Source of the DNA: an uncultured Lachnospiraceae bacterium | GTDB taxonomy: Bacteria; Bacillota; Clostridia; Lachnospirales; Lachnospiraceae | Direction of reading: 5' to 3' | Length of the DNA stretch: 64,000 nt | Assembly: GCA_902767135.1 (NCBI GenBank) | Contig: CACXGE010000066.1 | Location: forward strand, 5,313 to 69,312 | Shown here: piece after piece, positions 1 through 64,000 of the stretch | Layout of the letters: every line of letters starts with the position of its first letter | Position numbering within the stretch: position 1 is the stretch's first letter | The notes under the pieces: generated by a model | Database searches by the model: none | Seen by the model: the letters and a program-made list of their open reading frames with translations, nothing else | Told to the model about the DNA's origin: nothing | Translations under genes and position numbers: made by a program

Positions 1-806
1 CTCTCTGTCATTTCCGGGAAGAAATCAAGACTTATCTGAACCTGCTTTCTCCTATCCATAGCCTCCACAGCATATCTGCTGATTTGCATCACGATAATTC
101 CGGAAAGCCCATAATCTGTAATCTGCAATTCACCCTGATTGCTGATTCTGTGCTCCCCCTGAATATACAAGTCCGCCATCACCTCACATCTGACCCCAGA
201 AGCCTCTTTACAAATCTTATCCTCTGCACAAAGTTGAACCAGTGCCGGCAATGGCTTAATGATTTTTAGCCCCAAAGCTTTTGCCAGAGTGTAACCGCTT
301 CCATCAGAACCGGTCTTTGGTGCCGCTTGAGAACCGGTAGCCAGGATGCAGGCATCCCCTTCATAACTTCCCTGGTTGGTTGTCACTAGAAATTTTCCCT
401 TTTCTTTTTTTATTTCATCTACCTTAGTATCATATACAATGGTTACTCCCAGTGCCAGACACTTTTGCAGCAGTTTCTTCTGAACAGTAACCGCTGTTTC
501 TGACCTTGGATAAACATACCCACGCTTTTCTTTGGTGGCAATGCCCAGTTCCTCCATATAGCTTATCGTATCTTCTACCGAAAAATACTTCAATAACTCA
601 TATCCAAATTCTGGTTTCTTCCCGCGAAAATCCTCTAAAGTCTGTACCATATTGGTAAGATTGCATTTTCCATTTCCGGTGACTAATATTTTCTTTCCTG
701 CTTTTGATGTATGTTCTAAAACAGTTACCTTTGCCTGATTTTTTGCTGCAAAATAGGCAGCGGTAAGCCCAGAGGCACCTGCCCCTATAATGATAATATG
801 TTTCAT
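1..806 (-). CDS. FAD-dependent oxidoreductase, HI0933/YhiN-type flavoprotein (5' part only; the gene runs off the left window edge)
   Basis: Absent from the ORF track because it is open at the edge. My reverse-strand translation from ATG 806-804 reads MKHIIIIGAGASGLTAAYFAAKNQAKVTVLEHTSKAGKKILVTGNGKCNLTN...TGSDGSGYTLAKALG... This gives a GxGxxG fold plus HI0933-family signatures, and the frame stays open to position 3. Confidence 0.8.
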   Translation of the reverse strand, partial: MKHIIIIGAGASGLTAAYFAAKNQAKVTVLEHTSKAGKKILVTGNGKCNLTNMVQTLEDFRGKKPEFGYELLKYFSVEDTISYMEELGIATKEKRGYVYPRSETAVTVQKKLLQKCLALGVTIVYDTKVDEIKKEKGKFLVTTNQGSYEGDACILATGSQAAPKTGSDGSGYTLAKALGLKIIKPLPALVQLCAEDKICKEASGVRCEVMADLYIQGEHRISNQGELQITDYGLSGIIVMQISRYAVEAMDRRKQVQISLDFFPEMTE

Positions 807-821
807 GATATTTTCCTTTCT

Positions 822-848
822 AAAAAAGCCCCGGCCAAAGCCAGGGCT
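822..848 (-). terminator. Rho-independent terminator after serA
   Basis: The minus strand reads AGCCCTGGC-tttg-GCCGGGGCT (9 bp including one G.U) followed by TTTTTT, 15 nt after the serA stop. Confidence 0.7.
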
Positions 849-862
849 ATATATAAGAAAAT

Positions 863-2026
863 TTATTTTACTACACGAACCTTTAAAGCACCTTCCATTG
901 CTTCTAATTCTTTGATAACTGCATCCGAAGCTGCCGCTTCGATATCAAGCAATGAATATGCGTAATCTCCACGGCTTACATTTACCATGTTTGCAATGTT
1001 GATATCCGCATTACCTAAGATTGCTGTAATCTTGCTGATAGTGTTCTTGATATTCTTGTGGCATACTGCGATACGGCTTGCACTTGCACACACACCCATA
1101 TCACAGGCTGGATAGTTTACAGAATTCTTGATATTTCCGTTTTCCATAAAGTCCATGATTTCTTCTACTGCCATAATCGCACAGTTATCTTCTGACTCTG
1201 CGGTAGAAGCTCCAAGATGAGGTGTTAAGATAACTCCCTCCTTGCCTACTGTGGTTGGATTTGCAAAGTCTGATACATACTTGCGAACCTTGCCTTCTGC
1301 CAAAGCCTTTACCATATCTTCTTCATTTACAAGTAAATCTCTTGCAAAGTTGAGAACGATAACTCCATCTTTCATCATATCGATGGCTTCTTTGTTAATC
1401 ATCTGCTTTGTAGAATCTAACAGTGGTACATGAATTGTGATGAAATCACATTCTTTATAAATATCATTTACATCTGTCACATGCTTGATATCTCTGGAAA
1501 GATTCCAAGCAGCCTTTACAGAAATATATGGGTCATATCCATATACATCCATTCCCATATGCTTTGCAGCGTTTGCCACCAACACACCGATAGCTCCAAG
1601 ACCGATGACACCAAGCTTTTTCCCCTTGATTTCTGTTCCCGCAAATTTGCTCTTTGCCTTTTCTGCAGCCTTTGAAATATTCTCATCTGCTGCATTTTCC
1701 TTACACCATTCAATACCACCTAAGATATCACGGGATGCAAGCAACATACCTGCAAATACCATTTCTTTTACACCGTTTGCGTTGGCACCAGGAGTATTGA
1801 ATACCACAATACCTTTGTCTGCACATTTATCTAAAGGAATGTTGTTGACACCTGCTCCGGCTCTTGCCACTGCGCAGAGATGATCAGATAATTCCATATC
1901 ATGCATTGCTGCACTTCTCACTAAGATAGCAGATGCTTCCTTCACATCCTCTGTCTTTGCATAGTCTGCTGTGAACAAATCCAGTCCACAGGCTGCGATT
2001 GGGTTTAAGCAATTATATTTATACAT
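863..2026 (-). CDS. serA: D-3-phosphoglycerate dehydrogenase
   Basis: 2-hydroxyacid dehydrogenase fold with NAD motif GVIGLGAIG and a C-terminal ACT-like region. I chose ATG at 2026 (MYKYNCL...) because the track start at 2047 would overlap the serC stop at 2028-2030. Confidence 0.92.
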   Translation of the reverse strand: MYKYNCLNPIAACGLDLFTADYAKTEDVKEASAILVRSAAMHDMELSDHLCAVARAGAGVNNIPLDKCADKGIVVFNTPGANANGVKEMVFAGMLLASRDILGGIEWCKENAADENISKAAEKAKSKFAGTEIKGKKLGVIGLGAIGVLVANAAKHMGMDVYGYDPYISVKAAWNLSRDIKHVTDVNDIYKECDFITIHVPLLDSTKQMINKEAIDMMKDGVIVLNFARDLLVNEEDMVKALAEGKVRKYVSDFANPTTVGKEGVILTPHLGASTAESEDNCAIMAVEEIMDFMENGNIKNSVNYPACDMGVCASASRIAVCHKNIKNTISKITAILGNADINIANMVNVSRGDYAYSLLDIEAAASDAVIKELEAMEGALKVRVVK

Positions 2027-2027
2027 T

Positions 2028-3110
2028 TTATGCGTTCTCCTTTTCAAATTTCTTCATGAATTCAACTAATTTTTCAACACCTTCGATTGGCATAGCATTG
2101 TAGATACTTGCACGCATACCACCTACGCTTCTGTGTCCCTTTAAGTTTTCAAATCCTGCTTCTTTTGCTTCTTTTACAAATTTTGCATCCATGTCAGCGT
2201 CTCCTGTCACAAATGGTACGTTCATCAGAGAACGGTCTTCCTTGCGAACAGTACCCTTGAATAATTTGCTTTCATCCAAGAAATCATAAAGGATTTTTGC
2301 TTTCTTTTCGTTTAATTCTTTCATCTTTTCAAGTCCGCCCATTTTCTTAAGCCACTTGAACACTTTGCCACAGATGTAGATGTTGTAAGCTGGTGGTGTG
2401 TTATATAAGCTGTCTGCATCTGCATGTGTCTTAAATTTTAACATAGTAGGTGTACCTTCTAATACATCATCTGTGATTAAATCTTCACGGATGATTACGA
2501 TAACCATACCTGCAGGTCCTACGTTTTTCTGAACTCCACCGTAGATAATTCCATATTTGGATACATCAACTGGCTCAGATAAGAAACAAGAAGAAACGTC
2601 AGCTACCAAAGTCTTTCCCTTAGTGTTTGGTAATGTCTTGAATTTTGTTCCGTAAATTGTGTTGTTTTCACAGATGTAAACATAATCTGCATCTTCTGAA
2701 ATTGGCAAATCGGAGCAATCTGGGATGTAAGAGAAAGTTTCATCCTCTGATGAAGCAATCTTGTTTGCCTTACCATACTTGGAAGCTTCCTGCCAAGCCT
2801 TCTTTGCCCACTGTCCTGTTACAATGTAGTCAGCCACTTTATTTTTCATAAGATTCATAGGAATCATAGCAAACTGCTGTGAAGCACCACCCTGTAAAAA
2901 TAATACTTTGTAGTTATCCGGAATCTTCATCAAATCACGGATATCCTGTTCTGCTGTCTTGATAATTTCTTCAAAAGCTTTTGAACGATGGCTCATCTCC
3001 ATTACGGACATTCCTGTTCCGTTGTAGTCAAGCATTTCTGCTGCTGCTTCCTTTAACACTTCTTCTGGTAATACTGCTGGTCCTGCTGAGAAATTGTACA
3101 CTCTGCTCAT
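2028..3110 (-). CDS. serC: Phosphoserine aminotransferase
   Basis: 360 aa. The N-terminus MSRVYNFSAGPAVLPEEVL is the classic SerC start, and the gene is adjacent to serA. Confidence 0.95.
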   Translation of the reverse strand: MSRVYNFSAGPAVLPEEVLKEAAAEMLDYNGTGMSVMEMSHRSKAFEEIIKTAEQDIRDLMKIPDNYKVLFLQGGASQQFAMIPMNLMKNKVADYIVTGQWAKKAWQEASKYGKANKIASSEDETFSYIPDCSDLPISEDADYVYICENNTIYGTKFKTLPNTKGKTLVADVSSCFLSEPVDVSKYGIIYGGVQKNVGPAGMVIVIIREDLITDDVLEGTPTMLKFKTHADADSLYNTPPAYNIYICGKVFKWLKKMGGLEKMKELNEKKAKILYDFLDESKLFKGTVRKEDRSLMNVPFVTGDADMDAKFVKEAKEAGFENLKGHRSVGGMRASIYNAMPIEGVEKLVEFMKKFEKENA

Positions 3111-3179
3111 TTTTTCATTTTCCTCCTAGAGATTGTTTTTTTATATTTATTTCAAGTCCCACTATTTTAGTCATCATAT

Positions 3180-4850
3180 TTATTTTTTCATATCTGTTTC
3201 ATCAAATACTTCTTCGATAGCTGCTGCTGGCGGTACCATTGGAAATACCTTGTCATCGCTGTCAATGATACATTCAATCACTACCGGCCCTTTGGCACGA
3301 AGAGCTTCTTCTACTGCTGTTTCTAATTCTTCCAAATTACTTACCCGGAAAGCCTTACAGCCCAATCCTTCCGACACTTTTACAAAGTCCACACCGTCAT
3401 TTAACACGGTCTGGGAATAGCGTTCTCCATAAAATAAGGTCTGCCACTGACGTACCATTCCAAGTACATGATTGTTTAACACCACCTGAATAATTGGGAT
3501 ATTGTATCTTGATGCGGTTGCCAGTTCATTTAAATTCATACGGAAACATCCGTCCCCAGCAATATTGATTACCGTCTTATCAGGATTTCCCACTTTGGCT
3601 CCAATACAGGCACCTAAGCCATATCCCATGGTTCCCAAACCACCGGACGAAAGATAGGTACGTGGATTCTTATATTTATAATACTGTGCTGCCCACATCT
3701 GATGCTGTCCCACATCCGTGGTGATAATTGCATCACCTTTTGTCGCCTCATAAAGTTTTTCAATCACTGCTGGTCCTGTAAGGGTCTCTCTCTGGTATGC
3801 TAATGGATATTTTTCCATCATATCCTTGATCTGTGCAATCCATTCTTTATTGTCATGCTGTGACATTTTATCACACAACTCTTTCAGCACAATCTTTGCA
3901 TCACCAATCAGGCAGGCATCCACTCTCACATTTTTATTTACTTCTACCGGGTCCACATCTATCTGCACAATTTTTGCGTTATAGGCAAATTTTGCTGCAT
4001 TTCCTGTGACACGGTCTGAGAATCTGGCACCTACCACCACCAGTAAATCACACTCTGTCACCCCGTAGTTTGCTGTCTTGGTTCCATGCATTCCCAACAT
4101 TCCGGTATAATAGTCATCTGTACCATCAAAGGCACCTTTTCCCATTAAACTATCACATACCGGAGCATCTAATTTCTTTACAAAAGTCTTTAACTCTTCT
4201 TCTGCCTCAGAAATAATGGCACCACCACCTACAAACACATATGGCTTCTTACTTTCGGCAATCAAAGAAAGCACAAGTTCCATGTCTTCCGGGTTCTGTA
4301 ATGGTTTTCTATGTATCACTTCCGGTTCTTCTTTGGTGTACTCTGTTACTGCCGCAGTAACATCCTTAGTGATATCGATAAGAACAGGTCCCGGACGTCC
4401 GGTTTTTGCGATTTTAAACGCCTTGCGGATGGTTTTTGCCAGTTCCTTTACATCTTTTACAATAAAATTGTGCTTGGTAATGGGCATGGTAACACCCACA
4501 ATGTCAATTTCCTGGAAAGAATCCTTTCCCAGTAAAGACACACCTACATTACAGGTAATTGCCACCATGGGAACAGAGTCCATATAAGCAGTTGCAATAC
4601 CTGTAACTAAGTTGGTGGCTCCCGGACCACTGGTAGCGAAACAAACGCCTACCTTTCCAGTGGAACGAGCGTAACCGTCAGCCGCATGGGAAGCTCCCTG
4701 CTCATGACTGGTAAGAATATGTTTGATTTCTTCATGCTTATACAATGCATCATAGATATTTAAGATTGCTCCACCCGGATATCCAAATACAGTATCTACG
4801 CCCTGTTCTTTTAAGCATTCTATCACGATTTCTGAACCGTTTAACTGCAT
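3180..4850 (-). CDS. ilvB: Acetolactate synthase, large (catalytic) subunit
   Basis: ThDP enzyme with GYPGGAIL and the GDGCFRMN ThDP motif. The track start at 4859 is GTG. ATG at 4850 has GGGAG 8 nt upstream, so I prefer it. Confidence 0.93.
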   Translation of the reverse strand: MQLNGSEIVIECLKEQGVDTVFGYPGGAILNIYDALYKHEEIKHILTSHEQGASHAADGYARSTGKVGVCFATSGPGATNLVTGIATAYMDSVPMVAITCNVGVSLLGKDSFQEIDIVGVTMPITKHNFIVKDVKELAKTIRKAFKIAKTGRPGPVLIDITKDVTAAVTEYTKEEPEVIHRKPLQNPEDMELVLSLIAESKKPYVFVGGGAIISEAEEELKTFVKKLDAPVCDSLMGKGAFDGTDDYYTGMLGMHGTKTANYGVTECDLLVVVGARFSDRVTGNAAKFAYNAKIVQIDVDPVEVNKNVRVDACLIGDAKIVLKELCDKMSQHDNKEWIAQIKDMMEKYPLAYQRETLTGPAVIEKLYEATKGDAIITTDVGQHQMWAAQYYKYKNPRTYLSSGGLGTMGYGLGACIGAKVGNPDKTVINIAGDGCFRMNLNELATASRYNIPIIQVVLNNHVLGMVRQWQTLFYGERYSQTVLNDGVDFVKVSEGLGCKAFRVSNLEELETAVEEALRAKGPVVIECIIDSDDKVFPMVPPAAAIEEVFDETDMKK

Positions 4851-4876
4851 TGTTTTCACTCCCTGCTGTATTTTTA

Positions 4877-6550
4877 TTATTTCTTGGAAGGCAGTTCTAA
4901 CACTGCTCCTCTGTTACCTGAGGTAACCAATTCTGCATAACGCTTTAAGTAACCTGTGGTAATTTTTGGCTCTCTTGGCTGCCATTTTGCCTTTCTTGCA
5001 GCTAATTCTTCATCAGAGATTACAAAATCAAGGGTATTTTCTGGTATGTTAATCTTGATGATATCTCCTTCTTCCACTAAAGCGATTGGTCCACCTACCG
5101 CTGCTTCCGGTGAAACGTGTCCGATGGATGCACCACGGGATGCCCCTGAGAAACGTCCATCTGTAATCAATGCTACGGAAGAGCCAAGTCCCATACCTGC
5201 AATGGCTGAAGTAGGATTTAACATTTCTCTCATACCTGGTCCGCCCTTTGGTCCTTCATAACGGATTACCACAACATCTCCCGCTACAATCTTACCGCCT
5301 TTAATTGCCGCAATGGCATCTTCCTCACAGTCAAATACTCTGGCCGGTCCTTCATGAACCATCATTTCCGGTGCAACTGCGGAACGCTTCACCACACCGG
5401 TATCCGGTGCCAGATTACCGCGAAGTACCGCAATACCACCTGTTTCACTGTATGGATTGTCGATTGGACGGATAACTTCAGTATCTTTATTTACACATCC
5501 TTCAATATTCTCTCCCACGGTCTTTCCTGTCACTGTCATGCAGTCTGTGTTAAGCAGATTTTTCTTGTTTAACTCATTCATTACTGCATACACACCGCCT
5601 GCCTCATTTAACTGCTCCATGTATGTATGCCCTGCTGGTGCCAGATGACAAAGATTTGGTGTACGGGAAGAAATCTCATTTGCAATATCTAAGTTTAACT
5701 CAATTCCACATTCATGGGCGATGGCTGGAAGATGCAACATACTGTTTGTGGAACAACCCAATGCCATATCTACCGTCAATGCATTCTGGAATGCTTTTTC
5801 TGTCATGATATCTCTTGGACGGATGTTCTTTTCTAACATCTCCATAACTTTCATACCTGCCTGTTTTGCAAGACGAATTCTTTCAGAATATACGGCTGGG
5901 ATGGTTCCATTCCCCCTTAATCCCATACCAAGAACTTCTGTCAAACAGTTCATAGAATTTGCTGTGTACATTCCGGAGCAGGAGCCGCAGGTTGGACAAG
6001 CCTTTTCTTCAAATTCAAGAACATCTTCTTCTGTCATGGTTCCTGCTGCATAAGAACCTACTGCCTCGAACATACTAGACAGTGAAGTCTTACATCCCTT
6101 TACTTTACCTGCAAGCATTGGTCCACCGCTGACAAATACCGTTGGAATATTTAATCTGGCTGCTGCCATCAAAAGTCCTGGTACATTCTTGTCACAGTTT
6201 GGAACCATAACCAAGGCATCAAAGGCATGAGCCATAGCCATACACTCTGTGGAATCACAAATCAAATCTCTTGTTACCAGAGAGTATTTCATTCCTGTGT
6301 GTCCCATGGCAATACCATCGCAGACTGCGATTGCCGGAAATACGATTGGTGTACCACCAGCCATTGCCACTCCCATTTTTACTGCATTTACGATTTTGTC
6401 AAGGTTCATATGACCTGGTACAATTTCATTGTATGAACTCACAATACCAACTAACGGTCTGTCCATCTCTTCTTTTGTCATACCAAGCGCATTGAATAAC
6501 GATCTATGTGGGGCCTGCTGCATCCCCTTAGTAACTGCGTCACTTCTCAT
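4877..6550 (-). CDS. ilvD: Dihydroxy-acid dehydratase
   Basis: 557 aa, MRSDAVTKG... N-terminus, conserved CDK/NVPG and Fe-S cysteines; SD AGGAGAG upstream. Confidence 0.96.
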
Positions 6551-6578
6551 TGCTTTCTCTCCTTTTTTATGCTCTAGA

Positions 6579-7661
6579 TTATATACGTTCTACTAATAAA
6601 TCACCCATTTTATCACAGCCAACCTGGGTACATCCCTCTGCCATAATATCAACAGTACGATAACCATCTGCCAATACTTTCTGAACTGCATTTTCAATAG
6701 CATCTGCTTCTTCTGACAAATCAAAAGAATAACGCAACATCATTGCCGCAGAAAGAATGGTTGCAATTGGATTGGCAATATTCTGTCCTGCAATGTCCGG
6801 TGCGGAACCGTGACTTGGCTCATATAATCCAAACTTTGTCTCATTTAAGCTTGCTGAACTTAACATACCGATAGATCCTGTTACCATACTTGCCTCATCA
6901 GATAAAATATCACCAAACATATTTTCTGTTAAGATAACATCAAACTGTCTTGGGTCTTTTACCAACTGCATGGCTGCATTGTCCACCAGCATATGTTCAT
7001 AGGTTACCTCTGGGTAATCCTTTGCCACTTCCTCTACCACTTTTCTCCAAAGTCTGGAAGAATCTAATACGTTTGCCTTATCTACGCTTGTTACCTTCTT
7101 GCGGCGTTTCATTGCAATGTCAAATCCACGAATAGCAATTCTTCTGATTTCATTCTCATCATAAGTCAGGGAGTCATACGCCTTTAACACACCGTTTTCT
7201 TCTACGGTTTTACGCTCTCCAAAGTACAACCCACCGGTTAATTCTCTCATGATTACCATATCAAACCCGTCACCAATGACTTCATCCTTTAACGGACAGG
7301 CTCCCTTTAATTCTTTATATAAAACGGCTGGTCTTACATTGGCAAATAAATTAAGTGCCTTACGAATCTTAAGTAAGCCTGCTTCTGGTCTTAATTCTGG
7401 TGGTAACTGATACCATGGCGATGTGGTGGTGTTTCCACCTATGGAACCCATAAGCACTGCATCCGAGGACTTTGCTGCCTCAATTGCTTCGTCTGTAAGT
7501 GGTACTCCATGGACATCAATGGAAGCTCCTCCCATAAGAATTTCCGTGTAATCAAATTTGTGTCCAAATTTGTCACCCACTGCGTCTAATACTTTCTTTG
7601 CTTCGTTTACGATTTCCGGACCGATTCCGTCTCCAGAAATCACGCCAACCTTGTAATTCAT
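6579..7661 (-). CDS. leuB: 3-isopropylmalate dehydrogenase
   Basis: [17 protein letters not shown]... is the canonical LeuB N-terminus. The 44-codon upstream extension in the ORF track has no homology-like character, and ATG 7661 has the SD GAAAGGAA. Confidence 0.93.
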
Positions 7662-7734
7662 TTTATCATTCCTTTCGTTGCTGTGCCCTTGCCTTTCAAA
7701 ATTATATTTGCATACAGCTTGAGCCATACTAAAT

Positions 7735-7763
7735 ATAATATAACAAATGCAACTATATTTCAA
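7735..7763 (-). promoter_or_regulatory. Candidate sigmaA promoter for the leuB-ilvD-ilvB-serC-serA string
   Basis: The minus strand reads TTGAAA-17 nt-TATTAT, immediately downstream of the yajC terminator and about 70 nt upstream of the leuB ATG. Confidence 0.4.
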
Positions 7764-7765
7764 GT

Positions 7766-7806
7766 ATAAAAATAGGGACGTTCCTTTTGTCACAAGGAAC
7801 GTCCCT
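7766..7806 (-). terminator. Rho-independent terminator after yajC
   Basis: Perfect 13-bp stem AGGGACGTTCCTT/AAGGAACGTCCCT with a 6-nt loop, followed by ATTTTTAT on the minus strand. Confidence 0.85.
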
Positions 7807-7811
7807 CACAT

Positions 7812-8123
7812 CTACTCGCCTGCCTTCTCCACCTGGACAATGGCTTCTTTCTTCATTGGAATACGACAATTCTTGTTACTTCCAAACTCAACGATTACGG
7901 TATCTTCATCTACATCGATAATCACACCATAGAAACCTGCGGTGGTGCACACGCTGTCACCGATTTCCAACTCAGAAAGCATAAGATTTAACCTCTTCTG
8001 CTCCTTTTTCTGTGGACGAATGGCAACTAAATAAAATCCACCTACGATAATCACAATATAGGCAATCATAATCCATGTGAACGAACTTCCTGACTCTGCC
8101 GCTGATGCTGCTAAAAACTGCAT
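7812..8123 (-). CDS. yajC: Preprotein translocase subunit YajC
   Basis: 103 aa with a single TM segment and the conserved motif LxxGDxVxTxGGxxGxI (here LEIGDSVCTTAGFYGVII). It has an AGGAGG SD and sits next to tgt, as in many Firmicutes. Confidence 0.9.
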   Translation of the reverse strand: MQFLAASAAESGSSFTWIMIAYIVIIVGGFYLVAIRPQKKEQKRLNLMLSELEIGDSVCTTAGFYGVIIDVDEDTVIVEFGSNKNCRIPMKKEAIVQVEKAGE

Positions 8124-8229
8124 AATATTTCCTCCTGTTTTTCTTATTTCTTAAGTAAACAGTAACTATTCATTACTTTCATAGCTACAACAAACCTATT
8201 GTACACAAAGCCAGAAAAAAATGCAACCA

Positions 8230-8523
8230 TTAATTCCCTTGTGCTTTTTTATACCTTGTGTTTTTTAGTAGCCATTCTTGGGCAATCAGCTTTTCACTAT
8301 CCCGAAAACGAATTCTAAGCCTTACTGTGCCTGATGTAGCATCAATATCAATAATTTCTCCTTCTTGGTACTATGGATGCACAATCACATCACCAATTTT
8401 ATATTCAACCTTGGAATTTTTCCAAGCCTTATATTCTTTTTGGGCTTTCGTTTGGCTTTGTGCCACCATGATTTTACTATTTAGCTTTGGTTTTTCCAAA
8501 ATTTTATCATAATCATGTTTCAT
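8230..8523 (-). pseudogene. Small conserved-looking ORF (97 codons) interrupted by an in-frame TAG at 8371-8373
   Basis: My reverse-strand translation: MKHDYDKILEKPKLNSKIMVAQSQTKAQKEYKAWKNSKVEYKIGDVIVHP*YQEGEIIDIDATSGTVRLRIRFRDSEKLIAQEWLLKNTRYKKAQGN*. The frame is retained across the TAG. Both halves fall below or outside the ORF-track criteria. Confidence 0.5.
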
Positions 8524-8569
8524 AAGGCTTTCTCCTGCCTAAGTGCCTCTTTTCGTTCCTTCGTTAAAA

Positions 8570-9697
8570 TCATGGCTGATTCATTCCTTCAAGCTTCTGT
8601 CTCTTGTACTCTGCAAACCGTCCTTCTTCTATGGCGGTACGGATTTCTTCCATCATGTTGTTATAAAAATAAAGATTGTGCATCACACACAAACGCATTC
8701 CCAACATTTCTTTTGCCTTTAATAAATGTCTGATATATGCTCTGGTGTGGTGTTTACAAGCCGGGCACTGGCAGCCTTCCTCAATGGGATTGTCATCCAA
8801 CTCAAATTTGGCATTAAATAGATTCAACTTTCCATGGTTGGTGTAAACGTGGCCATGGCGACCATTCCTGCTTGGATAAACACAGTCAAAGAAATCCACT
8901 CCCCGCTCTACTGCCTCTAGGATATTGGCCGGAGTTCCTACTCCCATCAGATACGTTGGCTTGTCTTCCGGTAAATATGGTACCACCGCCTCTATGGTAC
9001 GGTACATATCACTGTGGCTCTCTCCTACCGCCAGCCCTCCAATGGCATAGCCATCCAAATCAAGTTCCGTAATCTGCTTTGCATGCTCTCTTCGTACATC
9101 TTCAAGGCATCCTCCCTGGTTGATACCAAACAACATCTGTTTTTTATTGATGGTATCTTCTAAAGAATTTAATCTTGCCATTTCCTTCTTGCAACGCTCC
9201 AGCCAGCGAGTGGTTCTTGCCACGGACCGTTCCATATATTCTCTGGATTCCAGACTTGGGGGACATTCGTCAAAAGCCATGGCAATGGTGGATGCCAGAT
9301 TTGACTGAATCTGCATACTTTCCTCCGGGCCCATAAAAATCTTTCTTCCATCTACGTGGGAATTAAAATATACCCCTTCTTCTTTGATTTTTCGAAGGCT
9401 TGCCAGGGAAAACACCTGAAATCCGCCGGAATCGGTAAGAATTGGTTTGTTCCAGTTCATAAATTTGTGAAGTCCCCCTAATTTCTTTACCACCTGATCT
9501 CCCGGTCTTACATGTAAGTGATAGGTATTGGATAGTTCCACCTGGGTTTTTAGGTTCTCTAAATCCTCTGTGGCTACTGCTCCTTTGATGGCCGCTGCAG
9601 TACCCACATTCATAAATACTGGTGTTTCAATCACCCCATGGACCGTAGTCAGACGTCCTCTCTTTGCATTCCCATCTTTCTTGATTATCTGGTACAT
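8570..9697 (-). CDS. tgt: Queuine tRNA-ribosyltransferase
   Basis: 375 aa. Has VIETPVFMNVGT, DSGGFQ and the zinc site CxCxxC...H (CQCPACKHHTRAY). Confidence 0.96.
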   Translation of the reverse strand: MYQIIKKDGNAKRGRLTTVHGVIETPVFMNVGTAAAIKGAVATEDLENLKTQVELSNTYHLHVRPGDQVVKKLGGLHKFMNWNKPILTDSGGFQVFSLASLRKIKEEGVYFNSHVDGRKIFMGPEESMQIQSNLASTIAMAFDECPPSLESREYMERSVARTTRWLERCKKEMARLNSLEDTINKKQMLFGINQGGCLEDVRREHAKQITELDLDGYAIGGLAVGESHSDMYRTIEAVVPYLPEDKPTYLMGVGTPANILEAVERGVDFFDCVYPSRNGRHGHVYTNHGKLNLFNAKFELDDNPIEEGCQCPACKHHTRAYIRHLLKAKEMLGMRLCVMHNLYFYNNMMEEIRTAIEEGRFAEYKRQKLEGMNQP

Positions 9698-9776
9698 ACG
9701 TTTTGTTCCTCTCTTCTTTCTATATATCAGACCATAGTTGTATTGTAACTATTCCGCAGTTCTGAACAGATACATT

Positions 9777-10775
9777 CTATTTTATTTTTCCCTGCTTTCG
9801 CTTTTTCTTTTCTGCTATCTGTAACTGCAATTCCACTTTCATATCCAAAAACGCCCTCTTATACTTTCCTGAGGTTGCAGAGGGATGGGCATAAAACATA
9901 TAGTTTTTTGCTCCGAAATTTTTCTTTGCCAAAGCCTTATACTGTGATACTTTTTCTTTCATACTCTCATAGTAACTCCAAAGTTCCGGTGCATTTTCCG
10001 AAATCTCCATATGAGAATTTTCCATATAGTCTGCAAGCCTCTGTCTTCTTTCTGCGTTGGCCTTCTGTATTGCTTCCACTTTTCCTTCCACAGTTTCCCG
10101 AAGGACATCTTTTCTTTCCTCGAGGAGTTCCCGAAGCGCATCTGCCCTTTCTTCCACATTTTCCAACAGATTTTCCTTGCGTTCTGACAACTGGAATAAA
10201 AGCTTCTCTTCCATCTCCTCCAACTCTGTCTTCATTCTTTCCATCTGCTCTAACATCACTCTCACATCAATCGCTGCCTTGACAGAAATTACCGTATCCA
10301 CACAAAACAGACACAAAATAAAGATAGTCACCGGATATATCATAATCTCTGGAATGGAAAATAAAAGTTTCTCAATGGGTTTATGGATGACTTCTGTCAT
10401 CAATAGGGTTAAAAAGCCCCAGGCAATTGAGGAGGACAGACAGATGACCCCCTTATACTGAAACTTCTGATTGCTATAATCCCAGTATTTTACCTTGAAT
10501 AGAGCCTCCATGCCAATTCCTACAAAATATTCCAGTATCGTCGCTGCCACCATACCGGCAAAATAAGTTGCAACCAGATTTCCCGAAAAGGGGATGGATG
10601 CAAATAACATAATCATTGCCCCAGATGCATATATTGGCAGAATGGGACCTCTTAAAAATCCTCGGTTCACAAATTTTCTTTTCTTCACTGACACATAAGT
10701 TGTTTCAAATACCCAACCTAAAAAACCATATATAAAAAATATCAATATCCATTGAACTATATTATAATGATACAT
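9777..10775 (-). CDS. Multi-pass membrane protein, CmpB-like ('putative ABC-transporter type IV' family), with a C-terminal coiled-coil tail
   Basis: FFIYGFLGWVFETTYVSVKKRKFVNRGFLRGPILPIYASG matches my recollection of the PF06541-type N-terminus. The C-terminal third is E/K/L-rich heptad-like. ATG 10775 follows the SD GGGGGAAG, while the track start at 10802 would be almost leaderless. Confidence 0.75.
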   Translation of the reverse strand: MYHYNIVQWILIFFIYGFLGWVFETTYVSVKKRKFVNRGFLRGPILPIYASGAMIMLFASIPFSGNLVATYFAGMVAATILEYFVGIGMEALFKVKYWDYSNQKFQYKGVICLSSSIAWGFLTLLMTEVIHKPIEKLLFSIPEIMIYPVTIFILCLFCVDTVISVKAAIDVRVMLEQMERMKTELEEMEEKLLFQLSERKENLLENVEERADALRELLEERKDVLRETVEGKVEAIQKANAERRQRLADYMENSHMEISENAPELWSYYESMKEKVSQYKALAKKNFGAKNYMFYAHPSATSGKYKRAFLDMKVELQLQIAEKKKRKQGKIK

Positions 10776-10811
10776 ACTTTCTTCCCCCTTGTTTTCTATC
10801 ATGACTCAATC

Positions 10812-10840
10812 AGTATATCGCATCTTCTTTTTTGTTGCAA
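10812..10840 (-). promoter_or_regulatory. Candidate sigmaA promoter for the CmpB-like gene
   Basis: The minus strand reads TTGCAA-17 nt-TATACT. Confidence 0.4.
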
Positions 10841-10917
10841 GTATTTCATTTTTCATCCAGATTTGAAGCCACGGTACACGGTTACCTGGCTCTCCCCCAC
10901 TGGCCCCCACGTTCTGC

Positions 10918-10946
10918 TTGCAAGTGAAATGAAAACAAGTTATACT
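10918..10946 (+). promoter_or_regulatory. Candidate sigmaA promoter for aroC
   Basis: The plus strand reads TTGCAA-17 nt-TATACT, 52 nt upstream of the aroC ATG. These are the same hexamers as the divergent promoter. Confidence 0.4.
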
Positions 10947-10997
10947 ATGAAAAGCATAAGGTAACTATAGTAACGAAGTATTGAAAGGAACATAAAT

Positions 10998-12095
10998 ATG
11001 TCAGGATCAATTTATGGAAAACATTTTAGTATAGCAACCTGGGGGGAATCCCACGGAAAAGGCATCGGTGTGGTAGTGGATGGCTGTCCTGCCGGCTTAG
11101 AGCTATGTGAAGAAGACATTCAAAAATTCTTGGATAGAAGAAAGCCCGGACAATCCAAGTTTACCACTCAACGAAATGAGGCAGATGCTGTGAAAATTCT
11201 TTCCGGAACCTTTGAAGGAAAAACTACCGGAACACCGATTTCCATGGTAGTGTTCAATGAAACCCAGCGCTCCTCTGACTATTCAGAGATTGCAAACTAC
11301 TATCGCCCGGGACATGCGGACCTTACCTACGATATGAAATATGGCTTTCGTGATTATCGGGGAGGTGGACGTTCCTCTGGGCGGGAAACCATTGGCCGTG
11401 TGGCTGCCGGTGCCATTGCCATCAAGATATTAAGTTCTTTGGGTGTGGATATTTTTGCCTACTCCAAATCCATTGGACCAGTAAACTGTGACCCGGAAAA
11501 GTTCAGCCGTGAGGAAATCATGAACAATAAGCTGTATATGCCGGATGCTGAGGCTGCTGCTAAGGCTTCTGATTACCTGGCACAATGCATGGCAGAGCGC
11601 AATTCTTCTGGTGGAATCATTGAGTGTATTGTAAAAAACATGCCTGCAGGAGTAGGAGAGCCTGCCTTTGAAAAGCTAAGTGCCAACCTTGCCAAAGCCA
11701 TCTGCTCTATCGGTGCGGTAAAAGGCTTTGAAATCGGAGATGGATTTGATGTGGCTACCGCCACCGGGCTTACCAACAATGACAACTACGAAATAAAAGA
11801 TGGTAAAGTATGTAAGCTGACCAATCATTCCGGTGGAATCTTAGGTGGAATCAGCGACGGCTCTGATATCATACTAAGAGCTGCCATGAAACCAACTCCT
11901 TCTATTGCAAGTACACAACATACCTTTAATAAACAAGGCGAAAACATTGATATCAATATCAAAGGCCGCCATGACCCTATTATCGTGCCCCGTGCCGTAG
12001 TAGTTGTGGAATCCATGACCGCCCTTTGTCTTGTGGATATGCTTTTTGAAAGTATGACCTCTAAGATGGAAGATATTGTGAAATTCTTTCGGTAA
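10998..12095 (+). CDS. aroC: Chorismate synthase
   Basis: 365 aa. Has WGESHGKGIGVVVDGCPAG, GRSSGRET and other chorismate synthase signatures. It is the only convincing plus-strand gene in the window. Confidence 0.96.
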   Translation: MSGSIYGKHFSIATWGESHGKGIGVVVDGCPAGLELCEEDIQKFLDRRKPGQSKFTTQRNEADAVKILSGTFEGKTTGTPISMVVFNETQRSSDYSEIANYYRPGHADLTYDMKYGFRDYRGGGRSSGRETIGRVAAGAIAIKILSSLGVDIFAYSKSIGPVNCDPEKFSREEIMNNKLYMPDAEAAAKASDYLAQCMAERNSSGGIIECIVKNMPAGVGEPAFEKLSANLAKAICSIGAVKGFEIGDGFDVATATGLTNNDNYEIKDGKVCKLTNHSGGILGGISDGSDIILRAAMKPTPSIASTQHTFNKQGENIDINIKGRHDPIIVPRAVVVVESMTALCLVDMLFESMTSKMEDIVKFFR

Positions 12096-12114
12096 TTTGG
12101 AATGGGATCCCCTT

Positions 12115-12639
12115 CTAAAAAAAATTTACAACCAGTACGCTGGCAGCCACACCTGCCAGCGTACTGAGCAATGCTCCTATCAAGGTCCACCGGGTTTTTG
12201 TCACTTTTGCCGCCAGAAAATAAACTGACATGGTATAAAAAATGGTCTCTGTACAGCTCATCATAATAGATGCAATCATTCCGATATAGGAATCTGGACC
12301 ATATTCTTTGAAAATATCAAGTACCACCCCGGTAGCTGCAGAGGAGGAAAATAATTTCACGATTGCTAAGGTCAAAAGTTCTGCCGGAAATCCAATTCTT
12401 ACAACCAAAGGAGTCACCAACTCTGCAAGCATATCCAAAAATCCAGAGGCTCTTAAAATACCTACTCCCATCATTAACCCCACCAATGTAGGCATAATCT
12501 TTCTCACAGTCTGAAAGCCTTCCTGGGCTCCCTTTATAAAATCACTGTACACATCCTGTTTATCTAATATTCCCATAAGTACAATAGAAAAAACCACAGC
12601 AGGTATCACCATATTAGATACCATCACCAAAATATGCAT
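12115..12639 (-). CDS. spmB: Spore maturation protein B (nucleoside-recognition/Gate domain membrane protein)
   Basis: 174 aa, polytopic, paired with spmA immediately upstream, which is the typical Clostridia/Bacilli arrangement. Confidence 0.85.
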   Translation of the reverse strand: MHILVMVSNMVIPAVVFSIVLMGILDKQDVYSDFIKGAQEGFQTVRKIMPTLVGLMMGVGILRASGFLDMLAELVTPLVVRIGFPAELLTLAIVKLFSSSAATGVVLDIFKEYGPDSYIGMIASIMMSCTETIFYTMSVYFLAAKVTKTRWTLIGALLSTLAGVAASVLVVNFF

Positions 12640-12708
12640 ATCTCTTCTCCTCTACTACCTATTTCTTGCATTTCCCTCTCACTTTTCCCTATTCACTGGG
12701 GCACTCGT

Positions 12709-13311
12709 CTAAACGATACCTTTTCTGTCCATAATCTTACAAAATATCACTGCCACCAGAGTACTGACAAAAGTCGCGATAAGTGCCGGCATAATAATTC
12801 CTGAAGGATTTACACTGTTATACTGACTTCTATAAGCTATGATATTCACCGGTATCAACTGCAAAGAAGATATATTGATAATTAAAAATATACACATTTC
12901 ATTGCTGGCAATTTTAGATGTTTCCTCTGAACCTACTAAATCTTGACGAAGCTTTGATAACTCTTCCATTGCCTTTAATCCTGCCGGGGTCGCCGCCCAG
13001 CCAAGTCCAAAAAGATTGGCAGCCATATTAGTACACATATACTCCATTGCTTTTGAATCCTTCTCAATTCTTGGAAACATAAATTTTGCAAAGGGCATCA
13101 AGACTCTAGTCAAATACCTTATCATGCCGGCATTTTCAGCAATCTTCATCAGTCCCACCCAGACTCCCATCACGCCAAGCATGGTAATACAAAGATTAAT
13201 AGCCTCCTTTGCAGATTCTAATATAACGTTAGAAACATTTTCAATATTTCCTGTTAGGAAACCATAGAAAATCCCTACAAGAATCATTCCCGCCCATAGA
13301 TAGTTCAACAT
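12709..13311 (-). CDS. spmA: Spore maturation protein A
   Basis: 200 aa with N-terminus MLNYLWAGMILVGI... and a Gate-domain membrane profile. Confidence 0.85.
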   Translation of the reverse strand: MLNYLWAGMILVGIFYGFLTGNIENVSNVILESAKEAINLCITMLGVMGVWVGLMKIAENAGMIRYLTRVLMPFAKFMFPRIEKDSKAMEYMCTNMAANLFGLGWAATPAGLKAMEELSKLRQDLVGSEETSKIASNEMCIFLIINISSLQLIPVNIIAYRSQYNSVNPSGIIMPALIATFVSTLVAVIFCKIMDRKGIV

Positions 13312-13416
13312 AGTATCACTCCATTATATTTTTATTTTCTATTACTCCTCTCTAATATATATAAATATTCTTGGAAAAAAATTCCTCTACTAGGGGATGC
13401 GCCCCCCTTCTGCACA

Positions 13417-13446
13417 ATAAAAAAGCCCCCCATTCCTGGGAGGCTT
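13417..13446 (-). terminator. Rho-independent terminator at the end of the pil-giant gene string
   Basis: The minus strand reads AAGCCTCCC-aggaat-GGGGGGCTT (9 bp, one G.U) followed by TTTTTTATT, 26 nt after the stop of the 1434-aa ORF. Confidence 0.85.
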
Positions 13447-13471
13447 TTGATTCCGAAGTATTTCTTTATAG

Positions 13472-16400
13472 TTACTGAATGATAACCGTTGAAACGTTTG
13501 ACCAGTCACTATATACCTTCTTGGTTCCTACCTTCTTGTATGAACGAACCTTTACATAATATGTTTTTCCTGTCTTTAAGTTCTTCACTGTCTTGCTAAT
13601 GGTTCTGTTCTTTGTGATAGAAATGCTCTTTCTGTACTTCTTGGCAAAGCTGTCCTTGGTACTGTAGTAGATTTCATATCCGGTAACTGTCTTGTCCTCC
13701 TGCCAAGTCATCTTCATTGTCTTTGTCTTTGGCATTGTGACACTAAAGTTATTCACACGTGCAGGCTTGATGTAGCAGTACAAAGTTCTGCTTCCAGTAA
13801 AGTTGTTGATTCCCTTGATGGTAATCTTCATCTTGCCTGGATTCTTGTTAGAAGAACAAGTTACTTTATAGCTGGAATTTGCATATACACTTACTTTTCC
13901 AAAAGTAGCTGTAAGTGATGGATTCTGCGCATTTCCATTGTAGGTTAGATCCGGAATTTTTGCAAATTTTACCTTGGTGATGCTGGCTGGTTTGATTGCA
14001 AAGCTAAACGTCTTGTTTCCTGTGTAATTTGTACCCATGGCACGAATGGTTACCGTTGCAGTTCCTACATTGATATTAGAAAGGTAAGTTACGGTATAAT
14101 CCTTATCCTTTACTAAGGTCTTTCCTAAATCTGTCACTGTAACTGCAGGGGTCAATGCACTTCCTGTATAAGTCAGAGATGTAGCTGCAAGCTTCACTGA
14201 TGCCTTTGTCAAGTCTCTGGAGGTGATACGATAAGATAGAGTTCTTTCACCTGTGTAATTGCCTATACCCTTGATTACAATTTGTTTAATTCCACAATTT
14301 TTCATATCACTTGGGTATGTGATGTTGTAGTCCTTACCTTCAACTAGAGCTTCACCATTATTTGTCTTTACGGTAATGGCTGGCTTATGTGCTTTTCCGT
14401 CATACTCTACCGTTGTCTCATCCATGGATATAGAACCAAGGTTGGTTCCCACCACTTCGATTTCTCTCTCTTCAGAATATCTTCCATCTGCTGAAGATAT
14501 AACTACCTTTGTCTTTCCTGCCTTTAATGCAGTAATTGTCGCTATAGCTACATTTCCATTTCTTGATGGTACCAAAGAAAGGATGGTTGGATCTGCCACT
14601 GTAAATACCACTGCGTCTGCATTTGCCTGTAACTGAACCCTAATGAACTGATTGCTGCTTCCAAAAGCAACCGTTTTTGGTACTGAAATGCTTTCAAAAC
14701 TTGTAATACGGTTTACAACGTTTACGTTAATGGTAGTGGTCTGATTTGACGCTGTTGCTTTTGCAGTAAGCTTTGCAGTTCCTGCTTTATTCCCGTTGAT
14801 AACACAGGAATGTGTATCAATACTTGGATTCAGAGAAGCAACGGCATCGTTGGATGATGTCCACTCTACTTTTTCATTTGCATTGTTTGTGACATTAAAC
14901 TTAACAGTATTCGTTTCTCCTGTGTATACATATACATCTTTATTGTTTTCAATCGCATTGTTATTATCATCATAAAGAGTCATGCTCTCCAATCCGATTG
15001 CCACCTTTACAAGGCAGGTTGCCTTCAGTTCATCATTAATCTTTGCTGTGATGGTAACCATTTCATCGGATGGTGTAAGTCCAGTAATCTCACCATTATC
15101 ATTTACAGAAACCAAGTTTGGATTTGAACTTTCATAAATAACCTTGTCTGTGGTATCCTGTGGAACTACCTTCACACCTAACTTATGAGTGGCTCCCTTT
15201 GAGATAACCGTATATGCATACTGCGTTTCTTCCATCTCAATAGCGGTAGCCGGCACCAATATATGAACCAATACCGTTGCCACCTTTTTGCTCTGTCTGG
15301 AAGTCAACTTTACTGTCACATCTCCCTTAGTTATTGGTGTTAAAGTAAGGCTTCCTTCATTTTCTAATTTTTCCTTGTCATAAGAGACAACATTACCTTC
15401 CTGTTCCACTGTCCAGTAGAAATCATCGTTGGATGTTAATCCACTGTCGCTAAACAAATTGGCATTTAAAGTATATGACTTTCCTTTAGCTAAAGAAAGT
15501 TCACCCTGTGCGGACACATTTTCCTCACCATATGTAATGTAAGCTGTTGTAGCATGATATGCCTTAGATAAGGTAATGGTAGCGCTTGCTGTAGCTGTAG
15601 ACAAATACTCTCCATTTACACTTACCTTTCCAAGTCCACCTTCTCCTGCAATGTACACATAACAGGTATTTCCCTTGAAAGTAGACAATAATTTAGATTG
15701 ATCTAAATCATTCAAATTGATTGCATCATTTGGATCTAACAATGCAACCTTTTTCACATCTGTTGTTGTCCATGTATACTTTTCATTCACGTCAGCACCT
15801 TCGTTAGGTGTTGCAGTAAGCTTATAAATATGTCCGTTAATTCCAACAAAATTTGAAGTATTCAGTGTAAGTTTCGTAGCTGCTGCAATCACAGTGATGT
15901 TAATCATTGCCTGCTTACCTGAACTTGCTGCTGTTGCAATCAGGCTGGCTTTTCCTGCTCCTACTGGTGTTACATTACCATTGCCATCTACAGTAAATAC
16001 TTTTTCATCAGAACTAGCCCATACAATATTTTCATTTGCCGTAGTGCTCTCACTATCCAAAAGCTTGGCAGAATACTTTACTGTTCCACTGGAGGTATAA
16101 AGTGTCTGGTTTCCAACTACCTGTTCATCTCTTAAAATCTGAATATCATCTGCTAAGTTCAATTTCTGTACATAAATATCATAACTTACACTCTTTGCAC
16201 TTCTTGAAGAAGTCAAAGTTGATTTTGCTCTAAGTGTAATGGTAATATTACCTTCTCTGACAGCCTTCACTAAACCATCCTGGGTGACTGAGGCCACGTT
16301 GGCATCTGAACTCTCCCAATATGCCTCGTCCGTAGAATCACACACATAGTCCCAGTTGTTTTTAAGTTCGTCGTATCTGAATCGGCTTAAGAACAGTGGA

Positions 16401-17713
16401 TTTAACTGTACACTTTCACCTTCTACCAATGACATTCCTCTTTCTTTTCCGTCATCTACAACTCCGTATGCAACATTCCCTTCGACATTACTCTTATATG
16501 TATATTGAGCTCTGTTCACCTGACCCTTTTCGTCTTTAGCATACTCTTTTTCATATAATCCTTCAAAACTCTTGACATTGGTCTTTCCCGGAGCCTCTTC
16601 CTTACATATTCCTAATTCGAATGCCTCTGCAAGAACCACCATCTTATAAGGCTTTGATGCCTGACCAGACTCTGTGATAATAGACAAAGTACCTGCAGTG
16701 GTTGCCTTATATCCATATACTTTCATTACAAAAGAATATGATGTATCACTCAGTTTTTTCATGGAGTAAATTCCTGCCCCAAAACAGTTGTCTTTGTCAT
16801 TTGAGCTGACTAATACAGCATCGTCAACATCATCCGCACTGATGGCAGTTCCCACCGCTTTTTCCGGATTAACAAGAGTTCCCTCTACCACACCTGAAAT
16901 ATCAACACATTCGTCCACATCTACATAAATAGAGTCTGTGGACATATGAGGATACTTTGTGATGTTTTCTCCATTGGTACTTGCTATTGCCACAATGTCC
17001 TTGACATTGGAAGCTGATTTGAATACTTTGATATTCTGTTCTCTTTTCTTTCCGTTGACAGAAGCAGAAATCACTACTTCTCCGTTGGCTGGCTTACTTT
17101 CACCAAAAGTAACGGTTGCATACTTTACAACACTTCCCACATAGGTTGTGGTGTCATTTTTACTATCTTCTGGTGTAACTGTTACATTTTCATCAGAACT
17201 ACTCCACACTACTGAGTTAAAATCAGCAACAGGAACTACTGTCTTTACTTGGATGCTTGTCTTAGTATACTGCTTTTCAAAGTCAGTATCTCTCTCACCT
17301 TGAATCTGTGCAATGCCATCTACAATCTTTAATACTGCTGTTCTGGAATCATTGCTGGTTGCTGCTTTTACAGTGATTTCGTCACTTACTCCTTCTGCTA
17401 CCGTAACCTTAAAGTTCTTGGATACACCGTTGGTAGCTTTTGTGTCATCTAACACCTGTGTAGAAATTCCTTCTCTGGTATCACAGGTCCAAGTTACCTC
17501 TGTATTCTCTACTGTCAATACAGACAATGTAATTTCAGAACCTGCCCAGACATAATCCATGGACTTGTCTGCTGTAATCACAGCATTTTGTACAAATCCG
17601 GTTTCTGCAGCTTTTGCTGGCGTATAATCCATCAGAACACTGGTCACAACCACTGCCATTGCCATCAAAAATGCTACACAAGATTTCATTTTTTGTGTCA
17701 TTTTTTTTCTCAT
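13472..17713 (-). CDS. Secreted 1413-aa surface protein with multiple Big_2 (bacterial Ig-like) domains, three tandem ~75-aa YxG...DYxVTY...GNYTG repeats and a C-terminal fibronectin type III domain
   Basis: ATG 17713 is preceded by GGAGGAAAAC. The Sec signal MRKKMTQKMKSCVAFLMAMAVVVTSVLMDYTPAKA/AE is present. Repeated Big_2 signatures include WESSDANVASVTQDGLVKAVREGNITI, VWASSDEKVFTVDGNGNVTPVGAGKA and YESSNPNLVSVNDNGEITG. The FN3-like end reads GYEIYYS...YYVKVRSY. No LPXTG. Confidence 0.9.
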   Translation of the reverse strand: MRKKMTQKMKSCVAFLMAMAVVVTSVLMDYTPAKAAETGFVQNAVITADKSMDYVWAGSEITLSVLTVENTEVTWTCDTREGISTQVLDDTKATNGVSKNFKVTVAEGVSDEITVKAATSNDSRTAVLKIVDGIAQIQGERDTDFEKQYTKTSIQVKTVVPVADFNSVVWSSSDENVTVTPEDSKNDTTTYVGSVVKYATVTFGESKPANGEVVISASVNGKKREQNIKVFKSASNVKDIVAIASTNGENITKYPHMSTDSIYVDVDECVDISGVVEGTLVNPEKAVGTAISADDVDDAVLVSSNDKDNCFGAGIYSMKKLSDTSYSFVMKVYGYKATTAGTLSIITESGQASKPYKMVVLAEAFELGICKEEAPGKTNVKSFEGLYEKEYAKDEKGQVNRAQYTYKSNVEGNVAYGVVDDGKERGMSLVEGESVQLNPLFLSRFRYDELKNNWDYVCDSTDEAYWESSDANVASVTQDGLVKAVREGNITITLRAKSTLTSSRSAKSVSYDIYVQKLNLADDIQILRDEQVVGNQTLYTSSGTVKYSAKLLDSESTTANENIVWASSDEKVFTVDGNGNVTPVGAGKASLIATAASSGKQAMINITVIAAATKLTLNTSNFVGINGHIYKLTATPNEGADVNEKYTWTTTDVKKVALLDPNDAINLNDLDQSKLLSTFKGNTCYVYIAGEGGLGKVSVNGEYLSTATASATITLSKAYHATTAYITYGEENVSAQGELSLAKGKSYTLNANLFSDSGLTSNDDFYWTVEQEGNVVSYDKEKLENEGSLTLTPITKGDVTVKLTSRQSKKVATVLVHILVPATAIEMEETQYAYTVISKGATHKLGVKVVPQDTTDKVIYESSNPNLVSVNDNGEITGLTPSDEMVTITAKINDELKATCLVKVAIGLESMTLYDDNNNAIENNKDVYVYTGETNTVKFNVTNNANEKVEWTSSNDAVASLNPSIDTHSCVINGNKAGTAKLTAKATASNQTTTINVNVVNRITSFESISVPKTVAFGSSNQFIRVQLQANADAVVFTVADPTILSLVPSRNGNVAIATITALKAGKTKVVISSADGRYSEEREIEVVGTNLGSISMDETTVEYDGKAHKPAITVKTNNGEALVEGKDYNITYPSDMKNCGIKQIVIKGIGNYTGERTLSYRITSRDLTKASVKLAATSLTYTGSALTPAVTVTDLGKTLVKDKDYTVTYLSNINVGTATVTIRAMGTNYTGNKTFSFAIKPASITKVKFAKIPDLTYNGNAQNPSLTATFGKVSVYANSSYKVTCSSNKNPGKMKITIKGINNFTGSRTLYCYIKPARVNNFSVTMPKTKTMKMTWQEDKTVTGYEIYYSTKDSFAKKYRKSISITKNRTISKTVKNLKTGKTYYVKVRSYKKVGTKKVYSDWSNVSTVIIQ

Positions 17714-17737
17714 GTTTTCCTCCTTCTTTACTTGCGG

Positions 17738-17760
17738 AAAAGGGGTATTGCTACCCCTTT
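17738..17760 (-). other. Intercistronic stem-loop (9-bp perfect stem, GCAA tetraloop on the sense strand)
   Basis: AAAGGGGTA-gcaa-TACCCCTTT lies between the 2059-aa stop (17813) and the 1434-aa start (17713). There is no U-tract beyond the stem. Confidence 0.5.
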
Positions 17761-17812
17761 CATATATTTGCCTCATAACTGCCTGTGACAGCGGTTATAT
17801 ATGCCCCTTATG

Positions 17813-20800
17813 TTAATCCAAATCAAACAACTGTGCTCTGCTGATATCTAAAGCATCATGCACTGATGCTGTTTTCTGTTTTGAAGTACCCTCTCCGATT
17901 TCCGTGTGCATCTTTACGTAGAGTCTGGTATACTGCTGGGTCTTAAAGGCTTCGGAAACTGGAAGCATTACATAGTAAGTCTGACCGTTTTCTAAGGCAT
18001 TGTATTCCACTTCTGCGTCTGTCTTTGCATTGTAAATCTTTAGCTGGGCACTGCTTGTGTATCTCTTACCCTTTTCTTCTGTACCGCTAATATTTGTGGT
18101 ATCTGTACCTGCATCATAGGTCTGGAACAATTCTTCAATGACAATTTTCTTATTCTTTGCAGTCAGGTTACCGTCATATACGTTAAAGTATGCTCTTACG
18201 GTTCCGCTATTGCCGTCTGCAGTGTATGCAATATTGTCTGCCATTGGGGCAATCTGGCTTGCCACTTCCGTGGTTAAAGCCGCATCATAAGGAATGGTGA
18301 TATTGTCAATCTCCTCTGCATCGTACTCTCCGTTGTCCACAAAGCTGACTTCCGGAAGCTTAAGCTGGGCATTGTAAGCTGCAATCATGGTATTGATAAA
18401 GAGCTTGATTTCAGTGTCATCCGAAATAATATAATGCCCCGCTCCAGAATAGGTGATATTTCCCTTATTGTAAATGTAGTAGTTATTTCTCACGTCATTT
18501 GGACTGGCCTCATACAAGCCCTCTGCTCCTTCGTATCCCTTGACATCATTTAAGGTATACCACACAACCAAATCGCTTTCATCATCATTGTTGTCGTCAG
18601 CTTCCAAGTCTACGGTCCAGTACTGGGCATGGGTACATGCCACATCAAAGCTCTCTGGAAGTTTATACGGATAGTCTGTGATAGCACCGTCATTAATCTT
18701 TCCAATCTGAACCGTCATTTCAGGATTCGGTTCATCTCCATTATACCATTCATATTTCTTGGTGTTATCAATGCCCTTCATATAGGCAACTGCCTTAGCA
18801 TCTTTGTTTTTATTTCTCACACCGCCATAAGTATTACCCTGGGTATCACCACTTACCTCCTCCTGATTGGTATTTGGCTTAAATGCCACATCATGGGTGG
18901 AAAGACCTGCGATACTGTCCACAATTTCTGCCCATCGGCTACCTGCACTTGACTTGGTATAATCCTTACCAGTCGCCACTAACTTTTCATTACCATCTGA
19001 TACTTTAAAGTACTGGTCAATGTAAGTTAATGCATAAGTGTCACTTGCAAAATTTGACACGGGGTTCGCAAACAGCTTGGTGGTCAGTCCATACTGGTCC
19101 ATACCACAAAGTCCTCGGATACCAATGGTCATAAACTGGGAACTCTTAGCTGTAGTCTTATCATAATCTTTTGTATATTTTTCATCTACATAGGAACTCT
19201 TCTTCTTGTAATCTCCACTCCAAGAAGTGGTATCATGGGTGAAGAGGATACTCTTTCCGCTTTCCCCAAAGGTGTTCAACGCCTCTACAAAAGCTGCCTC
19301 TCCCTTGAATCCGGTGTCATCAGCCCCCGTAACATTCTTACCATTTAATGAGAAGGCATCAATAAATCCTACCACCACCATGTCGATTGGCTGGTTATCT
19401 ATGGTGTAATTTAGGAAGTAGTCTTTAATATCTGTATCCGATAGATTACTCTTGGTAAGTGTTTTGGCAATTTCATTACCAGATACTGTCTTAATCCTCA
19501 AGTCAAAGTCTGGAATTTCTTTCAGCAAATTATGCCAATTAGAATCATTGCTTCCATACAGTCCTTCTCCCTTAAGTGCCTTTTCCATATTGATATAAGT
19601 ACCCTCCATGGAAGTACGTTTCGTCTGTTCATTTGTAGTAGAGCCGGAGGTAATCTGTAGAATACGAATCACCTGTTTATCATTGGTTTTATCCTCTGTT
19701 CCGCTGGCAGTCTTTGGGTTTACCTTAATGGCACAGTAACCCTTCTTTTCTGCCAAGATACTTGAGAACTGATTGGAACGAACCTGGAGTTTCCAGTTGA
19801 TACATCCGTCAAAACTCTTTGGAAGCTTGTAGCTTAAGGTGTATACGTTACCTTCTGTGAGACTATACTCTCCATTTTCATTACAGCTTTCCACCTTTCC
19901 GGTTCCACGGTTTTTAATTACCATGGAAGTTTTACTTAAGTACTCAGAGTTTTCCGAAAATTTACCGTCAAAGTTCTGGTCTATGTAGAGATTACAGTCA
20001 AAGGTCTTATCACTGAGCACTGCACCTTCCAAGGTGGAGATAGAAAACTCATATCTTAGATAATACCTTCCCTCTGCATCCTCCTGCAGATACTGTACAT
20101 CTGCAATTGGACTACCTACCTTTCCTGTATCTTCTGTATAGGAATATTCTGTTGGAAGTTCTGTCAGGTTTAAATCAATTCTTGTAGTATTTAAGTAGTT
20201 TGCCAGTTTCTGCTGTGCCTCCACAGTATCATCAATCAGCAGATTGGGATACTGACGATTCTCCCAGTTAAAGATATCTGCACTAGTTTTACCTGAAATT
20301 TTCATATCATAGTTATAATAGCCTTTTTTCTTTACCTCTTCCGGCTGATAGATACCCTTTTCTGAAGATGCCAGCTTCAATACCTGATACAGATATGTGG
20401 AGCTATCTACTGTCACCGACTTATCAAAATCAATATCAGTACCAGTACTTGCCTTTGTATAATACGGTGAATATTTATAATGATCCCCAATATATATATT
20501 CGCATCCTCATCTGCTTTGGCACTTGAAATATCTACATTTCCCTTATCTGTTCCTTCCTTGGCATAAATCTTAACATACTTTGCATCGATTGGAATCGTA
20601 TAAGAGCTCACATGGTGATTTTTTGAATTTCTACTCCATTTTCCAGTTTCCAGTTTTCCATCAAAGGTCTTTCCATCAACAGAGACTGCATAATATTTTG
20701 GCAGGGCTGTCCAGGAACCATCTACCTCCAAGGTCAGCTTTCTTGTATCTCTTCTTGATGATATTCCCTGACCCTTTGCTTTAATGCTTTGAGGAGCCCC

Positions 20801-23800
20801 ATCTAATATATTAAATAAATTGTTGGCAACCAATACCGGATAACCTGATTCCAGGTAATTAATTAAATCACGCTTTTTATAAGAGGTCAAATCATTACCG
20901 CTGGTTCTCATCTGTGTGGTTCCGTACTGCTTTTTCGATAATTCCGCAGTTCGATCACCACCAGCATAATCCCTTGCCAAAAGCCCGTAAGAGCTGTAGG
21001 CATCACCTTGTATATAGGTTGTATCTCCAATATGGCTGTACACCAATCCTTTCATAGTAGTATCATTAAACAAACGATTGCCATTTACCAGGTCTGTAAT
21101 GCCGGTGGCATCTCCCGACTTATCTGTGTAGAAACATCCCACTCTACTACCGATACAGATTAAGTCATAGGTATCATTTAGATTCTCATTCTTTCCAATA
21201 AACTCCTGCATACTCTGGCTGGTAAAGGTAACATCAGAATATCTGTTGTTGTCTGCAAAATACTTCATGTACTTATCAATAAATTCCTTCTGTCGTGTGG
21301 TCAGGTATCCATTGGGTGTACTGATTTTCTCTCCATTTTTGTCTGTTACAAAATTGAGACTGGCATCCAGTGCACTGCAGGTCACAGTTAAAGCATAATG
21401 TGAGCCCACATCCACTGTAAAATCGCTGACCCCGGATACTGCTCCACTTCCCTTGTCGGATCCACTGCTGTATATTGTGATTTTATCCACATTGATTGGC
21501 ACCTGACAGACAGCTGTATGTGAACTATAGCCTGTAATTTCAATCTTTTCACTTTCCTTATCTGAGCCTGTCTGGGTATAGCTGTAATATTTTGGTAAGT
21601 CTTTCCAGTTACTTGGCACCTTGATTGTCATCTGCTTTTCCGTTCCCAGACCCTTTAGTGCAAAGTCCGGCCCCGGCTCGAGTTCCAAAACGGAAATCTT
21701 ATTCTTCTTGATTTCTACCGATGCACCGGTATAATTCAAAAGATACTGGATAATAATGTCCGAACCGATTTCTGTATCTTCAATTTTGGGACGATTGCTT
21801 TCCATAGCCGCATTTCGCTGGTTTTCCAGCTCAATTTCTTCTAAGACCTGAACAAACCCTGTCTTTAGCACATCCTTTGTCATAGCTGTGGTAAAATCAC
21901 CATTTGCCAGATTGTAGGTTGCAGGTTCACCATCCATTTCATCCTGAGAACGCTTTGCCATCACACTTTTCTTGTAATACTCTGCATGATAGGAGAAGAA
22001 ATATATCGCATCGTTGACATACTGTCCCTTTGTGGCTGCAAATTTTCCCTCTCCAGTGCTTACCGTGTCTTTTACATCTTCTGAGGTGATGGTAAAACTA
22101 TCCCACATTGCTTCGTCCACTGCAAAGGTACTGGTAGTCTCACTGGTAGATGTAAATTCACCCACCTGTTCTGCTGCTGTTTTATAGTCATCCTGTGCCA
22201 GGATGTAGAGCATCTTTAATGCCGGGTCGGAGGCTACCTTCTTAAGATATCCTTCTGCCATTGCAACAGAAGCTGAGTCAGAACTATCTGGGTCTATCAA
22301 GTCACTGATAGTACCCATAAAGCTGTTCAAGGCTTCTAAAATACTGGAATCAATCATAAGCTTTGCAGGATTTTGGCTATCCAAAGCCTGGTTCATAAGA
22401 TTGATGACATGACTGTTCATAATAGCAATCTCAGCATCTCCTGTACTTCTGTAAGCATTTAGAATCCATGGTGAAATTGCTGTAAGCGCATTTCCTTCCG
22501 GCTCTGCTTTTACATAGTCATAGAAAAGGAGACTGTCTCCATCGCGATACAGTACCGGATTGGAAATATAAACCAAATCATAGTCCGTCATGGTCAGTGA
22601 TGCTACATCCCTGATGGAAATACTGTCCACTGTGACAATATCACTTAATAACGCATTTTCTATTTCCTCGTTTGTCAGACCTAATACAGCCTTCTGGAAC
22701 AAAGAATTACTCTTGATTTCCGCATGGGCTTCAAATCGGTACATCCATCCCTGACCTTCATATCCATTGTCCCTTTGAGGATTTTCCATATCCTCACAGT
22801 CTTCTGGACAATCCGGATAAAATTCAAAATATTCGTAAACATTGGTATTATCTACCGTTTCTCCTTCTTCTATGTAGGTCAACTGGATATATCTTCCTTC
22901 CACCTCCACATATGGCTTATCGCTAGGTGCCACCATGGGAGTAGGGGTTGGGGTTGCCTCCTTGGTTGGTGTGAGAGTAGGTTCCGTTGTAGGTTCCTGG
23001 GTTGGCTCCAGGGTTGGAGTTGGAGTTGGTTCTGCTTCTCCACCTTCTGTTGTGCCTTCCTCTGATTGGCCCTGCTGAGGTTCTCCATCTTCCCGTACAT
23101 CAGCCTCGGCCACATCTTCTGTAGTCTCCCCTTCTTCCTCTGTCGGCTGACTAACCTGTGCCTCTGTGGTGGGCTCTTTGGTTTCTTCAGCCTCTGGAGC
23201 TGTCTCATTCTGGGCAGCCTCATTTACCTTTGCTTCCTGAGTGTCTACATCAGTTTCCTCCGTGGCAGCAGTTCCCACCCACACAGAAGTCTTTTCTGTT
23301 TTCTTTAAGGATGCCTGCTGTGGGGTACTGGAGCTGACCTCCACAGGGGTAGGAGTTGCCACCAGGACACCCTTATAGTGGGCTGTACCACTGGTCACCT
23401 TCTGGAAGGTACCATGGGTGAGCACTCCATCTTCCCCATCCTCTGTCTTCTTTAAGGCATATCCCTTTTTGCTTTCCGGGATTTTATTCACATTGTTGAT
23501 AAAATCTGTTCCACTCTCTGTTGCCTTATAGTAAGTCAGTGGATAATTGGTGGCATCAGAGGAATCCATGCTCAAAAGTCCCAATGCATGAAGTCTTTTT
23601 GCCAACTTTTCGATTTCGCTGTTGCTCATATCCGACAGCATCCCCTCAAAGGGGTCCTGTCCAATGAGCATCTTCATAATACTTACCGACTGGTCTTCCG
23701 GTAAGATTTCAAGAATCTTAAACTTCTGGATATCTGTGGTCTTAATCTCACCGTTTTCCGTCTTATACTTACTTTCCACATTTTTAAACATACCCTTCGC

Positions 23801-23989
23801 CTGAACATTCTGGTAAGAGGAATGTATTAGATTCACAGCAACCACTCCTACTAAAAGGGTGGCTACTGCAACCTTTATGGGAGTACGCAGTTTTTTCTTC
23901 TGATTTGTATTAACTTTCTGATGATTCTTTAAAATCTGCCCATCATCCCGTCCGGACCTGGATGCAAATTTCGAAAATATCTTTTTCAT
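17813..23989 (-). CDS. Giant (2058-aa) secreted or N-terminally anchored protein of unknown function encoded at the 3' end of the pilus operon
   Basis: Long uninterrupted ORF. ATG 23989 has GGAGAG 8 nt upstream; the track start at 23992 is TTG. It has one N-terminal hydrophobic span (VAVATLLVGVVAVNLI), an E/T/P-rich acidic linker and internally repeated modules. I recognise no prepilin motif, LPXTG or catalytic motif. Confidence 0.9.
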   Translation of the reverse strand: MKKIFSKFASRSGRDDGQILKNHQKVNTNQKKKLRTPIKVAVATLLVGVVAVNLIHSSYQNVQAKGMFKNVESKYKTENGEIKTTDIQKFKILEILPEDQSVSIMKMLIGQDPFEGMLSDMSNSEIEKLAKRLHALGLLSMDSSDATNYPLTYYKATESGTDFINNVNKIPESKKGYALKKTEDGEDGVLTHGTFQKVTSGTAHYKGVLVATPTPVEVSSSTPQQASLKKTEKTSVWVGTAATEETDVDTQEAKVNEAAQNETAPEAEETKEPTTEAQVSQPTEEEGETTEDVAEADVREDGEPQQGQSEEGTTEGGEAEPTPTPTLEPTQEPTTEPTLTPTKEATPTPTPMVAPSDKPYVEVEGRYIQLTYIEEGETVDNTNVYEYFEFYPDCPEDCEDMENPQRDNGYEGQGWMYRFEAHAEIKSNSLFQKAVLGLTNEEIENALLSDIVTVDSISIRDVASLTMTDYDLVYISNPVLYRDGDSLLFYDYVKAEPEGNALTAISPWILNAYRSTGDAEIAIMNSHVINLMNQALDSQNPAKLMIDSSILEALNSFMGTISDLIDPDSSDSASVAMAEGYLKKVASDPALKMLYILAQDDYKTAAEQVGEFTSTSETTSTFAVDEAMWDSFTITSEDVKDTVSTGEGKFAATKGQYVNDAIYFFSYHAEYYKKSVMAKRSQDEMDGEPATYNLANGDFTTAMTKDVLKTGFVQVLEEIELENQRNAAMESNRPKIEDTEIGSDIIIQYLLNYTGASVEIKKNKISVLELEPGPDFALKGLGTEKQMTIKVPSNWKDLPKYYSYTQTGSDKESEKIEITGYSSHTAVCQVPINVDKITIYSSGSDKGSGAVSGVSDFTVDVGSHYALTVTCSALDASLNFVTDKNGEKISTPNGYLTTRQKEFIDKYMKYFADNNRYSDVTFTSQSMQEFIGKNENLNDTYDLICIGSRVGCFYTDKSGDATGITDLVNGNRLFNDTTMKGLVYSHIGDTTYIQGDAYSSYGLLARDYAGGDRTAELSKKQYGTTQMRTSGNDLTSYKKRDLINYLESGYPVLVANNLFNILDGAPQSIKAKGQGISSRRDTRKLTLEVDGSWTALPKYYAVSVDGKTFDGKLETGKWSRNSKNHHVSSYTIPIDAKYVKIYAKEGTDKGNVDISSAKADEDANIYIGDHYKYSPYYTKASTGTDIDFDKSVTVDSSTYLYQVLKLASSEKGIYQPEEVKKKGYYNYDMKISGKTSADIFNWENRQYPNLLIDDTVEAQQKLANYLNTTRIDLNLTELPTEYSYTEDTGKVGSPIADVQYLQEDAEGRYYLRYEFSISTLEGAVLSDKTFDCNLYIDQNFDGKFSENSEYLSKTSMVIKNRGTGKVESCNENGEYSLTEGNVYTLSYKLPKSFDGCINWKLQVRSNQFSSILAEKKGYCAIKVNPKTASGTEDKTNDKQVIRILQITSGSTTNEQTKRTSMEGTYINMEKALKGEGLYGSNDSNWHNLLKEIPDFDLRIKTVSGNEIAKTLTKSNLSDTDIKDYFLNYTIDNQPIDMVVVGFIDAFSLNGKNVTGADDTGFKGEAAFVEALNTFGESGKSILFTHDTTSWSGDYKKKSSYVDEKYTKDYDKTTAKSSQFMTIGIRGLCGMDQYGLTTKLFANPVSNFASDTYALTYIDQYFKVSDGNEKLVATGKDYTKSSAGSRWAEIVDSIAGLSTHDVAFKPNTNQEEVSGDTQGNTYGGVRNKNKDAKAVAYMKGIDNTKKYEWYNGDEPNPEMTVQIGKINDGAITDYPYKLPESFDVACTHAQYWTVDLEADDNNDDESDLVVWYTLNDVKGYEGAEGLYEASPNDVRNNYYIYNKGNITYSGAGHYIISDDTEIKLFINTMIAAYNAQLKLPEVSFVDNGEYDAEEIDNITIPYDAALTTEVASQIAPMADNIAYTADGNSGTVRAYFNVYDGNLTAKNKKIVIEELFQTYDAGTDTTNISGTEEKGKRYTSSAQLKIYNAKTDAEVEYNALENGQTYYVMLPVSEAFKTQQYTRLYVKMHTEIGEGTSKQKTASVHDALDISRAQLFDLD

Positions 23990-24024
23990 CAACGTTACTC
24001 TCCTTCCTTAGATTGCTTATATCC

Positions 24025-24096
24025 TATCTGCTTAGAACAACAAAGCAGATACACAAAATTTATTTATCATAACTGTTTAGAACCACTGAACAGTTA
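24025..24096 (-). repeat. Two adjacent palindromic units between the 610-aa pilin gene and the giant gene
   Basis: 24070-24096 reads TAACTGTTTAG-aacca-CTGAACAGTTA (11 bp, one wobble) and abuts the TAG stop at 24097-24099. 24025-24051 reads TATCTGCTT-9 nt-AAGCAGATA. Both arms belong to the GTAWCWGTTYAG word family seen elsewhere in the window. Confidence 0.65.
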
Positions 24097-25929
24097 CTAT
24101 TTTTCTACTACAGTCAGGTCTTTTCGTCCATAAAGCTCTGTTCCTTTTAACTGAAGGAATACCCCAAACTGCTTGGTCTTTACACTGTTACCAATACTGA
24201 CATGAACACCATCCTCTGCGATATAAGCATTGGAGTTCTGCATACTAGGATTGGTATACACATCAAGGTCACTTGCGTCTGCCTTCAGACCTGTTACCTT
24301 ATATTCCAGTACAACACCAGCATTTTTCTTGATGGTGCCGGCACCATTTAATGTAACGCCTACCACTGGAATCTTTACTGTTACCGGAAGGGGCTGACTG
24401 ATACTTACCGAACCGGAATTACTGGTGAGTTCTGCAATCACCTTCACAATATATTCTTTTTCGTAGTTAATGTCCTTTGCAATTTTCATCATTCCATTAT
24501 TTGCCACGGAAATTTTTCCCGAATCAACTAAAAGCTTGGTATCACTGTTTGTCATATCCAGTTTCCACAAAACTGTCAAATCTGAGTTGGTTAAATTGTT
24601 CCCCAACACATCCTCCTGCAAATCTACGGTCTCATTTCTATTGGCTTCCAAGTCGCTTACAAAGCTGACTCCTGCCTCTACTACCGTGAATTTATAATCT
24701 GCAGTGACCGATGGATTAAATTTACTGGTCACATGAATGGTATATTCATTTCCCACAGTTCCCGCTTCCAGATTGATAATACCGGATTCCGACAACACCT
24801 TACATCCACTTGCATCGTTCTTTGAACTTCCCAGTACCTGGTAATCCACCTGGGTCACTGCTCTTTGCAGGTCCTTGGTCAGTAGGCTCACATCGGAAAT
24901 ATTGGTGACTGCTTCCGCCTTCACCTGGAACAGACTGTTGGCTTTCTGCTTATCTCCATCTGGTGTTGCGTATAAGCTGATAGCTGTTACCTTCAATATC
25001 GTTGCTTTCAATTTCTGTGATACCTTAGTATCATCAGACACTGAAGTTGCCTGAACCGCCACCTCATCTAAATTGCAATTTAGTGGCACATTGATTGTTC
25101 CACTATTGTCAATCCAGTCTAACTCATTTCCTGCTGCATCAAACAACTTCCATGACACGGTCTGGGATGGGATTCCACTACCCTTTACTTTTGCTCTGGC
25201 ACGATAGCTTTTTCCTGGAAGAAGGTACTGGCTGTTTAAGCTTACTTCCACATCTGTCACAGCAGAATAATCTTCTCCCGGACTGAAAATCGCACCACTG
25301 TCTGTGGTAGCAATATAAATATTATTTCTCATTGCCACAGTTTTGTTGGAGGTAAAACTGCCTCCTTTCTCTGTGATTTCAATTGCAATTTCTATCTGCT
25401 GTTTTTTGTTGGCACTGGAAGTGGCAACCACGATAGGAGTCACGCTGGGATCCGGAGTGGCACTTACATAACCAACAGGAGCTGCCTTGCTCTCTCCCTT
25501 TTGGAGCAACTTAAAGTCTGTTACATTCTCAGCCACCACTTCACTTTTATCCATACCACTGAAATTGGCAATTTCCACTCCCGCAGAGGACAGATAATAA
25601 ATCTTCTGATCCCCCATATCATATACAAAATATTCATATAGAGGATTTCCACTGGAGTCAAGATTGTAAATCGTCAACACCTTACGGTCTGCATCTTCCC
25701 TGCAGGTTACCCCCTTCTGGGCATCTAAGATGCGATTCTCAATGGCAGAAACGGCAAGCTGGGCTCTCTCCTGCTTTCTTATTTCGTCATGGGAACTCCC
25801 AAACAGCCTGGTACCTGTCACCATAAAGGAGGTAACCGTGACGATGACAATACTGATAATGGCTACTGCGATTATCATTTCCACCAAAGATAAACCTTTA
25901 TTATTTTTGATATGTTTTATATTCTTCAT
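24097..25929 (-). CDS. Modular minor pilin: prepilin-type N-terminus fused to about 570 aa containing Ig-like (Big_2-like) repeats
   Basis: MKNIKHIKNNKG/LSLVEMIIAVAIISIVIV is a class III signal with Glu at +5 and a hydrophobic alpha1N. The C-terminal part carries repeats such as VSWKLFDAAGNELDWIDNSGTINV and VLWKLDM...GKISVANNGMMKI. The SD is GGGGGAAG. Confidence 0.85.
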   Translation of the reverse strand: MKNIKHIKNNKGLSLVEMIIAVAIISIVIVTVTSFMVTGTRLFGSSHDEIRKQERAQLAVSAIENRILDAQKGVTCREDADRKVLTIYNLDSSGNPLYEYFVYDMGDQKIYYLSSAGVEIANFSGMDKSEVVAENVTDFKLLQKGESKAAPVGYVSATPDPSVTPIVVATSSANKKQQIEIAIEITEKGGSFTSNKTVAMRNNIYIATTDSGAIFSPGEDYSAVTDVEVSLNSQYLLPGKSYRARAKVKGSGIPSQTVSWKLFDAAGNELDWIDNSGTINVPLNCNLDEVAVQATSVSDDTKVSQKLKATILKVTAISLYATPDGDKQKANSLFQVKAEAVTNISDVSLLTKDLQRAVTQVDYQVLGSSKNDASGCKVLSESGIINLEAGTVGNEYTIHVTSKFNPSVTADYKFTVVEAGVSFVSDLEANRNETVDLQEDVLGNNLTNSDLTVLWKLDMTNSDTKLLVDSGKISVANNGMMKIAKDINYEKEYIVKVIAELTSNSGSVSISQPLPVTVKIPVVGVTLNGAGTIKKNAGVVLEYKVTGLKADASDLDVYTNPSMQNSNAYIAEDGVHVSIGNSVKTKQFGVFLQLKGTELYGRKDLTVVEK

Positions 25930-25947
25930 TCTAGCTTCCCCCTTCCC

Positions 25948-26502
25948 TTATTTTTTTGCACCGTTGATATAAATATCTGTTTTTCCGGTGACTTTACTTA
26001 TGGTAATGTACATACCGCTACCTACAGGATTGGAGGCATTGGATACATATATTTTCTTCAGGTATGCTCCACTACCACTCTCCGGCAGTAAGCCTCCAGT
26101 GGCTCTGTCAAAACACACATACCCCGGATTACTGCTGTCTACTGTCTGTGTTGTGCCATCAGAATATTCTAATGCCACATAAATTTTGCTGTTTCCAATC
26201 TTTTCTGCATCCATTCCGGCAATTTCAGCATCAGAATTGGTCATGTCTACATAGTGCAGTACACATCCTGTGGAATCCTTGGTAATTTTCAAGGCAATAT
26301 CTCTTGATTGGATAGACTTTGTCGTAGTATAGCTCTGCGTTTTCATCAAAGCACTGTTTAGTTTCTTTAAGCTGCTCTTTACATTGGTGCTGTATAGATA
26401 ACCCACACCAACGACCACGGTACTTGTCACAATAGATAGAATTGCTATGACGATAATCAGCTCTATCAGAGAGAAGCCTTTGTTGTTATGTTTTATTTTC
26501 AT
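25948..26502 (-). CDS. Minor pilin (prepilin-type N-terminal cleavage/methylation domain protein)
   Basis: MKIKHNNKG/FSLIELIIVIAILSIV is the canonical G/FxxxE motif. 184 aa, SD GGGGGAAG. Confidence 0.88.
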   Translation of the reverse strand: MKIKHNNKGFSLIELIIVIAILSIVTSTVVVGVGYLYSTNVKSSLKKLNSALMKTQSYTTTKSIQSRDIALKITKDSTGCVLHYVDMTNSDAEIAGMDAEKIGNSKIYVALEYSDGTTQTVDSSNPGYVCFDRATGGLLPESGSGAYLKKIYVSNASNPVGSGMYITISKVTGKTDIYINGAKK

Positions 26503-26514
26503 ATTGCTTCCCCC

Positions 26515-29040
26515 TTATTCTTTCGACCAGTTTTCATAGCTTACCAAATCGGCAATGTCTAATTTATTGGTTCCATTCTTATTGTTATCTGATTTGCTTG
26601 TAATGTCCATTCCACTGTAGAATAAATCTTTTACAGCAATATTTCTCAGTTCTGTCTTACTTCCTATCAAAACTGGCAATTCTTTTGTAATATTCAATAC
26701 ACGTCTTACATCTTCTGCATTGTACTGGATATCCCCACTACTCTTTAAGTAAATAGTTCCACCACACACAATAGTTCCTTGAAACGCCCTATTCACCTGC
26801 ACATCTCCTGTGGCAATCAACAGGGAAGTTTCTGGATCTATTTTTGTTCCATCTACATTACAAACACCTTGCCCTTTATTGTTTACAACCAATGCTTTTA
26901 CTTTTTGTTCCGTATTTTCAAAAGTTACCGTAGAACCCAATGGACATATGTTATTTAATAAATCCACATTAATCAAGTTCTCAAAAATTGCATTTTCTTT
27001 CAACACCTTTGTCTTGGTGATTCCGTCTGCATCTGTGTAGGAAATACTCTCTCCCACCACAGAGTTTGCCAGTAGATTCAGACAATATCCGGTATACGCC
27101 TTGGTATAGAAGTCAATTTCCTTATCTATATTTGCACTTTCACCAGTTGCCTGATCTGTAGCCAGGGTACTTTCTACGATTTCATAGCTTACTTCCTTGG
27201 TATCCTCATCCTCTACCCTACGGATTACGTTACCTGCTACATTGAAGTTGTCAATTCCAATTGCTCCATTTTCATCCACAGGCACCTCTAACTGTGACAG
27301 ATAAATATTCAGATAATCTTTGATATGTTTGCTGTCTTCCTTGAAATAATCCCGAAAGAACTTGGACGCATCCTGCTGGGTCTCAAAGGTCATGTAGTAG
27401 TACACATAGGTATCTGAGGTTCCTCCCCCTACCGGCACATAACGGTTGATAAAGGAGGCATTGTACTTCTGGGCCAAATTATTTGTTTTCGCGGCAGTGT
27501 CTGCACCTGGTGTAGTGCTCGGTGCTGCTGTGACACCCTTGCTGCTGTCAGAATCTTTTCCCCAATACACCTGCACAGCCACCTTTTTTCCATTGTTGGT
27601 CTTACCTGCAGCACAATATTTATCAAAATTTTCCACCCGATCACTCTGCAGCCACTCGTAGTCCCAGCCCGGTGATGCATAGCCATCCAGCTTTGACTGA
27701 AGCACCGGATTGGTTCCCAATACCTGTTTGAAGCTGCCATCATCTTCCTGAATGTATCCAATTAAGTCAGCGGGAACCAGGTAGGCAATCTGTGCAACCT
27801 TGGCACTGACGGATTCTCCCATCATAATATCCCGGTTCTGAATTGTACCCACCGATGCATAAGGAGTAATATTTGCACTGTCTTTTCCACTGCGCACAAA
27901 GGTTCCAATATAGGCATTTCCCGGCAACAATAATCTATCTAATCCAGTCATGGACACCTTTGCCCTGGTACCATTGATGACAATGGCACTGCTCTCTGAT
28001 GCCTTTCCAAGGGATTCCCCTGCTTCATTTTTTGCCACATTGGTCTTTCCAAAACCAATATACTGATGCTGTAGGTTCAAAGTACTCTCATCCCCCAACA
28101 AGGTAGAGTCGTCCTTTACATAACTAGTTCCCAGCAATTCTACCTTCGCACCGTTATCTACCACCACGTTGGTAGTCCAAAGACTACTCCTACTGTCCAC
28201 TGAAAGTCCAGCCCTATTTCCGTCTGCAGACACAGTTCCATTTGTGATAATCAGTTCTGAGTCATGAAACGACACATTGGAACCATAGGAAGTAAAAATT
28301 CCGTCTTTTCCACCAAAAACACATCCAGAAATTTTTGTATTTTCACCATCTTTACTCTGTATGCTGTCGTTGGCAATCAAACTATAATTTACCAACTGTG
28401 GGATGGTAACTGCAGTATCAAAAGAAATGGCAGGCACTGCCACTCTGATATCCGTCTGAATCTTGGTAACATATCCTTTCTTATCCTTATAACAGACAAA
28501 TATATTCTTCAATACTACTCCATCCTTGCTGGCAGATATGGTAGCATCCTTTCCACTGGCTACCTCTACCGTAGCCCCCGGACTGGTCTTGATATCCGAA
28601 GTCAACACTTCTGCCGGAACCATACCACGAATTTTATCAATATCGTATTCTCTATCGTTATTTGCCTTCTGTACCCCACCTGTAAATTCCTTTACATAGG
28701 TATAGAGAAATCCATCGCTACGTTCTTCCTGGGTTTTGTACTTTTGATTGTTGTAGTTTTGCATAACCTCCATATATGCTACATCCGTAGCATCGGATGC
28801 ATTTTTCTGCAAGCCTGCTTTGATTTCTTCCAACACACCTTCCGCTGAGTAGAAGTTATTCTTAGAATTGGCATCGTTTGCTTTCATGTGAAAGTTGGCA
28901 AGACACATATAGAGTGACATTACCACCAAAATCCCCATCATTGCCATAATCACAACCACTAGAACAATGGCAGCACCCTGGTTGTTGGAGAACACATTAT
29001 TTTTTTTGATTTGCTTTATTTTATTTTTTATGCTCATCAT
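26515..29040 (-). CDS. Oversized (841 aa) PilX/GspK-like pseudopilin lacking Glu5
   Basis: The N-terminus ...NNQG/AAIVLVVVIMAMMGILVVMSLYM is a pilin-like hydrophobic helix with no acidic residue at +5. It sits among the minor pilin genes. The central part is rich in short beta-strand repeats (for example NGTVSADGNRAGLSVDSRSSLWTTNVVVDNGAKVELLG). Confidence 0.75.
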   Translation of the reverse strand: MMSIKNKIKQIKKNNVFSNNQGAAIVLVVVIMAMMGILVVMSLYMCLANFHMKANDANSKNNFYSAEGVLEEIKAGLQKNASDATDVAYMEVMQNYNNQKYKTQEERSDGFLYTYVKEFTGGVQKANNDREYDIDKIRGMVPAEVLTSDIKTSPGATVEVASGKDATISASKDGVVLKNIFVCYKDKKGYVTKIQTDIRVAVPAISFDTAVTIPQLVNYSLIANDSIQSKDGENTKISGCVFGGKDGIFTSYGSNVSFHDSELIITNGTVSADGNRAGLSVDSRSSLWTTNVVVDNGAKVELLGTSYVKDDSTLLGDESTLNLQHQYIGFGKTNVAKNEAGESLGKASESSAIVINGTRAKVSMTGLDRLLLPGNAYIGTFVRSGKDSANITPYASVGTIQNRDIMMGESVSAKVAQIAYLVPADLIGYIQEDDGSFKQVLGTNPVLQSKLDGYASPGWDYEWLQSDRVENFDKYCAAGKTNNGKKVAVQVYWGKDSDSSKGVTAAPSTTPGADTAAKTNNLAQKYNASFINRYVPVGGGTSDTYVYYYMTFETQQDASKFFRDYFKEDSKHIKDYLNIYLSQLEVPVDENGAIGIDNFNVAGNVIRRVEDEDTKEVSYEIVESTLATDQATGESANIDKEIDFYTKAYTGYCLNLLANSVVGESISYTDADGITKTKVLKENAIFENLINVDLLNNICPLGSTVTFENTEQKVKALVVNNKGQGVCNVDGTKIDPETSLLIATGDVQVNRAFQGTIVCGGTIYLKSSGDIQYNAEDVRRVLNITKELPVLIGSKTELRNIAVKDLFYSGMDITSKSDNNKNGTNKLDIADLVSYENWSKE

Positions 29041-29054
29041 ACATTATCCTCACT

Positions 29055-30446
29055 TTACTTTGTTACACCATGTTCACTATCTAAGGTTGTCAACGGACTT
29101 ACCCCGCTAAAGTTGGCATCATAAGCCCCACTGGCATACACTTCAACCTTTGTAGTATAAATATGTATATCATCATTCTTGGCATCTGTCACATCTGATA
29201 CCTGGTCATAAAACTGATTTCCTGTCGCTGTCTGTTTTCCCCCTGCATAAGTACGCTCAAAAATGCCCTGTGTGGTAACCTTTGCAGGATTTTGCTTGTT
29301 GTCCACCATATCCTTTAAGTCATATCCAATGTTGGTACGGATACAGGTAGGATTATGGTCTGCATCTGCCTGGTCATTTAAGGAAACCTTCACTTTATAT
29401 GCTTTTTCTTCCTGGGAAAGCAGTACACTTTCTATACTGTTTTGCTTTACAAGAAATACATTTACCGGTATGTTTTCGGGATTGTTAATCACAATGCTAT
29501 CCTTGATATCCATGGCATTTTTAGATTCATAATGTGGATTGTACAAAATATAGACATTGCGAAGTGGCTTCATATCTGCCGGGTCTGTGGCTTTGTTGTT
29601 GAATAATTCATAATCCACGTCCTCGTAATATCTGTTTCCGATATTTGCCGAAGTGTAGACCGTACCATCAATCACATATTTTTGTGGAATTTCCACTTTG
29701 TATTTTACTTTCACGATGGTTACCCTGTCTGTGGTATTGCTTGGAGAAAAATCCTCTGTCCCGATATCTACAATAATCGAACGACTAGCTCTGCTTTCCA
29801 CGTCGGAGGTGCTCAGATTGTACCCCGAGATGACAGTTCTGTTGGCAAGCTCTGCACACAGGTTCCCTATAGTTTCTCCGCTTTCGGTATACAAACCATC
29901 CTGTTCCTTGTCATAAGAAGCCAAATCCACATAGCCTACAGAGTTTTTATATTTTACCTCGCCATCTGGAATAGACGCAACATCACCATAATACTTACTG
30001 GCATCTAAAGTCACCTTTACGTCATAGGTCTTTCCATCATAATCTAATCCCTTGATTCCATAGTAATACACATTGCTGGCATGCTTGGTAATCTCTGTGC
30101 TGCCTGCATTTATTGCGGTATTGACTTCCGAAGCATTTTCATTAATGAAAAATTCCTTGTGGGCACTATTCGCCACATCATACATTCCCTTTGGAAGTAC
30201 CGTTAAATCATTGGTATTTGAGTTATCTAATTCCCTTGCCACTGAGTCAAAGCTTTCATTGGAGAGTGCCTCCATGACAGACTGGGCAACTGCTGTCTGA
30301 TTCATAATCTTGTCTGACCGATTGTTCACCTTCATAGAAGTTATAATTCCCCTTAAAATCGGTGCTACAATAATCGCCACAATGGCCACTGCAACCAAGA
30401 TTTCTACAAGGGTAAAACCGTCATTGTTATTATATCTTTTTTTCAT
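29055..30446 (-). CDS. Large minor pilin (463 aa) with prepilin-type N-terminus
   Basis: MKKRYNNNDG/FTLVEILVAVAIVAIIVAPIL gives G/FTLVE with Glu5. The SD is GGGAGG. Confidence 0.88.
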   Translation of the reverse strand: MKKRYNNNDGFTLVEILVAVAIVAIIVAPILRGIITSMKVNNRSDKIMNQTAVAQSVMEALSNESFDSVARELDNSNTNDLTVLPKGMYDVANSAHKEFFINENASEVNTAINAGSTEITKHASNVYYYGIKGLDYDGKTYDVKVTLDASKYYGDVASIPDGEVKYKNSVGYVDLASYDKEQDGLYTESGETIGNLCAELANRTVISGYNLSTSDVESRASRSIIVDIGTEDFSPSNTTDRVTIVKVKYKVEIPQKYVIDGTVYTSANIGNRYYEDVDYELFNNKATDPADMKPLRNVYILYNPHYESKNAMDIKDSIVINNPENIPVNVFLVKQNSIESVLLSQEEKAYKVKVSLNDQADADHNPTCIRTNIGYDLKDMVDNKQNPAKVTTQGIFERTYAGGKQTATGNQFYDQVSDVTDAKNDDIHIYTTKVEVYASGAYDANFSGVSPLTTLDSEHGVTK

Positions 30447-30470
30447 ATTAACCTCCCTTGCTAAGTCTAT

Positions 30471-30597
30471 GTAACAGTTTCACCCATAAGTTGAACTGTT
30501 ACAAAATGGAGCAACACTTCACATTTTAAATTGCCCCATTTTTGTTAAATCAATGTTCTTATACGGTCAGCCCAAAGACTGCGCCAACCTGCCTGAA
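30471..30597 (-). repeat. Three-hairpin intergenic repeat, copy C (reads in element orientation on the minus strand)
   Basis: Aligns over about 127 nt with copies at 52865-52994 and 54425-54552. Shared blocks are TTCAGGCAGGT, GCTGACCGT, ATTTAACAAAAAT-GGGCAATTT and GTAACAGTT...AACTGTTAC, and all three stems are preserved. Confidence 0.8.
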
Positions 30598-30618
30598 CGT
30601 TACATGTCTATTGCAACT

Positions 30619-30647
30619 TTACCCAAAGCAGCCTGTGCTTTGGGTAA
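30619..30647 (-). other. Perfect 12-bp stem-loop 22 nt downstream of the pilO stop
   Basis: TTACCCAAAGCA-5 nt-TGCTTTGGGTAA with no following U-tract. Confidence 0.55.
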
Positions 30648-30668
30648 TTAATAATTCACTAAAATTCA

Positions 30669-31427
30669 CTAGCGGACAGAACGAAATGGGTTGCTTGTTC
30701 CAACGGAAACACCATTGACATCCGGTGTTTCATACACTTCGTCTGTTCCCTGCATATAGTAGAAATTAGAAGTCATAGTACCTGAAAGCAATCCTGTTTC
30801 CTCATTGTAAGTCAGTGACACTTCCTCAATACTCTTCTTGTCTGCATCTCCTGCCATTGCAGTAATCAACTGTTTAAATGATACATAGTTTACATCAAAA
30901 GCGGTAGAAACAGGCACATAATAAAGCTTTACATCTGTATATGCACTTGCATCTGACAATACTGCACCATCTGTGGAAGCTGTATCATCGGCTGCAGCTG
31001 CTGTATCTGTTGTAGCAGTTGTTGTTCCAGCCAGCATTTCGTCTACATTGATGGTTTCCGGAACCGGATAAGCTGCCTCGTAGTTTACCGCGCTTGGCAT
31101 TCCAAGGGCACTGGCATAGTACTCACCAAGGCTTCCCTCTAAACCGTTAATATAGAGGATATCATCTTCTTCTTTCATACCTGCCGGAAATTCTTCCTTG
31201 ATTTCCTGGTTTTCTCCCTTAAACTGTTCTGTATCTGCAAGATACTGTTCTCTGTTCTTGTCTAAGTCCTTTAACTTTACAATCACATCATCTAAAATCT
31301 GATTTTCCTGTTTTAACGCCTCTGTCTTCTCCTGAAGATTTAGGAAGACAAAGAAGTACACTGCAAGTACAACCAACACACCTGCAACAACCAATAAAAT
31401 ATTACGATCTCTCTTTGAAAAATTCAT
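30669..31427 (-). CDS. pilO: Type IV pilus assembly protein PilO
   Basis: 252 aa, bitopic: short cytoplasmic N-terminus, TM LLVVAGVLVVLAVYFFVFL, then a coiled-coil (LQEKTEALKQENQILDDVIVKLKDL). It sits directly after pilMN. Confidence 0.8.
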   Translation of the reverse strand: MNFSKRDRNILLVVAGVLVVLAVYFFVFLNLQEKTEALKQENQILDDVIVKLKDLDKNREQYLADTEQFKGENQEIKEEFPAGMKEEDDILYINGLEGSLGEYYASALGMPSAVNYEAAYPVPETINVDEMLAGTTTATTDTAAAADDTASTDGAVLSDASAYTDVKLYYVPVSTAFDVNYVSFKQLITAMAGDADKKSIEEVSLTYNEETGLLSGTMTSNFYYMQGTDEVYETPDVNGVSVGTSNPFRSVR

Positions 31428-31445
31428 ATTTGTCTCCTCCCCTTA

Positions 31446-33332
31446 CTACTGTGCACTTACGGTTGGTGTTACCGATGCTTCTGCACTTTCTGTAACTGCC
31501 GCTGTCACGGTAGCTTCTGGTGTCAAAGTAGCTTCTGCTCCCGGTGTTACGGTGGCATCGGCTGCGACAGTAGCTTCCGGTGTCAATGTGGCATCTAAGG
31601 TACCCTCTGTGGTAGGAGCCACAGTAGGCTCTACAATTTCTGCCACCTCTGTGTCTTTGGTATCTTCCAAACCGATGGCATCTAATTCCATCTGCTCTTT
31701 ATTCTTGTACACACCATCCACGGTAAGATTTACTTCTCTCACTCCGGTTTCAGACTTGGTATCTGCAATAGATTCCACTCTGATATCTTCTACACTGTTA
31801 AAGGTTCTAAACTGGGTAATTACTTTTGCAGCTTCCTTCTTGTTGTTCACACTGAGTCCAATATTAAAGCTCTCTCTATTAGAAGTAAGACTGGTAATCT
31901 TAACAGAAGAAGGCATCTTCTTTTCCATTTCCTGAATAAAATCAACTAATTCGTTGTTGTGTGTCCAGGTATAGTCTTCAATGGTTGTCAGATAATCGTT
32001 TTCTGCTTTCGTCTCTACGTACTCATTGTAGATTGGCTCAATGGAACGCAAGCTTTCTACCAACGTTTTATCATGAGAATTGGTCTGTTTTTCAATGGTA
32101 TATGGAATGACAGACCAGGCAATCAATACCACTGAAATTCCCATACATACTGCAAACCCTATCACCGGAATGATGTTTTTATCCACTCCTGCCACGGTGG
32201 AAGAAGACTTTTTCTTCTTCACTTCATATAGATTGATTGGTGCCATTGCCGCACCGATATTTTCGATGTATTCACCAAAGGTTGCGTCTTTGAAGAATCT
32301 ATCGATATGTAATCCTGTAATCTTTGAAAGCACTATAACCTTGCTTCCAATGGAATTTGTCATCAATTTCGAAAGTCCTGCAAACTCTCCACCTGCACCG
32401 GTCAAATAAATCTTTGTAATCGGTGTCTTTGGATATCTGGAATTGTAGAAGTCCAACATATGAATAGTCTGACTGATCAGTGGCCCAAAGGACTCTGTCA
32501 CTGCTGTCTTGGCATCTAACAATTCTTTACTGATGTCAACGGTATCTTCTGTCTCGATATCTTCTTCCATATCCGAGAACTGATCCTGTAAACTAAGTCT
32601 GATACAAGTCTTTCTATGTGCTAAGGTCTGTGCCTGCTCATAGCTTAGTTTTGGTCCAAAAGCTTTATTGTTCTGAATTTCAATAATCGCATCATCTACA
32701 CCATATGGTATGGTACGAGATAACAATACAGAGTCATTTTCAATGACCATCATCAGGGAAGACTTCTCTCCCACCTTCATAATTAAGTTGGCACCAGAAA
32801 CACATTCTGCCTTGGCTACCTGGTATACTGAATTACCTGCATAGTCCACAGCTACAATTTCCAAGTCACACAATTCTGCCAACTGGGTATATCCGTCAAA
32901 CAGTGATTTTGGTGCAGCCAACACCTGAATCTTGTATCTTTTGCCCTGCTCGTCTTCCTCTGTACCAAGGATATTGTGAGAAATCTGATAATTTGCCAAA
33001 TCGATTGGGAAATAATCTGCCGCATTTGCCATAACCATTGGTCCAATTCGATTTGCCTTTACATATGGAAGCTTTACTTCCCTTGTGGCAATTTTGGTAG
33101 ACTGAACCGTAAACACCACATATTTGGTACGCATATTCTTGTCGATAATCATGTTGCGTAAGCTGGTTGCAAAGGACTTAATATCTCCCTGCAGAACACC
33201 GTCTGAAATTACCCCTTCCGGTGTTTTCATTGAAAAGCTCTGATAAATTCTTGGGTTTTTGGAGCGGTAATCCATAAGACACACTCTTGTCATAGTATCA
33301 CCGACTTTAATACTTAATACTTTCGAAATCAT
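31446..33332 (-). CDS. pilM: Fused PilM (actin-like ATPase fold)-PilN pilus assembly protein with a T/A/E/P-rich C-terminal tail
   Basis: 628 aa. The N-terminal ~370 aa look PilM-like (VLSIKVGDT..., AVDYAGNS..., LTGAGGEFAGL). A TM follows (IIPVIGFAVCMGISVVLIAWSV), then a PilN-like periplasmic-type domain and a low-complexity tail. Confidence 0.85.
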   Translation of the reverse strand: MISKVLSIKVGDTMTRVCLMDYRSKNPRIYQSFSMKTPEGVISDGVLQGDIKSFATSLRNMIIDKNMRTKYVVFTVQSTKIATREVKLPYVKANRIGPMVMANAADYFPIDLANYQISHNILGTEEDEQGKRYKIQVLAAPKSLFDGYTQLAELCDLEIVAVDYAGNSVYQVAKAECVSGANLIMKVGEKSSLMMVIENDSVLLSRTIPYGVDDAIIEIQNNKAFGPKLSYEQAQTLAHRKTCIRLSLQDQFSDMEEDIETEDTVDISKELLDAKTAVTESFGPLISQTIHMLDFYNSRYPKTPITKIYLTGAGGEFAGLSKLMTNSIGSKVIVLSKITGLHIDRFFKDATFGEYIENIGAAMAPINLYEVKKKKSSSTVAGVDKNIIPVIGFAVCMGISVVLIAWSVIPYTIEKQTNSHDKTLVESLRSIEPIYNEYVETKAENDYLTTIEDYTWTHNNELVDFIQEMEKKMPSSVKITSLTSNRESFNIGLSVNNKKEAAKVITQFRTFNSVEDIRVESIADTKSETGVREVNLTVDGVYKNKEQMELDAIGLEDTKDTEVAEIVEPTVAPTTEGTLDATLTPEATVAADATVTPGAEATLTPEATVTAAVTESAEASVTPTVSAQ

Positions 33333-33389
33333 ATTATCTCTCCCTATCTTGATATAATGTAAAACATATATTCTATTTACAAAACGACC

Positions 33390-33452
33390 AATGCTAATAG
33401 TATAGCATTTTCCAAACAGTTCAATTTTTAAGCTGTTTGAAAAATACTATAC
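33390..33452 (-). promoter_or_regulatory. Structured pilD-pilMN intergenic RNA element: 20-bp-arm hairpin overlapping an alternative 7-bp hairpin
   Basis: Arms at 33400-33419 and 33433-33452. On the sense (minus) strand all 20 positions pair (18 Watson-Crick plus 2 G.U), while on the plus strand those two positions are C.A mismatches. A second hairpin, AATGCTA-6 nt-TAGCATT (33390-33409), competes for the same nucleotides. Confidence 0.55.
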
Positions 33453-33476
33453 CTGCCGTTATTGTTTTCCACTTCA

Positions 33477-34235
33477 CTAGCCTAACGCAGTAGTTAAATA
33501 CCACTGAATCATTTCATTTCCAAACAAGGCACTGACCATAATCCCAATGGATAGATAAGGTCCCAATGCCAGCACATTCTCTGCCCCACTGACTCTCATT
33601 CGAATCAAGTGACACACGGAGCCTACAATGCAGCCAATTCCAAAGGAAAGCAAGATAAGCTTCCAGCCTAACAATAATCCTGCTGCTGCCATCAGCTTCA
33701 TATCTCCTCCTCCAAAGCCTCTGCCCTGGGTAATGAGAATCACAATAGCAATAAATCCACTGACTGCAAAAAATCCTATCACATAGGACAGCCAGTTTTC
33801 ATAGTCTGCTGCCACCTGCACCAGACCCAATATAAAAATAAATACATTGATTCCAAAAGGAATCTCATAGGTACGCCAGTCAATGACGCTTAATACCAGT
33901 AAGGCAGAGCCTAAAAAACAATACAAAAAACTCTTTACCTGAAATCCACAAACAAAAAACACAAGTATATACAATATCCCGTTGGCTAATTCCACCAAAG
34001 GATACTGTATAGAAATGTGTGTTTTACACTTCCGGCACTTTCCACCCAGGCAAAGGTAGCTGAAAAGTGGTATTAAATCATACCATTTCAGCTGATACCC
34101 ACATTGCATGCAATGAGAGCGTTCCTTTGCTATACTCTGCTTCACTGGAATCCGATAAATACATACATTCAAAAAGCTTCCAAAGATAATACCATATAGA
34201 AATATAATACCGTAAAGTATAATCTGGCTGGTCAT
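33477..34235 (-). CDS. pilD: Prepilin peptidase (A24 family aspartic protease / N-methyltransferase)
   Basis: 252 aa, polytopic. Has the N-terminal CxxC...CxxC (CMQCGY...CRKCK) and catalytic Asp motifs VIDWRTYEIP and GGGDMKLMAAAG. Confidence 0.93.
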   Translation of the reverse strand: MTSQIILYGIIFLYGIIFGSFLNVCIYRIPVKQSIAKERSHCMQCGYQLKWYDLIPLFSYLCLGGKCRKCKTHISIQYPLVELANGILYILVFFVCGFQVKSFLYCFLGSALLVLSVIDWRTYEIPFGINVFIFILGLVQVAADYENWLSYVIGFFAVSGFIAIVILITQGRGFGGGDMKLMAAAGLLLGWKLILLSFGIGCIVGSVCHLIRMRVSGAENVLALGPYLSIGIMVSALFGNEMIQWYLTTALG

Positions 34236-34255
34236 AGGGGTGTTCCTTTCGTGTT

Positions 34256-34699
34256 TTAATTTGGCGTAACGTTGCCGTTACTATTTGTGTATGTAATATT
34301 ACAAGCCGGCCACTGGGTATTGGAAAATTTCACTTCGATTTTGGAATAGCTTTTACTTACCAATCGTGTTTTGTCATAATTTGTGCCCAGTACCGATTTT
34401 AAATAAGTGTCCAAATGGCTAGGGTTAGCCCCCGCCCCCGTGGCACTTATGATAACATCTCTGTTGGGAGTCAAAGTTATGATGTATTCGCCCCCCTCCA
34501 TGTTTTCTTCTTCATCACTGAGAAGCATGGCACAACTTTTGCGAATTTCGTCTGCCTGTCTTTCATCTTTAGCCACCCTGGACTTTTCCACATATTTTAC
34601 ATACTGTGGTGCAAGGATTGCTATCAATACTGCCATGATTGCCACAACAATAATCAGCTCAACCAAAGAAAAGCCTGCATCCCGTCCTTCTTTCTCCAT
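34256..34699 (-). CDS. pilA: Type IV pilin (second of a tandem pair)
   Basis: MEKEGRDAG/FSLVELIIVVAIMAVLIAILAPQYVKYVEKSRV. The track start at 34705 is GTG, and ATG 34699 follows GGAAGG. 147 aa. Confidence 0.88.
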   Translation of the reverse strand: MEKEGRDAGFSLVELIIVVAIMAVLIAILAPQYVKYVEKSRVAKDERQADEIRKSCAMLLSDEEENMEGGEYIITLTPNRDVIISATGAGANPSHLDTYLKSVLGTNYDKTRLVSKSYSKIEVKFSNTQWPACNITYTNSNGNVTPN

Positions 34700-34723
34700 A
34701 CCCACTAACCTTCCATTCTATCA

Positions 34724-35164
34724 CTATTTCGTATAATTATTTGTAGGATCAGATACTGTTACAGTCGGAACCTTAATATTAGCATTATTTGGATCTGCTT
34801 TAAACTCAACTTTGATAGTTACAGTCTTAGAATTATATGTCTTAGACTTTAAATTAGCATTTGCGATACTAGTCAATGCTGAAATTTCTGTTGATGCCTG
34901 AGTATCACTAACTGATGCCCCAGCTGTTCCACCTGTAATACTGATTGTAAAATCATTAGTAATCTGTGAATCTGGATCTGATACAGCTGTTTCTGCTGAC
35001 TTCTTCAGTTCATCAAGAGTATCTACGTCTGCTGACACTCTTGACTTTTCTACATACTTCATGTACTGTGGTGCTAAAATACCAATTAAGATAGCCATAA
35101 TAGCTACTACGATGATAAGTTCTACTAATGAGAAACCTTTGTTGTTTGAAAATCTCTTCTTCAT
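34724..35164 (-). CDS. pilA: Type IV pilin, likely the major subunit
   Basis: MKKRFSNNKG/FSLVELIIVVAIMAILIGILAPQYMKYVEKSRV. 146 aa. It is the first pilin after pilC, preceded by a 117-nt AT-rich spacer and a strong SD (GGAGAGAG). Confidence 0.9.
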   Translation of the reverse strand: MKKRFSNNKGFSLVELIIVVAIMAILIGILAPQYMKYVEKSRVSADVDTLDELKKSAETAVSDPDSQITNDFTISITGGTAGASVSDTQASTEISALTSIANANLKSKTYNSKTVTIKVEFKADPNNANIKVPTVTVSDPTNNYTK

Positions 35165-35281
35165 ATTGCTCTCTCCTTTTACCTTTTAAAAATTTTATAG
35201 TTTTTAAATTTATAACAAATCGTCCCCCTATTGACGAATTATTACCAAGTGTAATCCCCTTATATTTATACTCTTCTTTTT

Positions 35282-36493
35282 TTACAGACTATCCAATCCT
35301 TCGTACATTGTCATCATTGGTGCTAAGACTGCTCCAACAATGGTTCCTACGATAGCTGCCAGCACAATAATAATCAGGGGCTCTAAGGCTGCCATCATGG
35401 ATGCTGTAGCGATTTCCACTTCCTCTTCGTAGTAGTCCGCCAGTTTTCCAAGCATTTCTTCCATGTTACCGGATTCCTCACCAATTCTAGTCATATGATA
35501 CACCATCGGTGGAAACAATCCACATTCCTTTAACGGTGTGGACAAAGGCACACCTGCGATAATGGCATCTTTTGCATTTATCAATGCCTCTTTAAAATAA
35601 TAGTTGGTCATGGTTCCTGCGGTGATATCTACTGCTTCTACCAGGGAAATTCCCGCCGCCACCATAGTGGACAAGGTTCTTGCCAGGTTGGCAGATGCTG
35701 ATTTAATGGTCAGCGGTCCAAGCAATGGTAACTTCAATGCAATTTTCGCCAGGATTCCCTCTCCTCTCGGTGTGGACTTAAACCATTTAAATGCAAAAAC
35801 CACTACCACAATTCCCAAAATCAAAACAAACCAAAACTTTTGTACAAAATTGCTGGCTGCCATAACCGCCAAGGTTATCTTTGGCATTTCCACATCCATA
35901 TCTTCAAACATGCCCATAAAGGATGGCACTACAAACTTCAGCATAATGATAACTACCACAACTGCCACAATACATACCATAGTAGGATAGATACTTGCTT
36001 TTTTTATCAAGCCCTTTAACTTTGCCTGACGTTCAAACTGCACCGCCAAACGTTCATATGCCACATCCAGACTACCGGATGCCTCACCGGCATTGGTCAT
36101 CTTAATCATGATTACCGGGAATACTTCCTCATTGGCAAGGGAGTCCGCAAAGCTTTCTCCCATCTCCACGCTTTTACACACATTAGTCAAGGTCTTGCTG
36201 AAAAACTTGTTTTCCGTAGCTTCCGCAAGCATTTTCAATGTCTCGATAATGGTTACACCCGCACGTTGCAAGCTGACAAACTGTCGACAGAACAGACACA
36301 AATCTCTGGTGGAGATTTTCTGTCCTATATTGATATTGATGTCTTTTTCAAGCATGGTGGCTTCGCCAATTTCAGTCAGATATAAATCTCTTCCTTTCAG
36401 CTCTACCTTAGCCTTTTCTATGTTATCCGACTCAATTTTTCCTTTAATCTCTTTTCCGGACTTTGATATTGCCCGGTAGGTAAATTCTGCCAT
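35282..36493 (-). CDS. pilC: Type IV pilus platform protein PilC (GspF family)
   Basis: 403 aa with two T2SS-F repeats, each followed by TM segments, directly downstream of pilB. Confidence 0.93.
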   Translation of the reverse strand: MAEFTYRAISKSGKEIKGKIESDNIEKAKVELKGRDLYLTEIGEATMLEKDININIGQKISTRDLCLFCRQFVSLQRAGVTIIETLKMLAEATENKFFSKTLTNVCKSVEMGESFADSLANEEVFPVIMIKMTNAGEASGSLDVAYERLAVQFERQAKLKGLIKKASIYPTMVCIVAVVVVIIMLKFVVPSFMGMFEDMDVEMPKITLAVMAASNFVQKFWFVLILGIVVVVFAFKWFKSTPRGEGILAKIALKLPLLGPLTIKSASANLARTLSTMVAAGISLVEAVDITAGTMTNYYFKEALINAKDAIIAGVPLSTPLKECGLFPPMVYHMTRIGEESGNMEEMLGKLADYYEEEVEIATASMMAALEPLIIIVLAAIVGTIVGAVLAPMMTMYEGLDSL

Positions 36494-36507
36494 GATTCTC
36501 CTCCCAC

Positions 36508-38205
36508 TTATGAATCAAATGATACACGGATTGCCTCCGACATAGAAGTAATTCCTTCTATCGCATACTCTCCGGCTCTCATTCTCAATGTTTTCATTCC
36601 ATCTTTCAATGCAACTTCCTTGATTTCCTCGGCATCTGCATTGTGGGCGATTGCCCTTCTCACATCCGGTGTCACTTCCATAATCTCGTACACACCGATT
36701 CGTCCTTTATATCCAGTGTCATCACATTTATCGCATCCACAAGGCCGATATAATTTCAATGGCTGGTCCTCTGTGTAGCCAAGCATTTCCTTCTCATCCA
36801 CATGAGCCTCATACTCTTCTTTGCAGTCCGGGCAAAGTCTTCGCACCAGTCGCTGTGCAATGATACCCACCACCGAGTCTGCAATCAGATAATTTTCAAT
36901 TCCCATATCCGCCAGACGGGTGACGGTAGATGCCGCACTGTTGGTATGCAACGTAGATACTACCAAGTGACCTGTGATAGACGCCTGTACCGCAATACTT
37001 GCCGTCTCACCATCTCGAATTTCTCCAATCATGATGATATCCGGGTCCTGTCTCAAAATGGAGCGCAACGCAGATGCGAAGGTCAAATTGGCTTTTGGAT
37101 TTACCTGTACCTGATTGATACCGTCAATATTTGCTTCCACCGGATCTTCTACGGTGATGATATTTACATCTTCCTTATTTAATTCACTCAGTGCCGTGTA
37201 TAACGTTGTGGACTTACCACTACCGGTAGGTCCTGTAACCAACAGGATTCCATGAGGGTTTGACAGGATATGGTCAAACTTTTTCAGCTCATCATCATTA
37301 AAGCCCAGACGTTTCTTTTCCAACGTCAATGCGTTTTTGGATGTCAAACGCATTACCACTTTTTCTCCATATACTGTAGGCAATATAGAAACACGGATAT
37401 CATACTCCTGTCGGTCTACCACCTGAGTAATACGTCCATCCTGTGGTTTACGTTTTTCTGAGATATCCATTCCACCGATAATCTTGATACGCGCCACAAT
37501 AGCCGCCAGCAATCTGGTAGAGTAGGTCATTCTCTCATATAATGCGCCGTCAATACGATAACGAATTCGAACCTGACGTTCCATCGGTTCAATATGTATA
37601 TCGGAAGTTCTCTGACGAACTGCCTGTTCAATCATAGCTTTTACCAGCTGTACAATCGGAGAGTTGTTTACGTCTTCATTGTACATTTCTTCGCTTTCTT
37701 CCAGCTTAGATTCTTTTTCCTTTTCGTACTCGCTAACTGCTGAATAAACTTCCTTTTGTCCAAAATGTTTGTCCAAAACAATATTCAAGCATCGCCTTGT
37801 GGTGATTACCGGTTCCACCTGCAGGTTGGTGACGATATTGATGTCGTCAATGGCTTCCATATCCAAAGGATCCAACATCGCAACACGAAGTACATTAGGT
37901 CTGTCCGGTGCAAACTCAAATGGAATCATTCCGTATTTCTGTAAAATGTTGCTAGGAACAAGCTCCAGGATTTTTTCATCGATTTTTACATTGGTCAAAT
38001 CGATATATTCCAAATGCAACTGTTCTCCCAGAACTTTTACAAAAGTTTCCTCGGATACTATGTTGTTGTCAACCAACACTTCTCCCAGTTTGCCTCCGTT
38101 TTGCTTTTGAAGTTCCAACCCCTTCTGCAATTGTTCCTCTGTGATGATTCCCTGATTAATCAGCAAATCCCCCAACCGTAATCTTCTTCTATTCATTATT
38201 GCCAT
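36508..38205 (-). CDS. pilB: Type IV pilus assembly ATPase PilB (GspE family) with an N-terminal MshEN domain
   Basis: Has Walker A GPTGSGKST, Walker B DPDIIMIGEIRD and a tetracysteine CPDC...CDKC. The N-terminal RLGDLLINQGIITEEQL... is an MshEN/T2SSE_N domain. The start is uncertain: the ORF track gives 38232, while I prefer ATG 38205, which has GAAAGG upstream. Confidence 0.93.
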   Translation of the reverse strand: MAIMNRRRLRLGDLLINQGIITEEQLQKGLELQKQNGGKLGEVLVDNNIVSEETFVKVLGEQLHLEYIDLTNVKIDEKILELVPSNILQKYGMIPFEFAPDRPNVLRVAMLDPLDMEAIDDINIVTNLQVEPVITTRRCLNIVLDKHFGQKEVYSAVSEYEKEKESKLEESEEMYNEDVNNSPIVQLVKAMIEQAVRQRTSDIHIEPMERQVRIRYRIDGALYERMTYSTRLLAAIVARIKIIGGMDISEKRKPQDGRITQVVDRQEYDIRVSILPTVYGEKVVMRLTSKNALTLEKKRLGFNDDELKKFDHILSNPHGILLVTGPTGSGKSTTLYTALSELNKEDVNIITVEDPVEANIDGINQVQVNPKANLTFASALRSILRQDPDIIMIGEIRDGETASIAVQASITGHLVVSTLHTNSAASTVTRLADMGIENYLIADSVVGIIAQRLVRRLCPDCKEEYEAHVDEKEMLGYTEDQPLKLYRPCGCDKCDDTGYKGRIGVYEIMEVTPDVRRAIAHNADAEEIKEVALKDGMKTLRMRAGEYAIEGITSMSEAIRVSFDS

Positions 38206-38254
38206 AATGACTGCACGCCTTTCTACGTTCATAGTTTCATAAAACTTTAGTAAA

Positions 38255-38283
38255 ATTTTAACATTTGCTTAATTGTTTCGCAA
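38255..38283 (-). promoter_or_regulatory. Candidate sigmaA promoter of the pil operon
   Basis: The minus strand reads TTGCGA-17 nt-TAAAAT. Phased T/A-tracts lie further upstream (38306-38330 and 38415-38451). Confidence 0.35.
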
Positions 38284-38520
38284 GTCTTTTCCTGTATCTT
38301 CCGTCTTTTTTTCGTTTTTTCACAATTTTTACCTGTGCTTTTCGTGCAAATCCACAGATTTTTCATACTTTAACTGTATTCATCTTATCACACTTTATAA
38401 GAAATTGCACTATCTTTTTCGACATTTTTCTATTTTTTCTAAACTTTTTTTCATAAATTTTCTAAAATTTATTCATAGATTATTCATTTTTGAGCCAGGG
38501 AACCGGGTTCGCAGAACCAT

Positions 38521-39384
38521 TTACGAAAAATACTTCTCCTTAATAATTTCCACCGGCATTTCTTTTCCTGTCCAGATTTTAAATGCCTCAGCTCCCTGAT
38601 ACAGCAGCATATACAATCCATTGAAGGTTTCACATCCTGCTTCTTTTGCCATTTTCAATAATTTTGTCTCCCTTGGATTATAAATCACATCCGACACAAT
38701 CAATCCCTCATGGAAGAAGGACTTATCCTTGATTATGCAGTTGTCTGTATTGGGCGCCATTCCCACAGAAGTACCATTGGTTAAAATATGGCTGTCTGCA
38801 ATGCTTTTCTTCAGTACTGTTTCATCTTCAAAATCGTAGAGACTTGCCTTACAGTTTGTTTCTTTATTGATGGTATCCACCATTTTCTGTGCTCTTTCAA
38901 AGAACTGATCCCGGATACTAAACACATTGATCTGTGCCACACCATCTAAGGCAGCCTGTACACAGACTGCGGTCGCTGCACCACCTGCACCCAGCAAAGT
39001 CATATTCTTTCCTATAATATTATGCCCCGCATCCTTTACCGCCTGCATATAGCCAATACCATCTGTATTGTATCCTTTCAACTTTCCATCTTCATTTAAC
39101 ACTGTGTTCACGGCACCAATCAGTCTGGCAGCAGGAGACAGTTCATCTGCCAGTTCACACATAAGATTCTTATCCGGCATTGTGCAGTTAAATCCCCGCA
39201 CTCCCATAGCCTTCATTCCCTCTACTGCCGTTTTTAGCTTGTCGGTTCCCACATCAAAGCACAGATATACATAATCTAAATCCAGCTGTCTGAAACCTTC
39301 ATTGTGCATCATAGGGGAAATACTATGTGCCACCGGGCTTCCCAATAAACCTGTCAATACGGTATGTCCTGTTATTTCTTTCAT
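38521..39384 (-). CDS. aroE: Shikimate dehydrogenase
   Basis: Has GLLGSPVAHSISPMMHN and the NADP motif LLGAGGAA. ATG 39384 follows GGAAGAG; the track start at 39390 is GTG. Confidence 0.93.
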   Translation of the reverse strand: MKEITGHTVLTGLLGSPVAHSISPMMHNEGFRQLDLDYVYLCFDVGTDKLKTAVEGMKAMGVRGFNCTMPDKNLMCELADELSPAARLIGAVNTVLNEDGKLKGYNTDGIGYMQAVKDAGHNIIGKNMTLLGAGGAATAVCVQAALDGVAQINVFSIRDQFFERAQKMVDTINKETNCKASLYDFEDETVLKKSIADSHILTNGTSVGMAPNTDNCIIKDKSFFHEGLIVSDVIYNPRETKLLKMAKEAGCETFNGLYMLLYQGAEAFKIWTGKEMPVEIIKEKYFS

Positions 39385-39435
39385 TGTCACTCTTCCTTTC
39401 CATACTTATCCTAGGGGGGCGCATCCCCTCACTCA

Positions 39436-39469
39436 CAAAAACAGGACAGGAACTTTTGTTCCTGCCCTG
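39436..39469 (-). terminator. Rho-independent terminator after efp
   Basis: The minus strand reads CAGGGCAGGAAC-aaaa-GTTCCTGTCCTG (12 bp, one G.U) followed by TTTTTG. Confidence 0.85.
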
Positions 39470-39480
39470 CCAAAACATTA

Positions 39481-40038
39481 CTATACTCTTGATAAGTATT
39501 CCCCTGTTCTTGTGTCAATCTTGATAACATCATCCTGATTTACAAATAATGGAACATAAACGGTTGCTCCTGTTTCCACAGTGGCTGGCTTTGTTGCTCC
39601 TGTTGCTGTATCTCCCTTAACTCCAGGTTCTGTTTCTGTAATCTGTAATTCCACAAACATTGGTGGTTCCACTGCATACACATTTCCATTGTAAGAACAA
39701 ACCTTAACCGTATCATTTTCTTTCACAAACTTCATGGCATCTCCCACTACATCAGCTCCCAATGCAATCTGGTCATAAGTTTCCATATTCATAAAGTTGT
39801 ATAAATCTCCATCTGCATATAAATACTGCATTTCTACTCTGTCGATACGTGCCTGTGGGAATTTTTCTGTTGGACGGAATGTCTTTTCTACTACTCCACC
39901 GTTAATTACATTCTTAAGCTTTGTACGAACAAAAGCAGCACCCTTACCAGGTTTTACATGCTGGAATTCGATAATCTGATATACATTTCCTTCAATCTCT
40001 AATGTTACGCCGTTTCTAAAATCTCCTGCTGAAACCAT
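39481..40038 (-). CDS. efp: Elongation factor P
   Basis: 185 aa, [43 protein letters not shown], a near-consensus EF-P. Confidence 0.97.
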
Positions 40039-40114
40039 TTATTTTTCCTCCTTAAAATGCCTAAGCCTTTTTCTTTCCTTTTCTCTTTTTCGTAGGCTCA
40101 TAAAACTCCTTTAC

Positions 40115-40143
40115 ATTTTATACCATTACAAAGAATTTTTCAA
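40115..40143 (-). promoter_or_regulatory. Candidate sigmaA promoter for efp
   Basis: The minus strand reads TTGAAA-17 nt-TAAAAT, about 75 nt upstream of the efp ATG. Confidence 0.4.
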
Positions 40144-40151
40144 CTGTTTTT

Positions 40152-40709
40152 TCACCCATTATTTTTCCCATAAGGATAATCTTTTTTCATAACCACATTC
40201 TTTATATACCAAAAGGTACGTTCTTCTCCCTGTTCCTTCAACATCCACAACAGTTCCTCCAGCATAGCCCTTGATTCTGGATGAAGTATGGCATATGTCT
40301 TTCCTCTTTCATAATATTCCCAGGAATCGCCATCCGTATATTTCTTTCCATTATATATTTTGGACGCAGCCACTCTGTCGCAAAACATTTCCACCATATA
40401 CTTCTTGGGAATTTTCATTCCCTGCATGGCTTTGTTTTCTCCTATTCCATAGTCAATCCAATATTCATAATGATGTTTATTTCTTCCTTTATGGTGCAGC
40501 CAGGCCATGGACACTCCTGTCTGCTCCCTCTCAGCACTATTGGGGCTTCTGGTCCCTTGATAAAAAACACAACCCGGTACAAATTCTGTCAGTGAATACT
40601 TTGACATATCGTGCATAATCCCTTGAAAATAGAGACCAACCCGAAAGCAATGGCGCATCACCATAATTTTATGCCTTGTAATCGTCTTTAAATGTCCCCA
40701 GATATTCAT
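40152..40709 (-). CDS. Conserved hypothetical protein (DUF5662-like by recollection)
   Basis: MNIWGHLKTITRHKIMVMRHCFRVGLYFQGIMHDMSKYS...WLHHKGRNKHHYEYW. ATG 40709 follows AGGTGAAGGTGAA. The 18-codon Gly-rich extension in the ORF track is unlikely to be real. Confidence 0.7.
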   Translation of the reverse strand: MNIWGHLKTITRHKIMVMRHCFRVGLYFQGIMHDMSKYSLTEFVPGCVFYQGTRSPNSAEREQTGVSMAWLHHKGRNKHHYEYWIDYGIGENKAMQGMKIPKKYMVEMFCDRVAASKIYNGKKYTDGDSWEYYERGKTYAILHPESRAMLEELLWMLKEQGEERTFWYIKNVVMKKDYPYGKNNG

Positions 40710-40793
40710 TTCACCTTCACCTCTGCCTTGTGTATTGCCATGCCCTTTTCCCGAACCACCCACATTACTTTTTATCCGGAAGCTATAAAACCG

Positions 40794-41288
40794 CTACTTT
40801 TTTCTATGATAAAAGAACAGCACAATTTTTTCTAAATATCGTTTCAATACAATCTGAATTTCTTCATGCTTTGCAATGGGCTTTACCAGATAGGTAGGAA
40901 TCCCTGCCCGGTTTCCGCCGTACACATCGGTGAACAACTGGTCACCTGCAAATATGGTGTTTTCCTTGTCACATCCCATAAGTTCCATTGCTCTTTCATA
41001 GCCCTTTACAGAGGGTTTCCCTGCTTTGTGGATATACTTTACCTGTACATCCTTATTAAATAACTGCACTCTTTCTTCCTTATTATTTGACAGGAGACAA
41101 ATCTGATACCCAATTATCTTTAATTTTTCTAGCAAAGAGATAATCTCCGCCGTGGCCGGTGCATCGTGTTCTGTCAAAGTATTGTCAATATCATAGATAA
41201 TCCCTCTGCATCCTTGTTTATACAAATTTTCATAAGGGATATCATACACGCTGTCCACTTCATAAGTGGGGTAGAATTTTCTCAACAT
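40794..41288 (-). CDS. yqeG: YqeG-family HAD-IIIA phosphatase
   Basis: 164 aa with HAD motifs IIYDIDNTL, LLSNN and AGDQLFTD. Confidence 0.88.
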   Translation of the reverse strand: MLRKFYPTYEVDSVYDIPYENLYKQGCRGIIYDIDNTLTEHDAPATAEIISLLEKLKIIGYQICLLSNNKEERVQLFNKDVQVKYIHKAGKPSVKGYERAMELMGCDKENTIFAGDQLFTDVYGGNRAGIPTYLVKPIAKHEEIQIVLKRYLEKIVLFFYHRKK

Positions 41289-41350
41289 TTTCTGTTCCTT
41301 TTACACTTCATTACTCGTTACAGCACACAGATATCTGCGTACTGTAACCA

Positions 41351-42847
41351 CTATTCTGTCATTTCCGGTAGCTTCTTTTCTGCACAGTTGACAAATTTTT
41401 TCACCTGTGCGTTTGCCTTCGGAATTGGAATGTTGGTTCCTGCTCCACCAACACAACCTCCCGGGCATCCCATCCCTTCAATGAGACAGCCATTTTTCTT
41501 ACCCGCCTTTGCCAGTGCAAGAATCTTCTTACATTCACTTAGGCCTTCCGCGTGTTCAATATGCACCTCCACTTCAGGATAGTACTCCTTAATGCAGGCT
41601 TCTATAGCACCGGCTACACCTCCGGCTACTGCATATCCTCGACCTGCCGAGGTTGCATCTTTGATTTCATCACTTTCATCCGTCTCCAGCTCCGAAAGCA
41701 CAATCTCCTTAGCTTCAAACATACCATCTAATTCTTCAAAGGTAATCACAAAATCCACTTCACTTCTCACCGTTTTTCTTGATGCCTCCAGTTTCTTCGA
41801 GGCACAAGGTCCGATAAATACCACCTTAGCATCCGGATGTTCTTCCTTTACTTTTCTGGCGGTGGCAACCATCGGTGTCAGCTCATTGGAAATACTTTCC
41901 ATGGTTTCCGGGAAGAACTTTTTGGCTAAAACCGACCAGGATGGACAGCAGGACGTGAGAAGGAAAGCCGGGTCCCCGCTCTCAATCATATGAACATAGT
42001 GTTTTGCCTCTGCCATTGCTCCCATATCTGCACCAATTGCCACTTCATAAACCCCGGCAAATCCAAGTTGTTTTAATCCTTCCTTTATCTGAGCCGGAGT
42101 TACGTTTTCTCCAAACTGTCCCACAAAGGCAGGAGCTATAATAGCAATCACTTCCACTTCCGACTGTATGGCACGAATCAACTGAAAAATCTGGGACTTG
42201 TCCGCAATGGCTCCAAAAGGACAATGCACCATACACATACCACATTTTACACATTTGTCATCATCAATACAGGCTCTTCCGTATTCATCACTCTGAATCG
42301 CATTCACACCACAGGCCAGTGCACAAGGACGAACCTGTTTTGAAATCGCATCATATGGACACACCTGCTTGCACTTTCCGCATTTCACACATAAATCCTG
42401 GTTGATGTAAGACCTTCCATCCACAAAAGAGATGGCTTGTCTGGGACACACCTTTGCACAAGGATGAGCAGTACAGGCCTTACACTGGTCTGTCACAACA
42501 TATTTATTCTCAGCGCAGGCATTACACGCCGATGGAATCACCTGCATTAATGGTGGTTCATAGTATTTCTCTGCGATATCGCTTTCATCCACTCCCTGGG
42601 TGGCGTGCACCGGTTTATTTTCCGGTCTCAGGGACAACCCCATAGCCAGACGAAGTCTTTCCCTTGTCACTGCCCGCTCCCGATATATATTTTCCCAGAA
42701 TCTCGGAGTATCTGCATCAGATAGTTTGTAAGGAAGAGCTTCCAAATCATCAATAATATTTTCTGAATGATAGGCCAAATTTGCAACTTCTTTAAAAATC
42801 TGTTTTCTTGTTTTCCTTACTTCTGTATCCAGTCCTCGTATACTCAT
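41351..42847 (-). CDS. [FeFe]-hydrogenase catalytic subunit family protein with N-terminal ferredoxin-like clusters
   Basis: H-cluster motifs are present: L1 TSCCPSW, L2 GPCASKKLE, L3 MGCPGGCVGGAG. Upstream are CxxCxxCxxxCP-type 4Fe-4S motifs (CVKCGKCKQVCP, CVKCGMCMVHCP) and a ~100-aa N-terminal region I cannot assign. Confidence 0.85.
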   Translation of the reverse strand: MSIRGLDTEVRKTRKQIFKEVANLAYHSENIIDDLEALPYKLSDADTPRFWENIYRERAVTRERLRLAMGLSLRPENKPVHATQGVDESDIAEKYYEPPLMQVIPSACNACAENKYVVTDQCKACTAHPCAKVCPRQAISFVDGRSYINQDLCVKCGKCKQVCPYDAISKQVRPCALACGVNAIQSDEYGRACIDDDKCVKCGMCMVHCPFGAIADKSQIFQLIRAIQSEVEVIAIIAPAFVGQFGENVTPAQIKEGLKQLGFAGVYEVAIGADMGAMAEAKHYVHMIESGDPAFLLTSCCPSWSVLAKKFFPETMESISNELTPMVATARKVKEEHPDAKVVFIGPCASKKLEASRKTVRSEVDFVITFEELDGMFEAKEIVLSELETDESDEIKDATSAGRGYAVAGGVAGAIEACIKEYYPEVEVHIEHAEGLSECKKILALAKAGKKNGCLIEGMGCPGGCVGGAGTNIPIPKANAQVKKFVNCAEKKLPEMTE

Positions 42848-42959
42848 GCTGTCTCCTCCTAATCTGACATTTCAACTCATGTATCGTTAATTATTTCACA
42901 ACGTTATTAAATCATATAACCCTACGTTCGTCAAGAAACACTTAAAATATTATGACCTA

Positions 42960-44099
42960 TTATAATACGTATGTTTTCAAATACTCCAGACTTTTTTCCT
43001 TTTCCTCTGCGATTTTTTCGTTTACCGGAACATAATCGATATCCTCATCCATCATCCGCTCCAGCTCATTCATATCATTGATCGCCCTGTCAGAGAGTCC
43101 GAATCGCTCCAGCAAGTCCTGAAGTTTGTTGGAATTTCCATATACTTTTCCTGTGCCTTCTCTCACCAGAGTAACAAATTTCTTGTTAAACTTTATCGAG
43201 AACACGCTTCCATGAAAGGTATCCGTAATAACATAATCTGCATTCTTCACATAGGATAATACCTCAAATGGATTGGCCTTAACAAATTCTCCTAAATAAC
43301 TTTGCAATCCGGCCAGGGTAATAATCTTTTTCTGTCTCTTTTTTGCAAACGCAATGATTGCCCTGGCTTCCTGCTGATTTATTCGATTCCAATAGGAATA
43401 CACTACAATATAATCTTTCAAATCCACTGACTCTTTCATTTCTTGAGAGTAATCATACAAAAAAACCGGATCCACATGATAGTAGGGATGGATGCCAGTC
43501 AACTTTTCAGTCAACTCTACAGATTTTGCATCTCTCACCGATATCGCCGCCATATTTTTCAGGTATCCGGCAATCTCATCCTCGATTCCGTATTGTTTCA
43601 GACCTTCCCCAGTGGTATTGCCAAAAGTCGCTGCATAGCTGATTACCTTTTTTGCTCTGCTTTCCGCTCCAAAAAGTTGGGGAGAATACCCCACTTCATC
43701 ATTTGGTTGGAGACAATTAAACACTTCGTCACTTCCAATCACCAACACGTCCAATTTGGGGCGGTATAAAAATTTCTTACCTACCCCGAGAAGAGGAAGC
43801 ATTTCCTTTTCATATTCTTCATAAGTCTTTACATAATTATCTAACTGTTTTTTCATTTGAAACTTAAATTTTTTCCTTGGAACTTTAATAAAATCACAAG
43901 CTTTTTTTACAAGTTTCTTCTTTGCTTTTATAAATTTACCCTCTTCATCCGGTGTCTCACCCACCAAGTTTCTCCCCACCTCGTAATCCACAAATACTAC
44001 CTCATGTCCTAGCTGTTCTAAAGTTCTTTTCAAACTATAGGACTGCAAATACGAACCATTATTATTGATACGCTGCATAGACATAATTCCAACTTTCAT
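42960..44099 (-). CDS. Polysaccharide pyruvyl transferase family protein
   Basis: MKVGIMSMQRINNNGSYLQSYSLKRTLEQLGHEVVFVDY is the typical N-terminus of PS_pyruv_trans proteins. ATG 44099 follows GGAGGAAAC. Confidence 0.8.
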   Translation of the reverse strand: MKVGIMSMQRINNNGSYLQSYSLKRTLEQLGHEVVFVDYEVGRNLVGETPDEEGKFIKAKKKLVKKACDFIKVPRKKFKFQMKKQLDNYVKTYEEYEKEMLPLLGVGKKFLYRPKLDVLVIGSDEVFNCLQPNDEVGYSPQLFGAESRAKKVISYAATFGNTTGEGLKQYGIEDEIAGYLKNMAAISVRDAKSVELTEKLTGIHPYYHVDPVFLYDYSQEMKESVDLKDYIVVYSYWNRINQQEARAIIAFAKKRQKKIITLAGLQSYLGEFVKANPFEVLSYVKNADYVITDTFHGSVFSIKFNKKFVTLVREGTGKVYGNSNKLQDLLERFGLSDRAINDMNELERMMDEDIDYVPVNEKIAEEKEKSLEYLKTYVL

Positions 44100-44185
44100 T
44101 GTTTCCTCCATTCTTGTGCACTATACGCTGTTTACTATCTAATATTCTCATAATTACGCTTTGGCTACTGGTAACTGTTACTTTT

Positions 44186-45199
44186 TTATCTCACCTGACA
44201 CAGATACACCTGCCTGAGAAATTTGTTTAAATAAATAAAACTAATCATCCTACGCTTCAACTTAACTCCCCGTGCAAAGAAAGCCTTTCTCAATACACGG
44301 ACCACCTGTGGATTGGTTAAAAAAGCATTAATCTGCTGTTTCTTTTCTGTTTTGGATAAATTGCTATCCATGCAAAAATGTACTTTGGAAGATATCACCT
44401 TAGAATATTCCTGATAATACCCTGCTAACACACTCTGGTCTTTAAAATGCTCTATAGCAAAGTCTTCCTTGTTTTTTATTGTTGTCTCCATACACTTTAT
44501 CACTTCACGATCCAGCACATTTCTTGTCTGCATCATCACACTGTCATCGAAAATTCTATAACCATATAAAGGTTTCTCAATACAGGCAACTGTCCTTATA
44601 TTGTCTATGAGTTTTGACATATAGATAACATCTTCCCCTATTTTGATTCCCTCTGGAAACCGCAATCTTTTCGTTTCTTCTTTTGCCCGATACACTCTTC
44701 CCCAACAGGTATTGAAATAATGATGAAACAAAAATGATTTACCAAGAGACTCTTGATTCTCCAATCCCTTTGTCACTTGCTGGTAGTACACTTCCTCTCC
44801 ATTCTCATTGATATCTTTATAATCAAACACAATCATGTCTACATACTCATCTGCCTGAATTTTTTCATAGATTTCATCTATGGCATTTCCCATAAAAACA
44901 TCATCCGCATCGATATAGGTAAAGTAAGCACCACTCATACGTTCTATTCCTACGTTTCTGGCTCTCGACACACCACCGTTGTCCTGGTGAATCACCTTCA
45001 TGCTCTCCGGATGTTCTCTCTCCAGCTCATCCAAAATCCTTGGTGTTTCATCTTTACTTCCATCATCCACCACAATGATTTCTAAGGATTCTCTATCCCC
45101 ATGAAAATTATCATATATCGAAGAAATACATTCGGCAATATACCTGTTACAATTATATGCCGGAATAATCACTGATAACTGTTTTTCCCTCAATTCCAT
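44186..45199 (-). CDS. Glycosyltransferase family 2
   Basis: LSVIIPAYNCNRYIAECISS...VVDDGSKD...YIDADD gives GT-A fold motifs. Its start overlaps the upstream stop (GTGATG/TGA), implying translational coupling. Confidence 0.88.
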   Translation of the reverse strand: MELREKQLSVIIPAYNCNRYIAECISSIYDNFHGDRESLEIIVVDDGSKDETPRILDELEREHPESMKVIHQDNGGVSRARNVGIERMSGAYFTYIDADDVFMGNAIDEIYEKIQADEYVDMIVFDYKDINENGEEVYYQQVTKGLENQESLGKSFLFHHYFNTCWGRVYRAKEETKRLRFPEGIKIGEDVIYMSKLIDNIRTVACIEKPLYGYRIFDDSVMMQTRNVLDREVIKCMETTIKNKEDFAIEHFKDQSVLAGYYQEYSKVISSKVHFCMDSNLSKTEKKQQINAFLTNPQVVRVLRKAFFARGVKLKRRMISFIYLNKFLRQVYLCQVR

Positions 45200-46197
45200 C
45201 ACTCCACATTTTCTTTCCTTCTTTTAATTCGGTCATTCAACATGATAACACCTATGAAATATCTCCCTAACACATATTTTTTCCTCTGCTTTGCAGTAAC
45301 ATACTGGCTTTTTGCACCCCGTTTGTAATTCTGCTTATAGATTCCCTTCAGTTTGCGGTACAGTTTTCTATCCTTATCTCTCTTACATTTTACCATTTCT
45401 GCCAGAATATCGTTTAAATAAGCAATATATGCCATTTCTACCAGTTCCGGTTCCTTGCGTTCTGTAAAGTATTCTGTTCTTTCTAAAGATGATCTTAAAA
45501 TATCCATGGTCCTTTTTTCCGTATTTTTTCTTCTGGTACAACTGTCCGCAGAACAACAGTAATAGTAAAGTTTCCTATCCGATACCACCACCTGTTTTGC
45601 ATTATAGAACACTTTATACGTAGTTGCAATATCCTCGTTACAGCAATAATCTTCCCCGATTCTTACCTGTTTCCATAAATCTGCCTGATAAAGCTTTCCC
45701 CAGAGCAATCCATATTCAATTCTCATCTTCTCATTCATAAGATAATCTCTTGTTGCCTCCACCTTTACTGTGGTTTTTTCCTTCTTGGGAAACTCCAGCC
45801 TCTCTGCTGTATCCGGCACATGGTGTGCCTGAATCCAGGCTATCTGCCCATCATTTTCTTTTAAGAGCTGATACATATACTGAATATACTCTGCATCCAC
45901 ATAATCGTCACTGTCCACAAAGGCAATATATGCTGTGGTATTTTCTTTTGCAATCAAATCCAAGGCTGTATTTCTGGCTTTCCCTGCGCCGGAATTTTTT
46001 TCCTGCATAATATACCGTATGCGGCAATCCTTTTGGCTCCATTTTTGACAGATTTCCCCACAGCCATCCTGACTACAGTCATTGACAAGCCAGATTTCTA
46101 TATTTTGATAGGTCTGACCTACCAGACTTTCCACGCATCGATTGATATATTTTTCTGCATTGTACACCGGAACAATAATCCCTACTTTTTCATCCAT
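45199..46197 (-). CDS. Glycosyltransferase family 2
   Basis: VGIIVPVYNAEKYINRCVESL...LVNDCSQD...FVDSDD. Confidence 0.88.
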   Translation of the reverse strand: MDEKVGIIVPVYNAEKYINRCVESLVGQTYQNIEIWLVNDCSQDGCGEICQKWSQKDCRIRYIMQEKNSGAGKARNTALDLIAKENTTAYIAFVDSDDYVDAEYIQYMYQLLKENDGQIAWIQAHHVPDTAERLEFPKKEKTTVKVEATRDYLMNEKMRIEYGLLWGKLYQADLWKQVRIGEDYCCNEDIATTYKVFYNAKQVVVSDRKLYYYCCSADSCTRRKNTEKRTMDILRSSLERTEYFTERKEPELVEMAYIAYLNDILAEMVKCKRDKDRKLYRKLKGIYKQNYKRGAKSQYVTAKQRKKYVLGRYFIGVIMLNDRIKRRKENVE

Positions 46198-46218
46198 GCT
46201 AATTTTCTCCTTAACTGC

Positions 46219-47181
46219 CTACCAAAAAATCTTATAATACAACATTGGGCAGACGCAGAACAAGCCATTGCTGAATTTTCTCTTTCTATCTTCCCTGTAA
46301 GACTTGTTATATTTTTTCCACAAGGAACAAAAGATTTTATGATATGGTTTCAAGATACTTACTTTATTCTTACCATCTGCTTTGATTTCATCTACATACT
46401 GGAGGATTAGGCACCTCATTCCCAACAGATGTTCCTGAAAGTAATCCCATTTCTGACTTTCTGCAAAATACTCCAACTTCTCCTGATACGCCTCCAGCCG
46501 GTGCAGACGTTTCTGGGAAAATCCTATCTGCATAATACTTTGGTTCCTTTGAACATAAAAATAATAATTCTCTTTCAGGTATACAATTCTTTCTGCCCGA
46601 TCCACCAGTTTATAGGTTACAAATTCATCTTCATGAATCTTTCCCTTTGGATACCTCTCCTGTGCAAACATACTTCTTTTGTACAATTTATTCCACGCCA
46701 CATGAAACGCTATAAAATCCGGTCCAAACAGGTGACGTTTCTTATCCTCATCCCCTACAAGAATTTCCTCCTCACCTTTCATAGGTCTTGTTACATCTGC
46801 TTCCTGTTCTTCTGTCACCTCCTCATATCCGCAGACTGCCAAATCCGCCCGATACACCTTCAAGGCGTTATATAACCTTCCAATCATTTCCTGGTGAATA
46901 TAATCATCCGAGTCTACAAATACAAGATATTCCCCTGTTGCGATTTCTATTCCTGCATTTCTGGCATCGGAAAGTCCACCGTTTGGCTTATGTATTACCT
47001 TAATTCTTTCATCCTGTCTGGCATAGTCATCACACATTTGACCGCAGCGATCCGGCGAGCCATCATCTACCAAAATAATTTCTAAGTTCTTATATGTCTG
47101 TTGACAGATGGTTTTTACACATCTATCCAAATAGTCTTCCACGTTATAAATTGGTACAATGACTGTAATCAAATCTTCCAT
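46219..47181 (-). CDS. Glycosyltransferase family 2
   Basis: ITVIVPIYNVEDYLDRCVKTI...LVDDGSPD...FVDSDD. Confidence 0.88.
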   Translation of the reverse strand: MEDLITVIVPIYNVEDYLDRCVKTICQQTYKNLEIILVDDGSPDRCGQMCDDYARQDERIKVIHKPNGGLSDARNAGIEIATGEYLVFVDSDDYIHQEMIGRLYNALKVYRADLAVCGYEEVTEEQEADVTRPMKGEEEILVGDEDKKRHLFGPDFIAFHVAWNKLYKRSMFAQERYPKGKIHEDEFVTYKLVDRAERIVYLKENYYFYVQRNQSIMQIGFSQKRLHRLEAYQEKLEYFAESQKWDYFQEHLLGMRCLILQYVDEIKADGKNKVSILKPYHKIFCSLWKKYNKSYREDRKRKFSNGLFCVCPMLYYKIFW

Positions 47182-47222
47182 GGATTCATTTCACATCCTT
47201 TCTATCACAATTACAAACATAA

Positions 47223-48416
47223 TTACTTTTTTATGAATTGTTTTATCCTTCTCAATACTTTTCCAAATCTGCTATCCGCCAATATATTTTTCCGGATAGT
47301 TGCCTTCACATGGGTTGCTTTTACTGCTCTGGTAAATCCATGACTCTTCACTGTATCCTTAAAGATTTTATAATCCGGGTGAGGGGTGGAAGGGGTTCTA
47401 AGCTGCTCATTTCCTGCCACCGCTTCCTGGAGTTCTCTCTCTTCATACACAAAATACTTCCCACATTGTAAGAAAATATTTTCTCCCTGAGGGGTATTTA
47501 TTAAAACCTCTGAGATTCTTCCCTCATAGTGATGTTCTAAGGTATCTCTGTTTAACTCCCAGAAATCACCGATGGTAATGTCTGACACTCTTTGTGTTTT
47601 TGCATACTGACACTGATAACAATTATCCCGATAAGTCAGACTTTTCAAAAAGGCTTCATAGTAATAATCCTTATAAAAATGCTGTCGGTAACAGGGAACA
47701 TCATTTTTTTCTGTTTTCTCATCCCGATACATACAAATCATAAAATCATTCTTACCACGAAAAGTAATCCTGGTTACCTTCTCATCTGTTACCGATTCTG
47801 CATATTCTTTCAAGTACTTCATTGGGGGTACACCATGACATATCAAGTCCATGGTTGTGAGATTTTCATAATCTTTCCTCAGAAAATTCAGTAGCCCTCC
47901 AATCTGGCACGGTGTTCCCACATATAAAACCTTCCTGCCCAAATCCAGTTGTTCCTTTGCCTTTTGGTAGGAATCCCCGGTAGATACCTGAACGTACTTG
48001 GATGATTTAAAGTCCTCTAATTCTTCCATCGTTGTAGCCATAGTAATCTCACATTTTAGTTCATCCACACCTGTATATTTGGAACCAAATACCACACCAC
48101 CCTGTTCAATAAAATGTCTTCCTATTCCCGTTGCAATTCCACCGGATGCACAGTTTTCTCTGTCATAGTCCGATTTTGTCCACGCTGCATAACATTTTCC
48201 AGGATATCTGATCTCTCTGGGCTTTTGAACCGGGCACACCTGAGTGCACAACCCGCATTTTACACATTTTTCTTTTTCAATGTGTGGTATGGTTTTTCCA
48301 TATTCATCTTCTACTGCTATAATAGCCTGCTTGGGACAGATAGCTTCACAGGCAAAACACCCTGTACACTGTTCCAATTTACATATCTGCATCTCACTAG
48401 CCGAAACCTTCTCCAT
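47223..48416 (-). CDS. FrhB-like (coenzyme F420 hydrogenase/dehydrogenase beta-subunit family) Fe-S flavoprotein
   Basis: The N-terminus carries 2x[4Fe-4S] motifs (CTGCFACEAICP, CVKCGLCTQVCP), followed by an FrhB-type domain. This family recurrently pairs with polysaccharide pyruvyl transferases. Confidence 0.75.
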   Translation of the reverse strand: MEKVSASEMQICKLEQCTGCFACEAICPKQAIIAVEDEYGKTIPHIEKEKCVKCGLCTQVCPVQKPREIRYPGKCYAAWTKSDYDRENCASGGIATGIGRHFIEQGGVVFGSKYTGVDELKCEITMATTMEELEDFKSSKYVQVSTGDSYQKAKEQLDLGRKVLYVGTPCQIGGLLNFLRKDYENLTTMDLICHGVPPMKYLKEYAESVTDEKVTRITFRGKNDFMICMYRDEKTEKNDVPCYRQHFYKDYYYEAFLKSLTYRDNCYQCQYAKTQRVSDITIGDFWELNRDTLEHHYEGRISEVLINTPQGENIFLQCGKYFVYEERELQEAVAGNEQLRTPSTPHPDYKIFKDTVKSHGFTRAVKATHVKATIRKNILADSRFGKVLRRIKQFIKK

Positions 48417-48446
48417 ACGCTTCTCCCTCTTTCATCTTCTCAACGC

Positions 48447-48471
48447 ATCTGTTCAGAATCCCGGAACAGAT
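48447..48471 (-). repeat. Palindromic unit (ATCTGTTC-9 nt-GAACAGAT) in the leader of the glycan cluster
   Basis: 8-bp perfect stem using the same ATCTGTTCAG word as hairpin 3 of repeat copy A and the metY-stop hairpin. Confidence 0.55.
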
Positions 48472-48512
48472 ACTGTAAATACCAAGACTGCACGGAATCC
48501 TTGTCTTAAAAC

Positions 48513-48521
48513 ATTATAACA
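48513..48521 (-). promoter_or_regulatory. Candidate extended -10 promoter element (TGTTATAAT) for the FrhB-like/GT2/pyruvyl-transferase cluster
   Basis: The minus strand carries TGnTATAAT, with a weak -35 (TAGCAA) 17 nt upstream. It lies about 95 nt upstream of the ATG at 48416. Confidence 0.35.
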
Positions 48522-48617
48522 GATGATTTCTCATTTTGCTATAGCAAAAACAGGATAAGAAAAGCTACCCATGAATAAATATTCACGGATAGCTGTTTTC
48601 TTTTCTATACAAATATT

Positions 48618-50492
48618 TTAGGCACCTGTTTCAAACTGGGAATTGTACAGATTCGCATAAAATCCGTTCTTTTCCAATAAGGTCTTATGGTCTCCCTGTT
48701 CTATCACATCTCCATCTTTTAATACCAGAATCAAATCTGCATCTTTAATTGTAGACAATCTGTGGGCAATAACAAAACTGGTTCTTCCCTTCATCAGATT
48801 ATCCATAGCCTTTTGGATTCTCTCCTCGGTTCTGGTATCTACCGAACTGGTTGCCTCATCTAAGATGAGCAGTCTATTGTCGGCAAGGATGGCTCTTGCA
48901 ATAGTCAACAACTGTTTCTGTCCCTGGGAGATATTTGTGGCATCTTCATTTAACTCCATCTGATACCCCCCTGGTAACGCCTGAATAAAATGATGGGCAT
49001 GAGCTGCCTTTGCTGCCGCTATCACTTCCTCATCCGTGGCATCCAGTCTTCCGTATCGGATATTCTCCATAACAGTTCCTTTAAACAGCCAGGTTTCCTG
49101 CAACACCATTCCAAAAGCTTCTCTTAATTCGCTTCTGTCAAAAGCTTTGATATCATATCCATCGATTTTAATGCATCCCTGATTTAAATCATAAAAACGC
49201 ATAAGTAATTTCACAATGGTAGTTTTTCCTGCCCCTGTAGGACCCACAATAGCAATTTTCTGTCCTGCCTTCACTTTTGCACTAAAATCATTGATGATAA
49301 TCTTTTCCGGGTCATAGCCAAAGTGTATATTTTCAAAACTTACGTTCCCAACCAACTCTTGTGGTCTTACTTTCCGCAAGGTTCCATTTTCTTCTATCAT
49401 TGCATGATCGTTCGAGTACTGCTCCTCTTCTTCCTCTTCTAGGAATTCAAAGACACGTTCTGCCGCTGCTACAGTGGACTGCAACATATTTGACACCTGT
49501 GCAATCTGAGTGATTGGCTGGGTAAACTGTCGAACATACTGGATAAACGACTGGATATCTCCCACTTCAATTACCTTCTTAATGTTCAGGTACCCCCCTA
49601 CTATAGCCACTGCCACATAGCCTAAATTTCCTACAAACTGCATAATAGGGTGGATCATCCCTGAGAAAAATTGCGACTTCCAGGCTGAATTATATAATGA
49701 CTCATTTGTCTTTTCAAACGCTGAAATCACATCCTCTTCCTTGTGAAACAGCTTAATCACATTATGCCCACCAAAATTTTCTTCAATCTGTCCATTTACA
49801 TGACCCAGATATTCCTGCTGCTGTTTAAAATATTTCTGGGAATTCTTCACAATCACAGCAATGAGAATCATACTGATTGGAAGAATCAAAAGCGCAATCA
49901 ATGTCATGAGCGGACTGATAGATAACATCATCACAAGCACACCAATCACAGTGGCAACGGAAGAAATCAACTGAGTAATAGACTGGTTTAGACTCATGCC
50001 CAAAGTATCTACATCGTTGGTAATTCTTGATAACACTTCCCCGTAGGTACGTTTGTCATAATAACTCATGGGAAGACGATTCATTTTTTCTGATAGTTCC
50101 TTGCGCATACGAAATGCTACCTTCTGGGAAATACCTGACATAACAAATCCCTGAATATAGCTAAACACTGCTGACAAAGCATATAACCCAAGCAAAAACA
50201 CCAGTATCATTCCAATTTTTTCAAAATCAATACCAGCACCACCATTGATTTTTCCTATCAACCCATTGAAAATTTCTGTGGTAGCTTTACCTAGTATCTT
50301 AGGTCCAACCACATGAAACACTGTAGAGCCAACAGTAAACAGCATCACAATAACAATTGCCACATGGTAAGCACTAAGATACTTTACCAGCTTTTTTAAG
50401 GTTCCCTTAAAATTCTTCGGTTTTTCTCCCCCTGCCATTCCATGTCCACCCATAGGACCTCTTGGGGGTTTTGGTCTTCTATTTTCTGCCAT
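48618..50492 (-). CDS. ABC exporter half-transporter (TMD-NBD), heterodimer partner 2
   Basis: 624 aa, six TM segments then an NBD with Walker A GPTGAGKTT, signature ISQGQKQ and Walker B LLILDEATS. Its ATG overlaps the upstream TAA (TAATG). Confidence 0.92.
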   Translation of the reverse strand: MAENRRPKPPRGPMGGHGMAGGEKPKNFKGTLKKLVKYLSAYHVAIVIVMLFTVGSTVFHVVGPKILGKATTEIFNGLIGKINGGAGIDFEKIGMILVFLLGLYALSAVFSYIQGFVMSGISQKVAFRMRKELSEKMNRLPMSYYDKRTYGEVLSRITNDVDTLGMSLNQSITQLISSVATVIGVLVMMLSISPLMTLIALLILPISMILIAVIVKNSQKYFKQQQEYLGHVNGQIEENFGGHNVIKLFHKEEDVISAFEKTNESLYNSAWKSQFFSGMIHPIMQFVGNLGYVAVAIVGGYLNIKKVIEVGDIQSFIQYVRQFTQPITQIAQVSNMLQSTVAAAERVFEFLEEEEEEQYSNDHAMIEENGTLRKVRPQELVGNVSFENIHFGYDPEKIIINDFSAKVKAGQKIAIVGPTGAGKTTIVKLLMRFYDLNQGCIKIDGYDIKAFDRSELREAFGMVLQETWLFKGTVMENIRYGRLDATDEEVIAAAKAAHAHHFIQALPGGYQMELNEDATNISQGQKQLLTIARAILADNRLLILDEATSSVDTRTEERIQKAMDNLMKGRTSFVIAHRLSTIKDADLILVLKDGDVIEQGDHKTLLEKNGFYANLYNSQFETGA

Positions 50493-52783
50493 TACTGTTC
50501 ACCTCCTTTTACCTGCTCCTGGTTCATTCCCAATTCCTTTTCGGATAACTGGCTCATAGCAATCTGACGATAAACTTCATTATCCCTTAATAATTCTTCA
50601 TGGGTTCCCATGCCCGCAATTCTTCCCTCATCCAGTACAATAATCTTTTCTGCATGAAGAATTGTGCTGATTCTTTGGGCAACGATTAACACCACACTGT
50701 CCTTTGTCTTTTCTTTCAACGCTTTTCTAACAGCAACATCCGTCTTGAAATCCAAAGCCGAAAAGCTGTCATCAAATACATAAATCTTAGGGTTTTTAGC
50801 CACTGCCCTGGCTATGGACAAACGCTGTTTTTGTCCTCCGGACACATTGCTTCCCCCCTGCGAAATATGGGAGTTAAATTTATCCGGTTTTTCCTCAATA
50901 AATTCCATTGCCTGTGCTGTCTGTGCCGCATGTTCAATTTCCTGTATCGGTGCCTCTTTTGCCCCAAACCTTAAGTTGGATTCTATGGTACCAGAAAAGA
51001 GAATCCCTTTTTGAGGAACAAAACCGATCATATCCCGCAAATGCTGCAATGACATATTCCTGATATCAACATCATCAATGGTAATCCTTCCCTCCGTGGC
51101 ATCGTAAAGCCTTGGAATCAAATGAACCACGGTAGATTTGCCGCATCCTGTACTTCCGATAATAGCTGTCGTTTCACCAGGATTGGCTGTAAAGTCAATA
51201 TCCGTCAACACATTTTCCTCTGCCCCTGGATATCTGAAACTTACATGTTCAAACCTTACCAGTCCCTGTTCCTGCTTTGGGGTTTCTTCTCTTTCAGGAT
51301 CACAGATATATGTTTCACTCTTAAGAATATCTTCCACACGGTCCGCTGCCACGGTTGCTCTCGGAAGCATAATAGAAATCATTGTCAGCATTAAAAATGA
51401 CATGACAATCTGCATAGTATAGGTAATAAACGCCATCATATCACCAACCTGCAAATCCCCAGTGTCTATTCCATGGGCGCCAATCCATACAATCAGTACC
51501 GTAATACCGTTCATGACAAACATCATGGTTGGCATCATCACTGCCATAGCTCTATTGGTAAATAGCTGGGTTTTCATCAAATCTCTGCTCGCCTTGTCAA
51601 AGCGTTCCTCCTCATGCTTTTCTCGGCTGAAGGCCCGTACCACCGGAATACCGGTAAGAATTTCTCTGGAAACCAAATTCAGACGATCTACCAATTTCTG
51701 CATTATCTTAAATTTAGGCATTGCCACCAGCATAAGAACCAGCACAATACACAAAACTGCAATCACAGCAACAGCAATAATCCACGCCATGCTAGAGGTG
51801 GATTGAAATACTTTGATCAATCCACCTACGCCCAAAATAGGGGCATATGCTACCATTCGCAACATCATGACAATAACCATCTGAATCTGCTGAATATCAT
51901 TGGTACACCTGGTTATCAATGAGGCAGTAGAAAAATTATCCATCTCTGCATTAGAAAATCCAATTACTTTTCGGAAAGTTTTATTACGCAAATCTTTACA
52001 GGTTATTGCCGCCACCCTGGAAGCAATCATGGTAACTACAATGGATACCGCCATCCCTAAGAGTGCGAGCAGAAGCATCTGCATCCCTTTTCCCAGGAGA
52101 TAATCCATCTGTTTTTTTTCCATGTCAACGCCCAATTCTTCATACACCTGTGTGACAAAACTGGCAGAAACAGAATCACCTACCAGCCCTTCCATTTCTG
52201 ATAGTTTTTCTTCGGCTGTATTGGTAATCTCTGTTACCACTTCGTCCGGAAGATAGGGAATCAATTCTCTTAATGTCATATGCTCAACCGCTTCATTGCC
52301 CGTCATCATAGCAAGCTGTTTTTGCATAGTTTCTAAATCAATGGCAGATTCCACATCATATTCTCCCTGTTCTGACAATGCCATAACATATATGGCTGAT
52401 GCAATATGAATGGTTTCATATAGTTCCTGAACATCTTCTGCTCTGCTTTCTTTTAAAACATAGATATCCTCACTTCTAAATTCAGGATACTTTTTTTCAT
52501 AACCCTCTATCTCCTCTTTTGAGAGATCATCATGAGTTACCTGAGTATAATATTTCTCTAACACCTTCTCTCCATTGCTAAGCTTCGCAATAATATTGTA
52601 TGTACTCTGGGTCATTGCCTCTGGCACATTTTCCTCTACTCCCATACTCTGGATTCCCACATCCACAATATCAGATGTGTACTGGGGCAGTGCCAAATCA
52701 CAATTTGCCTGAACTACCAGCAATACTATTACCGTCAAAATCCAAATCCAGGATTTCTTTGCAAATTTTATTATTTTTAGCAT
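50492..52783 (-). CDS. ABC exporter half-transporter (TMD-NBD), heterodimer partner 1, with a large insertion between TM1 and TM2
   Basis: 763 aa, Walker A GSTGCGKST, signature VSGGQKQR, Walker B IYVFDDSFSALD. About 190 aa of acidic soluble sequence lie between the first two TM helices. Confidence 0.92.
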   Translation of the reverse strand: MLKIIKFAKKSWIWILTVIVLLVVQANCDLALPQYTSDIVDVGIQSMGVEENVPEAMTQSTYNIIAKLSNGEKVLEKYYTQVTHDDLSKEEIEGYEKKYPEFRSEDIYVLKESRAEDVQELYETIHIASAIYVMALSEQGEYDVESAIDLETMQKQLAMMTGNEAVEHMTLRELIPYLPDEVVTEITNTAEEKLSEMEGLVGDSVSASFVTQVYEELGVDMEKKQMDYLLGKGMQMLLLALLGMAVSIVVTMIASRVAAITCKDLRNKTFRKVIGFSNAEMDNFSTASLITRCTNDIQQIQMVIVMMLRMVAYAPILGVGGLIKVFQSTSSMAWIIAVAVIAVLCIVLVLMLVAMPKFKIMQKLVDRLNLVSREILTGIPVVRAFSREKHEEERFDKASRDLMKTQLFTNRAMAVMMPTMMFVMNGITVLIVWIGAHGIDTGDLQVGDMMAFITYTMQIVMSFLMLTMISIMLPRATVAADRVEDILKSETYICDPEREETPKQEQGLVRFEHVSFRYPGAEENVLTDIDFTANPGETTAIIGSTGCGKSTVVHLIPRLYDATEGRITIDDVDIRNMSLQHLRDMIGFVPQKGILFSGTIESNLRFGAKEAPIQEIEHAAQTAQAMEFIEEKPDKFNSHISQGGSNVSGGQKQRLSIARAVAKNPKIYVFDDSFSALDFKTDVAVRKALKEKTKDSVVLIVAQRISTILHAEKIIVLDEGRIAGMGTHEELLRDNEVYRQIAMSQLSEKELGMNQEQVKGGEQ

Positions 52784-52816
52784 TTCACCATTCCCTTTCT
52801 ATCTTTTTTTAATAAA

Positions 52817-52840
52817 AACCTTCCGAATCATTGGAAGGTT
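52817..52840 (-). terminator. Stem-loop with flanking T-runs (bidirectional-looking terminator), 33 nt upstream of the ABC exporter start codon
   Basis: AACCTTCC-8 nt-GGAAGGTT. The minus strand continues TTTTATTAAAAAAAG and the plus strand continues CTTTTGTCTGTATTTTT. Confidence 0.65.
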
Positions 52841-52864
52841 CTTTTGTCTGTATTTTTGTAACTT

Positions 52865-52994
52865 TTCAGTACAGGTCTCAGCATTTACTGCTGAGACCGT
52901 AAGAAAATATACATTTTACAAAAATCGGGCAATTTTATATGCGTAAGCATTGCCCGATTTAACGTATCTGTTCAGTAATTCTGAACAAATACGT
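52865..52994 (+). repeat. Three-hairpin intergenic repeat, copy A
   Basis: Hairpin 1 (52874-52898): GGTCTCAGCA-tttac-TGCTGAGACC. Hairpin 2 (52923-52959): AATCGGGCAAT-15 nt-ATTGCCCGATT. Hairpin 3 (52962-52994): ACGTATCTGTTCAG-taatt-CTGAACAAATACGT. Confidence 0.85.
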
Positions 52995-53018
52995 AGTTGT
53001 TTATTTATACTTATATTG

Positions 53019-54377
53019 TTATCTTTCCTGCATCTTTAAATAATGCTTAGGTTCTGTGACACTCATATAAGCAGGACGAATAATCTTATCCACATTGACA
53101 AGTTCCTCAATTCTATGGGCACTCCATCCTACAATTCTGGCAATAGCAAACATTGGTGTGTACAACTCCAACGGAATATCCAACATACTGTACACAAAGC
53201 CACTGTAAAAGTCCACATTGGCACTGACACCTTTATAAATGGAACGTTCTTTTGCAATTACCTTCGGTGCAAGCACCTCAACTTTGGAATACAAGTCATA
53301 TTCATCTTCTCGTCCCTTTTCTCTGGAAAGTTGCTCCACAAATGCTCTGAAAATGGTTGCTCTCGGATCAGATATAGAATATACCGCGTGTCCCATTCCA
53401 TAAATCAGTCCCTTCTTATCAAAGGCTTCTTTGTTTAAAAGTTTGCTTAAATATTCTTCAATCTGGTCATCATCTTTCAGATCCTTCACATTTTTCTTTA
53501 AGTCTTCCATCATTTCTACTACTTTAATATTTGCACCGCCATGTTTTGGTCCTTTCAAGGAAGACAAAGCCGCTGCAATGGTAGAGTAGGTATCTGTTCC
53601 TGAGGAAGATACCACATGGGTTGTAAAGGTAGAATTGTTTCCGCCTCCATGTTCCATATGAAGCATAAATGCAATATCCAACACTCTGGCTTCCAGCGCA
53701 GAATATTTCATATCCGGCCGTAACATTCTGATGAAATTCTCCGCCATGGATAAATTTTCATCCGGTCTGTGGATATACAAACTTCCATTGTTCTCATAAT
53801 GATTATAGGCATGGTAACTATATACCGCCAACATTGGAAATACACTGATTAACATCAGACACTGTCCTAATACATTGGGGATGGAAATATCTGATACCGC
53901 ATCATCATAGGATGCCAAGGTCAAGACACTTCTAGAAATAGAATTCATCATATCTTTGCTTGGAGCCTTCATAATAACATCTCTCACAAAGTTTGTGGGC
54001 AAAGTTCTGCTTTTTGCCAATAAATGTTTAAAGGAATCCAACTGTGACATACTTGGCAACTCGCCGAACAACACCAGATAAGCAACCTCTTCATATCCAA
54101 ATCTTTGTTCTTCCACGTCACCTTTTACCAAATCATTGATATTGTATCCTCGATACAATAATTTTCCTTCACAAGGTATTTTTTTTCCATCCACATTGTC
54201 AAACGCCTGAATATGGGATACCTTTGTAAGACCTGCCAATACTCCGGTTCCTGACTTATCTCTAAGACCTCTTTTCACATCGTATATGTCATAAAGTTCC
54301 TGCTCTATTTTGCAATTATTCTCACATATATGAGCCAGTTCCTCTACTTTCTGATTCCAATTACCAAAATCAACCAT
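53019..54377 (-). CDS. Citrate synthase (citrate/2-methylcitrate synthase family)
   Basis: 452 aa with catalytic-site motifs GMGHAVY, HGGGNNST and the overall family pattern. The SD is GGGAGGAA. Confidence 0.92.
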   Translation of the reverse strand: MVDFGNWNQKVEELAHICENNCKIEQELYDIYDVKRGLRDKSGTGVLAGLTKVSHIQAFDNVDGKKIPCEGKLLYRGYNINDLVKGDVEEQRFGYEEVAYLVLFGELPSMSQLDSFKHLLAKSRTLPTNFVRDVIMKAPSKDMMNSISRSVLTLASYDDAVSDISIPNVLGQCLMLISVFPMLAVYSYHAYNHYENNGSLYIHRPDENLSMAENFIRMLRPDMKYSALEARVLDIAFMLHMEHGGGNNSTFTTHVVSSSGTDTYSTIAAALSSLKGPKHGGANIKVVEMMEDLKKNVKDLKDDDQIEEYLSKLLNKEAFDKKGLIYGMGHAVYSISDPRATIFRAFVEQLSREKGREDEYDLYSKVEVLAPKVIAKERSIYKGVSANVDFYSGFVYSMLDIPLELYTPMFAIARIVGWSAHRIEELVNVDKIIRPAYMSVTEPKHYLKMQER

Positions 54378-54424
54378 TCACGTTCCTCCCTTTTCTATCT
54401 TTCCATTCAGTATATTCATAACAG

Positions 54425-54552
54425 TTCAGGCAGGTCTGCGCATTTACTGCGCTGACCGTGCAAAAAGTGCATTTAACAAAAATCGGGCAATTTTGCATGC
54501 GTAAGCATTGCCCGATTACGTAACAGTTTAGCCTATGGCTAAACTGTTACGT
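54425..54552 (+). repeat. Three-hairpin intergenic repeat, copy B
   Basis: Hairpin 1 at 54433-57, hairpin 2 at 54481-517, hairpin 3 at 54518-52. Hairpin 2 is nearly identical to copy A. Hairpin 1 differs from copy A by two compensatory base-pair swaps. Confidence 0.85.
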
Positions 54553-54784
54553 ATATTCATTCACCGCAAAAGATGGATCTGTTCATAATTTGATAACGAC
54601 CATACACTTTAAGTAATACTTACTTTTACTGAATAGTTACCGAATAGTTTACATAATACCAAATTTTTACTTCTTTAGCAAGAAATCAAGACATTTCTTT
54701 ATATTTTTTTAAGAAAAGAAGAAAAAAGGACATGACGATAAGCCATGACCTTCTTCTTTATCCTCTATTTTCGTCCCTGATTTC

Positions 54785-56104
54785 TTATATCTGAACCAAT
54801 ACAAAAATATCATAAATTGCCTTTATAGCCGCATCAAAGTCTTGATTTGACACACCAATGATAATGTTTAACTCGCTAGAACCCTGGTCAATCATCTTCA
54901 CATTGATGTTTGCATGTGCTAACGCTGAGAAGATTCTTCCTGCGGTTCCCCTGCAGGCCTTCATTCCACGTCCCACAACTGCAATCAAGGCCAGGTCTGA
55001 TTCTAAATCAATAGAATCCGGCTGACTCAAACGATGAATCTCTGACAATACAGCCTGTTCTTTTCCTTCAAATTCTGACTGCTGAACAAAAACTGTCATG
55101 GTATCGATACCGGATGGTACATGTTCAAATGAAATGTCATGTTTTTCAAATGCTTCTAATACTTTTCTACCGAACCCAATTTCAGAGTTCATCATATCTT
55201 TTTCAATATTTACTGCAACAAAGCCCTTCTTACCTGCAATACCTGTGATTGTAAACTTTGGCTGACGACATGTACTCTCAACAATCATAGTACCTTCATC
55301 TTCTGGCGCATTTGTATTGCGGATATTGATTGGAATTCCTTCCTTGCGCACTGGGAAGATTGCATCTTCATGAAGTACGGTAGCTCCCATGTAAGAAAGC
55401 TCTCTTAATTCCTTGTATGTGATGGTTGTAATAACCTCCGGCTTGTCAATAATTCTTGGGTCTGCCACCAAAAATCCGGAAACATCTGTCCAGTTTTCGT
55501 AAAGGTCAGCTCTTACCGCCTTTGCTACAATGGAACCGGTGATATCTGAGCCACCTCTTGAGAAAGTCTTAACTGCTCCGCTTTCCTTTGCTCCATAAAA
55601 TCCTGGAATAACGGCACGTTCTACATCCTTTAATCTCTTTGCCAACAGCACATTGGTCTTATCTGCCAGAAATTCTCCTTCTTCGTTAAAGAAGATAACT
55701 TCTGCCGCATCAATAAATTCATATCCTAAATAGTTTGCCATGATTTTTCCATTTAAGAATTCCCCACGGGATGCTGCGTAATCAGAACCAGCACCTTCTG
55801 CAAACTTCTTTTCTATTACTTTGAATTCTTCTTCCAATGAAAGTGATAATCCTAAGCCCTTGATGATTTCATTATATCTTGCTTTAATCTTAGAAAGCTT
55901 ATCACTGAATTTTTTCCCTTCCAAAGCTGTGTTGTAACAGTCGTATAACATATCCGTTACCTTGATATCCTCCGAGAATCGTTTTCCTGGAGCAGAAGGT
56001 ACTACATATTTTCTGCTTTCATCCGCACGAATAATATCTCCAACTTTTTTAAACTGTTCTGCACTTGCAAGCGAACTACCACCAAATTTCACTACTTTGA
56101 TCAT
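54785..56104 (-). CDS. Aspartate kinase
   Basis: 439 aa with KFGGSSLA at the N-terminus, an amino-acid kinase fold and C-terminal ACT repeats. Confidence 0.93.
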   Translation of the reverse strand: MIKVVKFGGSSLASAEQFKKVGDIIRADESRKYVVPSAPGKRFSEDIKVTDMLYDCYNTALEGKKFSDKLSKIKARYNEIIKGLGLSLSLEEEFKVIEKKFAEGAGSDYAASRGEFLNGKIMANYLGYEFIDAAEVIFFNEEGEFLADKTNVLLAKRLKDVERAVIPGFYGAKESGAVKTFSRGGSDITGSIVAKAVRADLYENWTDVSGFLVADPRIIDKPEVITTITYKELRELSYMGATVLHEDAIFPVRKEGIPINIRNTNAPEDEGTMIVESTCRQPKFTITGIAGKKGFVAVNIEKDMMNSEIGFGRKVLEAFEKHDISFEHVPSGIDTMTVFVQQSEFEGKEQAVLSEIHRLSQPDSIDLESDLALIAVVGRGMKACRGTAGRIFSALAHANINVKMIDQGSSELNIIIGVSNQDFDAAIKAIYDIFVLVQI

Positions 56105-56431
56105 TTTGTGTATCCTCCAAATCTAATGAATCACTTTCATTTTGTTTTCCGAACCGCTTTATATTTCACGGTATCGCATCTTTTCTTTTCTGTTTGTCTT
56201 TTTGTCGCGAACAATCATCCGTCTGTCAGCAACGCACATATAACAAAATACACAACTTTTCAGATTTTTTCAAGTAGTTTTTTTATTATTTTTAATTATT
56301 TTTACAAAATTGTTAATTTTATTTTATTTTTTTACATTTCTTCTCCATTTATTATATAAGTTACACAATCATCACTTTAGCTATCCCTCAAAAACACTCC
56401 TCTGGATTTCCGGGGCACACATATCATATAT

Positions 56432-56465
56432 AACAAAAGCAGGGGCGGTATGGATTGCCCCTGCT
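56432..56465 (-). terminator. Rho-independent terminator after metY
   Basis: The minus strand reads AGCAGGGGC-10 nt-GCCCCTGCT followed by TTTTGTT. Confidence 0.8.
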
Positions 56466-56492
56466 CACTTCTTCAATTAACAAGTTTTATAT

Positions 56493-56513
56493 CTGTTCAG
56501 AACTACTGAACTG
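56493..56513 (-). repeat. Palindromic unit spanning the metY stop codon
   Basis: CTGTTCAG-aacta-CTGAACTG. The TAG stop (56503-56505) lies in the loop. It uses the same word family as 52962-52994. Confidence 0.5.
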
Positions 56514-57810
56514 CTTTGAAAGCCTCTTCTAAATCTTCAATAATATCATCAATATTTTCTGTTCCAATGGATAATCTGATGGTATTTGGCTTAATACCCT
56601 GGTCTAACAGTTCTTCTTCCGTGCTCTGACTATGAGTTGTGGTTGCCGGATGGATAACCAGTGATTTTACGTCTGCCACATTAGCCAGCAATGAGAACAG
56701 CTCTAAGTTATCGATAAAGTCCTGTGCTTTTTTTGCATCTCCCTTAATCTCAAAGGTAAAGATAGAACCTCCTCCATTTGGGAAATACTTTTTATATAAT
56801 TCCTGCTGCTTTGGATCTGTAGATACCGCCGGATGATTTACTTTCTCCACCTGTGGATGATTATTTAAGTATTCTACCACCTTCAAAGCGTTAGACACAT
56901 GACGTTCTACTCTTAAGGAAAGAGTTTCCAATCCCTGCAGGAAGAAGAATGCATGGAACGGTGAAAGGGTGGCTCCTGTGTCACGAAGTAAGATAGCACG
57001 AATCTTGGTTACAAAAGCTGCCGGACCTACTGCCTTGGTAAAGCTGATTCCGTGGTAGCTTGGATTTGGCTCTGTGAGAGATTTAAACTTTCCGGATGCC
57101 TCCCAATCGAATCTACCGCTGTCCACAATCACACCACCGATGGTTGTTCCATGTCCCCCGATAAATTTGGTAGCAGAGTGTACTACAATGTCGGCACCAT
57201 ATTCAATTGGTCTTACCAGATATGGTGTGGCAAAAGTATTATCCACAACCAACGGAACCTTGTTTTCATGGGCAATGTTGGCAATGGCTTCAATGTCCAC
57301 CACATCTGAATTTGGGTTTCCTAATGTCTCTATAAAAATTGCTTTTGTATTTTCCTGAATGGCTGCCTTTACTTCTTCCTCATTAAAAATATCTACGAAG
57401 GTAGTCTGGATTCCGTACTGTGGCAGCGTATGCTGTAATAAATTAAAGGAACCACCATAAATATTCTTTGCTGCCACAATATGATCTCCTGCCTGAGCCA
57501 GGTTCTCAATGGTGTAGGTAATTGCCGCTGCACCAGAGGCAACTGCCAAAGCTGCTACACCACCTTCTAAGGCTGCAATTCTCTTTTCAAAAACGTCTTC
57601 CGTTGGATTTGTCAATCGTCCATAAATATTTCCTGCATCTGCCAATCCAAATCTGTCTGCTGCATGCTGACTGTTACGGAAAACGTAAGATGATGTCTGA
57701 TAGATTGGTACCGCCCTTGCGTCTGTCACTGGATCCGGGTTTTCCTGTCCTACGTGTAACTGTAATGTTTCAAATTTTAAATTTCTTTCTGCTCTTGTTT
57801 TCTTACTCAT
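56503..57810 (-). CDS. metY: O-acetylhomoserine sulfhydrylase (aminocarboxypropyltransferase)
   Basis: 435 aa, PLP-dependent Cys/Met metabolism family. FETLQLHVGQ...YQTSSYVF...HSATKFIGGHG includes the PLP lysine motif. Confidence 0.93.
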   Translation of the reverse strand: MSKKTRAERNLKFETLQLHVGQENPDPVTDARAVPIYQTSSYVFRNSQHAADRFGLADAGNIYGRLTNPTEDVFEKRIAALEGGVAALAVASGAAAITYTIENLAQAGDHIVAAKNIYGGSFNLLQHTLPQYGIQTTFVDIFNEEEVKAAIQENTKAIFIETLGNPNSDVVDIEAIANIAHENKVPLVVDNTFATPYLVRPIEYGADIVVHSATKFIGGHGTTIGGVIVDSGRFDWEASGKFKSLTEPNPSYHGISFTKAVGPAAFVTKIRAILLRDTGATLSPFHAFFFLQGLETLSLRVERHVSNALKVVEYLNNHPQVEKVNHPAVSTDPKQQELYKKYFPNGGGSIFTFEIKGDAKKAQDFIDNLELFSLLANVADVKSLVIHPATTTHSQSTEEELLDQGIKPNTIRLSIGTENIDDIIEDLEEAFKAVQ

Positions 57811-57899
57811 TGTTCTATTCTCCTTTTTCTTTTCTGATTCTTACTATATCATTTTCTGTTTTTATCTTTTTATTTCTATCACTGTCCTGTCACAGACTG

Positions 57900-57995
57900 T
57901 CATGCTCTTTCATACGCCTTCATATATTTACAGCAATCCAAACCGCACATGACAGATACTACTGTTACTCTCTCTTTTATTTTCACAACTCTCAT
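57900..57995 (-). CDS. Candidate 31-codon small ORF rich in Cys and Met, upstream of metY
   Basis: AAAGGAG-7 nt-ATG, encoding MRVVKIKERVTVVSVMCGLDCCKYMKAYERA*. It lies 89 nt upstream of metY. Support is only the strong SD, the spacing and the context. Confidence 0.25.
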   Translation of the reverse strand: MRVVKIKERVTVVSVMCGLDCCKYMKAYERA

Positions 57996-58156
57996 AACAT
58001 CACTCCTTTGATTGCCTTGTTCCTTGTTTTATGTTTCTCTTGCTTACAAACATATATTAACACTACTATTCCTACTTGTCTACTAGGTAATTTTTATAGC
58101 TGGTTATAACTTTTTCTTATAGCAACTGTTTTCTTACAGAAATTCCGCAAACTGGA

Positions 58157-58204
58157 ACAAAAAGACATCCTTTTCCCGTACCATAACAGTACAAGAAAAG
58201 GATG
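58157..58204 (-). terminator. Rho-independent terminator after cysK
   Basis: The minus strand reads CATCCTTTTC-19 nt-GAAAAGGATG. The loop itself can pair (GTAC...GTAC). CTTTTTGTT follows. Confidence 0.75.
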
Positions 58205-58216
58205 CCTAAGAACCAG

Positions 58217-59149
58217 CTAAGATACGAACAAAGGAGTGGAATAATATCTATCTCCGTTATCCGGTAGTAAAACTACGATGGTCTTCCCCTTATTTTCCGG
58301 TCTCTTTGCAATTTCAATCCCAGCATGAAGGGCAGCTCCTGAAGATATCCCGACCAAAACGCCCTCCTTCTTCGCCAACAACTTTGCTGTGGTAAATGCG
58401 TCCTCATTTTCCACTGGAAAAATTTCATCATAAATTTCTGTATTTAAAGTATCAGGAACAAATCCTGCTCCAATTCCCTGTATCTTGTGAGCACCGCCAT
58501 GTCCTTGGGACAACACTGGAGAAGAGGCAGGCTCCACAGCCACTACCTTCACATTAGGATTCTTCTCCTTTAAGTATTCTCCAGTACCTGTAATAGTTCC
58601 ACCAGTACCAACACCTGCCACAAAGAAATCTACCTGTCCATCGGTATCTTCCCAGATTTCCGGTCCTGTAGTCTTTTTGTGTGTTGCAGGATTTGCAGGG
58701 TTTTCAAACTGTCCCGGTATGTATGCTCCCTGGATTTCTTTTGCAAGTTCTTCTGCCTTTGCAATGGCTCCTGACATTCCCTTATCTCCCGGTGTCAAAA
58801 CTACTTCTGCTCCATAGGCCTTTAAAATATTTCTTCGTTCCACGCTCATTGTTTCCGGCATAGTCAGGATGACACGGTATCCTTTTGCGGCAGCAATGGC
58901 AGCTAAACCAATTCCTGTATTTCCTGATGTAGGCTCAATGATGACAGAACCTGGCTTTAATTTTCCTTTTTCTTCTGCATCCGCAATCATTTCCTTTGCG
59001 ATTCTATCTTTTACACTGCCAGCCGGATTAAAATACTCAAGTTTCACTAACAGTCTTGCTTCCAAGCCTTTTTCCTTTTCTACATTCACCACCTCTACCA
59101 GTGGTGTCTTTCCAACCAAATCTAAAGTTCCCTGATAAATATTTGCCAT
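58217..59149 (-). CDS. cysK: Cysteine synthase A (O-acetylserine sulfhydrylase)
   Basis: 310 aa with [14 protein letters not shown] (PLP lysine) and [10 protein letters not shown]. The SD is AGGAGG. Confidence 0.96.
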
Positions 59150-59193
59150 GATTTTTCCTCCTAAACTTTTATAATTTTTTTGCTGTTAATGGA

Positions 59194-59222
59194 AGTATAT
59201 ACCTTAATTCCTACCTTGTCAA
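59194..59222 (-). promoter_or_regulatory. Candidate sigmaA promoter for cysK
   Basis: The minus strand reads TTGACA-17 nt-TATACT, about 45 nt upstream of the cysK ATG. Confidence 0.5.
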
Positions 59223-59267
59223 TAGGAAAACGGGAGATTATATCAATTCTTGTAACAGTTTTCCCCT

Positions 59268-59295
59268 ACAAAAAAACGGGCATCCCTGCCCGTTT
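59268..59295 (-). terminator. Rho-independent terminator after nagA
   Basis: The minus strand reads AAACGGGCA-gggat? loop-TGCCCGTTT (9-bp stem) followed by TTTTTT, beginning 3 nt after the stop. Confidence 0.85.
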
Positions 59296-59297
59296 CG

Positions 59298-60428
59298 TCA
59301 ATCCCAGTCATTCCGAATCATAACTCCGTCTTTCATAACCATAACTACATTTAAATCTTTATCTATAAAGGTAATATTGGCATGCTTTCCAGCGGAAATA
59401 CTGCCGTACTCTTTGTCAATACCTACTGCTACCGCCGGATTCATAGTTGCCGCCCGAATCGCTGTTTCTAATGGAATGTGAATCTGTTGTACTGCGATTT
59501 TCAAACAATCCATCAAATTTCTAGTAGAGCCTGCCAAGGTTCCATCCTCCATTCTGGCAACAGAATCCGTTACCATCACTTTATGTTCCCCTAAAGTGTA
59601 GTTTCCATCCTCCATGCCCGTGGCACGCATACTGTCACTTACCAGTATCACCCGCTCCGGTCCAAAAATACGAAATGTCATATTGATTACCAGCGGATGT
59701 ATGTGAAACTCATCACAGATTAGCTCTGCCATACAATCAGAATTTTCCCAGGCTGCTCCTATAATTCCAGGTTCCCTGTGATTAAAAGGCACCATCCCAT
59801 TAAAAAAATGGGTCAATTGGGTAGCTCCTGCGGCAAACGCCTTGGTAGACACTTCATAATTTGCTGATGTATGGGCAATGGAGATACGATACTTCTCTTT
59901 TCCCTTCTCAATAAAATCTATTGCCCCTTCTAACTCCGGTGCCACCGTTACAATTTTGATTTTCCCTTTTGCATATCTTTGCATTTTCCCCACAAGAGAA
60001 ATATCCGGCAACCTTAAATTTTCTTCTTTATGGACCCCTTTTTTTTCCTTTGACATAAACGGACCTTCCATGTAAATTCCTGCCACATCCGCAGCCTTTA
60101 CGGAATTTTTGTAGGCGCCTAACGTCTGAAAGGTTTTCACCATATCCTCCTGGTTCTGGGACATTGTGGTAGGCAGAATGGTTGTGATTCCCTGCATAGC
60201 TTCATATTCTGCAATTTTTTTATTTGCCTCTGCCTCTCCATCACTGAAGTCAAAACCTTTTGCTCCATGAAGATGGATGTCAATCAACCCGGGAATCGCA
60301 TACAAATCATCTGCATAACAAATCACATCCTGATTTGCTTTCTCCACAAATATTCCATTTTCTACATGAATGTCCATATCTTCAAAGCAAAAATTCTCTG
60401 TGTACACCTTGGCATTTTTAATAACCAT
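59298..60428 (-). CDS. nagA: N-acetylglucosamine-6-phosphate deacetylase
   Basis: 376 aa amidohydrolase with IPGLIDIHLHG and the HxFN motif (LTHFFNGM). Confidence 0.9.
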   Translation of the reverse strand: MVIKNAKVYTENFCFEDMDIHVENGIFVEKANQDVICYADDLYAIPGLIDIHLHGAKGFDFSDGEAEANKKIAEYEAMQGITTILPTTMSQNQEDMVKTFQTLGAYKNSVKAADVAGIYMEGPFMSKEKKGVHKEENLRLPDISLVGKMQRYAKGKIKIVTVAPELEGAIDFIEKGKEKYRISIAHTSANYEVSTKAFAAGATQLTHFFNGMVPFNHREPGIIGAAWENSDCMAELICDEFHIHPLVINMTFRIFGPERVILVSDSMRATGMEDGNYTLGEHKVMVTDSVARMEDGTLAGSTRNLMDCLKIAVQQIHIPLETAIRAATMNPAVAVGIDKEYGSISAGKHANITFIDKDLNVVMVMKDGVMIRNDWD

Positions 60429-60469
60429 GTAATCTCCTCTTTCTATGCACGCTTAACCTTAAGCGGTGG

Positions 60470-61681
60470 TTACAGGATAGGACGGATTAACTTTGGTCTG
60501 TAGTTTTCCTTTTCTAATGCGTCCATAATCTGTTTCTTATGTTCTGTTCCAAACGCTTCCATGGTAATACGAAGTTCCACTGCTGCATTACGGTTTGTAC
60601 TTACAAACTGATTGTGCTCTAACTTAATTACATTTCCCTGTAAATCAGCAATTACCTGGCTAACCTTTGTAAGCATTCCCGGCTTGTCCGGCAAAAGAAC
60701 AGAAACAGTAAAAATTCTGTCTCTTGCAATCAATCCATGCTGTACAATGGATGACATGGTAATCACGTCCATATTTCCACCACTTAAGATGGATACAATC
60801 TTCTTGTCCTTTACATCCAACTGCTTTAATGCCGCCACAGTAAGCAAACCTGAGTTTTCTACAATCATCTTGTGATTTTCTACCATATCCAAAAAGGCAA
60901 CAATCAACTCACTGTCCTCTACAGTAATAATCTCATCTATATTTTTCTGAATGTATGGAAAAATATTGCTTCCCGGAGTTTTCACTGCAGTACCGTCAGC
61001 AATGGTGTTTACCCCTGGCAATGTAACTACCTTTCCCTGTTTTAAGGATTCCTGCATACAGTTGGCTCCTGCCGGTTCCACACCGATGACCTTGATATTA
61101 GGATTCAGCATCTTCGCCAGAGTAGACACACCTGTTGCCAACCCGCCTCCACCGATAGGTACCAGGATATAATCAACTAATGGCAATTCTTTAAAAATCT
61201 CCATAGCGATGGTTCCCTGACCTGTGGCCACGGCCAAATCATCAAAAGGATGAATAAAGGTATATCCATTCTTCTCTGCTAACTCATAGGCATACGCACA
61301 AGCTTCATCATACACATCTCCGTATAACACCACTTCTGCACCATAGCTTTTTGTTCTGTTTACTTTAATCAAAGGAGTAGTGGTTGGCATAACAATGGTA
61401 GCCTTGCAGCCGTATGCTTTTGCCGCATACGCCACACCCTGGGCGTGATTTCCTGCGGACGCAGTAATCAGTCCTTTGCTTCTCTCTTCATCTGTCAGGG
61501 TACTGATCTTATAATAAGCTCCTCTCAGCTTATATGCACCTGTCAACTGCATATTTTCAGGTTTCAGGTACACCTTATTTCCTGTCTGCTGGCTGAAATA
61601 GTCACTGTATACCAGTTTTGTTTCCAGTGTAACCTGTTTTACAATCTCAGATGCTTCCTCAAATTTTTCCAATGTTAACAT
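60470..61681 (-). CDS. ilvA: Threonine ammonia-lyase (threonine dehydratase)
   Basis: 403 aa with the PLP motif TGAYKLRGA, SAGNHAQGVA, and a single C-terminal ACT-like regulatory domain. Confidence 0.92.
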   Translation of the reverse strand: MLTLEKFEEASEIVKQVTLETKLVYSDYFSQQTGNKVYLKPENMQLTGAYKLRGAYYKISTLTDEERSKGLITASAGNHAQGVAYAAKAYGCKATIVMPTTTPLIKVNRTKSYGAEVVLYGDVYDEACAYAYELAEKNGYTFIHPFDDLAVATGQGTIAMEIFKELPLVDYILVPIGGGGLATGVSTLAKMLNPNIKVIGVEPAGANCMQESLKQGKVVTLPGVNTIADGTAVKTPGSNIFPYIQKNIDEIITVEDSELIVAFLDMVENHKMIVENSGLLTVAALKQLDVKDKKIVSILSGGNMDVITMSSIVQHGLIARDRIFTVSVLLPDKPGMLTKVSQVIADLQGNVIKLEHNQFVSTNRNAAVELRITMEAFGTEHKKQIMDALEKENYRPKLIRPIL

Positions 61682-61758
61682 ATTCTCGTCTTCTTTCTTT
61701 TTATTTTTCGCTACACCTCTGCCAATGGCACAGGCTGAACTTTCACTTTTTTTATTTG

Positions 61759-62697
61759 CTAATTTTGTCGGTTTTCCTCTTCCACTTCTCGGTTGAAAAG
61801 CGCATCCACAAACTGGTCTGAGTTAAATTTTTGCAAATCGTCGATGTGTTCTCCTACTCCAATATACTTTACCGGAATATTCAACTCTTTCTGAATGGCA
61901 ACTGCAATGCCTCCCTTGGCAGTACCATCAAGCTTTGTCAGCACAATACCGGTAATATTTGTAACCTCTGCAAACTCTCTTGCCTGAACCAGTGCATTTT
62001 GCCCTGTGGTTCCATCCAATACTACCAATGTTTCCATATAAGCCTCTGGATATTCCTTCTCTATGATACGGTTTATTTTCCGAAGTTCTTCCATAAGATT
62101 TTTCTTATTGTGAAGTCTTCCTGCGGTGTCACACAAAAGCACATCTGCATGCTTTGCCTTCGCAGACTGCACTGCATCATAGACAACCGCCGCCGGGTCT
62201 GACCCTTCCTGACCGCCAATCAAATCTACTCCTGCACGGTTTGCCCACTCGGTAAGCTGTTCCCCCGCTGCTGCGCGGAAGGTATCCGCCGCTGCCAGGA
62301 CAACTTTTTTATTCTGTTCTTTTAGTTTCCCTGCCAGCTTCCCAATGGTTGTAGTTTTACCCACACCATTTACGCCCACAACCAACACAACCGACTGACG
62401 TTTTTCGAACTCATAAGCAGTTTCTTCTACGTGCATCTGTTCTTTGATACTGTCAATCAGTAATTGTTTACATTCCGATGGCTGCTTAATGTGCTGTTCC
62501 TTCACCTTCTTTTTCAAATCTTCAATGATTGCAGATGTGGCATTGATTCCTAAATCTCCCATGACCAGAATCTCTTCAATTTCTTCGTAAAAATCCTCAT
62601 CTATTTCCGAGGCACCGTTAAAAATCGCATCCACCCCTGCCACAATATTATCTCTTGTCTTTGTTAAACCCTCTTTTAGTCTGCTAAAAAATCCCAT
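61759..62697 (-). CDS. ftsY: Signal recognition particle receptor FtsY
   Basis: MGFFSRLKEGL... is the typical FtsY start. GTPase motifs GVNGVGKTTT, DTAGR and TKLD are present. ATG 62697 follows AGAGGTGAA; the track start at 62730 would overlap the smc stop. Confidence 0.94.
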   Translation of the reverse strand: MGFFSRLKEGLTKTRDNIVAGVDAIFNGASEIDEDFYEEIEEILVMGDLGINATSAIIEDLKKKVKEQHIKQPSECKQLLIDSIKEQMHVEETAYEFEKRQSVVLVVGVNGVGKTTTIGKLAGKLKEQNKKVVLAAADTFRAAAGEQLTEWANRAGVDLIGGQEGSDPAAVVYDAVQSAKAKHADVLLCDTAGRLHNKKNLMEELRKINRIIEKEYPEAYMETLVVLDGTTGQNALVQAREFAEVTNITGIVLTKLDGTAKGGIAVAIQKELNIPVKYIGVGEHIDDLQKFNSDQFVDALFNREVEEENRQN

Positions 62698-62722
62698 TGC
62701 TTCACCTCTATTTTCAATCCTT

Positions 62723-64000
62723 TTATTCATCTAATTCATCTTCGATTAAATTGACTGATACCAAAGTAGAAATACCCTTTTCCTGCATGGTAATACCATA
62801 TAATCTGTCCGTTACCGCCATAGTACCTCGTCTATGTGTAATGATAATAAACTGCGTGTGATTTGTCAACTTGTGAAGATACTTTGCAAATTTATTCACG
62901 TTTGCCTCGTCCAATGCCGCTTCAATTTCATCCAGAAGACAAAACGGGGAAGGTTTTAGATTTTGAATTGCGAACAATAACGCAATGGCTGACATGGCTT
63001 TTTCCCCTCCGGATAACTGCATCATATTTTGCAGTTTCTTTCCTGGTGGCTGAGCGATGATTTTCACACCCGCTTCCAGAATATCTTCATCCTCCATCAA
63101 TTCCAAGGTTCCCTTTCCGCCGCCAAACAAGGACTTAAACACCTTATCAAATTCTATTTTGATTTCTTCAAACTTTTCTTTAAAGGTCTTTCTCATACCC
63201 TCGTCAAGTTCTGCAATAATTGCCTCTAAGTCTGCTTCTGCCTCCACAATATCATTTCTCTGGGTATTTAAAAATTCATAGCGCTCTGCCACTTCTTTGT
63301 ACTCTTCAATGGCATTCACGTTTACATCCCCTAATCTCTTTATTTCAGATTTTAAACCAGAAACCTTTGTTTTCAATTCCGACAGATTGTCCATTTCTTC
63401 GTTTCGCAGCTCGTATGCGCTATTGTAGGTAAGTTCATATTCTTCCCACATATAGGCCGACTGGGCTTCTTTACTTTCCTCTAACTTTTCCTTCTGGCTT
63501 TCCAAACGATAGGTTTCTTTGTCCAAATCACTGATTCGAACCGACAAAGCTTCCCGTTTTTCAAAGAATCCTTTTTGGGCTTTTGCAAGTTCTTCTTTCT
63601 CTTTCGAAAGGCTTTCTATCTGCTTTTCCTGTTGTTCCTTTTCTTTTTCCGACTGGGAAATTGCCTGCTCCAATGCCTGAATCTCCACCTTTTTATTTTC
63701 AATTTTTTCTTCGGTTTGAGATTCGTCCTGATTTAACTCATCCAGTTCTTCCTGGCAGCGTTTGATTTCTCCTCGAATACGCTGTTCATTCTGTGTGATA
63801 AATGCATCCTGCTGTTCAATATTAGATAATGACATTTCTGCACTTCTCACCTTTTCATCCAAGCCTTGTTCTAACGCTTTACGCTGGTTTAAAATTTCCA
63901 AATCCTCTTTTACCTGGTTTTCCAAAAGTTCCTGTTGTTTTTTTGCCTCTCGTAAGCCGGTTTCAAGACCTTCTTTACTTAAACGTATCTCTGAAATCTG
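62723..64000 (-). CDS. smc: Chromosome segregation protein SMC (C-terminal part; the gene continues past the right window edge)
   Basis: Long coiled-coil followed by the ABC signature LSGGEKAMSAIALLFAI and Walker B CLLDEIEAALD. The reading frame stays open to position 64000. Confidence 0.93.
   Translation of the reverse strand, partial: QISEIRLSKEGLETGLREAKKQQELLENQVKEDLEILNQRKALEQGLDEKVRSAEMSLSNIEQQDAFITQNEQRIRGEIKRCQEELDELNQDESQTEEKIENKKVEIQALEQAISQSEKEKEQQEKQIESLSKEKEELAKAQKGFFEKREALSVRISDLDKETYRLESQKEKLEESKEAQSAYMWEEYELTYNSAYELRNEEMDNLSELKTKVSGLKSEIKRLGDVNVNAIEEYKEVAERYEFLNTQRNDIVEAEADLEAIIAELDEGMRKTFKEKFEEIKIEFDKVFKSLFGGGKGTLELMEDEDILEAGVKIIAQPPGKKLQNMMQLSGGEKAMSAIALLFAIQNLKPSPFCLLDEIEAALDEANVNKFAKYLHKLTNHTQFIIITHRRGTMAVTDRLYGITMQEKGISTLVSVNLIEDELDE

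Follow-up and report, generated by a model that had tools for sequence, protein, structure and literature searches.

Organization of the type IV pilus locus

The 64,000-nucleotide stretch of DNA analysed here (the window) contains a clostridial-type type IVa pilus operon of an uncultured gut Lachnospiraceae bacterium. Thirteen open reading frames between positions 13472 and 38232, all on the minus strand and separated by gaps of 12–222 nt, form the long operon-like array that the initial annotation had described (Table 1). They encode PilB, PilC, two pilins, PilD, PilMN, a PilO-like protein, four minor pilins and two giant proteins, giants 1 and 2. Pfam searches recovered the core genes as previously assigned, namely PilB (T2SSE plus MshEN), PilC (T2SSF), the 146- and 149-aa pilins, PilD (A24) and PilMN (PilM_2). 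Matches to PilN ranged from faint to clear in homologues of the PilMN protein, and the 252-aa protein in the PilO position matched no Pfam family. PilB possibly starts at Met10, which is served by a GAAAGG ribosome-binding site. The estimate that five large proteins take up about two thirds of the coding length was accurate (5407 of 7995 codons, 68%).

Table 1. Genes and sequence features of the pilus locus, in order of transcription
Feature	Position	Strand	Description
Candidate sigma-A promoter	38255..38283	-	TTGCGA, 17 nt spacer, TG-TAAAAT; in A-rich 290-nt aroE-pilB spacer
PilB extension ATPase	36508..38232	-	N-terminal MshEN domain; Pfam T2SSE E 2.5e-143, MshEN E 2e-16
PilC platform protein	35282..36493	-	T2SSF E 1e-57, in two stretches
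Pilin 1, 146 aa	34724..35164	-	Class III signal peptide KG↓FSLVELIIV; N_methyl E 2e-8
Pilin 2, 149 aa	34256..34705	-	Class III signal peptide AG↓FSLVELIIV; N_methyl E 5e-7
PilD prepilin peptidase	33477..34235	-	A24_N_bact E 1.5e-34; Peptidase_A24 E 2e-17
PilM fused to PilN-like region, 628 aa	31446..33332	-	PilM_2 E 8e-11; low-complexity A/T/E/P tail
PilO-position bitopic protein, 252 aa	30669..31427	-	Named from operon position; position kept in related loci
Minor pilin 1, 463 aa	29055..30446	-	DG↓FTLVE; N-terminus nearest GspI/ComGE; large C-terminal extension; kept in cassette
Minor pilin 2, 841 aa, GspK/PilX-like member	26515..29040	-	Gly22 invariant, no Glu5
Minor pilin 3, 184 aa	25948..26502	-	KG↓FSLIE; N-terminus nearest GspH/ComGD-GE
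Minor pilin 4, 610 aa	24097..25929	-	KG↓LSLVE; large C-terminal extension
Giant 1, DUF5057-family non-pilin	17813..23992	-	2059-aa ORF
Acidic DxDxDG-like loop of giant 1 (aa 1795-1807)	18572..18610	-	D1799, D1807 invariant in 71/71 family members
C-terminal tail of giant 1	17816..17851	-	LDISRAQLFDLD-COOH, ending LFDLD-COOH; candidate docking strand
Terminator/attenuator-like hairpin	17738..17760	-	AAAGGGGUA-GCAA-UACCCCUUUU; z -3.2; ~25 nt upstream of giant 2 start codon
Giant 2, 1413 aa	13472..17713	-	Sec signal peptide (AKA↓AE), Big_2 Ig-like repeats, C-terminal fn3, no anchor
Strong intrinsic terminator	13421..13448	-	12-bp stem, 6 GC pairs, U run; closes gene array

The promoter proposed upstream of pilB does exist as a site (38283-38255, 9/12 matches plus TG), but sequences resembling promoters are about as common in this DNA as chance predicts (33 observed vs 31.6 expected), so that it is a candidate only. 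A strong terminator was found at 13448-13421, where the array had been said to end (13417-13446). The statement that no hairpin with a U tract precedes it does not hold, since a GC-rich hairpin of 9 bp, with UUUU behind it, is located earlier, at 17738-17760, between the two giants. PilB is the sole T2SSE-family ORF in the 64 kb, and the window is therefore without PilT, as noted before. Little weight can be given to this absence, because a pilT-like gene is inserted between pilB and pilC in one related locus (L087). In clostridia pilT is often located elsewhere on the chromosome.

Four minor pilins and a DUF5057 giant form a conserved cassette

Pfam identified the N_methyl motif in the 463-, 184- and 610-aa proteins. 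Of the three proteins initially described as oversized and prepilin-like, those of 463 and 610 aa thus carry this motif, while the 841-aa protein has neither an N_methyl match nor Glu5, and its matches to PilX_N and GspK were below threshold only. The predicted structure of the 841-aa pilin comprises a long alpha1 helix followed by a beta-helix-like segment (model pLDDT 76), for which the best Foldseek match was the tapirin 4wa0 (E 9e-3, TM 0.34; profile E 0.22). Its extreme C-terminus, DLVSYENWSKE, is strongly conserved, with just 6% of the 12-residue windows of the protein being better conserved. The C-termini of the other three minor pilins were not conserved above the protein average in the same window comparison.

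Relatives of giant 1 are encoded in 457 species genomes, and gene neighbourhoods were taken from the best 79 loci. Lachnotalea glycerini DSM 28816, Anaerobium acetethylicum GluBS11 and Waltera hominis CLA-AA-H183 are carriers that exist in culture. Upstream adjacency was counted at the 51 of these 79 loci with at least 6.5 kb of upstream DNA. Minor-pilin genes lay directly upstream of the giant 1 homologue in all 51, with the exact order 463-841-184-610-giant in 43 of them. The gap between the minor-pilin gene and giant 1 had a median of 22 nt, and several of the genes overlap. The pilB gene was found 3' of the giant 1 homologue in 13-14 loci, and there the giant therefore lies inside the pil cluster. 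Metagenomic homologues of giant 1 with 26-45% identity had the same gene order (6/6). A reciprocal survey starting from the 841-aa pilin found a giant 1 family member of 1695-2192 aa, with the same tail, in each of five distant loci. The distal half of the operon is a conserved five-gene cassette, in which four minor pilins (I-like, K-like, H-like and 610 aa) are followed by the DUF5057 giant. At the level of sequence, these results support giant 1 as a partner of the filament system and not a chance neighbour.

The type IVa pili of Clostridioides difficile, Clostridium perfringens and Streptococcus sanguinis share with this locus PilB, PilC, PilD, fused PilMN, PilO, several pilins and oversized (modular) pilins, and the two tandem major-pilin genes resemble those of S. 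sanguinis. The pil clusters of C. difficile and C. perfringens are not known to contain a giant non-pilin gene. Current reviews describe these monoderm systems as being without a non-pilin partner of the PilC/PilY1 type, their tips being functionalised by modular pilins only. The present locus differs from them in having a giant non-pilin gene as a fixed member of the cassette.

Giant 2 and the intergenic hairpin

The likeliest start of the 1434-aa ORF is the ATG at 17713, preceded by an AAGGAGG ribosome-binding site, which gives the same 1413-aa protein as public gene calls. Full-length orthologues of giant 2 occur only in the closest clade (7 of the 79 species loci); outside it the similarity is limited to generic Big_2 repeats, and different genes occupy the slot after giant 1 in other clades. 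All full-length orthologues seen (36-99% identity) directly follow giant 1. Relatives within the clade have an equivalent hairpin of different sequence at the same place, with a U run in L008-L013 and none in L001 and L014. The start codon of giant 2 comes no more than 25-45 nt after the hairpin, and this leaves no room for a promoter of its own. Giant 2 would instead be expressed by read-through of the attenuator hairpin. The proposal that the giants are filament partners and not unrelated neighbours was thus upheld for giant 1 but not for giant 2, given the restricted distribution of the latter and the hairpin boundary. Judged from sequence, the two giants are not equivalent, and giant 2 is a clade-specific accessory, an Ig-repeat surface protein. 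Any link of it to the pilus would be optional.

Giant 1 as a candidate pilus-tip partner

Translation of giant 1 most likely starts at the ATG at 23989, giving 2058 aa (as in P0001). The protein consists of a signal peptide (aa 1-66, VQA↓KG), a divergent N-terminal part that includes a PT/E-rich linker (aa 205-360), and a conserved core (aa 870-2059). Its N-terminus is of the Sec type, with a very basic 38-residue N-region, a hydrophobic segment of ~18 residues and a conserved AxA site, which in the family lies 8-12 residues past the hydrophobic segment. Conservation is likewise seen in the mature N-terminus ((E/D)T(F/L)xG(I/L)E ... ILEIVPD). Lengths in the family span 1317-2530 aa. Divergence and length variation are greater in the N-terminal 40%, whereas the C-terminal 1190 aa are conserved, a moderate difference in divergence (28-39% identity for the N-terminal region vs 44-52% for the core). 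The tail pattern [RK]xx[LM][FL][DE]L[DE] is kept in 78/79 related loci. H, D, Q, N and E residues, together with the acidic loop, are strictly invariant in 71/71 family members, and the loop is a candidate calcium site.

No prepilin motif was present in giant 1, and no beta-propeller was detected by Pfam, AF2 secondary structure or Foldseek. There was no solved structural relative and no hydrolase family match in Pfam, NCBIfam or PDB. The AF2 model contains alpha/beta modules and Ig-like beta-sandwiches; the last 15 residues are mostly strand within the C-terminal beta-sandwich, and LFDLD alone is free. In each giant there is just one hydrophobic segment, at the N-terminus, and neither combines an LPXTG motif with a membrane segment at the C-terminus; Pfam found no SLH or choline-binding domain in either, in line with the earlier description of both as anchor-less.

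The initial annotation had likened this system to pseudopilus-driven export or modular-pilin adhesion. A nearer match is a non-pilin tip protein encoded after the core minor pilins. Like giant 1, PilC/PilY1 (Neisseria PilC1/2, Pseudomonas PilY1) is not a pilin, is very large and carries a type I signal peptide, and its gene directly follows the core minor pilins. It has a more variable N-terminus, a conserved C-terminus with a short conserved tail, a conserved acidic loop with possible calcium binding, and no anchor of its own. Unlike PilC/PilY1, giant 1 has no IPR008707/PilY1 beta-propeller and no similarity to it in sequence or fold, its core consisting of alpha/beta modules and beta-sandwiches (DUF5057); furthermore, its host is a monoderm without secretin, and its gene follows the fourth pilin and not the K-like pilin. 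MshQ of the Vibrio cholerae MSHA pilus is likewise large, not a PilY1 homologue and encoded immediately downstream of PilIJK-type minor pilins (PMC13533445), although protein family and host envelope differ from those of giant 1. From synteny and modelling, MshQ has been proposed to supplement the PilK homologue with the strand at its extreme C-terminus (PMC13533445), and the C-terminal plug of PilC/PilY1 likewise adds to that homologue (10.64898/2026.09.18.752573; PMC13533445). The line of argument is the same for MshQ and giant 1, the prediction for MshQ resting on AlphaFold complex models and docking of giant 1 on analogy.

The best explanation of the whole, and in our view a somewhat probable one, is that the minor-pilin tip complex would carry giant 1, an analogue of PilC/PilY1/MshQ without homology to them. 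We infer this analogy from where the gene lies, from the architecture of the protein and from the conservation of its C-terminal tail. Giant 1 would be exported by Sec and its signal peptide cut at the conserved AxA site. By analogy, the C-terminal core and acidic-hydrophobic tail may then bind the minor-pilin priming complex outside the membrane, the likeliest docking partner being the K-like subunit of 841 aa, which is just as conserved in its own last strand. PilB would polymerise the two major pilins under this complex, so that giant 1 would be lifted through the wall and shown at the pilus tip, with its divergent, length-variable N-terminal modules acting as the adhesin. A further role of the core might be to license or regulate assembly, with the conserved DxDxDG-like loop as one possible means. 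Several points weigh against this model, among them the absence of a PilY1-type beta-propeller and the only moderate excess of divergence in the N-terminal region over the core. The modelled tail, free only at LFDLD, is not clearly a protruding 12-residue plug; the terminal strand of the K-like pilin could act in cis as a licensing strand, as in GspK or ComGG, making a plug from the giant unnecessary; and to carry a protein of ~220 kDa at a pilus tip across the thick wall of a Gram-positive cell is a mechanically demanding task.

An enzyme active site would be an equally good reason for the strict invariance of the polar residues. The invariant His, Asp, Gln, Asn and Glu suggest a catalytic or metal site, and the alpha/beta modules resemble enzyme-like folds. 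Giant 1 might on these grounds be a stationary envelope part of the monoderm pilus machine that forms or enzymatically opens a peptidoglycan passage, either replacing the secretin and alignment layers functionally or serving as a dedicated wall-remodelling enzyme. The hydrophobic segment behind the basic N-region could be an uncleaved signal anchor holding it in the membrane, and machine components show the same rigidity of gene order. We nevertheless consider this unlikely. The position of the conserved AxA fits cleavage, the searches above returned no hydrolase family, and the wide length range, divergent N-terminus, PT-rich linkers and Ig-like sandwiches are typical of a surface adhesin and not of a machine part. 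The monoderm T4aP studied in S. sanguinis does without a component of this kind (PMC6916266).

Less probable still is the export option of the initial annotation, in which giant 1 would be Sec-exported cargo pushed off the cell by a short filament, as in the T2SS pseudopilus or T4b secretion of TcpF and CofJ. T2SS substrates and T4b cargo are, like giant 1, operon-encoded, Sec-exported and anchor-less, and they depend on tip minor pilins, as giant 1 would. In T4b cargo the export signal is the N-terminus, which binds to the trimer of minor pilins, and the mature N-terminus of giant 1 is conserved. These cargos are however small, use an N-terminal peptide and belong to diderm hosts that need a second export step, whereas a Sec substrate of a monoderm without an outer membrane needs no second-step exporter. 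Conservation of giant 1 peaks in its C-terminal core and tail and not in an extended peptide at the N-terminus, and a single giant gene per cassette right after four minor pilins suits tip partners such as PilY1 and MshQ better.

That both giants are unrelated surface proteins merely lying beside the pil operon is very improbable: for giant 1 it is excluded for practical purposes by the 51/51 and 5/5 adjacency down to ~25% identity, the short or overlapping junctions and the loci with pilB downstream, and for giant 2 alone the preceding hairpin, the single-clade orthologues and the variable slot favour it, against the invariable position after giant 1 and the missing room for a promoter. Tapirins (Caldicellulosiruptor, Calkro_0844, PDB 4wa0) are also anchor-less adhesins of a monoderm Firmicute, with genes that neighbour a type IV pilus locus. 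They differ in size (~600-900 aa) and in having a beta-helix cellulose-binding domain, a fold that giant 1 lacks and that is weakly resembled by the 841-aa minor pilin only. As a putative tip partner carried by the minor pilins, giant 1 appears to be the equivalent of the tip protein PilY1/PilC that has been missing from Gram-positive pili.

Gene array and transcription signals

The co-directional array of 13 genes described in the initial annotation was recovered with all ORFs on the minus strand, and is flanked by housekeeping genes, aroE and efp on one side and genes for Gate-domain proteins and aroC on the other. Pfam searches likewise upheld the core assignments of PilB, PilC, two pilins, PilD and PilM (features are collected in the table). 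The PilN part of the PilM fusion and the 252-aa PilO-position protein gave no match, and homologues gave faint to clear PilN signals. A class III signal peptide (G↓F/L-S/T-L-x-E) was present in exactly five ORFs of the window. Three oversized prepilin-like proteins had been proposed: the 463-aa and 610-aa proteins were confirmed as such, but the 841-aa protein matched PilX_N only below threshold. The five large proteins account for 68% of codons, in agreement with the earlier estimate of about two thirds. A second T2SSE-family ORF was looked for across the 64 kb and none was found; the window is therefore without PilT, as had been noted. One related locus (L087, 1921-2973) has a 350-aa T2SSE, PilT-like gene between pilB and pilC. 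The pil machine of the window is an ordinary clostridial T4P machine.

The N-terminal MshEN domain of PilB is of a type that binds c-di-GMP. No Rfam family was found in the whole window, so a c-di-GMP riboswitch like that of C. difficile pilA1 is lacking and c-di-GMP control, if any, would act at the protein level. The tandem pilins have almost identical mature N-termini (FSLVELIIVVAIMA) and recall the heteropolymeric pilus that Streptococcus sanguinis builds from two major pilins; in related loci, one or two genes of this kind are present.

Features of the gene array and its flanking signals
Feature	Coordinates	Strand	Length	Pfam match or description
Array of 13 ORFs	38232-13472	-		spacers of 12-222 nt
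Promoter-like site	38283-38255			sigmaA candidate
PilB		-	574 aa	T2SSE (E 2.5e-143) and MshEN
MshEN domain of PilB	37753-38016	-		E 2e-16
PilC		-	403 aa	T2SSF (E 1e-57)
Pilins 1 and 2	34256-35164	-	146 and 149 aa	N_methyl
PilD		-	252 aa	A24 domains
PilD-PilMN spacer	33333-33476
Hairpin in PilD-PilMN spacer	33399-33453	-	~21 bp	no U tract
PilM fusion		-	628 aa	PilM_2 (E 8e-11)
PilO-position protein		-	252 aa	no family
Spacer, PilO-like gene to minor pilin 1	30447-30668	-	222 nt
Prepilin-motif proteins		-	463, 184 and 610 aa	N_methyl
K-like minor pilin		-	841 aa	PilX_N, below threshold only
Giant 1	17813-23992	-	2059 aa	DUF5057 (139 bits)
Inserts of giant 1 (aa ~790-880 and ~1088-1180)	~21350-21625 and 20450-20730	-	~90 aa each	each after an alpha/beta module
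Acidic loop of giant 1	18572-18610	-		DxDxDG-like
Intergiant hairpin	17738-17760		9-bp stem	GC-rich, then UUUU
Giant 2	13472 (one end)	-	1434 aa	Big_2 repeats and C-terminal fn3
Repeats of giant 2 (aa ~1110-1340)	13472-14400	-	~85 aa each	three, found by eye
Terminator	13448-13421			strong

The site proposed as a sigmaA promoter is present, but sites of this kind are no more frequent in this DNA than expected by chance. The strong terminator beyond the array was confirmed. The claim that the first hairpin with a U tract appears only there, at 13417-13446, was wrong, as a hairpin followed by UUUU (z = -3.2) already lies between the genes for giant 1, the DUF5057 protein, and giant 2, the Ig-repeat protein. 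At the equivalent place, same-clade relatives have a hairpin whose sequence differs; that of L009-L013 is a classical 13-bp stem with U5, and that of L001 and L014 has no U run. Because only 25-45 nt separate the intergiant hairpin from the giant 2 start codon, leaving no room for a promoter, we read it as a putative attenuator, with giant 2 presumably expressed by read-through. Where the 610-aa pilin gene meets giant 1, only weak AT-rich hairpins occur (z = -1.3), and in relatives these genes usually overlap or lie 10-40 nt apart. The likely start codons of the giants are ATG 23989 (2058 aa) and ATG 17713 (1413 aa), matching public gene calls.

Two further spacers are structured. That between the PilD and PilMN genes holds a long near-perfect hairpin and folds at -34 kcal/mol (z = -4.9) with no Rfam match; it might act in processing or stability, or be what is left of a repeat. 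The spacer before the first minor-pilin gene is unusually long (~70-120 nt in relatives) and strongly structured (z = -3.4 and -4.3), with a 12-bp hairpin immediately 3' of the stop codon and another hairpin that runs into UUUUGU. The spacer may act as an internal attenuator and so fix how much machinery is made relative to minor pilins.

A conserved cassette of four minor pilins and a non-pilin giant

Relatives of giant 1 were found in at least 457 species genomes in a scan of one genome per species. The best 79 loci were almost all labelled Lachnospiraceae or as the genera Agathobacter, Acetatifactor, Blautia, Roseburia, Lachnotalea, Anaerobium and Waltera; these are the closest relatives of the query, and more distant DUF5057 proteins might have other contexts. 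It had been asked at the outset whether homologues of giant 1 are systematically found 3' of pil genes. Minor-pilin genes lay directly upstream of the giant in all 51 loci with at least 6.5 kb of upstream DNA, and 43 of the 51 had the exact gene order of the window, with a median gap of 22 nt. The same order was seen in 6/6 metagenomic homologues, at identities down to 26%. Furthermore, when the search was started from the 841-aa pilin, all five distant loci (24-29% identity) had a giant 1 family member of 1695-2192 aa with the same tail, located after the fourth minor pilin. These results show a conserved five-gene cassette, consisting of four minor pilins and a Sec-type non-pilin giant whose core and tail are conserved.

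Gene order around the cassette is plastic. pilB lies directly downstream of the giant, and not at the operon head, in 13-14 loci (L023, L030-L033, L036-L037, L039-L040, L043, L048-L049 and L080), and the giant is therefore inside the pil cluster there. Four contigs with a Lachnospiraceae-type cassette (L028, L039, L069 and L086) are labelled Bacteroides, Muribaculaceae, Bacteroidaceae and Thermoguttaceae, probably through binning or labelling errors of public MAGs. A phmmer search of 1.84 billion cluster representatives with a single core sequence of giant 1 returned 1386 family members (E ≤ 1e-10 for 1164); the family comprises ~1400 sequence clusters at 50% identity. Public records describe the proteins as hypothetical. 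Among the 150 matches listed, nearly all were 1400-2700 aa long and matched at the C-terminal end.

Both giants had been proposed as partners of the filament. This stood for giant 1, on its adjacency to the minor pilins from either direction of search, and not for giant 2. Full-length orthologues of giant 2 extend down to 36% identity only, and all of those seen belong to the closest clade (7 of the 79 species loci) and lie after giant 1; the remaining similarity is to Big_2 repeats of generic Ig-domain proteins. Giant 2 is therefore regarded as a clade-specific accessory. A rival explanation, for this protein only, is that it is a mere neighbour of the pil operon. The slot after giant 1 is occupied in other clades by pilB, a ~700-aa family, a 309-aa LRR-type protein or unrelated genes. 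The repeats seen in giant 2 are of the YDGKAHKP...GNYTG type and stand between the Big_2 region and fn3; Pfam was silent on them at the thresholds used.

Anatomy of giant 1 and the minor pilins

Giant 1 begins with a basic region of 38 residues and a hydrophobic segment of 18 residues followed by VQA↓KG, and a hydrophobic segment followed by AxA is common across the family. We read this N-terminus as a putative Sec type I signal peptide, with cleavage judged by eye. No class III or prepilin motif was found in giant 1, and it was rejected as a pilin on the lack of a class III signal peptide. The view that the giants are without a recognisable wall anchor was borne out: Pfam and sequence checks detected no LPXTG, C-terminal hydrophobic or membrane segment, SLH or choline-binding (CW_binding) repeats in either. 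A sortase- or SLH-anchored protein was rejected for giant 1 in the absence of LPXTG and SLH.

Family members range from 1317 to 2530 aa, and the conserved core of giant 1 spans aa 870-2059. This includes the DUF5057 match (Pfam PF16480, aa 1189-1587; 139.1 bits against a gathering cut-off of 27.9, E 3.4e-40). The N-terminal 40%, with a PT/E-rich linker at aa 205-360, reaches 28-39% identity in relatives, against 44-52% for their core, and cannot be aligned in distant members. NCBIfam and relaxed Pfam searches of both giants gave nothing informative beyond DUF5057, Big_2 and fn3. In an AF2 model of the core (21 sequences; pLDDT 68, pTM 0.73), alpha/beta modules are predicted to alternate with beta-sandwiches, ending in a C-terminal sandwich. 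Foldseek against the PDB with this 1190-aa model returned generic Ig-like or beta-sandwich matches only (TM < 0.1), and the alpha/beta modules matched no class. PDB searches with the sequence or a profile gave a best E of 0.67.

Positions without any variation (71 of 71 family members) are H1586 and D1587 (THDTT), H1788, Q1790, the GNITYSGAGH motif and E1861, together with D1799 and D1807 of the acidic loop. The invariant His, Asp, Gln, Asn and Glu, together with this loop, suggest a metal or catalytic site in the DUF5057 core. Giant 1 ends in LDISRAQLFDLD, and the pattern [RK]xx[LM][FL][DE]L[DE]-COOH is kept in 78 of 79 related loci. The two inserts of giant 1 align directly (29% identity, E 1e-9) and have a W..LPKYY motif in common, which suggests that a two-domain unit was duplicated within the protein; a BLAST search of the giants against themselves at E 1e-3 found no internal repeats and missed this pair.

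The N-termini of the minor pilins suggest that the 463-aa protein is I-like, the 841-aa protein K-like and the 184-aa protein H-like, with the 610-aa protein as the fourth; the I/K/H-like matches are weak and cover little beyond the N-terminal helix. The 841-aa protein, encoded at 26515-29040 on the minus strand, has an invariant Gly22, a hydrophobic position +5 and no Glu5, an absence that it shares with GspK and PilX. It scores 17.1 bits for PilX_N against a cut-off of 25.5, and E 0.03 for GspK. Its C-terminus, DL[IV]xYxNWxK[EKR], is among its most conserved parts, and those of the other three minor pilins are not conserved. In the model of this protein (pLDDT 76), a long alpha1 helix is predicted along with a beta-helix-like segment at aa ~219-372. 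Foldseek found no GspK or PilX structure with it; the best hit, and the sole fold match, was the tapirin domain 4wa0 (E 8.9e-3, probability 0.77, TM 0.34), weak also by profile (E 0.22). The C-terminal beta-helix cellulose-binding domain of tapirins was not matched by giant 1. Tapirins of Caldicellulosiruptor are encoded next to a T4P locus, which raises the question of kinship with K-like pilins.

Relation to PilC/PilY1 and a possible role at the pilus tip

Gram-positive T4P are thought to do without a tip protein of the PilC/PilY1 type, and monoderm T4aP are said to lack PilC/PilY1 and to use modular pilins (10.64898/2026.09.18.752573, a September 2026 preprint). Giant 1 resembles PilC/PilY1 (IPR008707) in the position of its gene, in its size and export route, in the polarity of its conservation and in having a conserved tail. 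However, the C-terminal beta-propeller that defines those proteins is absent from giant 1 by Pfam, even at E 10, and from the AF2 model; giant 1 therefore stands outside PilC/PilY1 and was rejected as a PilY1 homologue. The calcium loop of PilC/PilY1, which controls pilus dynamics, may have its counterpart in the DxDxDG-like loop, where calcium binding is putative, and the C-terminal plug, by analogy, in the conserved tail, with the likewise conserved terminal strand of the K-like pilin as its putative partner.

The tip model draws on two recent papers. In PilC/PilY1, the final 12 residues insert into PilK through beta-strand addition, and pilus biogenesis requires them (10.64898/2026.09.18.752573). 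For the MSHA pilus, the same is predicted of MshQ, a large protein of another family whose gene follows those of the PilIJK homologues; where a system has no partner of this kind, the PilK homologue itself bears the additional strand in cis (PMC13533445). Since conservation is seen both in the giant 1 tail and in the terminal strand of the K-like pilin, trans and cis versions are both possible. Covariation between the two C-termini was inspected by eye; both are too invariant, and their variants too clade-bound, for a phylogeny-controlled test.

Our leading reading, which we consider slightly more likely than not, is that giant 1 joins the priming complex of minor pilins on the outer side of the membrane and is carried with it to the tip, where the variable N-terminal modules would bind ligands. 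A bolder reading, put at somewhat less than even odds, makes the DUF5057 giants the PilC/PilY1 equivalent that monoderm T4aP seemed to lack: a structurally new tip protein that would prime assembly and mediate adhesion. Its invariant C-terminal strand would dock on a complete set of H/I/J/K-like minor pilins, and the protein is present in hundreds of species of gut Lachnospiraceae (Agathobacter, Roseburia, Blautia and Acetatifactor). That giant 1 is instead a stationary wall-spanning or wall-remodelling component seems unlikely to us, and its invariant polar residues, which could be catalytic, speak for this alternative. Pilus-dependent cargo is more doubtful still.

The machine being ordinary, what appears to be new, in the literature searched, is its undescribed, widespread and structurally novel non-pilin partner. 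No paper in that literature mentions DUF5057 or describes the protein or the cassette, and for this fixed giant member of a minor-pilin cassette the literature and PDB searched gave no name, paper or solved structure. If true, the bolder reading would overturn the current view that PilC/PilY1 is absent from monoderm T4aP and that modular pilins alone functionalise the tips of these pili. Cultured carriers exist (Lachnotalea glycerini, Anaerobium acetethylicum and Waltera hominis), and the idea is therefore directly testable. A tip location would place a new fold at the pilus tip, provide an independent case of the design of a large partner with a C-terminal strand, and pose more sharply the problem of bringing a bulky tip across the wall of a monoderm. 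Giant 1 would then be a candidate colonisation factor, or fibre- or mucus-binding factor, of dominant butyrate-producing gut commensals.

Follow-up and report, generated by a model that had tools for sequence, protein, structure and literature searches.

We infer that the 2058-aa DUF5057-family protein encoded on the minus strand at positions 17813-23989 of the window (the whole 64,000-nucleotide stretch of uncultured Lachnospiraceae DNA that was analysed) is a glycan adhesin associated with the pilus but not itself a pilin, an analogue of PilY1/PilC without homology to it, and we give this reading a probability of about 45%. The protein would be exported by Sec, with its signal peptide cut after Ala64. 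Its conserved C-terminal half (Ig-like domain, module 3, C-terminal β-sandwich and LFDLD-COOH) would dock on the minor-pilin complex, the likeliest partner being the 841-aa K-type minor pilin. Priming and capping of the filament are attributed to this complex, so the protein would travel outward on the pilus. Glycan binding would fall to the N-terminal half, which is more variable, and to its swappable β-sandwich cassettes, as the homologues suggest. The role of PilY1/PilC in Gram-negative T4aP would here be performed by an unrelated protein. The earlier note had proposed a pilus-associated adhesin or exported substrate, a proposal for which reciprocal synteny and the carbohydrate-binding cassettes of relatives provide strong support.

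The gene and its place in the type IV pilus operon

The gene starts with an ATG at 23989, behind a GGAGAG ribosome-binding site, and ends with a stop codon at 17813-17815; a TTG one codon 5′ of the ATG extends the mechanical ORF to 2059 aa. The 2058-aa reading frame had been described before, with its strand (minus) left unstated. The gene is real, since the protein (~225 kDa) was found in identical form on contigs of several independent samples and has full-length orthologues of 77–82% identity. All of the motifs quoted previously are present in the translation, namely NVQA/KG (residue 61), FKILEILPEDQ (90), DYDLVYISN (469), ISVLELEPGPDF (765), TYDLICIGS (940), VIRILQITSGS (1440), PIDMVVVGF (1534), NITYSGAGH (1844, ~200 residues short of the C-terminus), and SRAQLFDLD at the very C-terminus.

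A complete type IV pilus (T4P) operon, all on the minus strand and encoding PilB, PilC, two pilins, PilD, PilMN, a PilO-like protein, and four minor pilins, has the target as its final conserved gene. The PilB ATPase, PilC platform protein, two major-type pilins, and PilD prepilin peptidase occupy 33477-38232, and a PilM(N) fusion (628 aa) and a 252-aa PilO-like protein occupy 30669-33332. The minor pilins follow as a 463-aa protein with a GspI/PilV-like N-terminus (29055-30446), the 841-aa K-type protein (PilX_N-like, no Glu5; 26515-29040), which is the obligate syntenic partner of the target, a 184-aa protein with a GspH-like N-terminus (25948-26502), and a 610-aa protein with a prepilin motif directly upstream of the target (24097-25929). 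The gap between the minor pilins and the target is 107 bp and holds no convincing terminator, and the target has its own ribosome-binding site. Downstream of the operon, no strong intrinsic terminator appears before the one at 13421-13448 (minus strand; 12-bp stem and T-run), which lies beyond a Big_2/fn3 gene. No PilT is encoded within the 64-kb window.

Relatives were found in 462 species genomes, almost all of them Lachnospiraceae, and DUF5057 forms ~1,400 clusters at 50% identity. Homologues at 100%, 30%, and 27% identity follow the same minor-pilin set, and their downstream genes vary (Big_2 protein, flagellar genes, comM-like). T4P genes were present in 75/80 species-level loci, the remaining five having <2.5 kb of upstream sequence. 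Among the 68 loci with >5 kb upstream, at least one prepilin ORF was located upstream in 67 and at least two in 65, and the adjoining ORF was a prepilin in 52. When the 841-aa minor pilin was the sole basis for choosing metagenome loci by homology, and ≥5 kb of downstream sequence was required, the DUF5057 core was downstream on the same strand in 49/49. The synteny of DUF5057 with T4P is thus reciprocal and near-obligate. A large surface protein standing beside the pil genes by chance would fit the lack of homology to any known pilus protein, but this near-universal reciprocal synteny over 462 species-level genomes and metagenomes effectively refutes it and makes it scarcely credible.

The obligate co-occurrence with assembly and minor-pilin genes would also suit a structural part of the monoderm pilus machine, for example one guiding the filament across the peptidoglycan, and how T4P get across the wall of monoderms is recognised as unsettled (PMC6916266). 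We consider such a role highly improbable: in the sample examined, members of the family came almost exclusively from Lachnospiraceae, whereas T4P have been reported throughout, or nearly throughout, the Clostridia (PMC6958937), and fast-varying cassettes and lectin-type domains would be unexpected in a core machine component.

Predicted export signal and domain architecture

Residues 1–64 (23798-23989, minus strand, as for all features below) comprise a basic N-region, a single hydrophobic span (~residues 34–58), and a V-Q-A/K cleavage site, and were assigned as a probable Sec-type signal peptide. A43, L46, and A64 are conserved at ≥90% in the family alignment and an AxA-type site is present in most homologues, in agreement with the NVQA/KG signal-peptidase site proposed in the earlier note; a cleavable Sec-type signal peptide is therefore supported for the family at the level of sequence. 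As also read before, there is no prepilin motif, the target showing no N_methyl/prepilin match (PF07963/TIGR02532) compared with six neighbouring genes that have one. Its hydrophobic span is placed before the cleavage site, not after it as in prepilins. With no class III signal (G/FxxxE, N_methyl) and no pilin domain, a type IV (pre)pilin or modular pilin was rejected. The C-terminus (…SRAQLFDLD) has no hydrophobic tail and no LPXTG, so the reported absence of a sorting signal stands; with no wall-binding Pfam domain either, a wall-anchored surface protein (sortase/LPXTG, SLH, CWB) was also rejected. In a distant subgroup (P0018, P0020, and P0021), the N-terminus is different, with no obvious AxA site and two hydrophobic segments, a hint that some members may be membrane-anchored.

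The protein may instead be an adhesin on the cell surface or released from it, transcribed together with the pilus genes yet no physical part of the filament, in the manner of the tapirins encoded beside the Caldicellulosiruptor T4P locus; we hold this to be unlikely, and we say the same of its two forms, free or held at the membrane by an uncleaved N-terminal signal-anchor with the 260-residue Thr/Pro/Glu-rich stretch as a wall-spanning stalk. It would account for the long disordered acidic, TP-rich region that comes shortly after a lone N-terminal hydrophobic span, for the lack of a clear cleavage site in P0018/P0020/P0021, and for the CBM cassettes in relatives. The size of the protein also speaks for it, as ~225 kDa is very bulky for passage through the Gram-positive wall on a pilus tip, and this counts against the pilus-associated adhesin. 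On the other side, the linkage (49/49 and 67/68) is far tighter than co-regulation needs and persists down to 25% identity while downstream neighbours change, the AxA site is conserved, and it is not obvious what the conserved C-terminal half and extreme C-terminus would do in a free adhesin.

The N-part of α/β module 1 (residues 65–157; 23519-23797), with β1 FKILEIL, was delimited from sequence, structure model, and conservation. It is followed by an acidic Thr/Pro/Glu-rich linker (residues 158–420; 22730-23518), predicted to be disordered from its composition and from pLDDT <50 over model residues 99–361. The remainder of module 1 (residues 421–760; 21710-22729) is an α/β and helical region with the strand DYDLVYISN. 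Cassette A, a variable β-sandwich with an all-β model (residues 783–893; 21311-21643), is inserted after β1 of module 2 and showed an occupancy of 0.11–0.24 and an identity of 2–5%. The conserved core of module 2 (TYDLICIGS; residues 894–1064; 20798-21310) ends in a match to DUF5057 profile positions 1–29. A second variable β-sandwich, cassette B (residues 1065–1189; 20423-20797), splits the Pfam DUF5057 match; it has weak F5/8-type-C similarity in the target, and the same slot holds CBM26 in P0007 and P0034.

The C-terminal half begins with a conserved Ig-like β-sandwich (residues 1265–1435; 19685-20197; predicted strands, pLDDT 80–95), which carries the EF-hand/dockerin-like DxNxDG loop DQNFDGKFSENSE (residues 1337–1349; 19943-19981). 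D1337 and G1342 of this loop are invariant in alignment A1, and D1337, D1341, G1342, and E1349 are ≥90% conserved in alignment A5; the loop is a putative Ca2+ site. The α/β module 3 (residues 1436–1875; 18365-19684) is the invariant core of the family, with the motifs HDTT (1585–1588), THxQY (1786–1790), and SPNDVRNNYYIYNKGNITYSGAGH (1829–1852), and E1860. It holds a poorly conserved insert at 1591–1755. Its invariant polar residues are H1585, D1586, R1625, D1631, N1766, H1787, Q1789, D1798, D1806, N1835, N1836, Y1837, and E1860. The C-terminal β-sandwich (residues 1876–2058; 17816-18364; pLDDT ~90) is weakly similar to the Ig-like domain and ends in LFDLD-COOH (residues 2054–2058; 17816-17830), a conserved motif of the form [LMIV][FL][DENS]L[DE]. 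This motif is kept in ~74/78 complete C-termini, which would suit a docking element.

Taken jointly, the two cassettes showed an occupancy of 0.11–0.43 and an identity of 2–6%, compared with 52% among diverse representatives for residues 1756–1875. The Foldseek matches listed for the N-terminal model were CBM41/25/26-like and C2-like β-sandwiches, with a best TM of 0.60 on the target. Relatives carry CBM26, F5/8-type-C (discoidin)/NedA-like, and β/γ-crystallin or CBM-like domains across three different slots. No Pfam adhesion domain was significant in the target itself, the best being F5/8-C with E = 0.03 in the piecewise scan; this weighs against the glycan adhesin, as do the absence of PilT from the window and the hints of anchoring in P0018/P0020/P0021.

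A resemblance to DUF5057 had been suggested in the earlier note, and PF16480 did match at 139.1 bits (gathering cut-off 27.9; E = 3.3e-40). The match represents one domain, with profile positions 1–29 at ~1032–1064 and 33–378 at 1188–1586 and an insert between them. The 378-position Pfam model reaches only residues ~1032–1586 of the target, crosses structural borders (the end of module 2, the Ig-like domain, and the first half of module 3), and leaves out the most conserved segment, 1756–1875. DUF5057 was also detected in 12/12 and 24/25 of the relatives tested, and NCBI names relatives 'DUF5057 domain-containing protein'. No mention of DUF5057 was found in the literature searched, and the Pfam family comes with no recorded function or connection to pili.

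Three repeated module starts had been described. All three motifs are conserved in the family consensus (ILEIVP…DLxYLSG; VLELEP…YDMIYIGS; VLQIxS…YDMLILGF), but demonstrable repeats did not emerge. BLAST of the target against itself gave no self-similarity, and hhalign gave a probability of <5% for module 1 with module 2 or 3. Modules 2 and 3 aligned with 47–74% probability across just 30–40 columns, which suggests a weak relationship.

Comparison with known systems and folds

PilY1/PilC is a large modular non-pilin tip protein capping the HIJK minor pilins, with a conserved C-terminal and a variable N-terminal part, and adhesion proceeds through different modules (PMC10191384), a feature the target would share. 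The target is likewise a large modular non-pilin with an ordinary signal peptide, encoded within a minor-pilin cluster, and has the same polarity of conservation. PilY1 has Ca2+ sites, and the DxNxDG loop of the target, from its residues, may bind Ca2+. Membership of the PilY1/PilC family was rejected, as there was no Neisseria_PilC β-propeller Pfam match (whole protein, E ≤ 0.01; piecewise, E ≤ 1) and no vWA domain. The C-terminal model is α/β plus β-sandwich with no propeller, no PilY1 structure was among the Foldseek matches listed, and the target is about twice the size. No PilY1/PilC-like protein is described for monoderms in the literature searched.

[quoted passage not shown] The target, with 2058 aa and predicted α/β and β-sandwich domains, is unrelated; its predicted secondary structure contains no β-helix, and no tapirin was among the Foldseek PDB matches listed, which is a weak test. 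The relation of tapirins to the pilus is itself unresolved (10.1101/614800). The modular minor pilins PilB and PilC of Streptococcus sanguinis have adhesive (vWA, lectin-type) modules shown on the pilus (PMC10191384); these are true pilins with the module grafted on a pilin domain with a prepilin leader, whereas the target has neither.

Three ThuA-like/GATase1-like modules, as suggested earlier, were not borne out: Pfam gives one split DUF5057, and ThuA Pfam PF06283 had no match at E ≤ 10 in the target or relatives scanned. No ThuA/GATase1 structure was among the top 50 Foldseek matches of either whole multi-domain model. Against the ThuA-family structures 4JQS and 4E5V, hhalign gave 14.7–19.8 (shuffled controls: mean 14.1, maximum 17.1), always best on the SGKSILFTH motif, in a test of low power in which 4JQS and 4E5V recognise each other at just E = 0.018. 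Module 3 resembles ThuA-like domains in its β-α-β N-half followed by mostly β strands and a final helix, and the pairs YNVIIML/IDMVVVGF, NGGGWVGFH/SGKSILFTH, and NKNYRMIYLNMGH/NKGNITYSGAGH are collinear with 4JQS by eye, without statistical support; compared with these domains, module 3 is split by a 165-residue insert. SGNH-type matches in BFVD point to the general flavodoxin-like class only.

The pilus machinery might also export the protein as an enzyme or effector, by a type-II-secretion-like piston or as a tip-delivered enzyme. We regard this as quite unlikely, and equally so that module 3 is catalytic (a flavodoxin-like hydrolase or ThuA-like) with the cassettes targeting glycans. About a dozen invariant polar residues gather in module 3 across very diverse members and look like an active or metal site at least as much as a docking surface, which also tells against docking of the adhesin. 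Glycan-active enzymes usually combine a CBM with a catalytic domain, the operon has no PilT gene, and the non-pilin effectors PulA and TcpF of T2SS and T4bP contact tip pilins (PMC10191384). Structure matches to carbohydrate-active enzymes were weak but recurring, with GH123-like proteins at E = 5e-6 and SGNH/GDSL esterase-type phage tail proteins at ranks 1, 6, 9, and 27. GH123-like β-N-acetylgalactosaminidases have a (β/α)8 barrel, a catalytic DE motif, and a DUF4091 region (PMC11087588). The target matched them with a TM of 0.09–0.14 and rmsd ~20 Å, had no GH123/DUF4091 Pfam match, no invariant DE pair, and no helices between the last four strands, and GH123 identity was rejected.

All structural matches bearing on an enzyme had a TM of ~0.1, no catalytic family was found by Pfam, NCBIfam, or PDB sequence profile, SGNH block order and spacing do not fit when read by eye, and secreted substrates are not usually tied to minor-pilin operons over hundreds of species. 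The expectation that no well-known family, such as a glycoside hydrolase, with homologues unlinked to pil genes would claim the protein is in line with these results, the homologues being pil-linked. In a bolder and very unlikely version, the operon would be partly a Gram-positive counterpart of a type II secretion/T4bP effector system, in which the tip complex would recognise the C-terminal half and LFDLD and push the 225-kDa protein through the wall, the core being an enzyme of a novel type that acts on glycans and is directed by swappable CBM cassettes; if true, the protein would be a substrate that a monoderm secretes specifically by means of its pilus, and not a passive adhesin.

Implications for monoderm pili

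Adhesion, surface sensing, and secretion by type IV filaments depend centrally on non-pilin proteins that ride on the pilus tip or are handled by it. Such tip-associated proteins (PilC/PilY1, PulA, TcpF) are listed for Gram-negative systems only (review PMC10191384), and modular pilins are believed to serve in their place in Gram-positive pili. As a pilus-associated glycan adhesin, the target family would give monoderm pili their first candidate non-pilin partner, a giant, unrelated, Sec-exported protein of several hundred Lachnospiraceae species, and would assign a biological context to DUF5057. Carriers include the cultivable gut and rumen genera Roseburia, Blautia, Agathobacter, Kineothrix, and Lachnotalea, with Kineothrix alysoides, Lachnotalea glycerini, Anaerobium acetethylicum, and Roseburia amylophila among the cultivable carriers. 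The starch-, galactose-, and other glycan-binding cassettes would offer a handle on how abundant gut commensals attach to dietary or host glycans.

Genomic position of the giant gene in the pilus operon

The giant gene (window 17813-23989, minus strand) is a single intact ORF of 2058 aa with its ATG at 23989, its stop codon at 17813-17815, and a Shine-Dalgarno sequence (GGAGAG) upstream of the ATG. A plus-strand reading of the same stretch was ruled out, as its translation gave stops throughout. In the minus-strand translation, all motifs quoted in the earlier note were found at the positions it gave. Because proteins identical to the target occur on contigs of several independent samples and full-length orthologues exist at 77-82% identity, it is, judged from sequence, a real and conserved gene.

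On the minus strand the gene order starts with aroE, PilB, PilC, two pilins of 146 and 149 aa, and PilD, followed by a PilM(N) fusion and a 252-aa PilO-like protein. Four minor pilins come next, of 463 aa (I/V-like N-terminus), 841 aa (K-type), 184 aa (H-like), and 610 aa, and the order ends with the giant gene and a 1434-aa Big_2/fn3 protein. Between the giant gene and the preceding 610-aa minor pilin lies a gap of 107 bp (window 23990-24100, minus strand) with two hairpins; in the first, a 9-bp AT-rich stem precedes a U-rich stretch. The folding energy of the gap hairpins was not significant (z = −1.27); the first might lower read-through into the giant gene. No terminator was found between the giant gene and the Big_2/fn3 gene, and the sole strong intrinsic terminator of the operon follows the latter at 13448-13421.

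The 841-aa minor pilin (window 26515-29040, minus strand) contains ...NNQG/AAIVLVVV..., lacks a Glu at +5, and matches PilX_N weakly, as would be expected of a tip pilin of the K-type (GspK/PilX-like). Of all minor pilins of the operon, it is the one that was recovered by tblastn in the greatest number of loci. PilM (window 31446-33332, minus strand) is fused to a long C-terminal extension, giving 628 aa in total; PilM_2 matched only residues 17-221, the protein ends in an Ala/Thr/Glu/Pro-rich tail, and NCBIfam gave a weak match to the Amuc_1101 PilM-like family. The Big_2/fn3 ORF (window 13472-17776, minus strand) is called 1413 aa in public contigs, and its true start is likely the Met 21 codons in, at ~17713, because the longer ORF lacks an RBS. 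The protein combines a signal peptide with three Big_2 stretches and an fn3 domain at its C-terminus. Only the closest relatives (loci L007-L013) keep this gene behind the giant gene, so it seems to encode an additional, lineage-specific surface protein of the operon. The remainder of the window holds housekeeping genes. A cluster at 42960-52783 (minus strand) comprises genes for a polysaccharide pyruvyl transferase, for three family-2 glycosyltransferases, and for an FrhB/FdhB-like Fe-S protein, together with two fused ABC exporter genes. It probably serves to modify polysaccharides of the cell surface and has no bearing on the target.

Whether 100%, 30%, or 27% identical to the target, homologues lay directly after the same PilM, PilO-like, and minor-pilin series, while their downstream neighbours varied (a Big_2 protein, flagellar basal-body genes, or comM-like/dprA/topA). 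Conservation of the pilus operon therefore ends with the giant gene. T4P proteins were detected by tblastn at 75 of 80 species-level loci, the other five having less than 2.5 kb of upstream sequence. Where the upstream sequence exceeded 5 kb (68 loci), one or more prepilin ORFs were present upstream on the same strand in 67 and two or more in 65, and the adjacent ORF was a prepilin in 52. Conversely, when metagenome loci were fetched solely by homology to the 841-aa minor pilin, a DUF5057 core lay downstream on the same strand in all 49 with at least 5 kb of downstream sequence. Some loci have PilB on the downstream side of the giant gene, a change in the order of the operon that preserves the linkage. 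A confident family assignment with homologues not linked to pil genes was looked for, and none was found. In view of this synteny survey, it is scarcely credible that the giant gene is a chance neighbour of the pil genes.

The Coprococcus catus VPI-C6-61 locus (L082) was considered as a minimal family member of 626 aa next to PilC and was rejected, being a deletion remnant. The locus (5117-11992) encodes PilB, PilT, and PilC with an aberrant C-terminus, and then a 652-aa ORF, which begins within the DxNxDG loop and represents the C-terminal third of a DUF5057 protein. This degenerate locus is without pilins, PilD, PilM/O, and minor pilins, and from its gene content looks to have arisen by a large deletion. 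Its pilT lies between pilB and pilC, a gene order that related operons thus have; no pilT is present anywhere in the 64-kb window, where only 14 bp separate PilB from PilC. Whether this pilus can retract would depend on a gene elsewhere in the genome.

Family membership and domain architecture

The resemblance to DUF5057 proposed in the earlier note was borne out by a Pfam match to PF16480 (E = 3.3e-40, 139 bits). Profile positions 1-29 fell on target residues ~1032-1064 and positions 33-378 on residues 1188-1586, the match being split by an insert of ~120 residues. Piecewise Pfam scans showed a single DUF5057 copy instead of three, and the NCBIfam scan of the target matched no family model. 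Relatives in public records are named merely 'DUF5057 domain-containing protein', and no mention of DUF5057 was found in the literature searched. The target belongs to a family that is already catalogued, yet uncharacterised.

Word-indexed homologue searches were swamped by the low-complexity linker (21-23 matches), and the conserved C-terminal two-thirds were used as query instead. Exhaustive HMMER with residues 880-2058 gave 1,384 clusters (50% identity) at E ≤ 1e-3 and 531 at E ≤ 1e-30, with lengths of 1,400-2,300 aa in almost all. Relatives were present in 462 genomes in a scan of one genome per species; nearly all of the best 80 were Lachnospiraceae, with Lachnotalea glycerini, Anaerobium acetethylicum, Kineothrix alysoides, Roseburia amylophila, and Coprococcus catus among the cultured carriers. 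Three loci clearly of Lachnospiraceae type carry contig record titles of Thermoguttaceae (L076), uncultured Bacteroides (L031), and Muribaculaceae (L040). The L076 ORF is nearly equal in length to that of Roseburia amylophila L077 (1582 vs 1581 aa) with the same C-terminus. All three are likely mislabelled records or mis-binned contigs.

Domain borders were drawn from a synthesis of composition, conservation, and AlphaFold-model evidence. Residues 1-64 comprise a basic N-region, one hydrophobic span, and a V-Q-A/K site. Alpha/beta module 1 (65-157 and 421-760) is interrupted by an acidic Thr/Pro/Glu-rich segment (158-420) predicted to be disordered, and alpha/beta module 2 (761-1064) contains beta-sandwich cassette A (783-893). 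Cassette B (1065-1189), also a beta-sandwich, is followed by a helical linker (1190-1264), an Ig-like domain with an invariant DxNxDGKFS loop (1265-1435), alpha/beta module 3 (1436-1875) with a poorly conserved insert (1591-1755), and a C-terminal beta-sandwich ending in LFDLD-COOH (1876-2058). The AlphaFold model of residues 1190-2058 had a pTM of 0.80 and a mean pLDDT of 75, and that of residues 60-1200 a pTM of 0.49 and a mean pLDDT of 67.

The cleavage context of the signal peptide is kept family-wide, with A64 at least 90% conserved, and the extreme C-terminus [LMIV][FL][DENS]L[DE] is found in ~74 of 78 complete family sequences. The distant subgroup P0018, P0020, and P0021 (loci L005, L006) has a differing N-terminus, in which a hydrophobic segment precedes a strongly basic stretch, another such segment of hydrophobic residues lies near residue 102, and no AxA site is obvious; this suggests membrane anchoring in place of cleavage in some members. 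The EF-hand/dockerin-like DxNxDG loop of the Ig-like domain, DQNFDGKFSENSE (window 19943-19981, minus strand; residues 1337-1349), has D1337 and G1342 invariant in family alignment A1, and D1337, D1341, G1342, and E1349 at least 90% conserved in alignment A5. It is a possible Ca2+ site. PilY1 likewise has Ca2+-binding loops.

Conservation along the target is very uneven among diverse relatives, in which cassettes A and B show an occupancy of 0.11-0.43 and only 2-6% identity to the target, and residues 1756-1875 are 52% identical. When the N-terminal model was compared with the PDB by Foldseek, the beta-sandwich cassettes alone gave matches; those listed for this predicted structure were CBMs of the starch-binding type, namely CBM41 (TM 0.60 on the target), CBM25, and CBM26, and C2-like sandwiches. 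In relatives, recognisable carbohydrate-binding domains occupy the variable slots: CBM26 in slot B of P0007 and P0034, F5/8-type-C ahead of the DUF5057 start in P0014, F5/8-type-C/NedA-like within the module-3 insert of P0024, and beta/gamma-crystallin and a CBM-like domain in others. Adhesins and glycan-active enzymes alike are typically built in this way, with interchangeable lectin-type modules on a conserved scaffold. These variable cassettes, together with the lineage restriction of the family, argue against a machine part for wall passage, to which we give little credence. Module 3 holds a cluster of invariant or near-invariant polar residues (H1585, D1586, R1625, D1631, N1766, T1786, H1787, Q1789, D1798, D1806, N1835, N1836, Y1837, H1852, and E1860), and these favour an enzyme or effector that the pilus machinery would handle, a reading we consider distinctly unlikely.

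Fold of the alpha/beta modules

The three module starts seen in the earlier note stood as a pattern: their beta1-like motifs and 'YD-hhhh-G' strands are kept in the family consensus and are therefore not noise. Homology among the modules was not demonstrated. BLAST self-comparison of the target showed no internal repeats, and hhalign of module 2 against module 3 gave a probability of 47-74% over only 30-40 columns. Module 1 against either of the others gave less than 5%. Three homologous modules were accordingly rejected as a demonstrated fact.

The suggested ThuA/GATase1-like fold was not confirmed by Pfam, PDB profile, Foldseek, or hhalign. The ThuA Pfam family gave no match at E ≤ 10 with target pieces and relatives, the PDB sequence-profile search with the target gave 0 matches at E ≤ 1, and no ThuA-like structure was among the top 50 PDB Foldseek matches of either whole model. 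A ThuA-like consensus, used as bait only, retrieved the real structures 4JQS and 4E5V; a PDB search for additional ThuA sequences found none. With hhalign, the module-3 profile gave 14.7-19.8 against these two, compared with a mean of 14.1 and a maximum of 17.1 for shuffled controls, in a test of little power, since even 4JQS hardly picks up 4E5V and vice versa. The module-3 scores did not stand out from the shuffled and reversed controls, either with or without the module-3 insert.

By eye, several module-3 motifs are collinear with 4JQS, and the predicted strand/helix order of module 3 agrees with a flavodoxin-like three-layer domain. BFVD Foldseek matches were SGNH/GDSL-type phage tail proteins with low TM. 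An SGNH/GDSL identity was rejected, its block order not fitting the target sequence, so these matches serve merely as a hint of fold class. Because of these three observations, a flavodoxin-like three-layer fold class is probable for the alpha/beta modules.

For the C-terminal model, the best PDB Foldseek matches were GH123-like enzymes (E = 5e-6, TM 0.09-0.14), and the others were generic Ig-like or fimbrial beta-sandwiches. GH123-like enzymes combine a beta-sandwich with a (beta/alpha)8 barrel carrying a DE motif and DUF4091 (PMC11087588). This identity was dropped because DE motif, DUF4091, and barrel helices are all absent from the target, at a TM of ~0.1, and the match to the model is treated as a generic 'beta-sandwich then alpha/beta domain' resemblance.

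Proposed role at the pilus tip

On comparative grounds, we regard it as established that this giant protein is extracytoplasmic, is neither a pilin nor anchored, and is encoded by a gene with a functional tie to the T4P minor pilins. The comparative evidence is strong for pilus association, and from it we infer the mechanism. The literature searched held no description of a pilus linkage of DUF5057 or of a PilY1-like partner in monoderm T4P, and nothing relevant on ThuA-like proteins with pili or on Lachnospiraceae pili.

Tapirin genes lie directly downstream of the Caldicellulosiruptor T4P locus, with their tie to the pilus left open (10.1101/614800). This precedent speaks for a tapirin-like adhesin that is co-expressed but not filament-borne and possibly N-terminally anchored, which we hold to be unlikely; the target itself is not a tapirin, nor is it a pilin, a sortase substrate, or a GH123 protein.

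In diderm T4aP, PilC/PilY1 is a large modular non-pilin that caps the minor-pilin tip complex and mediates adhesion through variable modules (PMC10191384). The target is without a propeller domain and is not a member of the PilY1/PilC family, but may work like PilY1. By analogy, we rate it as a non-homologous analogue of pilus-associated non-pilin effectors, and our leading reading, with a probability of roughly 45%, is that it fills a PilC/PilY1-like role, capping the minor-pilin tip complex and mediating adhesion via its variable modules. In such a role, the conserved C-terminal half and the LFDLD end would serve for docking to the minor pilins and the variable parts for glycan binding.

Follow-up and report, generated by a model that had tools for sequence, protein, structure and literature searches.

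Repeats bracketing a citrate synthase gene in a Lachnospiraceae genome are probably copies of a MITE with IS66-family ends

The two repeats that bracket the citrate synthase gene in the window (the whole 64-kb stretch of Lachnospiraceae DNA that was analysed) are very probably copies of a non-coding MITE of approximately 134 bp, with ends of the IS66 family (ISBst12 type). The case for mobility rests on the ends of the element, its target-site duplications, its copy number, empty orthologous sites, and IS elements with matching ends. A first-pass annotation of this DNA had listed a BOX/RUP/REP-like mobile intergenic element among the possible identities of the repeats. That suggestion was essentially right and can now be sharpened to a MITE with IS66-family (ISBst12-type) ends and 8-bp duplications. 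In kind, the family is ordinary mobile DNA, and a conspicuous repeat of this sort therefore gives no reason to pursue a new RNA or a citrate synthase cassette. The particular family, however ordinary in kind, seems to be undescribed: we found no description in the literature of a Lachnospiraceae MITE or of an IS66-related or IS66-derived MITE.

Ends, Duplications, and Copies of the Element

The boundaries of the MITE were defined from its terminal inverted repeats and target-site duplications. The terminal inverted repeats are 12–14 bp long and follow the pattern GTAAC(A/T)(G/A)TTCAG...CTGAAC(A/T)G(T/A)TAC; subfamily A has GTAACTATTCAG...CTGAACAGATAC, and subfamily B has GTAACAGTTCAGGC...GGCTGAACTGTTAC. 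The TTCAG with which the element had originally been thought to begin is present, but it forms the inner portion of the left terminal repeat (GTAAC..TTCAG). Full-length copies measure 133–136 bp, a length into which a transposase gene would not fit. Perfect (8/8) target-site duplications flank 26 of the 39 distinct full-length copies compared, and 7 more have flanks that match at 7/8 positions; the duplicated sequence differs from one insertion site to the next, which argues against the flanking repeats being parts of some longer conserved sequence.

In the mechanism that we propose, a single-ORF DDE transposase of the IS66 family (ISBst12 type), with its gene at another place in the genome, would recognize the 12–14-bp terminal repeats (GTAAC(A/T)(G/A)TTCAG), move the MITE in trans, and insert it at a staggered 8-bp cut, which would leave the 8-bp duplication around it. 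Such mobilization in trans is what we infer from the sequence comparisons below; a tblastn search found no intact autonomous IS in the window, nor did an IS come to light in the organism from which the window derives.

With a covariance model built from the 39 copies, full copies were identified at three places in the window, and their E-values range from 1.7e-32 to 2.6e-21 (Table 1); the conserved core has 3 exact occurrences there, versus 0.19 expected by chance. As originally described, A and B form a direct repeat on the plus strand, and all neighboring genes are on the minus strand. The third copy is also real (30471–30603, 104.2 bits) but has the opposite orientation to A and B; it is flanked by two pilus-related genes, one on each side, and would represent a third insertion, within a pilus gene cluster. 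The target-site duplication is perfect for copy B, 7/8 for copy C (ATAGACAT / ATAGACTT, in the orientation of the element), and 6/8 for copy A (GTATTTTT / GTAGTTGT). The duplications of copies A and C have thus decayed, and copy A looks like an old insertion.

Table 1. Positions of the MITE copies, terminal-repeat palindromes, and citrate synthase signals in the window.
Feature	Position	Strand	Score or remark
Solo terminal-repeat palindrome (GTAACTATTCCGCAGTTCTGAACAGATAC)	9745..9773	.	Flanks 6/8 match
Degenerate second terminal-repeat palindrome	24024-24052		
Solo 29-bp palindrome, left + right terminal repeat only (ATAACTGTTTAGAACCACTGAACAGTTAC)	24069..24097	.	
MITE copy C, divergent	30471..30603	-	Inverted relative to A and B; 104.2 bits, E 2.6e-21 (covariance model)
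Copy C hairpin 3	30471-30502		
Copy C hairpin 2	30503-30542		
Copy C hairpin 1	30565-30589		
Copy C left terminal repeat	30593-30603		
Solo terminal-repeat palindrome (GCATCTGTTCAGAATCCCGGAACAGATAC)	48445..48473	.	Directly upstream of a minus-strand gene start
Native citrate synthase terminator hairpin (AACCTTCC...GGAAGGTT, then T run)	52817..52840	.	Conserved in relatives
MITE copy A, subfamily A, 135 bp	52858..52992	+	129.5 bits, E 6.6e-27 (covariance model)
Copy A left terminal repeat	52858-52869		
Copy A hairpin 1	52874-52898		
Copy A hairpin 2	52922-52960		
Copy A hairpin 3	52964-52992		Internal repeat + right terminal repeat
Copy B target-site duplication, left (GTATATTC)	54410-54417		Perfect, 8 bp
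MITE copy B, subfamily B, 133 bp	54418..54550	+	154.8 bits, E 1.7e-32 (covariance model)
Copy B left terminal repeat	54418-54429		
Copy B hairpin 1	54433-54457		
Copy B hairpin 2	54480-54518		
Copy B hairpin 3	54520-54550		
Copy B target-site duplication, right (GTATATTC)	54551-54558		Perfect, 8 bp
Isolated terminal-repeat-like 12-mer (GTAACTATTCAG)	54629..54640	-	Close to copy B
Promoter-like site of citrate synthase (TTGCTA, 17 nt, TATTAT, TG upstream)	54653..54681	-	Consensus match and conservation
Partial terminal-repeat palindrome (ATATCTGTTCAGAACTACTGAACTGC)	56489..56514	.	Overlaps 3' end of O-acetylhomoserine sulfhydrylase gene

Beyond the window, one Lachnospiraceae MAG (JBGVDD01) contains at least 36 full-length copies, which split into the two subfamilies A and B, in addition to truncated ones, and one further copy was found in RUG231. 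All classifiable copies are intergenic (12 forward, 8 reverse, 4 divergent, and 2 convergent), and the classified copies show no orientation bias relative to genes of the kind that would suggest selection as a terminator. Human-gut contigs carry related elements that have the same hairpin 1 and ends, another middle hairpin, and perfect 8-bp duplications. BLAST searches with the MITE gave no match to plasmids and, among phages, matched only related MITEs in human-gut contigs. A scan of viral contigs with the hairpin 1 pattern recovered two loci, both of them MITE variants, and no IS.

Predicted Fold

A fold of three hairpins is predicted on both strands of the element, with z-scores of -4.1 to -11.6 relative to shuffled sequences. 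In the alignment of 39 copies, 96.3 per cent of cells are paired, changes on both sides of the stem occur at 9 pairs, and none of 500 shuffles was as good. The covariation that had been reported from copies A and B is therefore real; it reflects only a few events that separate transposon subfamilies.

Hairpin 1 lies 3–4 nt inside the left terminal repeat, where full ISs also have a small hairpin, and is common to at least four subfamilies that otherwise differ in their interior. Its pairing is kept across subfamilies through compensatory changes. The two double substitutions originally noticed between copies A and B (C-G to G-C and A-T to C-G) are present, with the correction that there is a T.T mismatch in copy B, as well as in 27 of the 39 copies. 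Judging from sequence, hairpin 1 probably matters for the propagation of the element or for its tolerance by the host.

Hairpin 2 has a 12-bp, G+C-rich stem that is preceded by A5 and followed by T3–T5, and it therefore resembles an intrinsic terminator; it would be terminator-like in both directions and stronger on the reverse strand. Hairpin 3 had been described as a different strong palindrome in each copy. Instead, the right terminal repeat pairs in it with an internal copy of the left one, and the hairpin is subfamily-specific. The right end of the MITE is a double site, in which the internal left-repeat copy and the terminal repeat together make up the hairpin.

Connection to IS66-Family Elements

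As a rule, IS66-family elements have GTAA ends and 8–9-bp repeats, and the MITE has the end features of the ISBst12 group, a 5'-GTAA start and an 8-bp direct repeat. An IS66-like element on pHTA426 of Geobacillus kaustophilus (ends GTAACTATTCAGCCC...GGGCTGAATAGATAC, duplication AACTCGTC) has the same termini as the MITE (GTAACTATTCAG...CTGAATAGATAC), and both have an 8-bp duplication. ISDge4 of Deinococcus geothermalis, which belongs to the ISBst12 group, ends in the terminal repeats GTGACTACTCAGCA and GTAACTGCTCAGCA and makes a direct repeat of 8 bp (PMC12898284); its terminus GTAACTGCTCAGCA is like that of the MITE, with which it also shares the length of the duplication. Both the MITE and the ISs of the ISBst12 group have a small hairpin directly inside the left end. 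Unlike these ISs, the MITE is only 134 bp long and lacks a transposase gene, and at its right end the terminal repeat forms a full palindrome.

The MITE-rich MAG itself contains a fragment of an IS66-family transposase (locus L038; tblastn E-value 2.6e-30), which ends at the contig end and has a left IS end, GTAACTGTTCAGAACCC, approximately 340 nt upstream. In a relative with 94 per cent identity to L038 (L107), nothing is cut off: both ends are present, along with a perfect duplication. Relatives of the L038 transposase are found at 64 gut-metagenome loci in ISs of approximately 1.8 kb that are bounded by GTAACT(G/A)TTCAG...CTGAA(C/T)AGTTAC, and perfect 8-bp duplications are present at 16 of these loci. 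The IS66-type proteins, that of L107 included, match PF03050 and NF033517 above the curated cut-offs. Position 6 of the terminal repeat is T in the ISs found (GTAACTG or GTAACTA), which fits subfamily A; none of the ISs recovered has the exact subfamily B end, GTAACAG.

The MITE and the ISs share only their 12–16-bp termini. Neither the hairpin 1 and hairpin 2 sequences nor the covariance model had a match in 80 IS loci, and the origin of the MITE interior by internal deletion of an IS was therefore dropped; the interior (hairpin 1, the spacer, and hairpin 2) probably did not come from an IS. A search for a parent IS through terminal repeats paired 1–4 kb apart returned only pairs of separate MITEs, and an all-against-all BLAST of the MAG loci returned no repeat longer than 250 bp. 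Left-truncated copies at three loci (L032, L045, and L078) were considered as right ends of ISs and rejected, as they are preceded by housekeeping genes and have no transposase nearby.

The Citrate Synthase Locus

Citrate synthase appears to be bracketed by two independent insertions. Copy B is inserted 40 nt upstream of the start codon, within the inferred 5' untranslated region (UTR), and copy A is inserted after the stop codon of the gene but upstream of its native terminator. The placement of copy B in the 5' UTR follows from a promoter-like site farther upstream that is kept in MITE-free relatives and is, as a promoter, putative. If so, the locus provides an example of a MITE with a terminator-like hairpin inserted into the 5' UTR of a gene of central metabolism.

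Relatives with 94 per cent identical citrate synthase and the same order of aspartokinase, citrate synthase, and ABC transporter genes lack both copies, as seen at the orthologous sites of L187 and L188. The comparison of related strains that had been suggested as a check thus finds both copies missing beside citrate synthase. These empty sites are too diverged for a single intact target 8-mer to be recognized. A search via identical neighboring proteins found no within-species insertion polymorphism and thus gave no sign of recent activity in this lineage.

Next to copy B, the isolated 12-mer listed in Table 1 combines with hairpin 3 of that copy into a weak match to the full covariance model (54520–54640, 42.3 bits). 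The 12-mer may stem from a decayed element or, alternatively, from local duplication of the neighboring GTAAACTATTCG.

Alternative Explanations

The strength of the fold (z-scores down to -11.6), the compensatory changes in its stems, the position of copy B within the inferred citrate synthase 5' UTR, and a forward-strand fold of copy C that is better by approximately 11 kcal/mol because of G.U pairs could all be expected of a structured small RNA or a cis-regulatory RNA (a leader, an attenuator, or a riboswitch-like element), whose copies would be paralogous regulatory sites and not mobile DNA. We consider this reading very improbable. Wobble pairs counted by strand across the 39 copies (4 versus 5 in hairpin 1 and 6 versus 2 in hairpin 2) favor neither strand, and the copies, which neighbor unrelated genes, are found in either orientation with respect to transcription. 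Site-specific 8-bp duplications and absence at orthologous loci would be unexpected for a conserved regulator. At gathering scores, Rfam has no match in the whole window, and at relaxed E-values the locus gives only sub-threshold, hairpin-driven noise. The orphan structured small RNA of the first-pass annotation is not supported, in view of the same observations: no Rfam match, no orientation bias, no wobble preference for one strand, and absence from the orthologous intergenic regions.

Because its full form is a mosaic of hairpins and solo palindromes of 29–31 nt are scattered in intergenic regions, the element also recalls REP/BIME palindromes spread by a RAYT (Y1, HUH) transposase, or a palindrome-associated element of the IS200/IS605 type. 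Such elements, however, have neither target-site duplications nor terminal inverted repeats, whereas perfect 8-bp duplications accompany 26 of the 39 copies and the ends match DDE-type IS66-family elements, which makes this origin extremely unlikely. No RAYT gene turned up among the sequences inspected. It is also very improbable that A and B form a functional unit around citrate synthase, be it a cassette, a composite transposon, or a segment that homologous recombination could delete. The two copies form a direct repeat with a distance of 1.56 kb, the pair has outer ends in inverted orientation, and many contigs of approximately 1.5 kb consist of citrate synthase alone and end inside the two copies. 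However, copy B has its own perfect duplication, which indicates that it was inserted independently, and A and B share no exact match longer than approximately 21 nt. In relatives, citrate synthase occupies the same locus but neither copy is present, and among the 22 contigs that encode the identical aspartate kinase, the spacing from aspartokinase to citrate synthase is unchanged in every listed place that extends to citrate synthase. The recombination or cassette device that had been proposed for citrate synthase is not supported on these grounds, each copy having a duplication of its own. The short contigs are the expected output of a de Bruijn assembler that enters a multi-copy repeat; MITE copies thus explain the breaks in short-read assemblies at these loci.

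Comparison with Known MITEs and REPs

The MITE described here is similar to the RUP elements of Streptococcus pneumoniae, the Correia elements of Neisseria, and the MITEPsy elements of Pseudomonas syringae, which are likewise small, non-coding, multi-copy, and intergenic. Those elements, too, end in inverted repeats and are flanked by target duplications; an IS transposase is presumed to move them in trans, and they form stable hairpin folds that are able to affect neighboring transcripts. RUP is related to IS630, whereas the partner of the present MITE would be of the IS66/ISBst12 type; for MITEPsy1, the partner is possibly IS5. The present MITE differs from the RUP/Correia/MITEPsy class in that its duplication is 8 bp and not TA, and in that it forms three separate local hairpins and not a single end-to-end hairpin. 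With the REP/BIME sequences of enterobacteria and pseudomonads, it has in common that they are short intergenic palindromes, single or in mosaics, some of which are terminator-like. REPs are tied to RAYTs and lack terminal inverted repeats and target duplications, whereas the MITE has both features and matches DDE-type ISs.

The family would be tied to the little-studied single-ORF IS66/ISBst12 transposases of uncultured gut and rumen Lachnospiraceae, and its clean set of ends, duplications, and subfamilies is usable for studying how an IS66/ISBst12 transposase recognizes ends.

Terminal-Repeat Palindromes and the Interior of the Element

The window also contains palindromes that consist of terminal repeats (Table 1). 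The flanks of the palindrome at 24069–24097 match at 7/8 positions (TATTTATC / TATTTTTC), and those of the palindrome at 48445–48473 have no recognizable duplication (2/8). Some of the 29–31-bp palindromes made of two terminal repeats have perfect 8-bp duplications. Deletion between the left end and its internal copy may have left these palindromes behind as solo remnants; alternatively, they may themselves be transposable.

It is conceivable, although we think it rather unlikely, that the non-IS interior (hairpin 1 plus the terminator-like hairpin 2) is a selected functional module and not filler. Such a module could serve as a mobile transcription terminator or insulator acting in two directions, or as a structured site, RNA or DNA, needed by the transposition machinery, and it would have been spread through Lachnospiraceae genomes by an IS66-type transposase. 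The palindromes, if they do transpose, which we likewise think rather unlikely, would be among the smallest mobile DNA elements known.

Structure and Boundaries of the Element

The ~134-bp element was delimited from its copies outside the window. With the hairpin 2 core as the query against one genome per species, the full-element matches, among those listed, came nearly all from a single MAG, "Lachnospiraceae bacterium fecal_MAG_445" (JBGVDD01); RUG231 contributed a further one. Reading the MAG copies together with their flanks brought out boundaries, duplications, and subfamilies that are hidden in the three window copies alone. The left end is GTAAC(A/T)(G/A)TTCAG and the right end is its inverted complement, and the 8 flanking bases are equal on both sides of each site and vary between sites. 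In 39 distinct full-length copies (133–136 bp), this duplication is perfect (8/8) in 26 and 7/8 in seven. In the window, copy B has GTATATTC at both ends, copy C is flanked by ATAGACAT and ATAGACTT, and copy A by GTATTTTT and GTAGTTGT. The inverted repeats at its ends, the site-specific duplication of constant length, the small size, and the many copies jointly identify the element as a MITE.

The MAG copies form two subfamilies, A and B, which correspond to window copies A and B. Further subfamilies on human-gut contigs have the same hairpin 1 and ends, another middle hairpin, and again perfect duplications; hairpin 1 is therefore the most conserved interior part. A covariance model built from the 39 copies matched exactly three full copies in the window (E-values 1.7e-32 to 2.6e-21), all with the three-hairpin fold on both strands (z-scores −4.1 to −11.6). 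The first-pass annotation had correctly placed copies A and B around citrate synthase; the third copy that it reported exists, but is inverted relative to these two.

MITE copies and associated features in the window
Feature	Position	Strand	Basis
MITE copy A	52858–52992	+	covariance model from 39 copies
MITE copy B	54418–54550	+	covariance model from 39 copies
MITE copy C	30471–30603	−	covariance model from 39 copies
Citrate synthase ORF	53019–54377	−	Pfam Citrate_synt, E 2.6e-117
Promoter-like site TTGCTA-17-TATTAT	54653–54681	−	conserved in 94% relatives
Terminator hairpin, native to citrate synthase	52817–52840		conserved in 94% relatives
Solo palindrome	9745–9773		
Solo palindrome	24069–24097		
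Solo palindrome	48445–48473		
Solo palindrome, partial	56489–56514		

Some copies are incomplete. One human-gut locus occurs in two forms (L104 553–668 vs. L102 4235–4420); in L104, the MITE has lost its right half, along with ~60 nt of flank, through a deletion between two copies of the 10-nt direct repeat GAAGGCAAAA, a deletion seeded by the element. Three other copies (loci L032 1870–1987, L045 599–730, and L078 6180–6293) are truncated on the left: the left repeat and hairpin 1 are gone, the remaining sequence starts near GTGCATTTAAC, and each copy directly follows the stop codon of some housekeeping gene. What is left is the terminator-like hairpin 2 plus hairpin 3, which may be retention of a useful half.

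Relationship to IS66-Family Insertion Sequences

The ends of the MITE assign it to the ISBst12 group within the IS66 family. ISDge4, a Deinococcus member of this group, has ends GTGACTACTCAGCA and GTAACTGCTCAGCA and an 8-bp direct repeat (PMC12898284). An IS66-like element on Geobacillus kaustophilus pHTA426 (ends GTAACTATTCAGCCC... and ...GGGCTGAATAGATAC), is bracketed on both sides by AACTCGTC; its left end is identical to the subfamily A left repeat over 12 nt, and its right end matches at 11 of 12 positions. A tblastn search of all collected sequences located a homolog of its transposase in the MITE-rich MAG (L038 7073–7996; E 2.6e-30), cut by the contig end and with GTAACTGTTCAGAACCC ~340 nt upstream.

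A metagenome scan with this fragment yielded 80 loci, in 64 of which GTAACT(G/A)TTCAG lies to the left of the gene and CTGAA(C/T)AGTTAC to its right, with 1817 bp as the commonest distance between them; 16 of these 64 have perfect 8-bp duplications. The encoded proteins score above the cut-offs of PF03050 (DDE_Tnp_IS66) and NCBIfam NF033517 (IS66 family transposase), and each IS carries one long ORF, arranged as in the ISBst12 type. None of these ISs contains the MITE interior, so the termini alone are common to both. Directly inside their left repeat, the ISs have a small hairpin (e.g. GAACCC-TAG-TGGGTTC) at the position of MITE hairpin 1.

Insertions at the Citrate Synthase Locus

Contigs with a 94%-identical citrate synthase keep the order aspartokinase, citrate synthase, ABC transporter, with shorter intergenic regions (220 vs. 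407 nt and 85 vs. 235 nt). Both MITEs are missing from these relatives in alignments, and the covariance model finds no match in their loci. Since the promoter-like site is conserved in the relatives, copy B, 40 nt before the citrate synthase ATG, lies within the inferred 5′ UTR; the terminator hairpin is conserved there too, and copy A falls between it and the stop codon. In strains with an identical aspartokinase, the aspartokinase-to-citrate-synthase spacing is unchanged wherever the listed loci extend as far as citrate synthase, so the insertions are fixed in the species, and no recent activity was seen.

The suggestion that the flanking copies could serve to delete or invert a citrate synthase cassette is not supported: the relatives have the same gene order without either MITE, and the spacing among strains is constant at the loci listed. 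Six independent short-read contigs of ~1.5 kb (L003–L008) contain citrate synthase only and end within copies A and B (window 52947–52965 and 54447–54448). Short-read assemblers break in this way at multi-copy repeats; the contigs fit such assembly-graph breaks and are no evidence of an excised cassette. The neighbors do not make up a TCA cluster: downstream of citrate synthase lies an ABC transporter, and on the upstream side are aspartokinase and O-acetylhomoserine sulfhydrylase.

Covariation and Proposed Working

The compensatory changes noticed in the first-pass annotation are real and extend to further positions. Specifically, hairpin 1 varies at pairs 20/38 (C-G, G-C, or U-A), 22/36 (G-C or C-G), and 23/35 (C-G, A-U, or U-A), hairpin 2 at pair 71/101 (C-G or G-C), and hairpin 3 switches between A-U and U-A at two pairs; subfamily B has a T.T mismatch in hairpin 1. 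Overall, 96.3% of cells are paired and nine pairs have both-sided changes, a result reached by none of 500 shuffles; these changes represent few events, mostly the separation of subfamilies. The sRNA reading is not supported. Rfam has no match to the element, wobble pairs have no strand preference, and the copies show no orientation bias with respect to adjacent genes (12 forward, 8 reverse, 4 between divergent and 2 between convergent genes); the latter two mean that nothing indicates a transcript from a particular strand. The REP/RAYT reading is unsupported, given the terminal inverted repeats, 8-bp site-specific duplications, and IS66-type ends.

Hairpin 3 is no arbitrary palindrome but the right terminal repeat paired with an internal copy of the left one, and its paired changes fit equally well the joint change of two sites bound by a single transposase. 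Judging by the ends and duplications of the MITE, an IS66-family transposase encoded elsewhere would bind the terminal repeats and insert the element at a staggered 8-bp cut. Hairpin 1, by its position and conservation, may contribute to transposition or help the host to tolerate insertions. Hairpin 2, with a 12-bp stem preceded by A5 and followed by T3–T5, thus resembles a two-way intrinsic terminator, stronger on the reverse strand. At both copy A and copy B, the citrate synthase mRNA corresponds to this reverse strand, and hairpin 2 might attenuate expression of that gene. In its working, the MITE resembles RUP, Correia, and other bacterial MITEs; in the literature, incompletely covered, neither a MITE of this sort from Lachnospiraceae nor any IS66-related MITE was found described.

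Solo Palindromes and Other Repeats

The repeat-plus-repeat palindrome also occurs solo (29–31 bp), in the MAG sometimes within perfect 8-bp duplications (L032 3492–3522 and L056 6967–6997). Solos may be deletion remnants (left end × internal copy) or minimal mobile units. Adjoining copy B (window 54565–54640), a terminal-repeat-like 12-mer, GTAACTATTCAG, on the − strand abuts a near-duplicate, GTAAACTATTCG, with a right-repeat-like ATGAACAGATCC farther along and a 9-nt insertion missing in relatives; a decayed element of ~75 bp or a duplication of local sequence could account for this arrangement. An unrelated palindromic repeat in the MITE-rich MAG, GTTACTGT(A/G)CACAGG.A.CCTGTG.ACAGTAAC (L038 911–943, L045 495–525, and L063 1249–1281), is preceded or followed by a conserved (C/G)ATTTCAGCC motif and may be another small repeat family.

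Elsewhere in the window, an ORF of 31 codons (about 57900–58000; 6383–6478 of locus L001) is called between cysteine synthase-like and O-acetylhomoserine sulfhydrylase genes; despite the sulfur amino acid genes, Rfam detects no riboswitch or T-box in the whole window. Four − strand copies of a 56-nt repeat (63–75% identical), each located where a gene starts (25850–25905, 26432–26487, 34629–34684, and 35091–35146), probably encode the N-terminal prepilin (N_methyl) segment that several pilin-like genes of a pilus cluster have in common.
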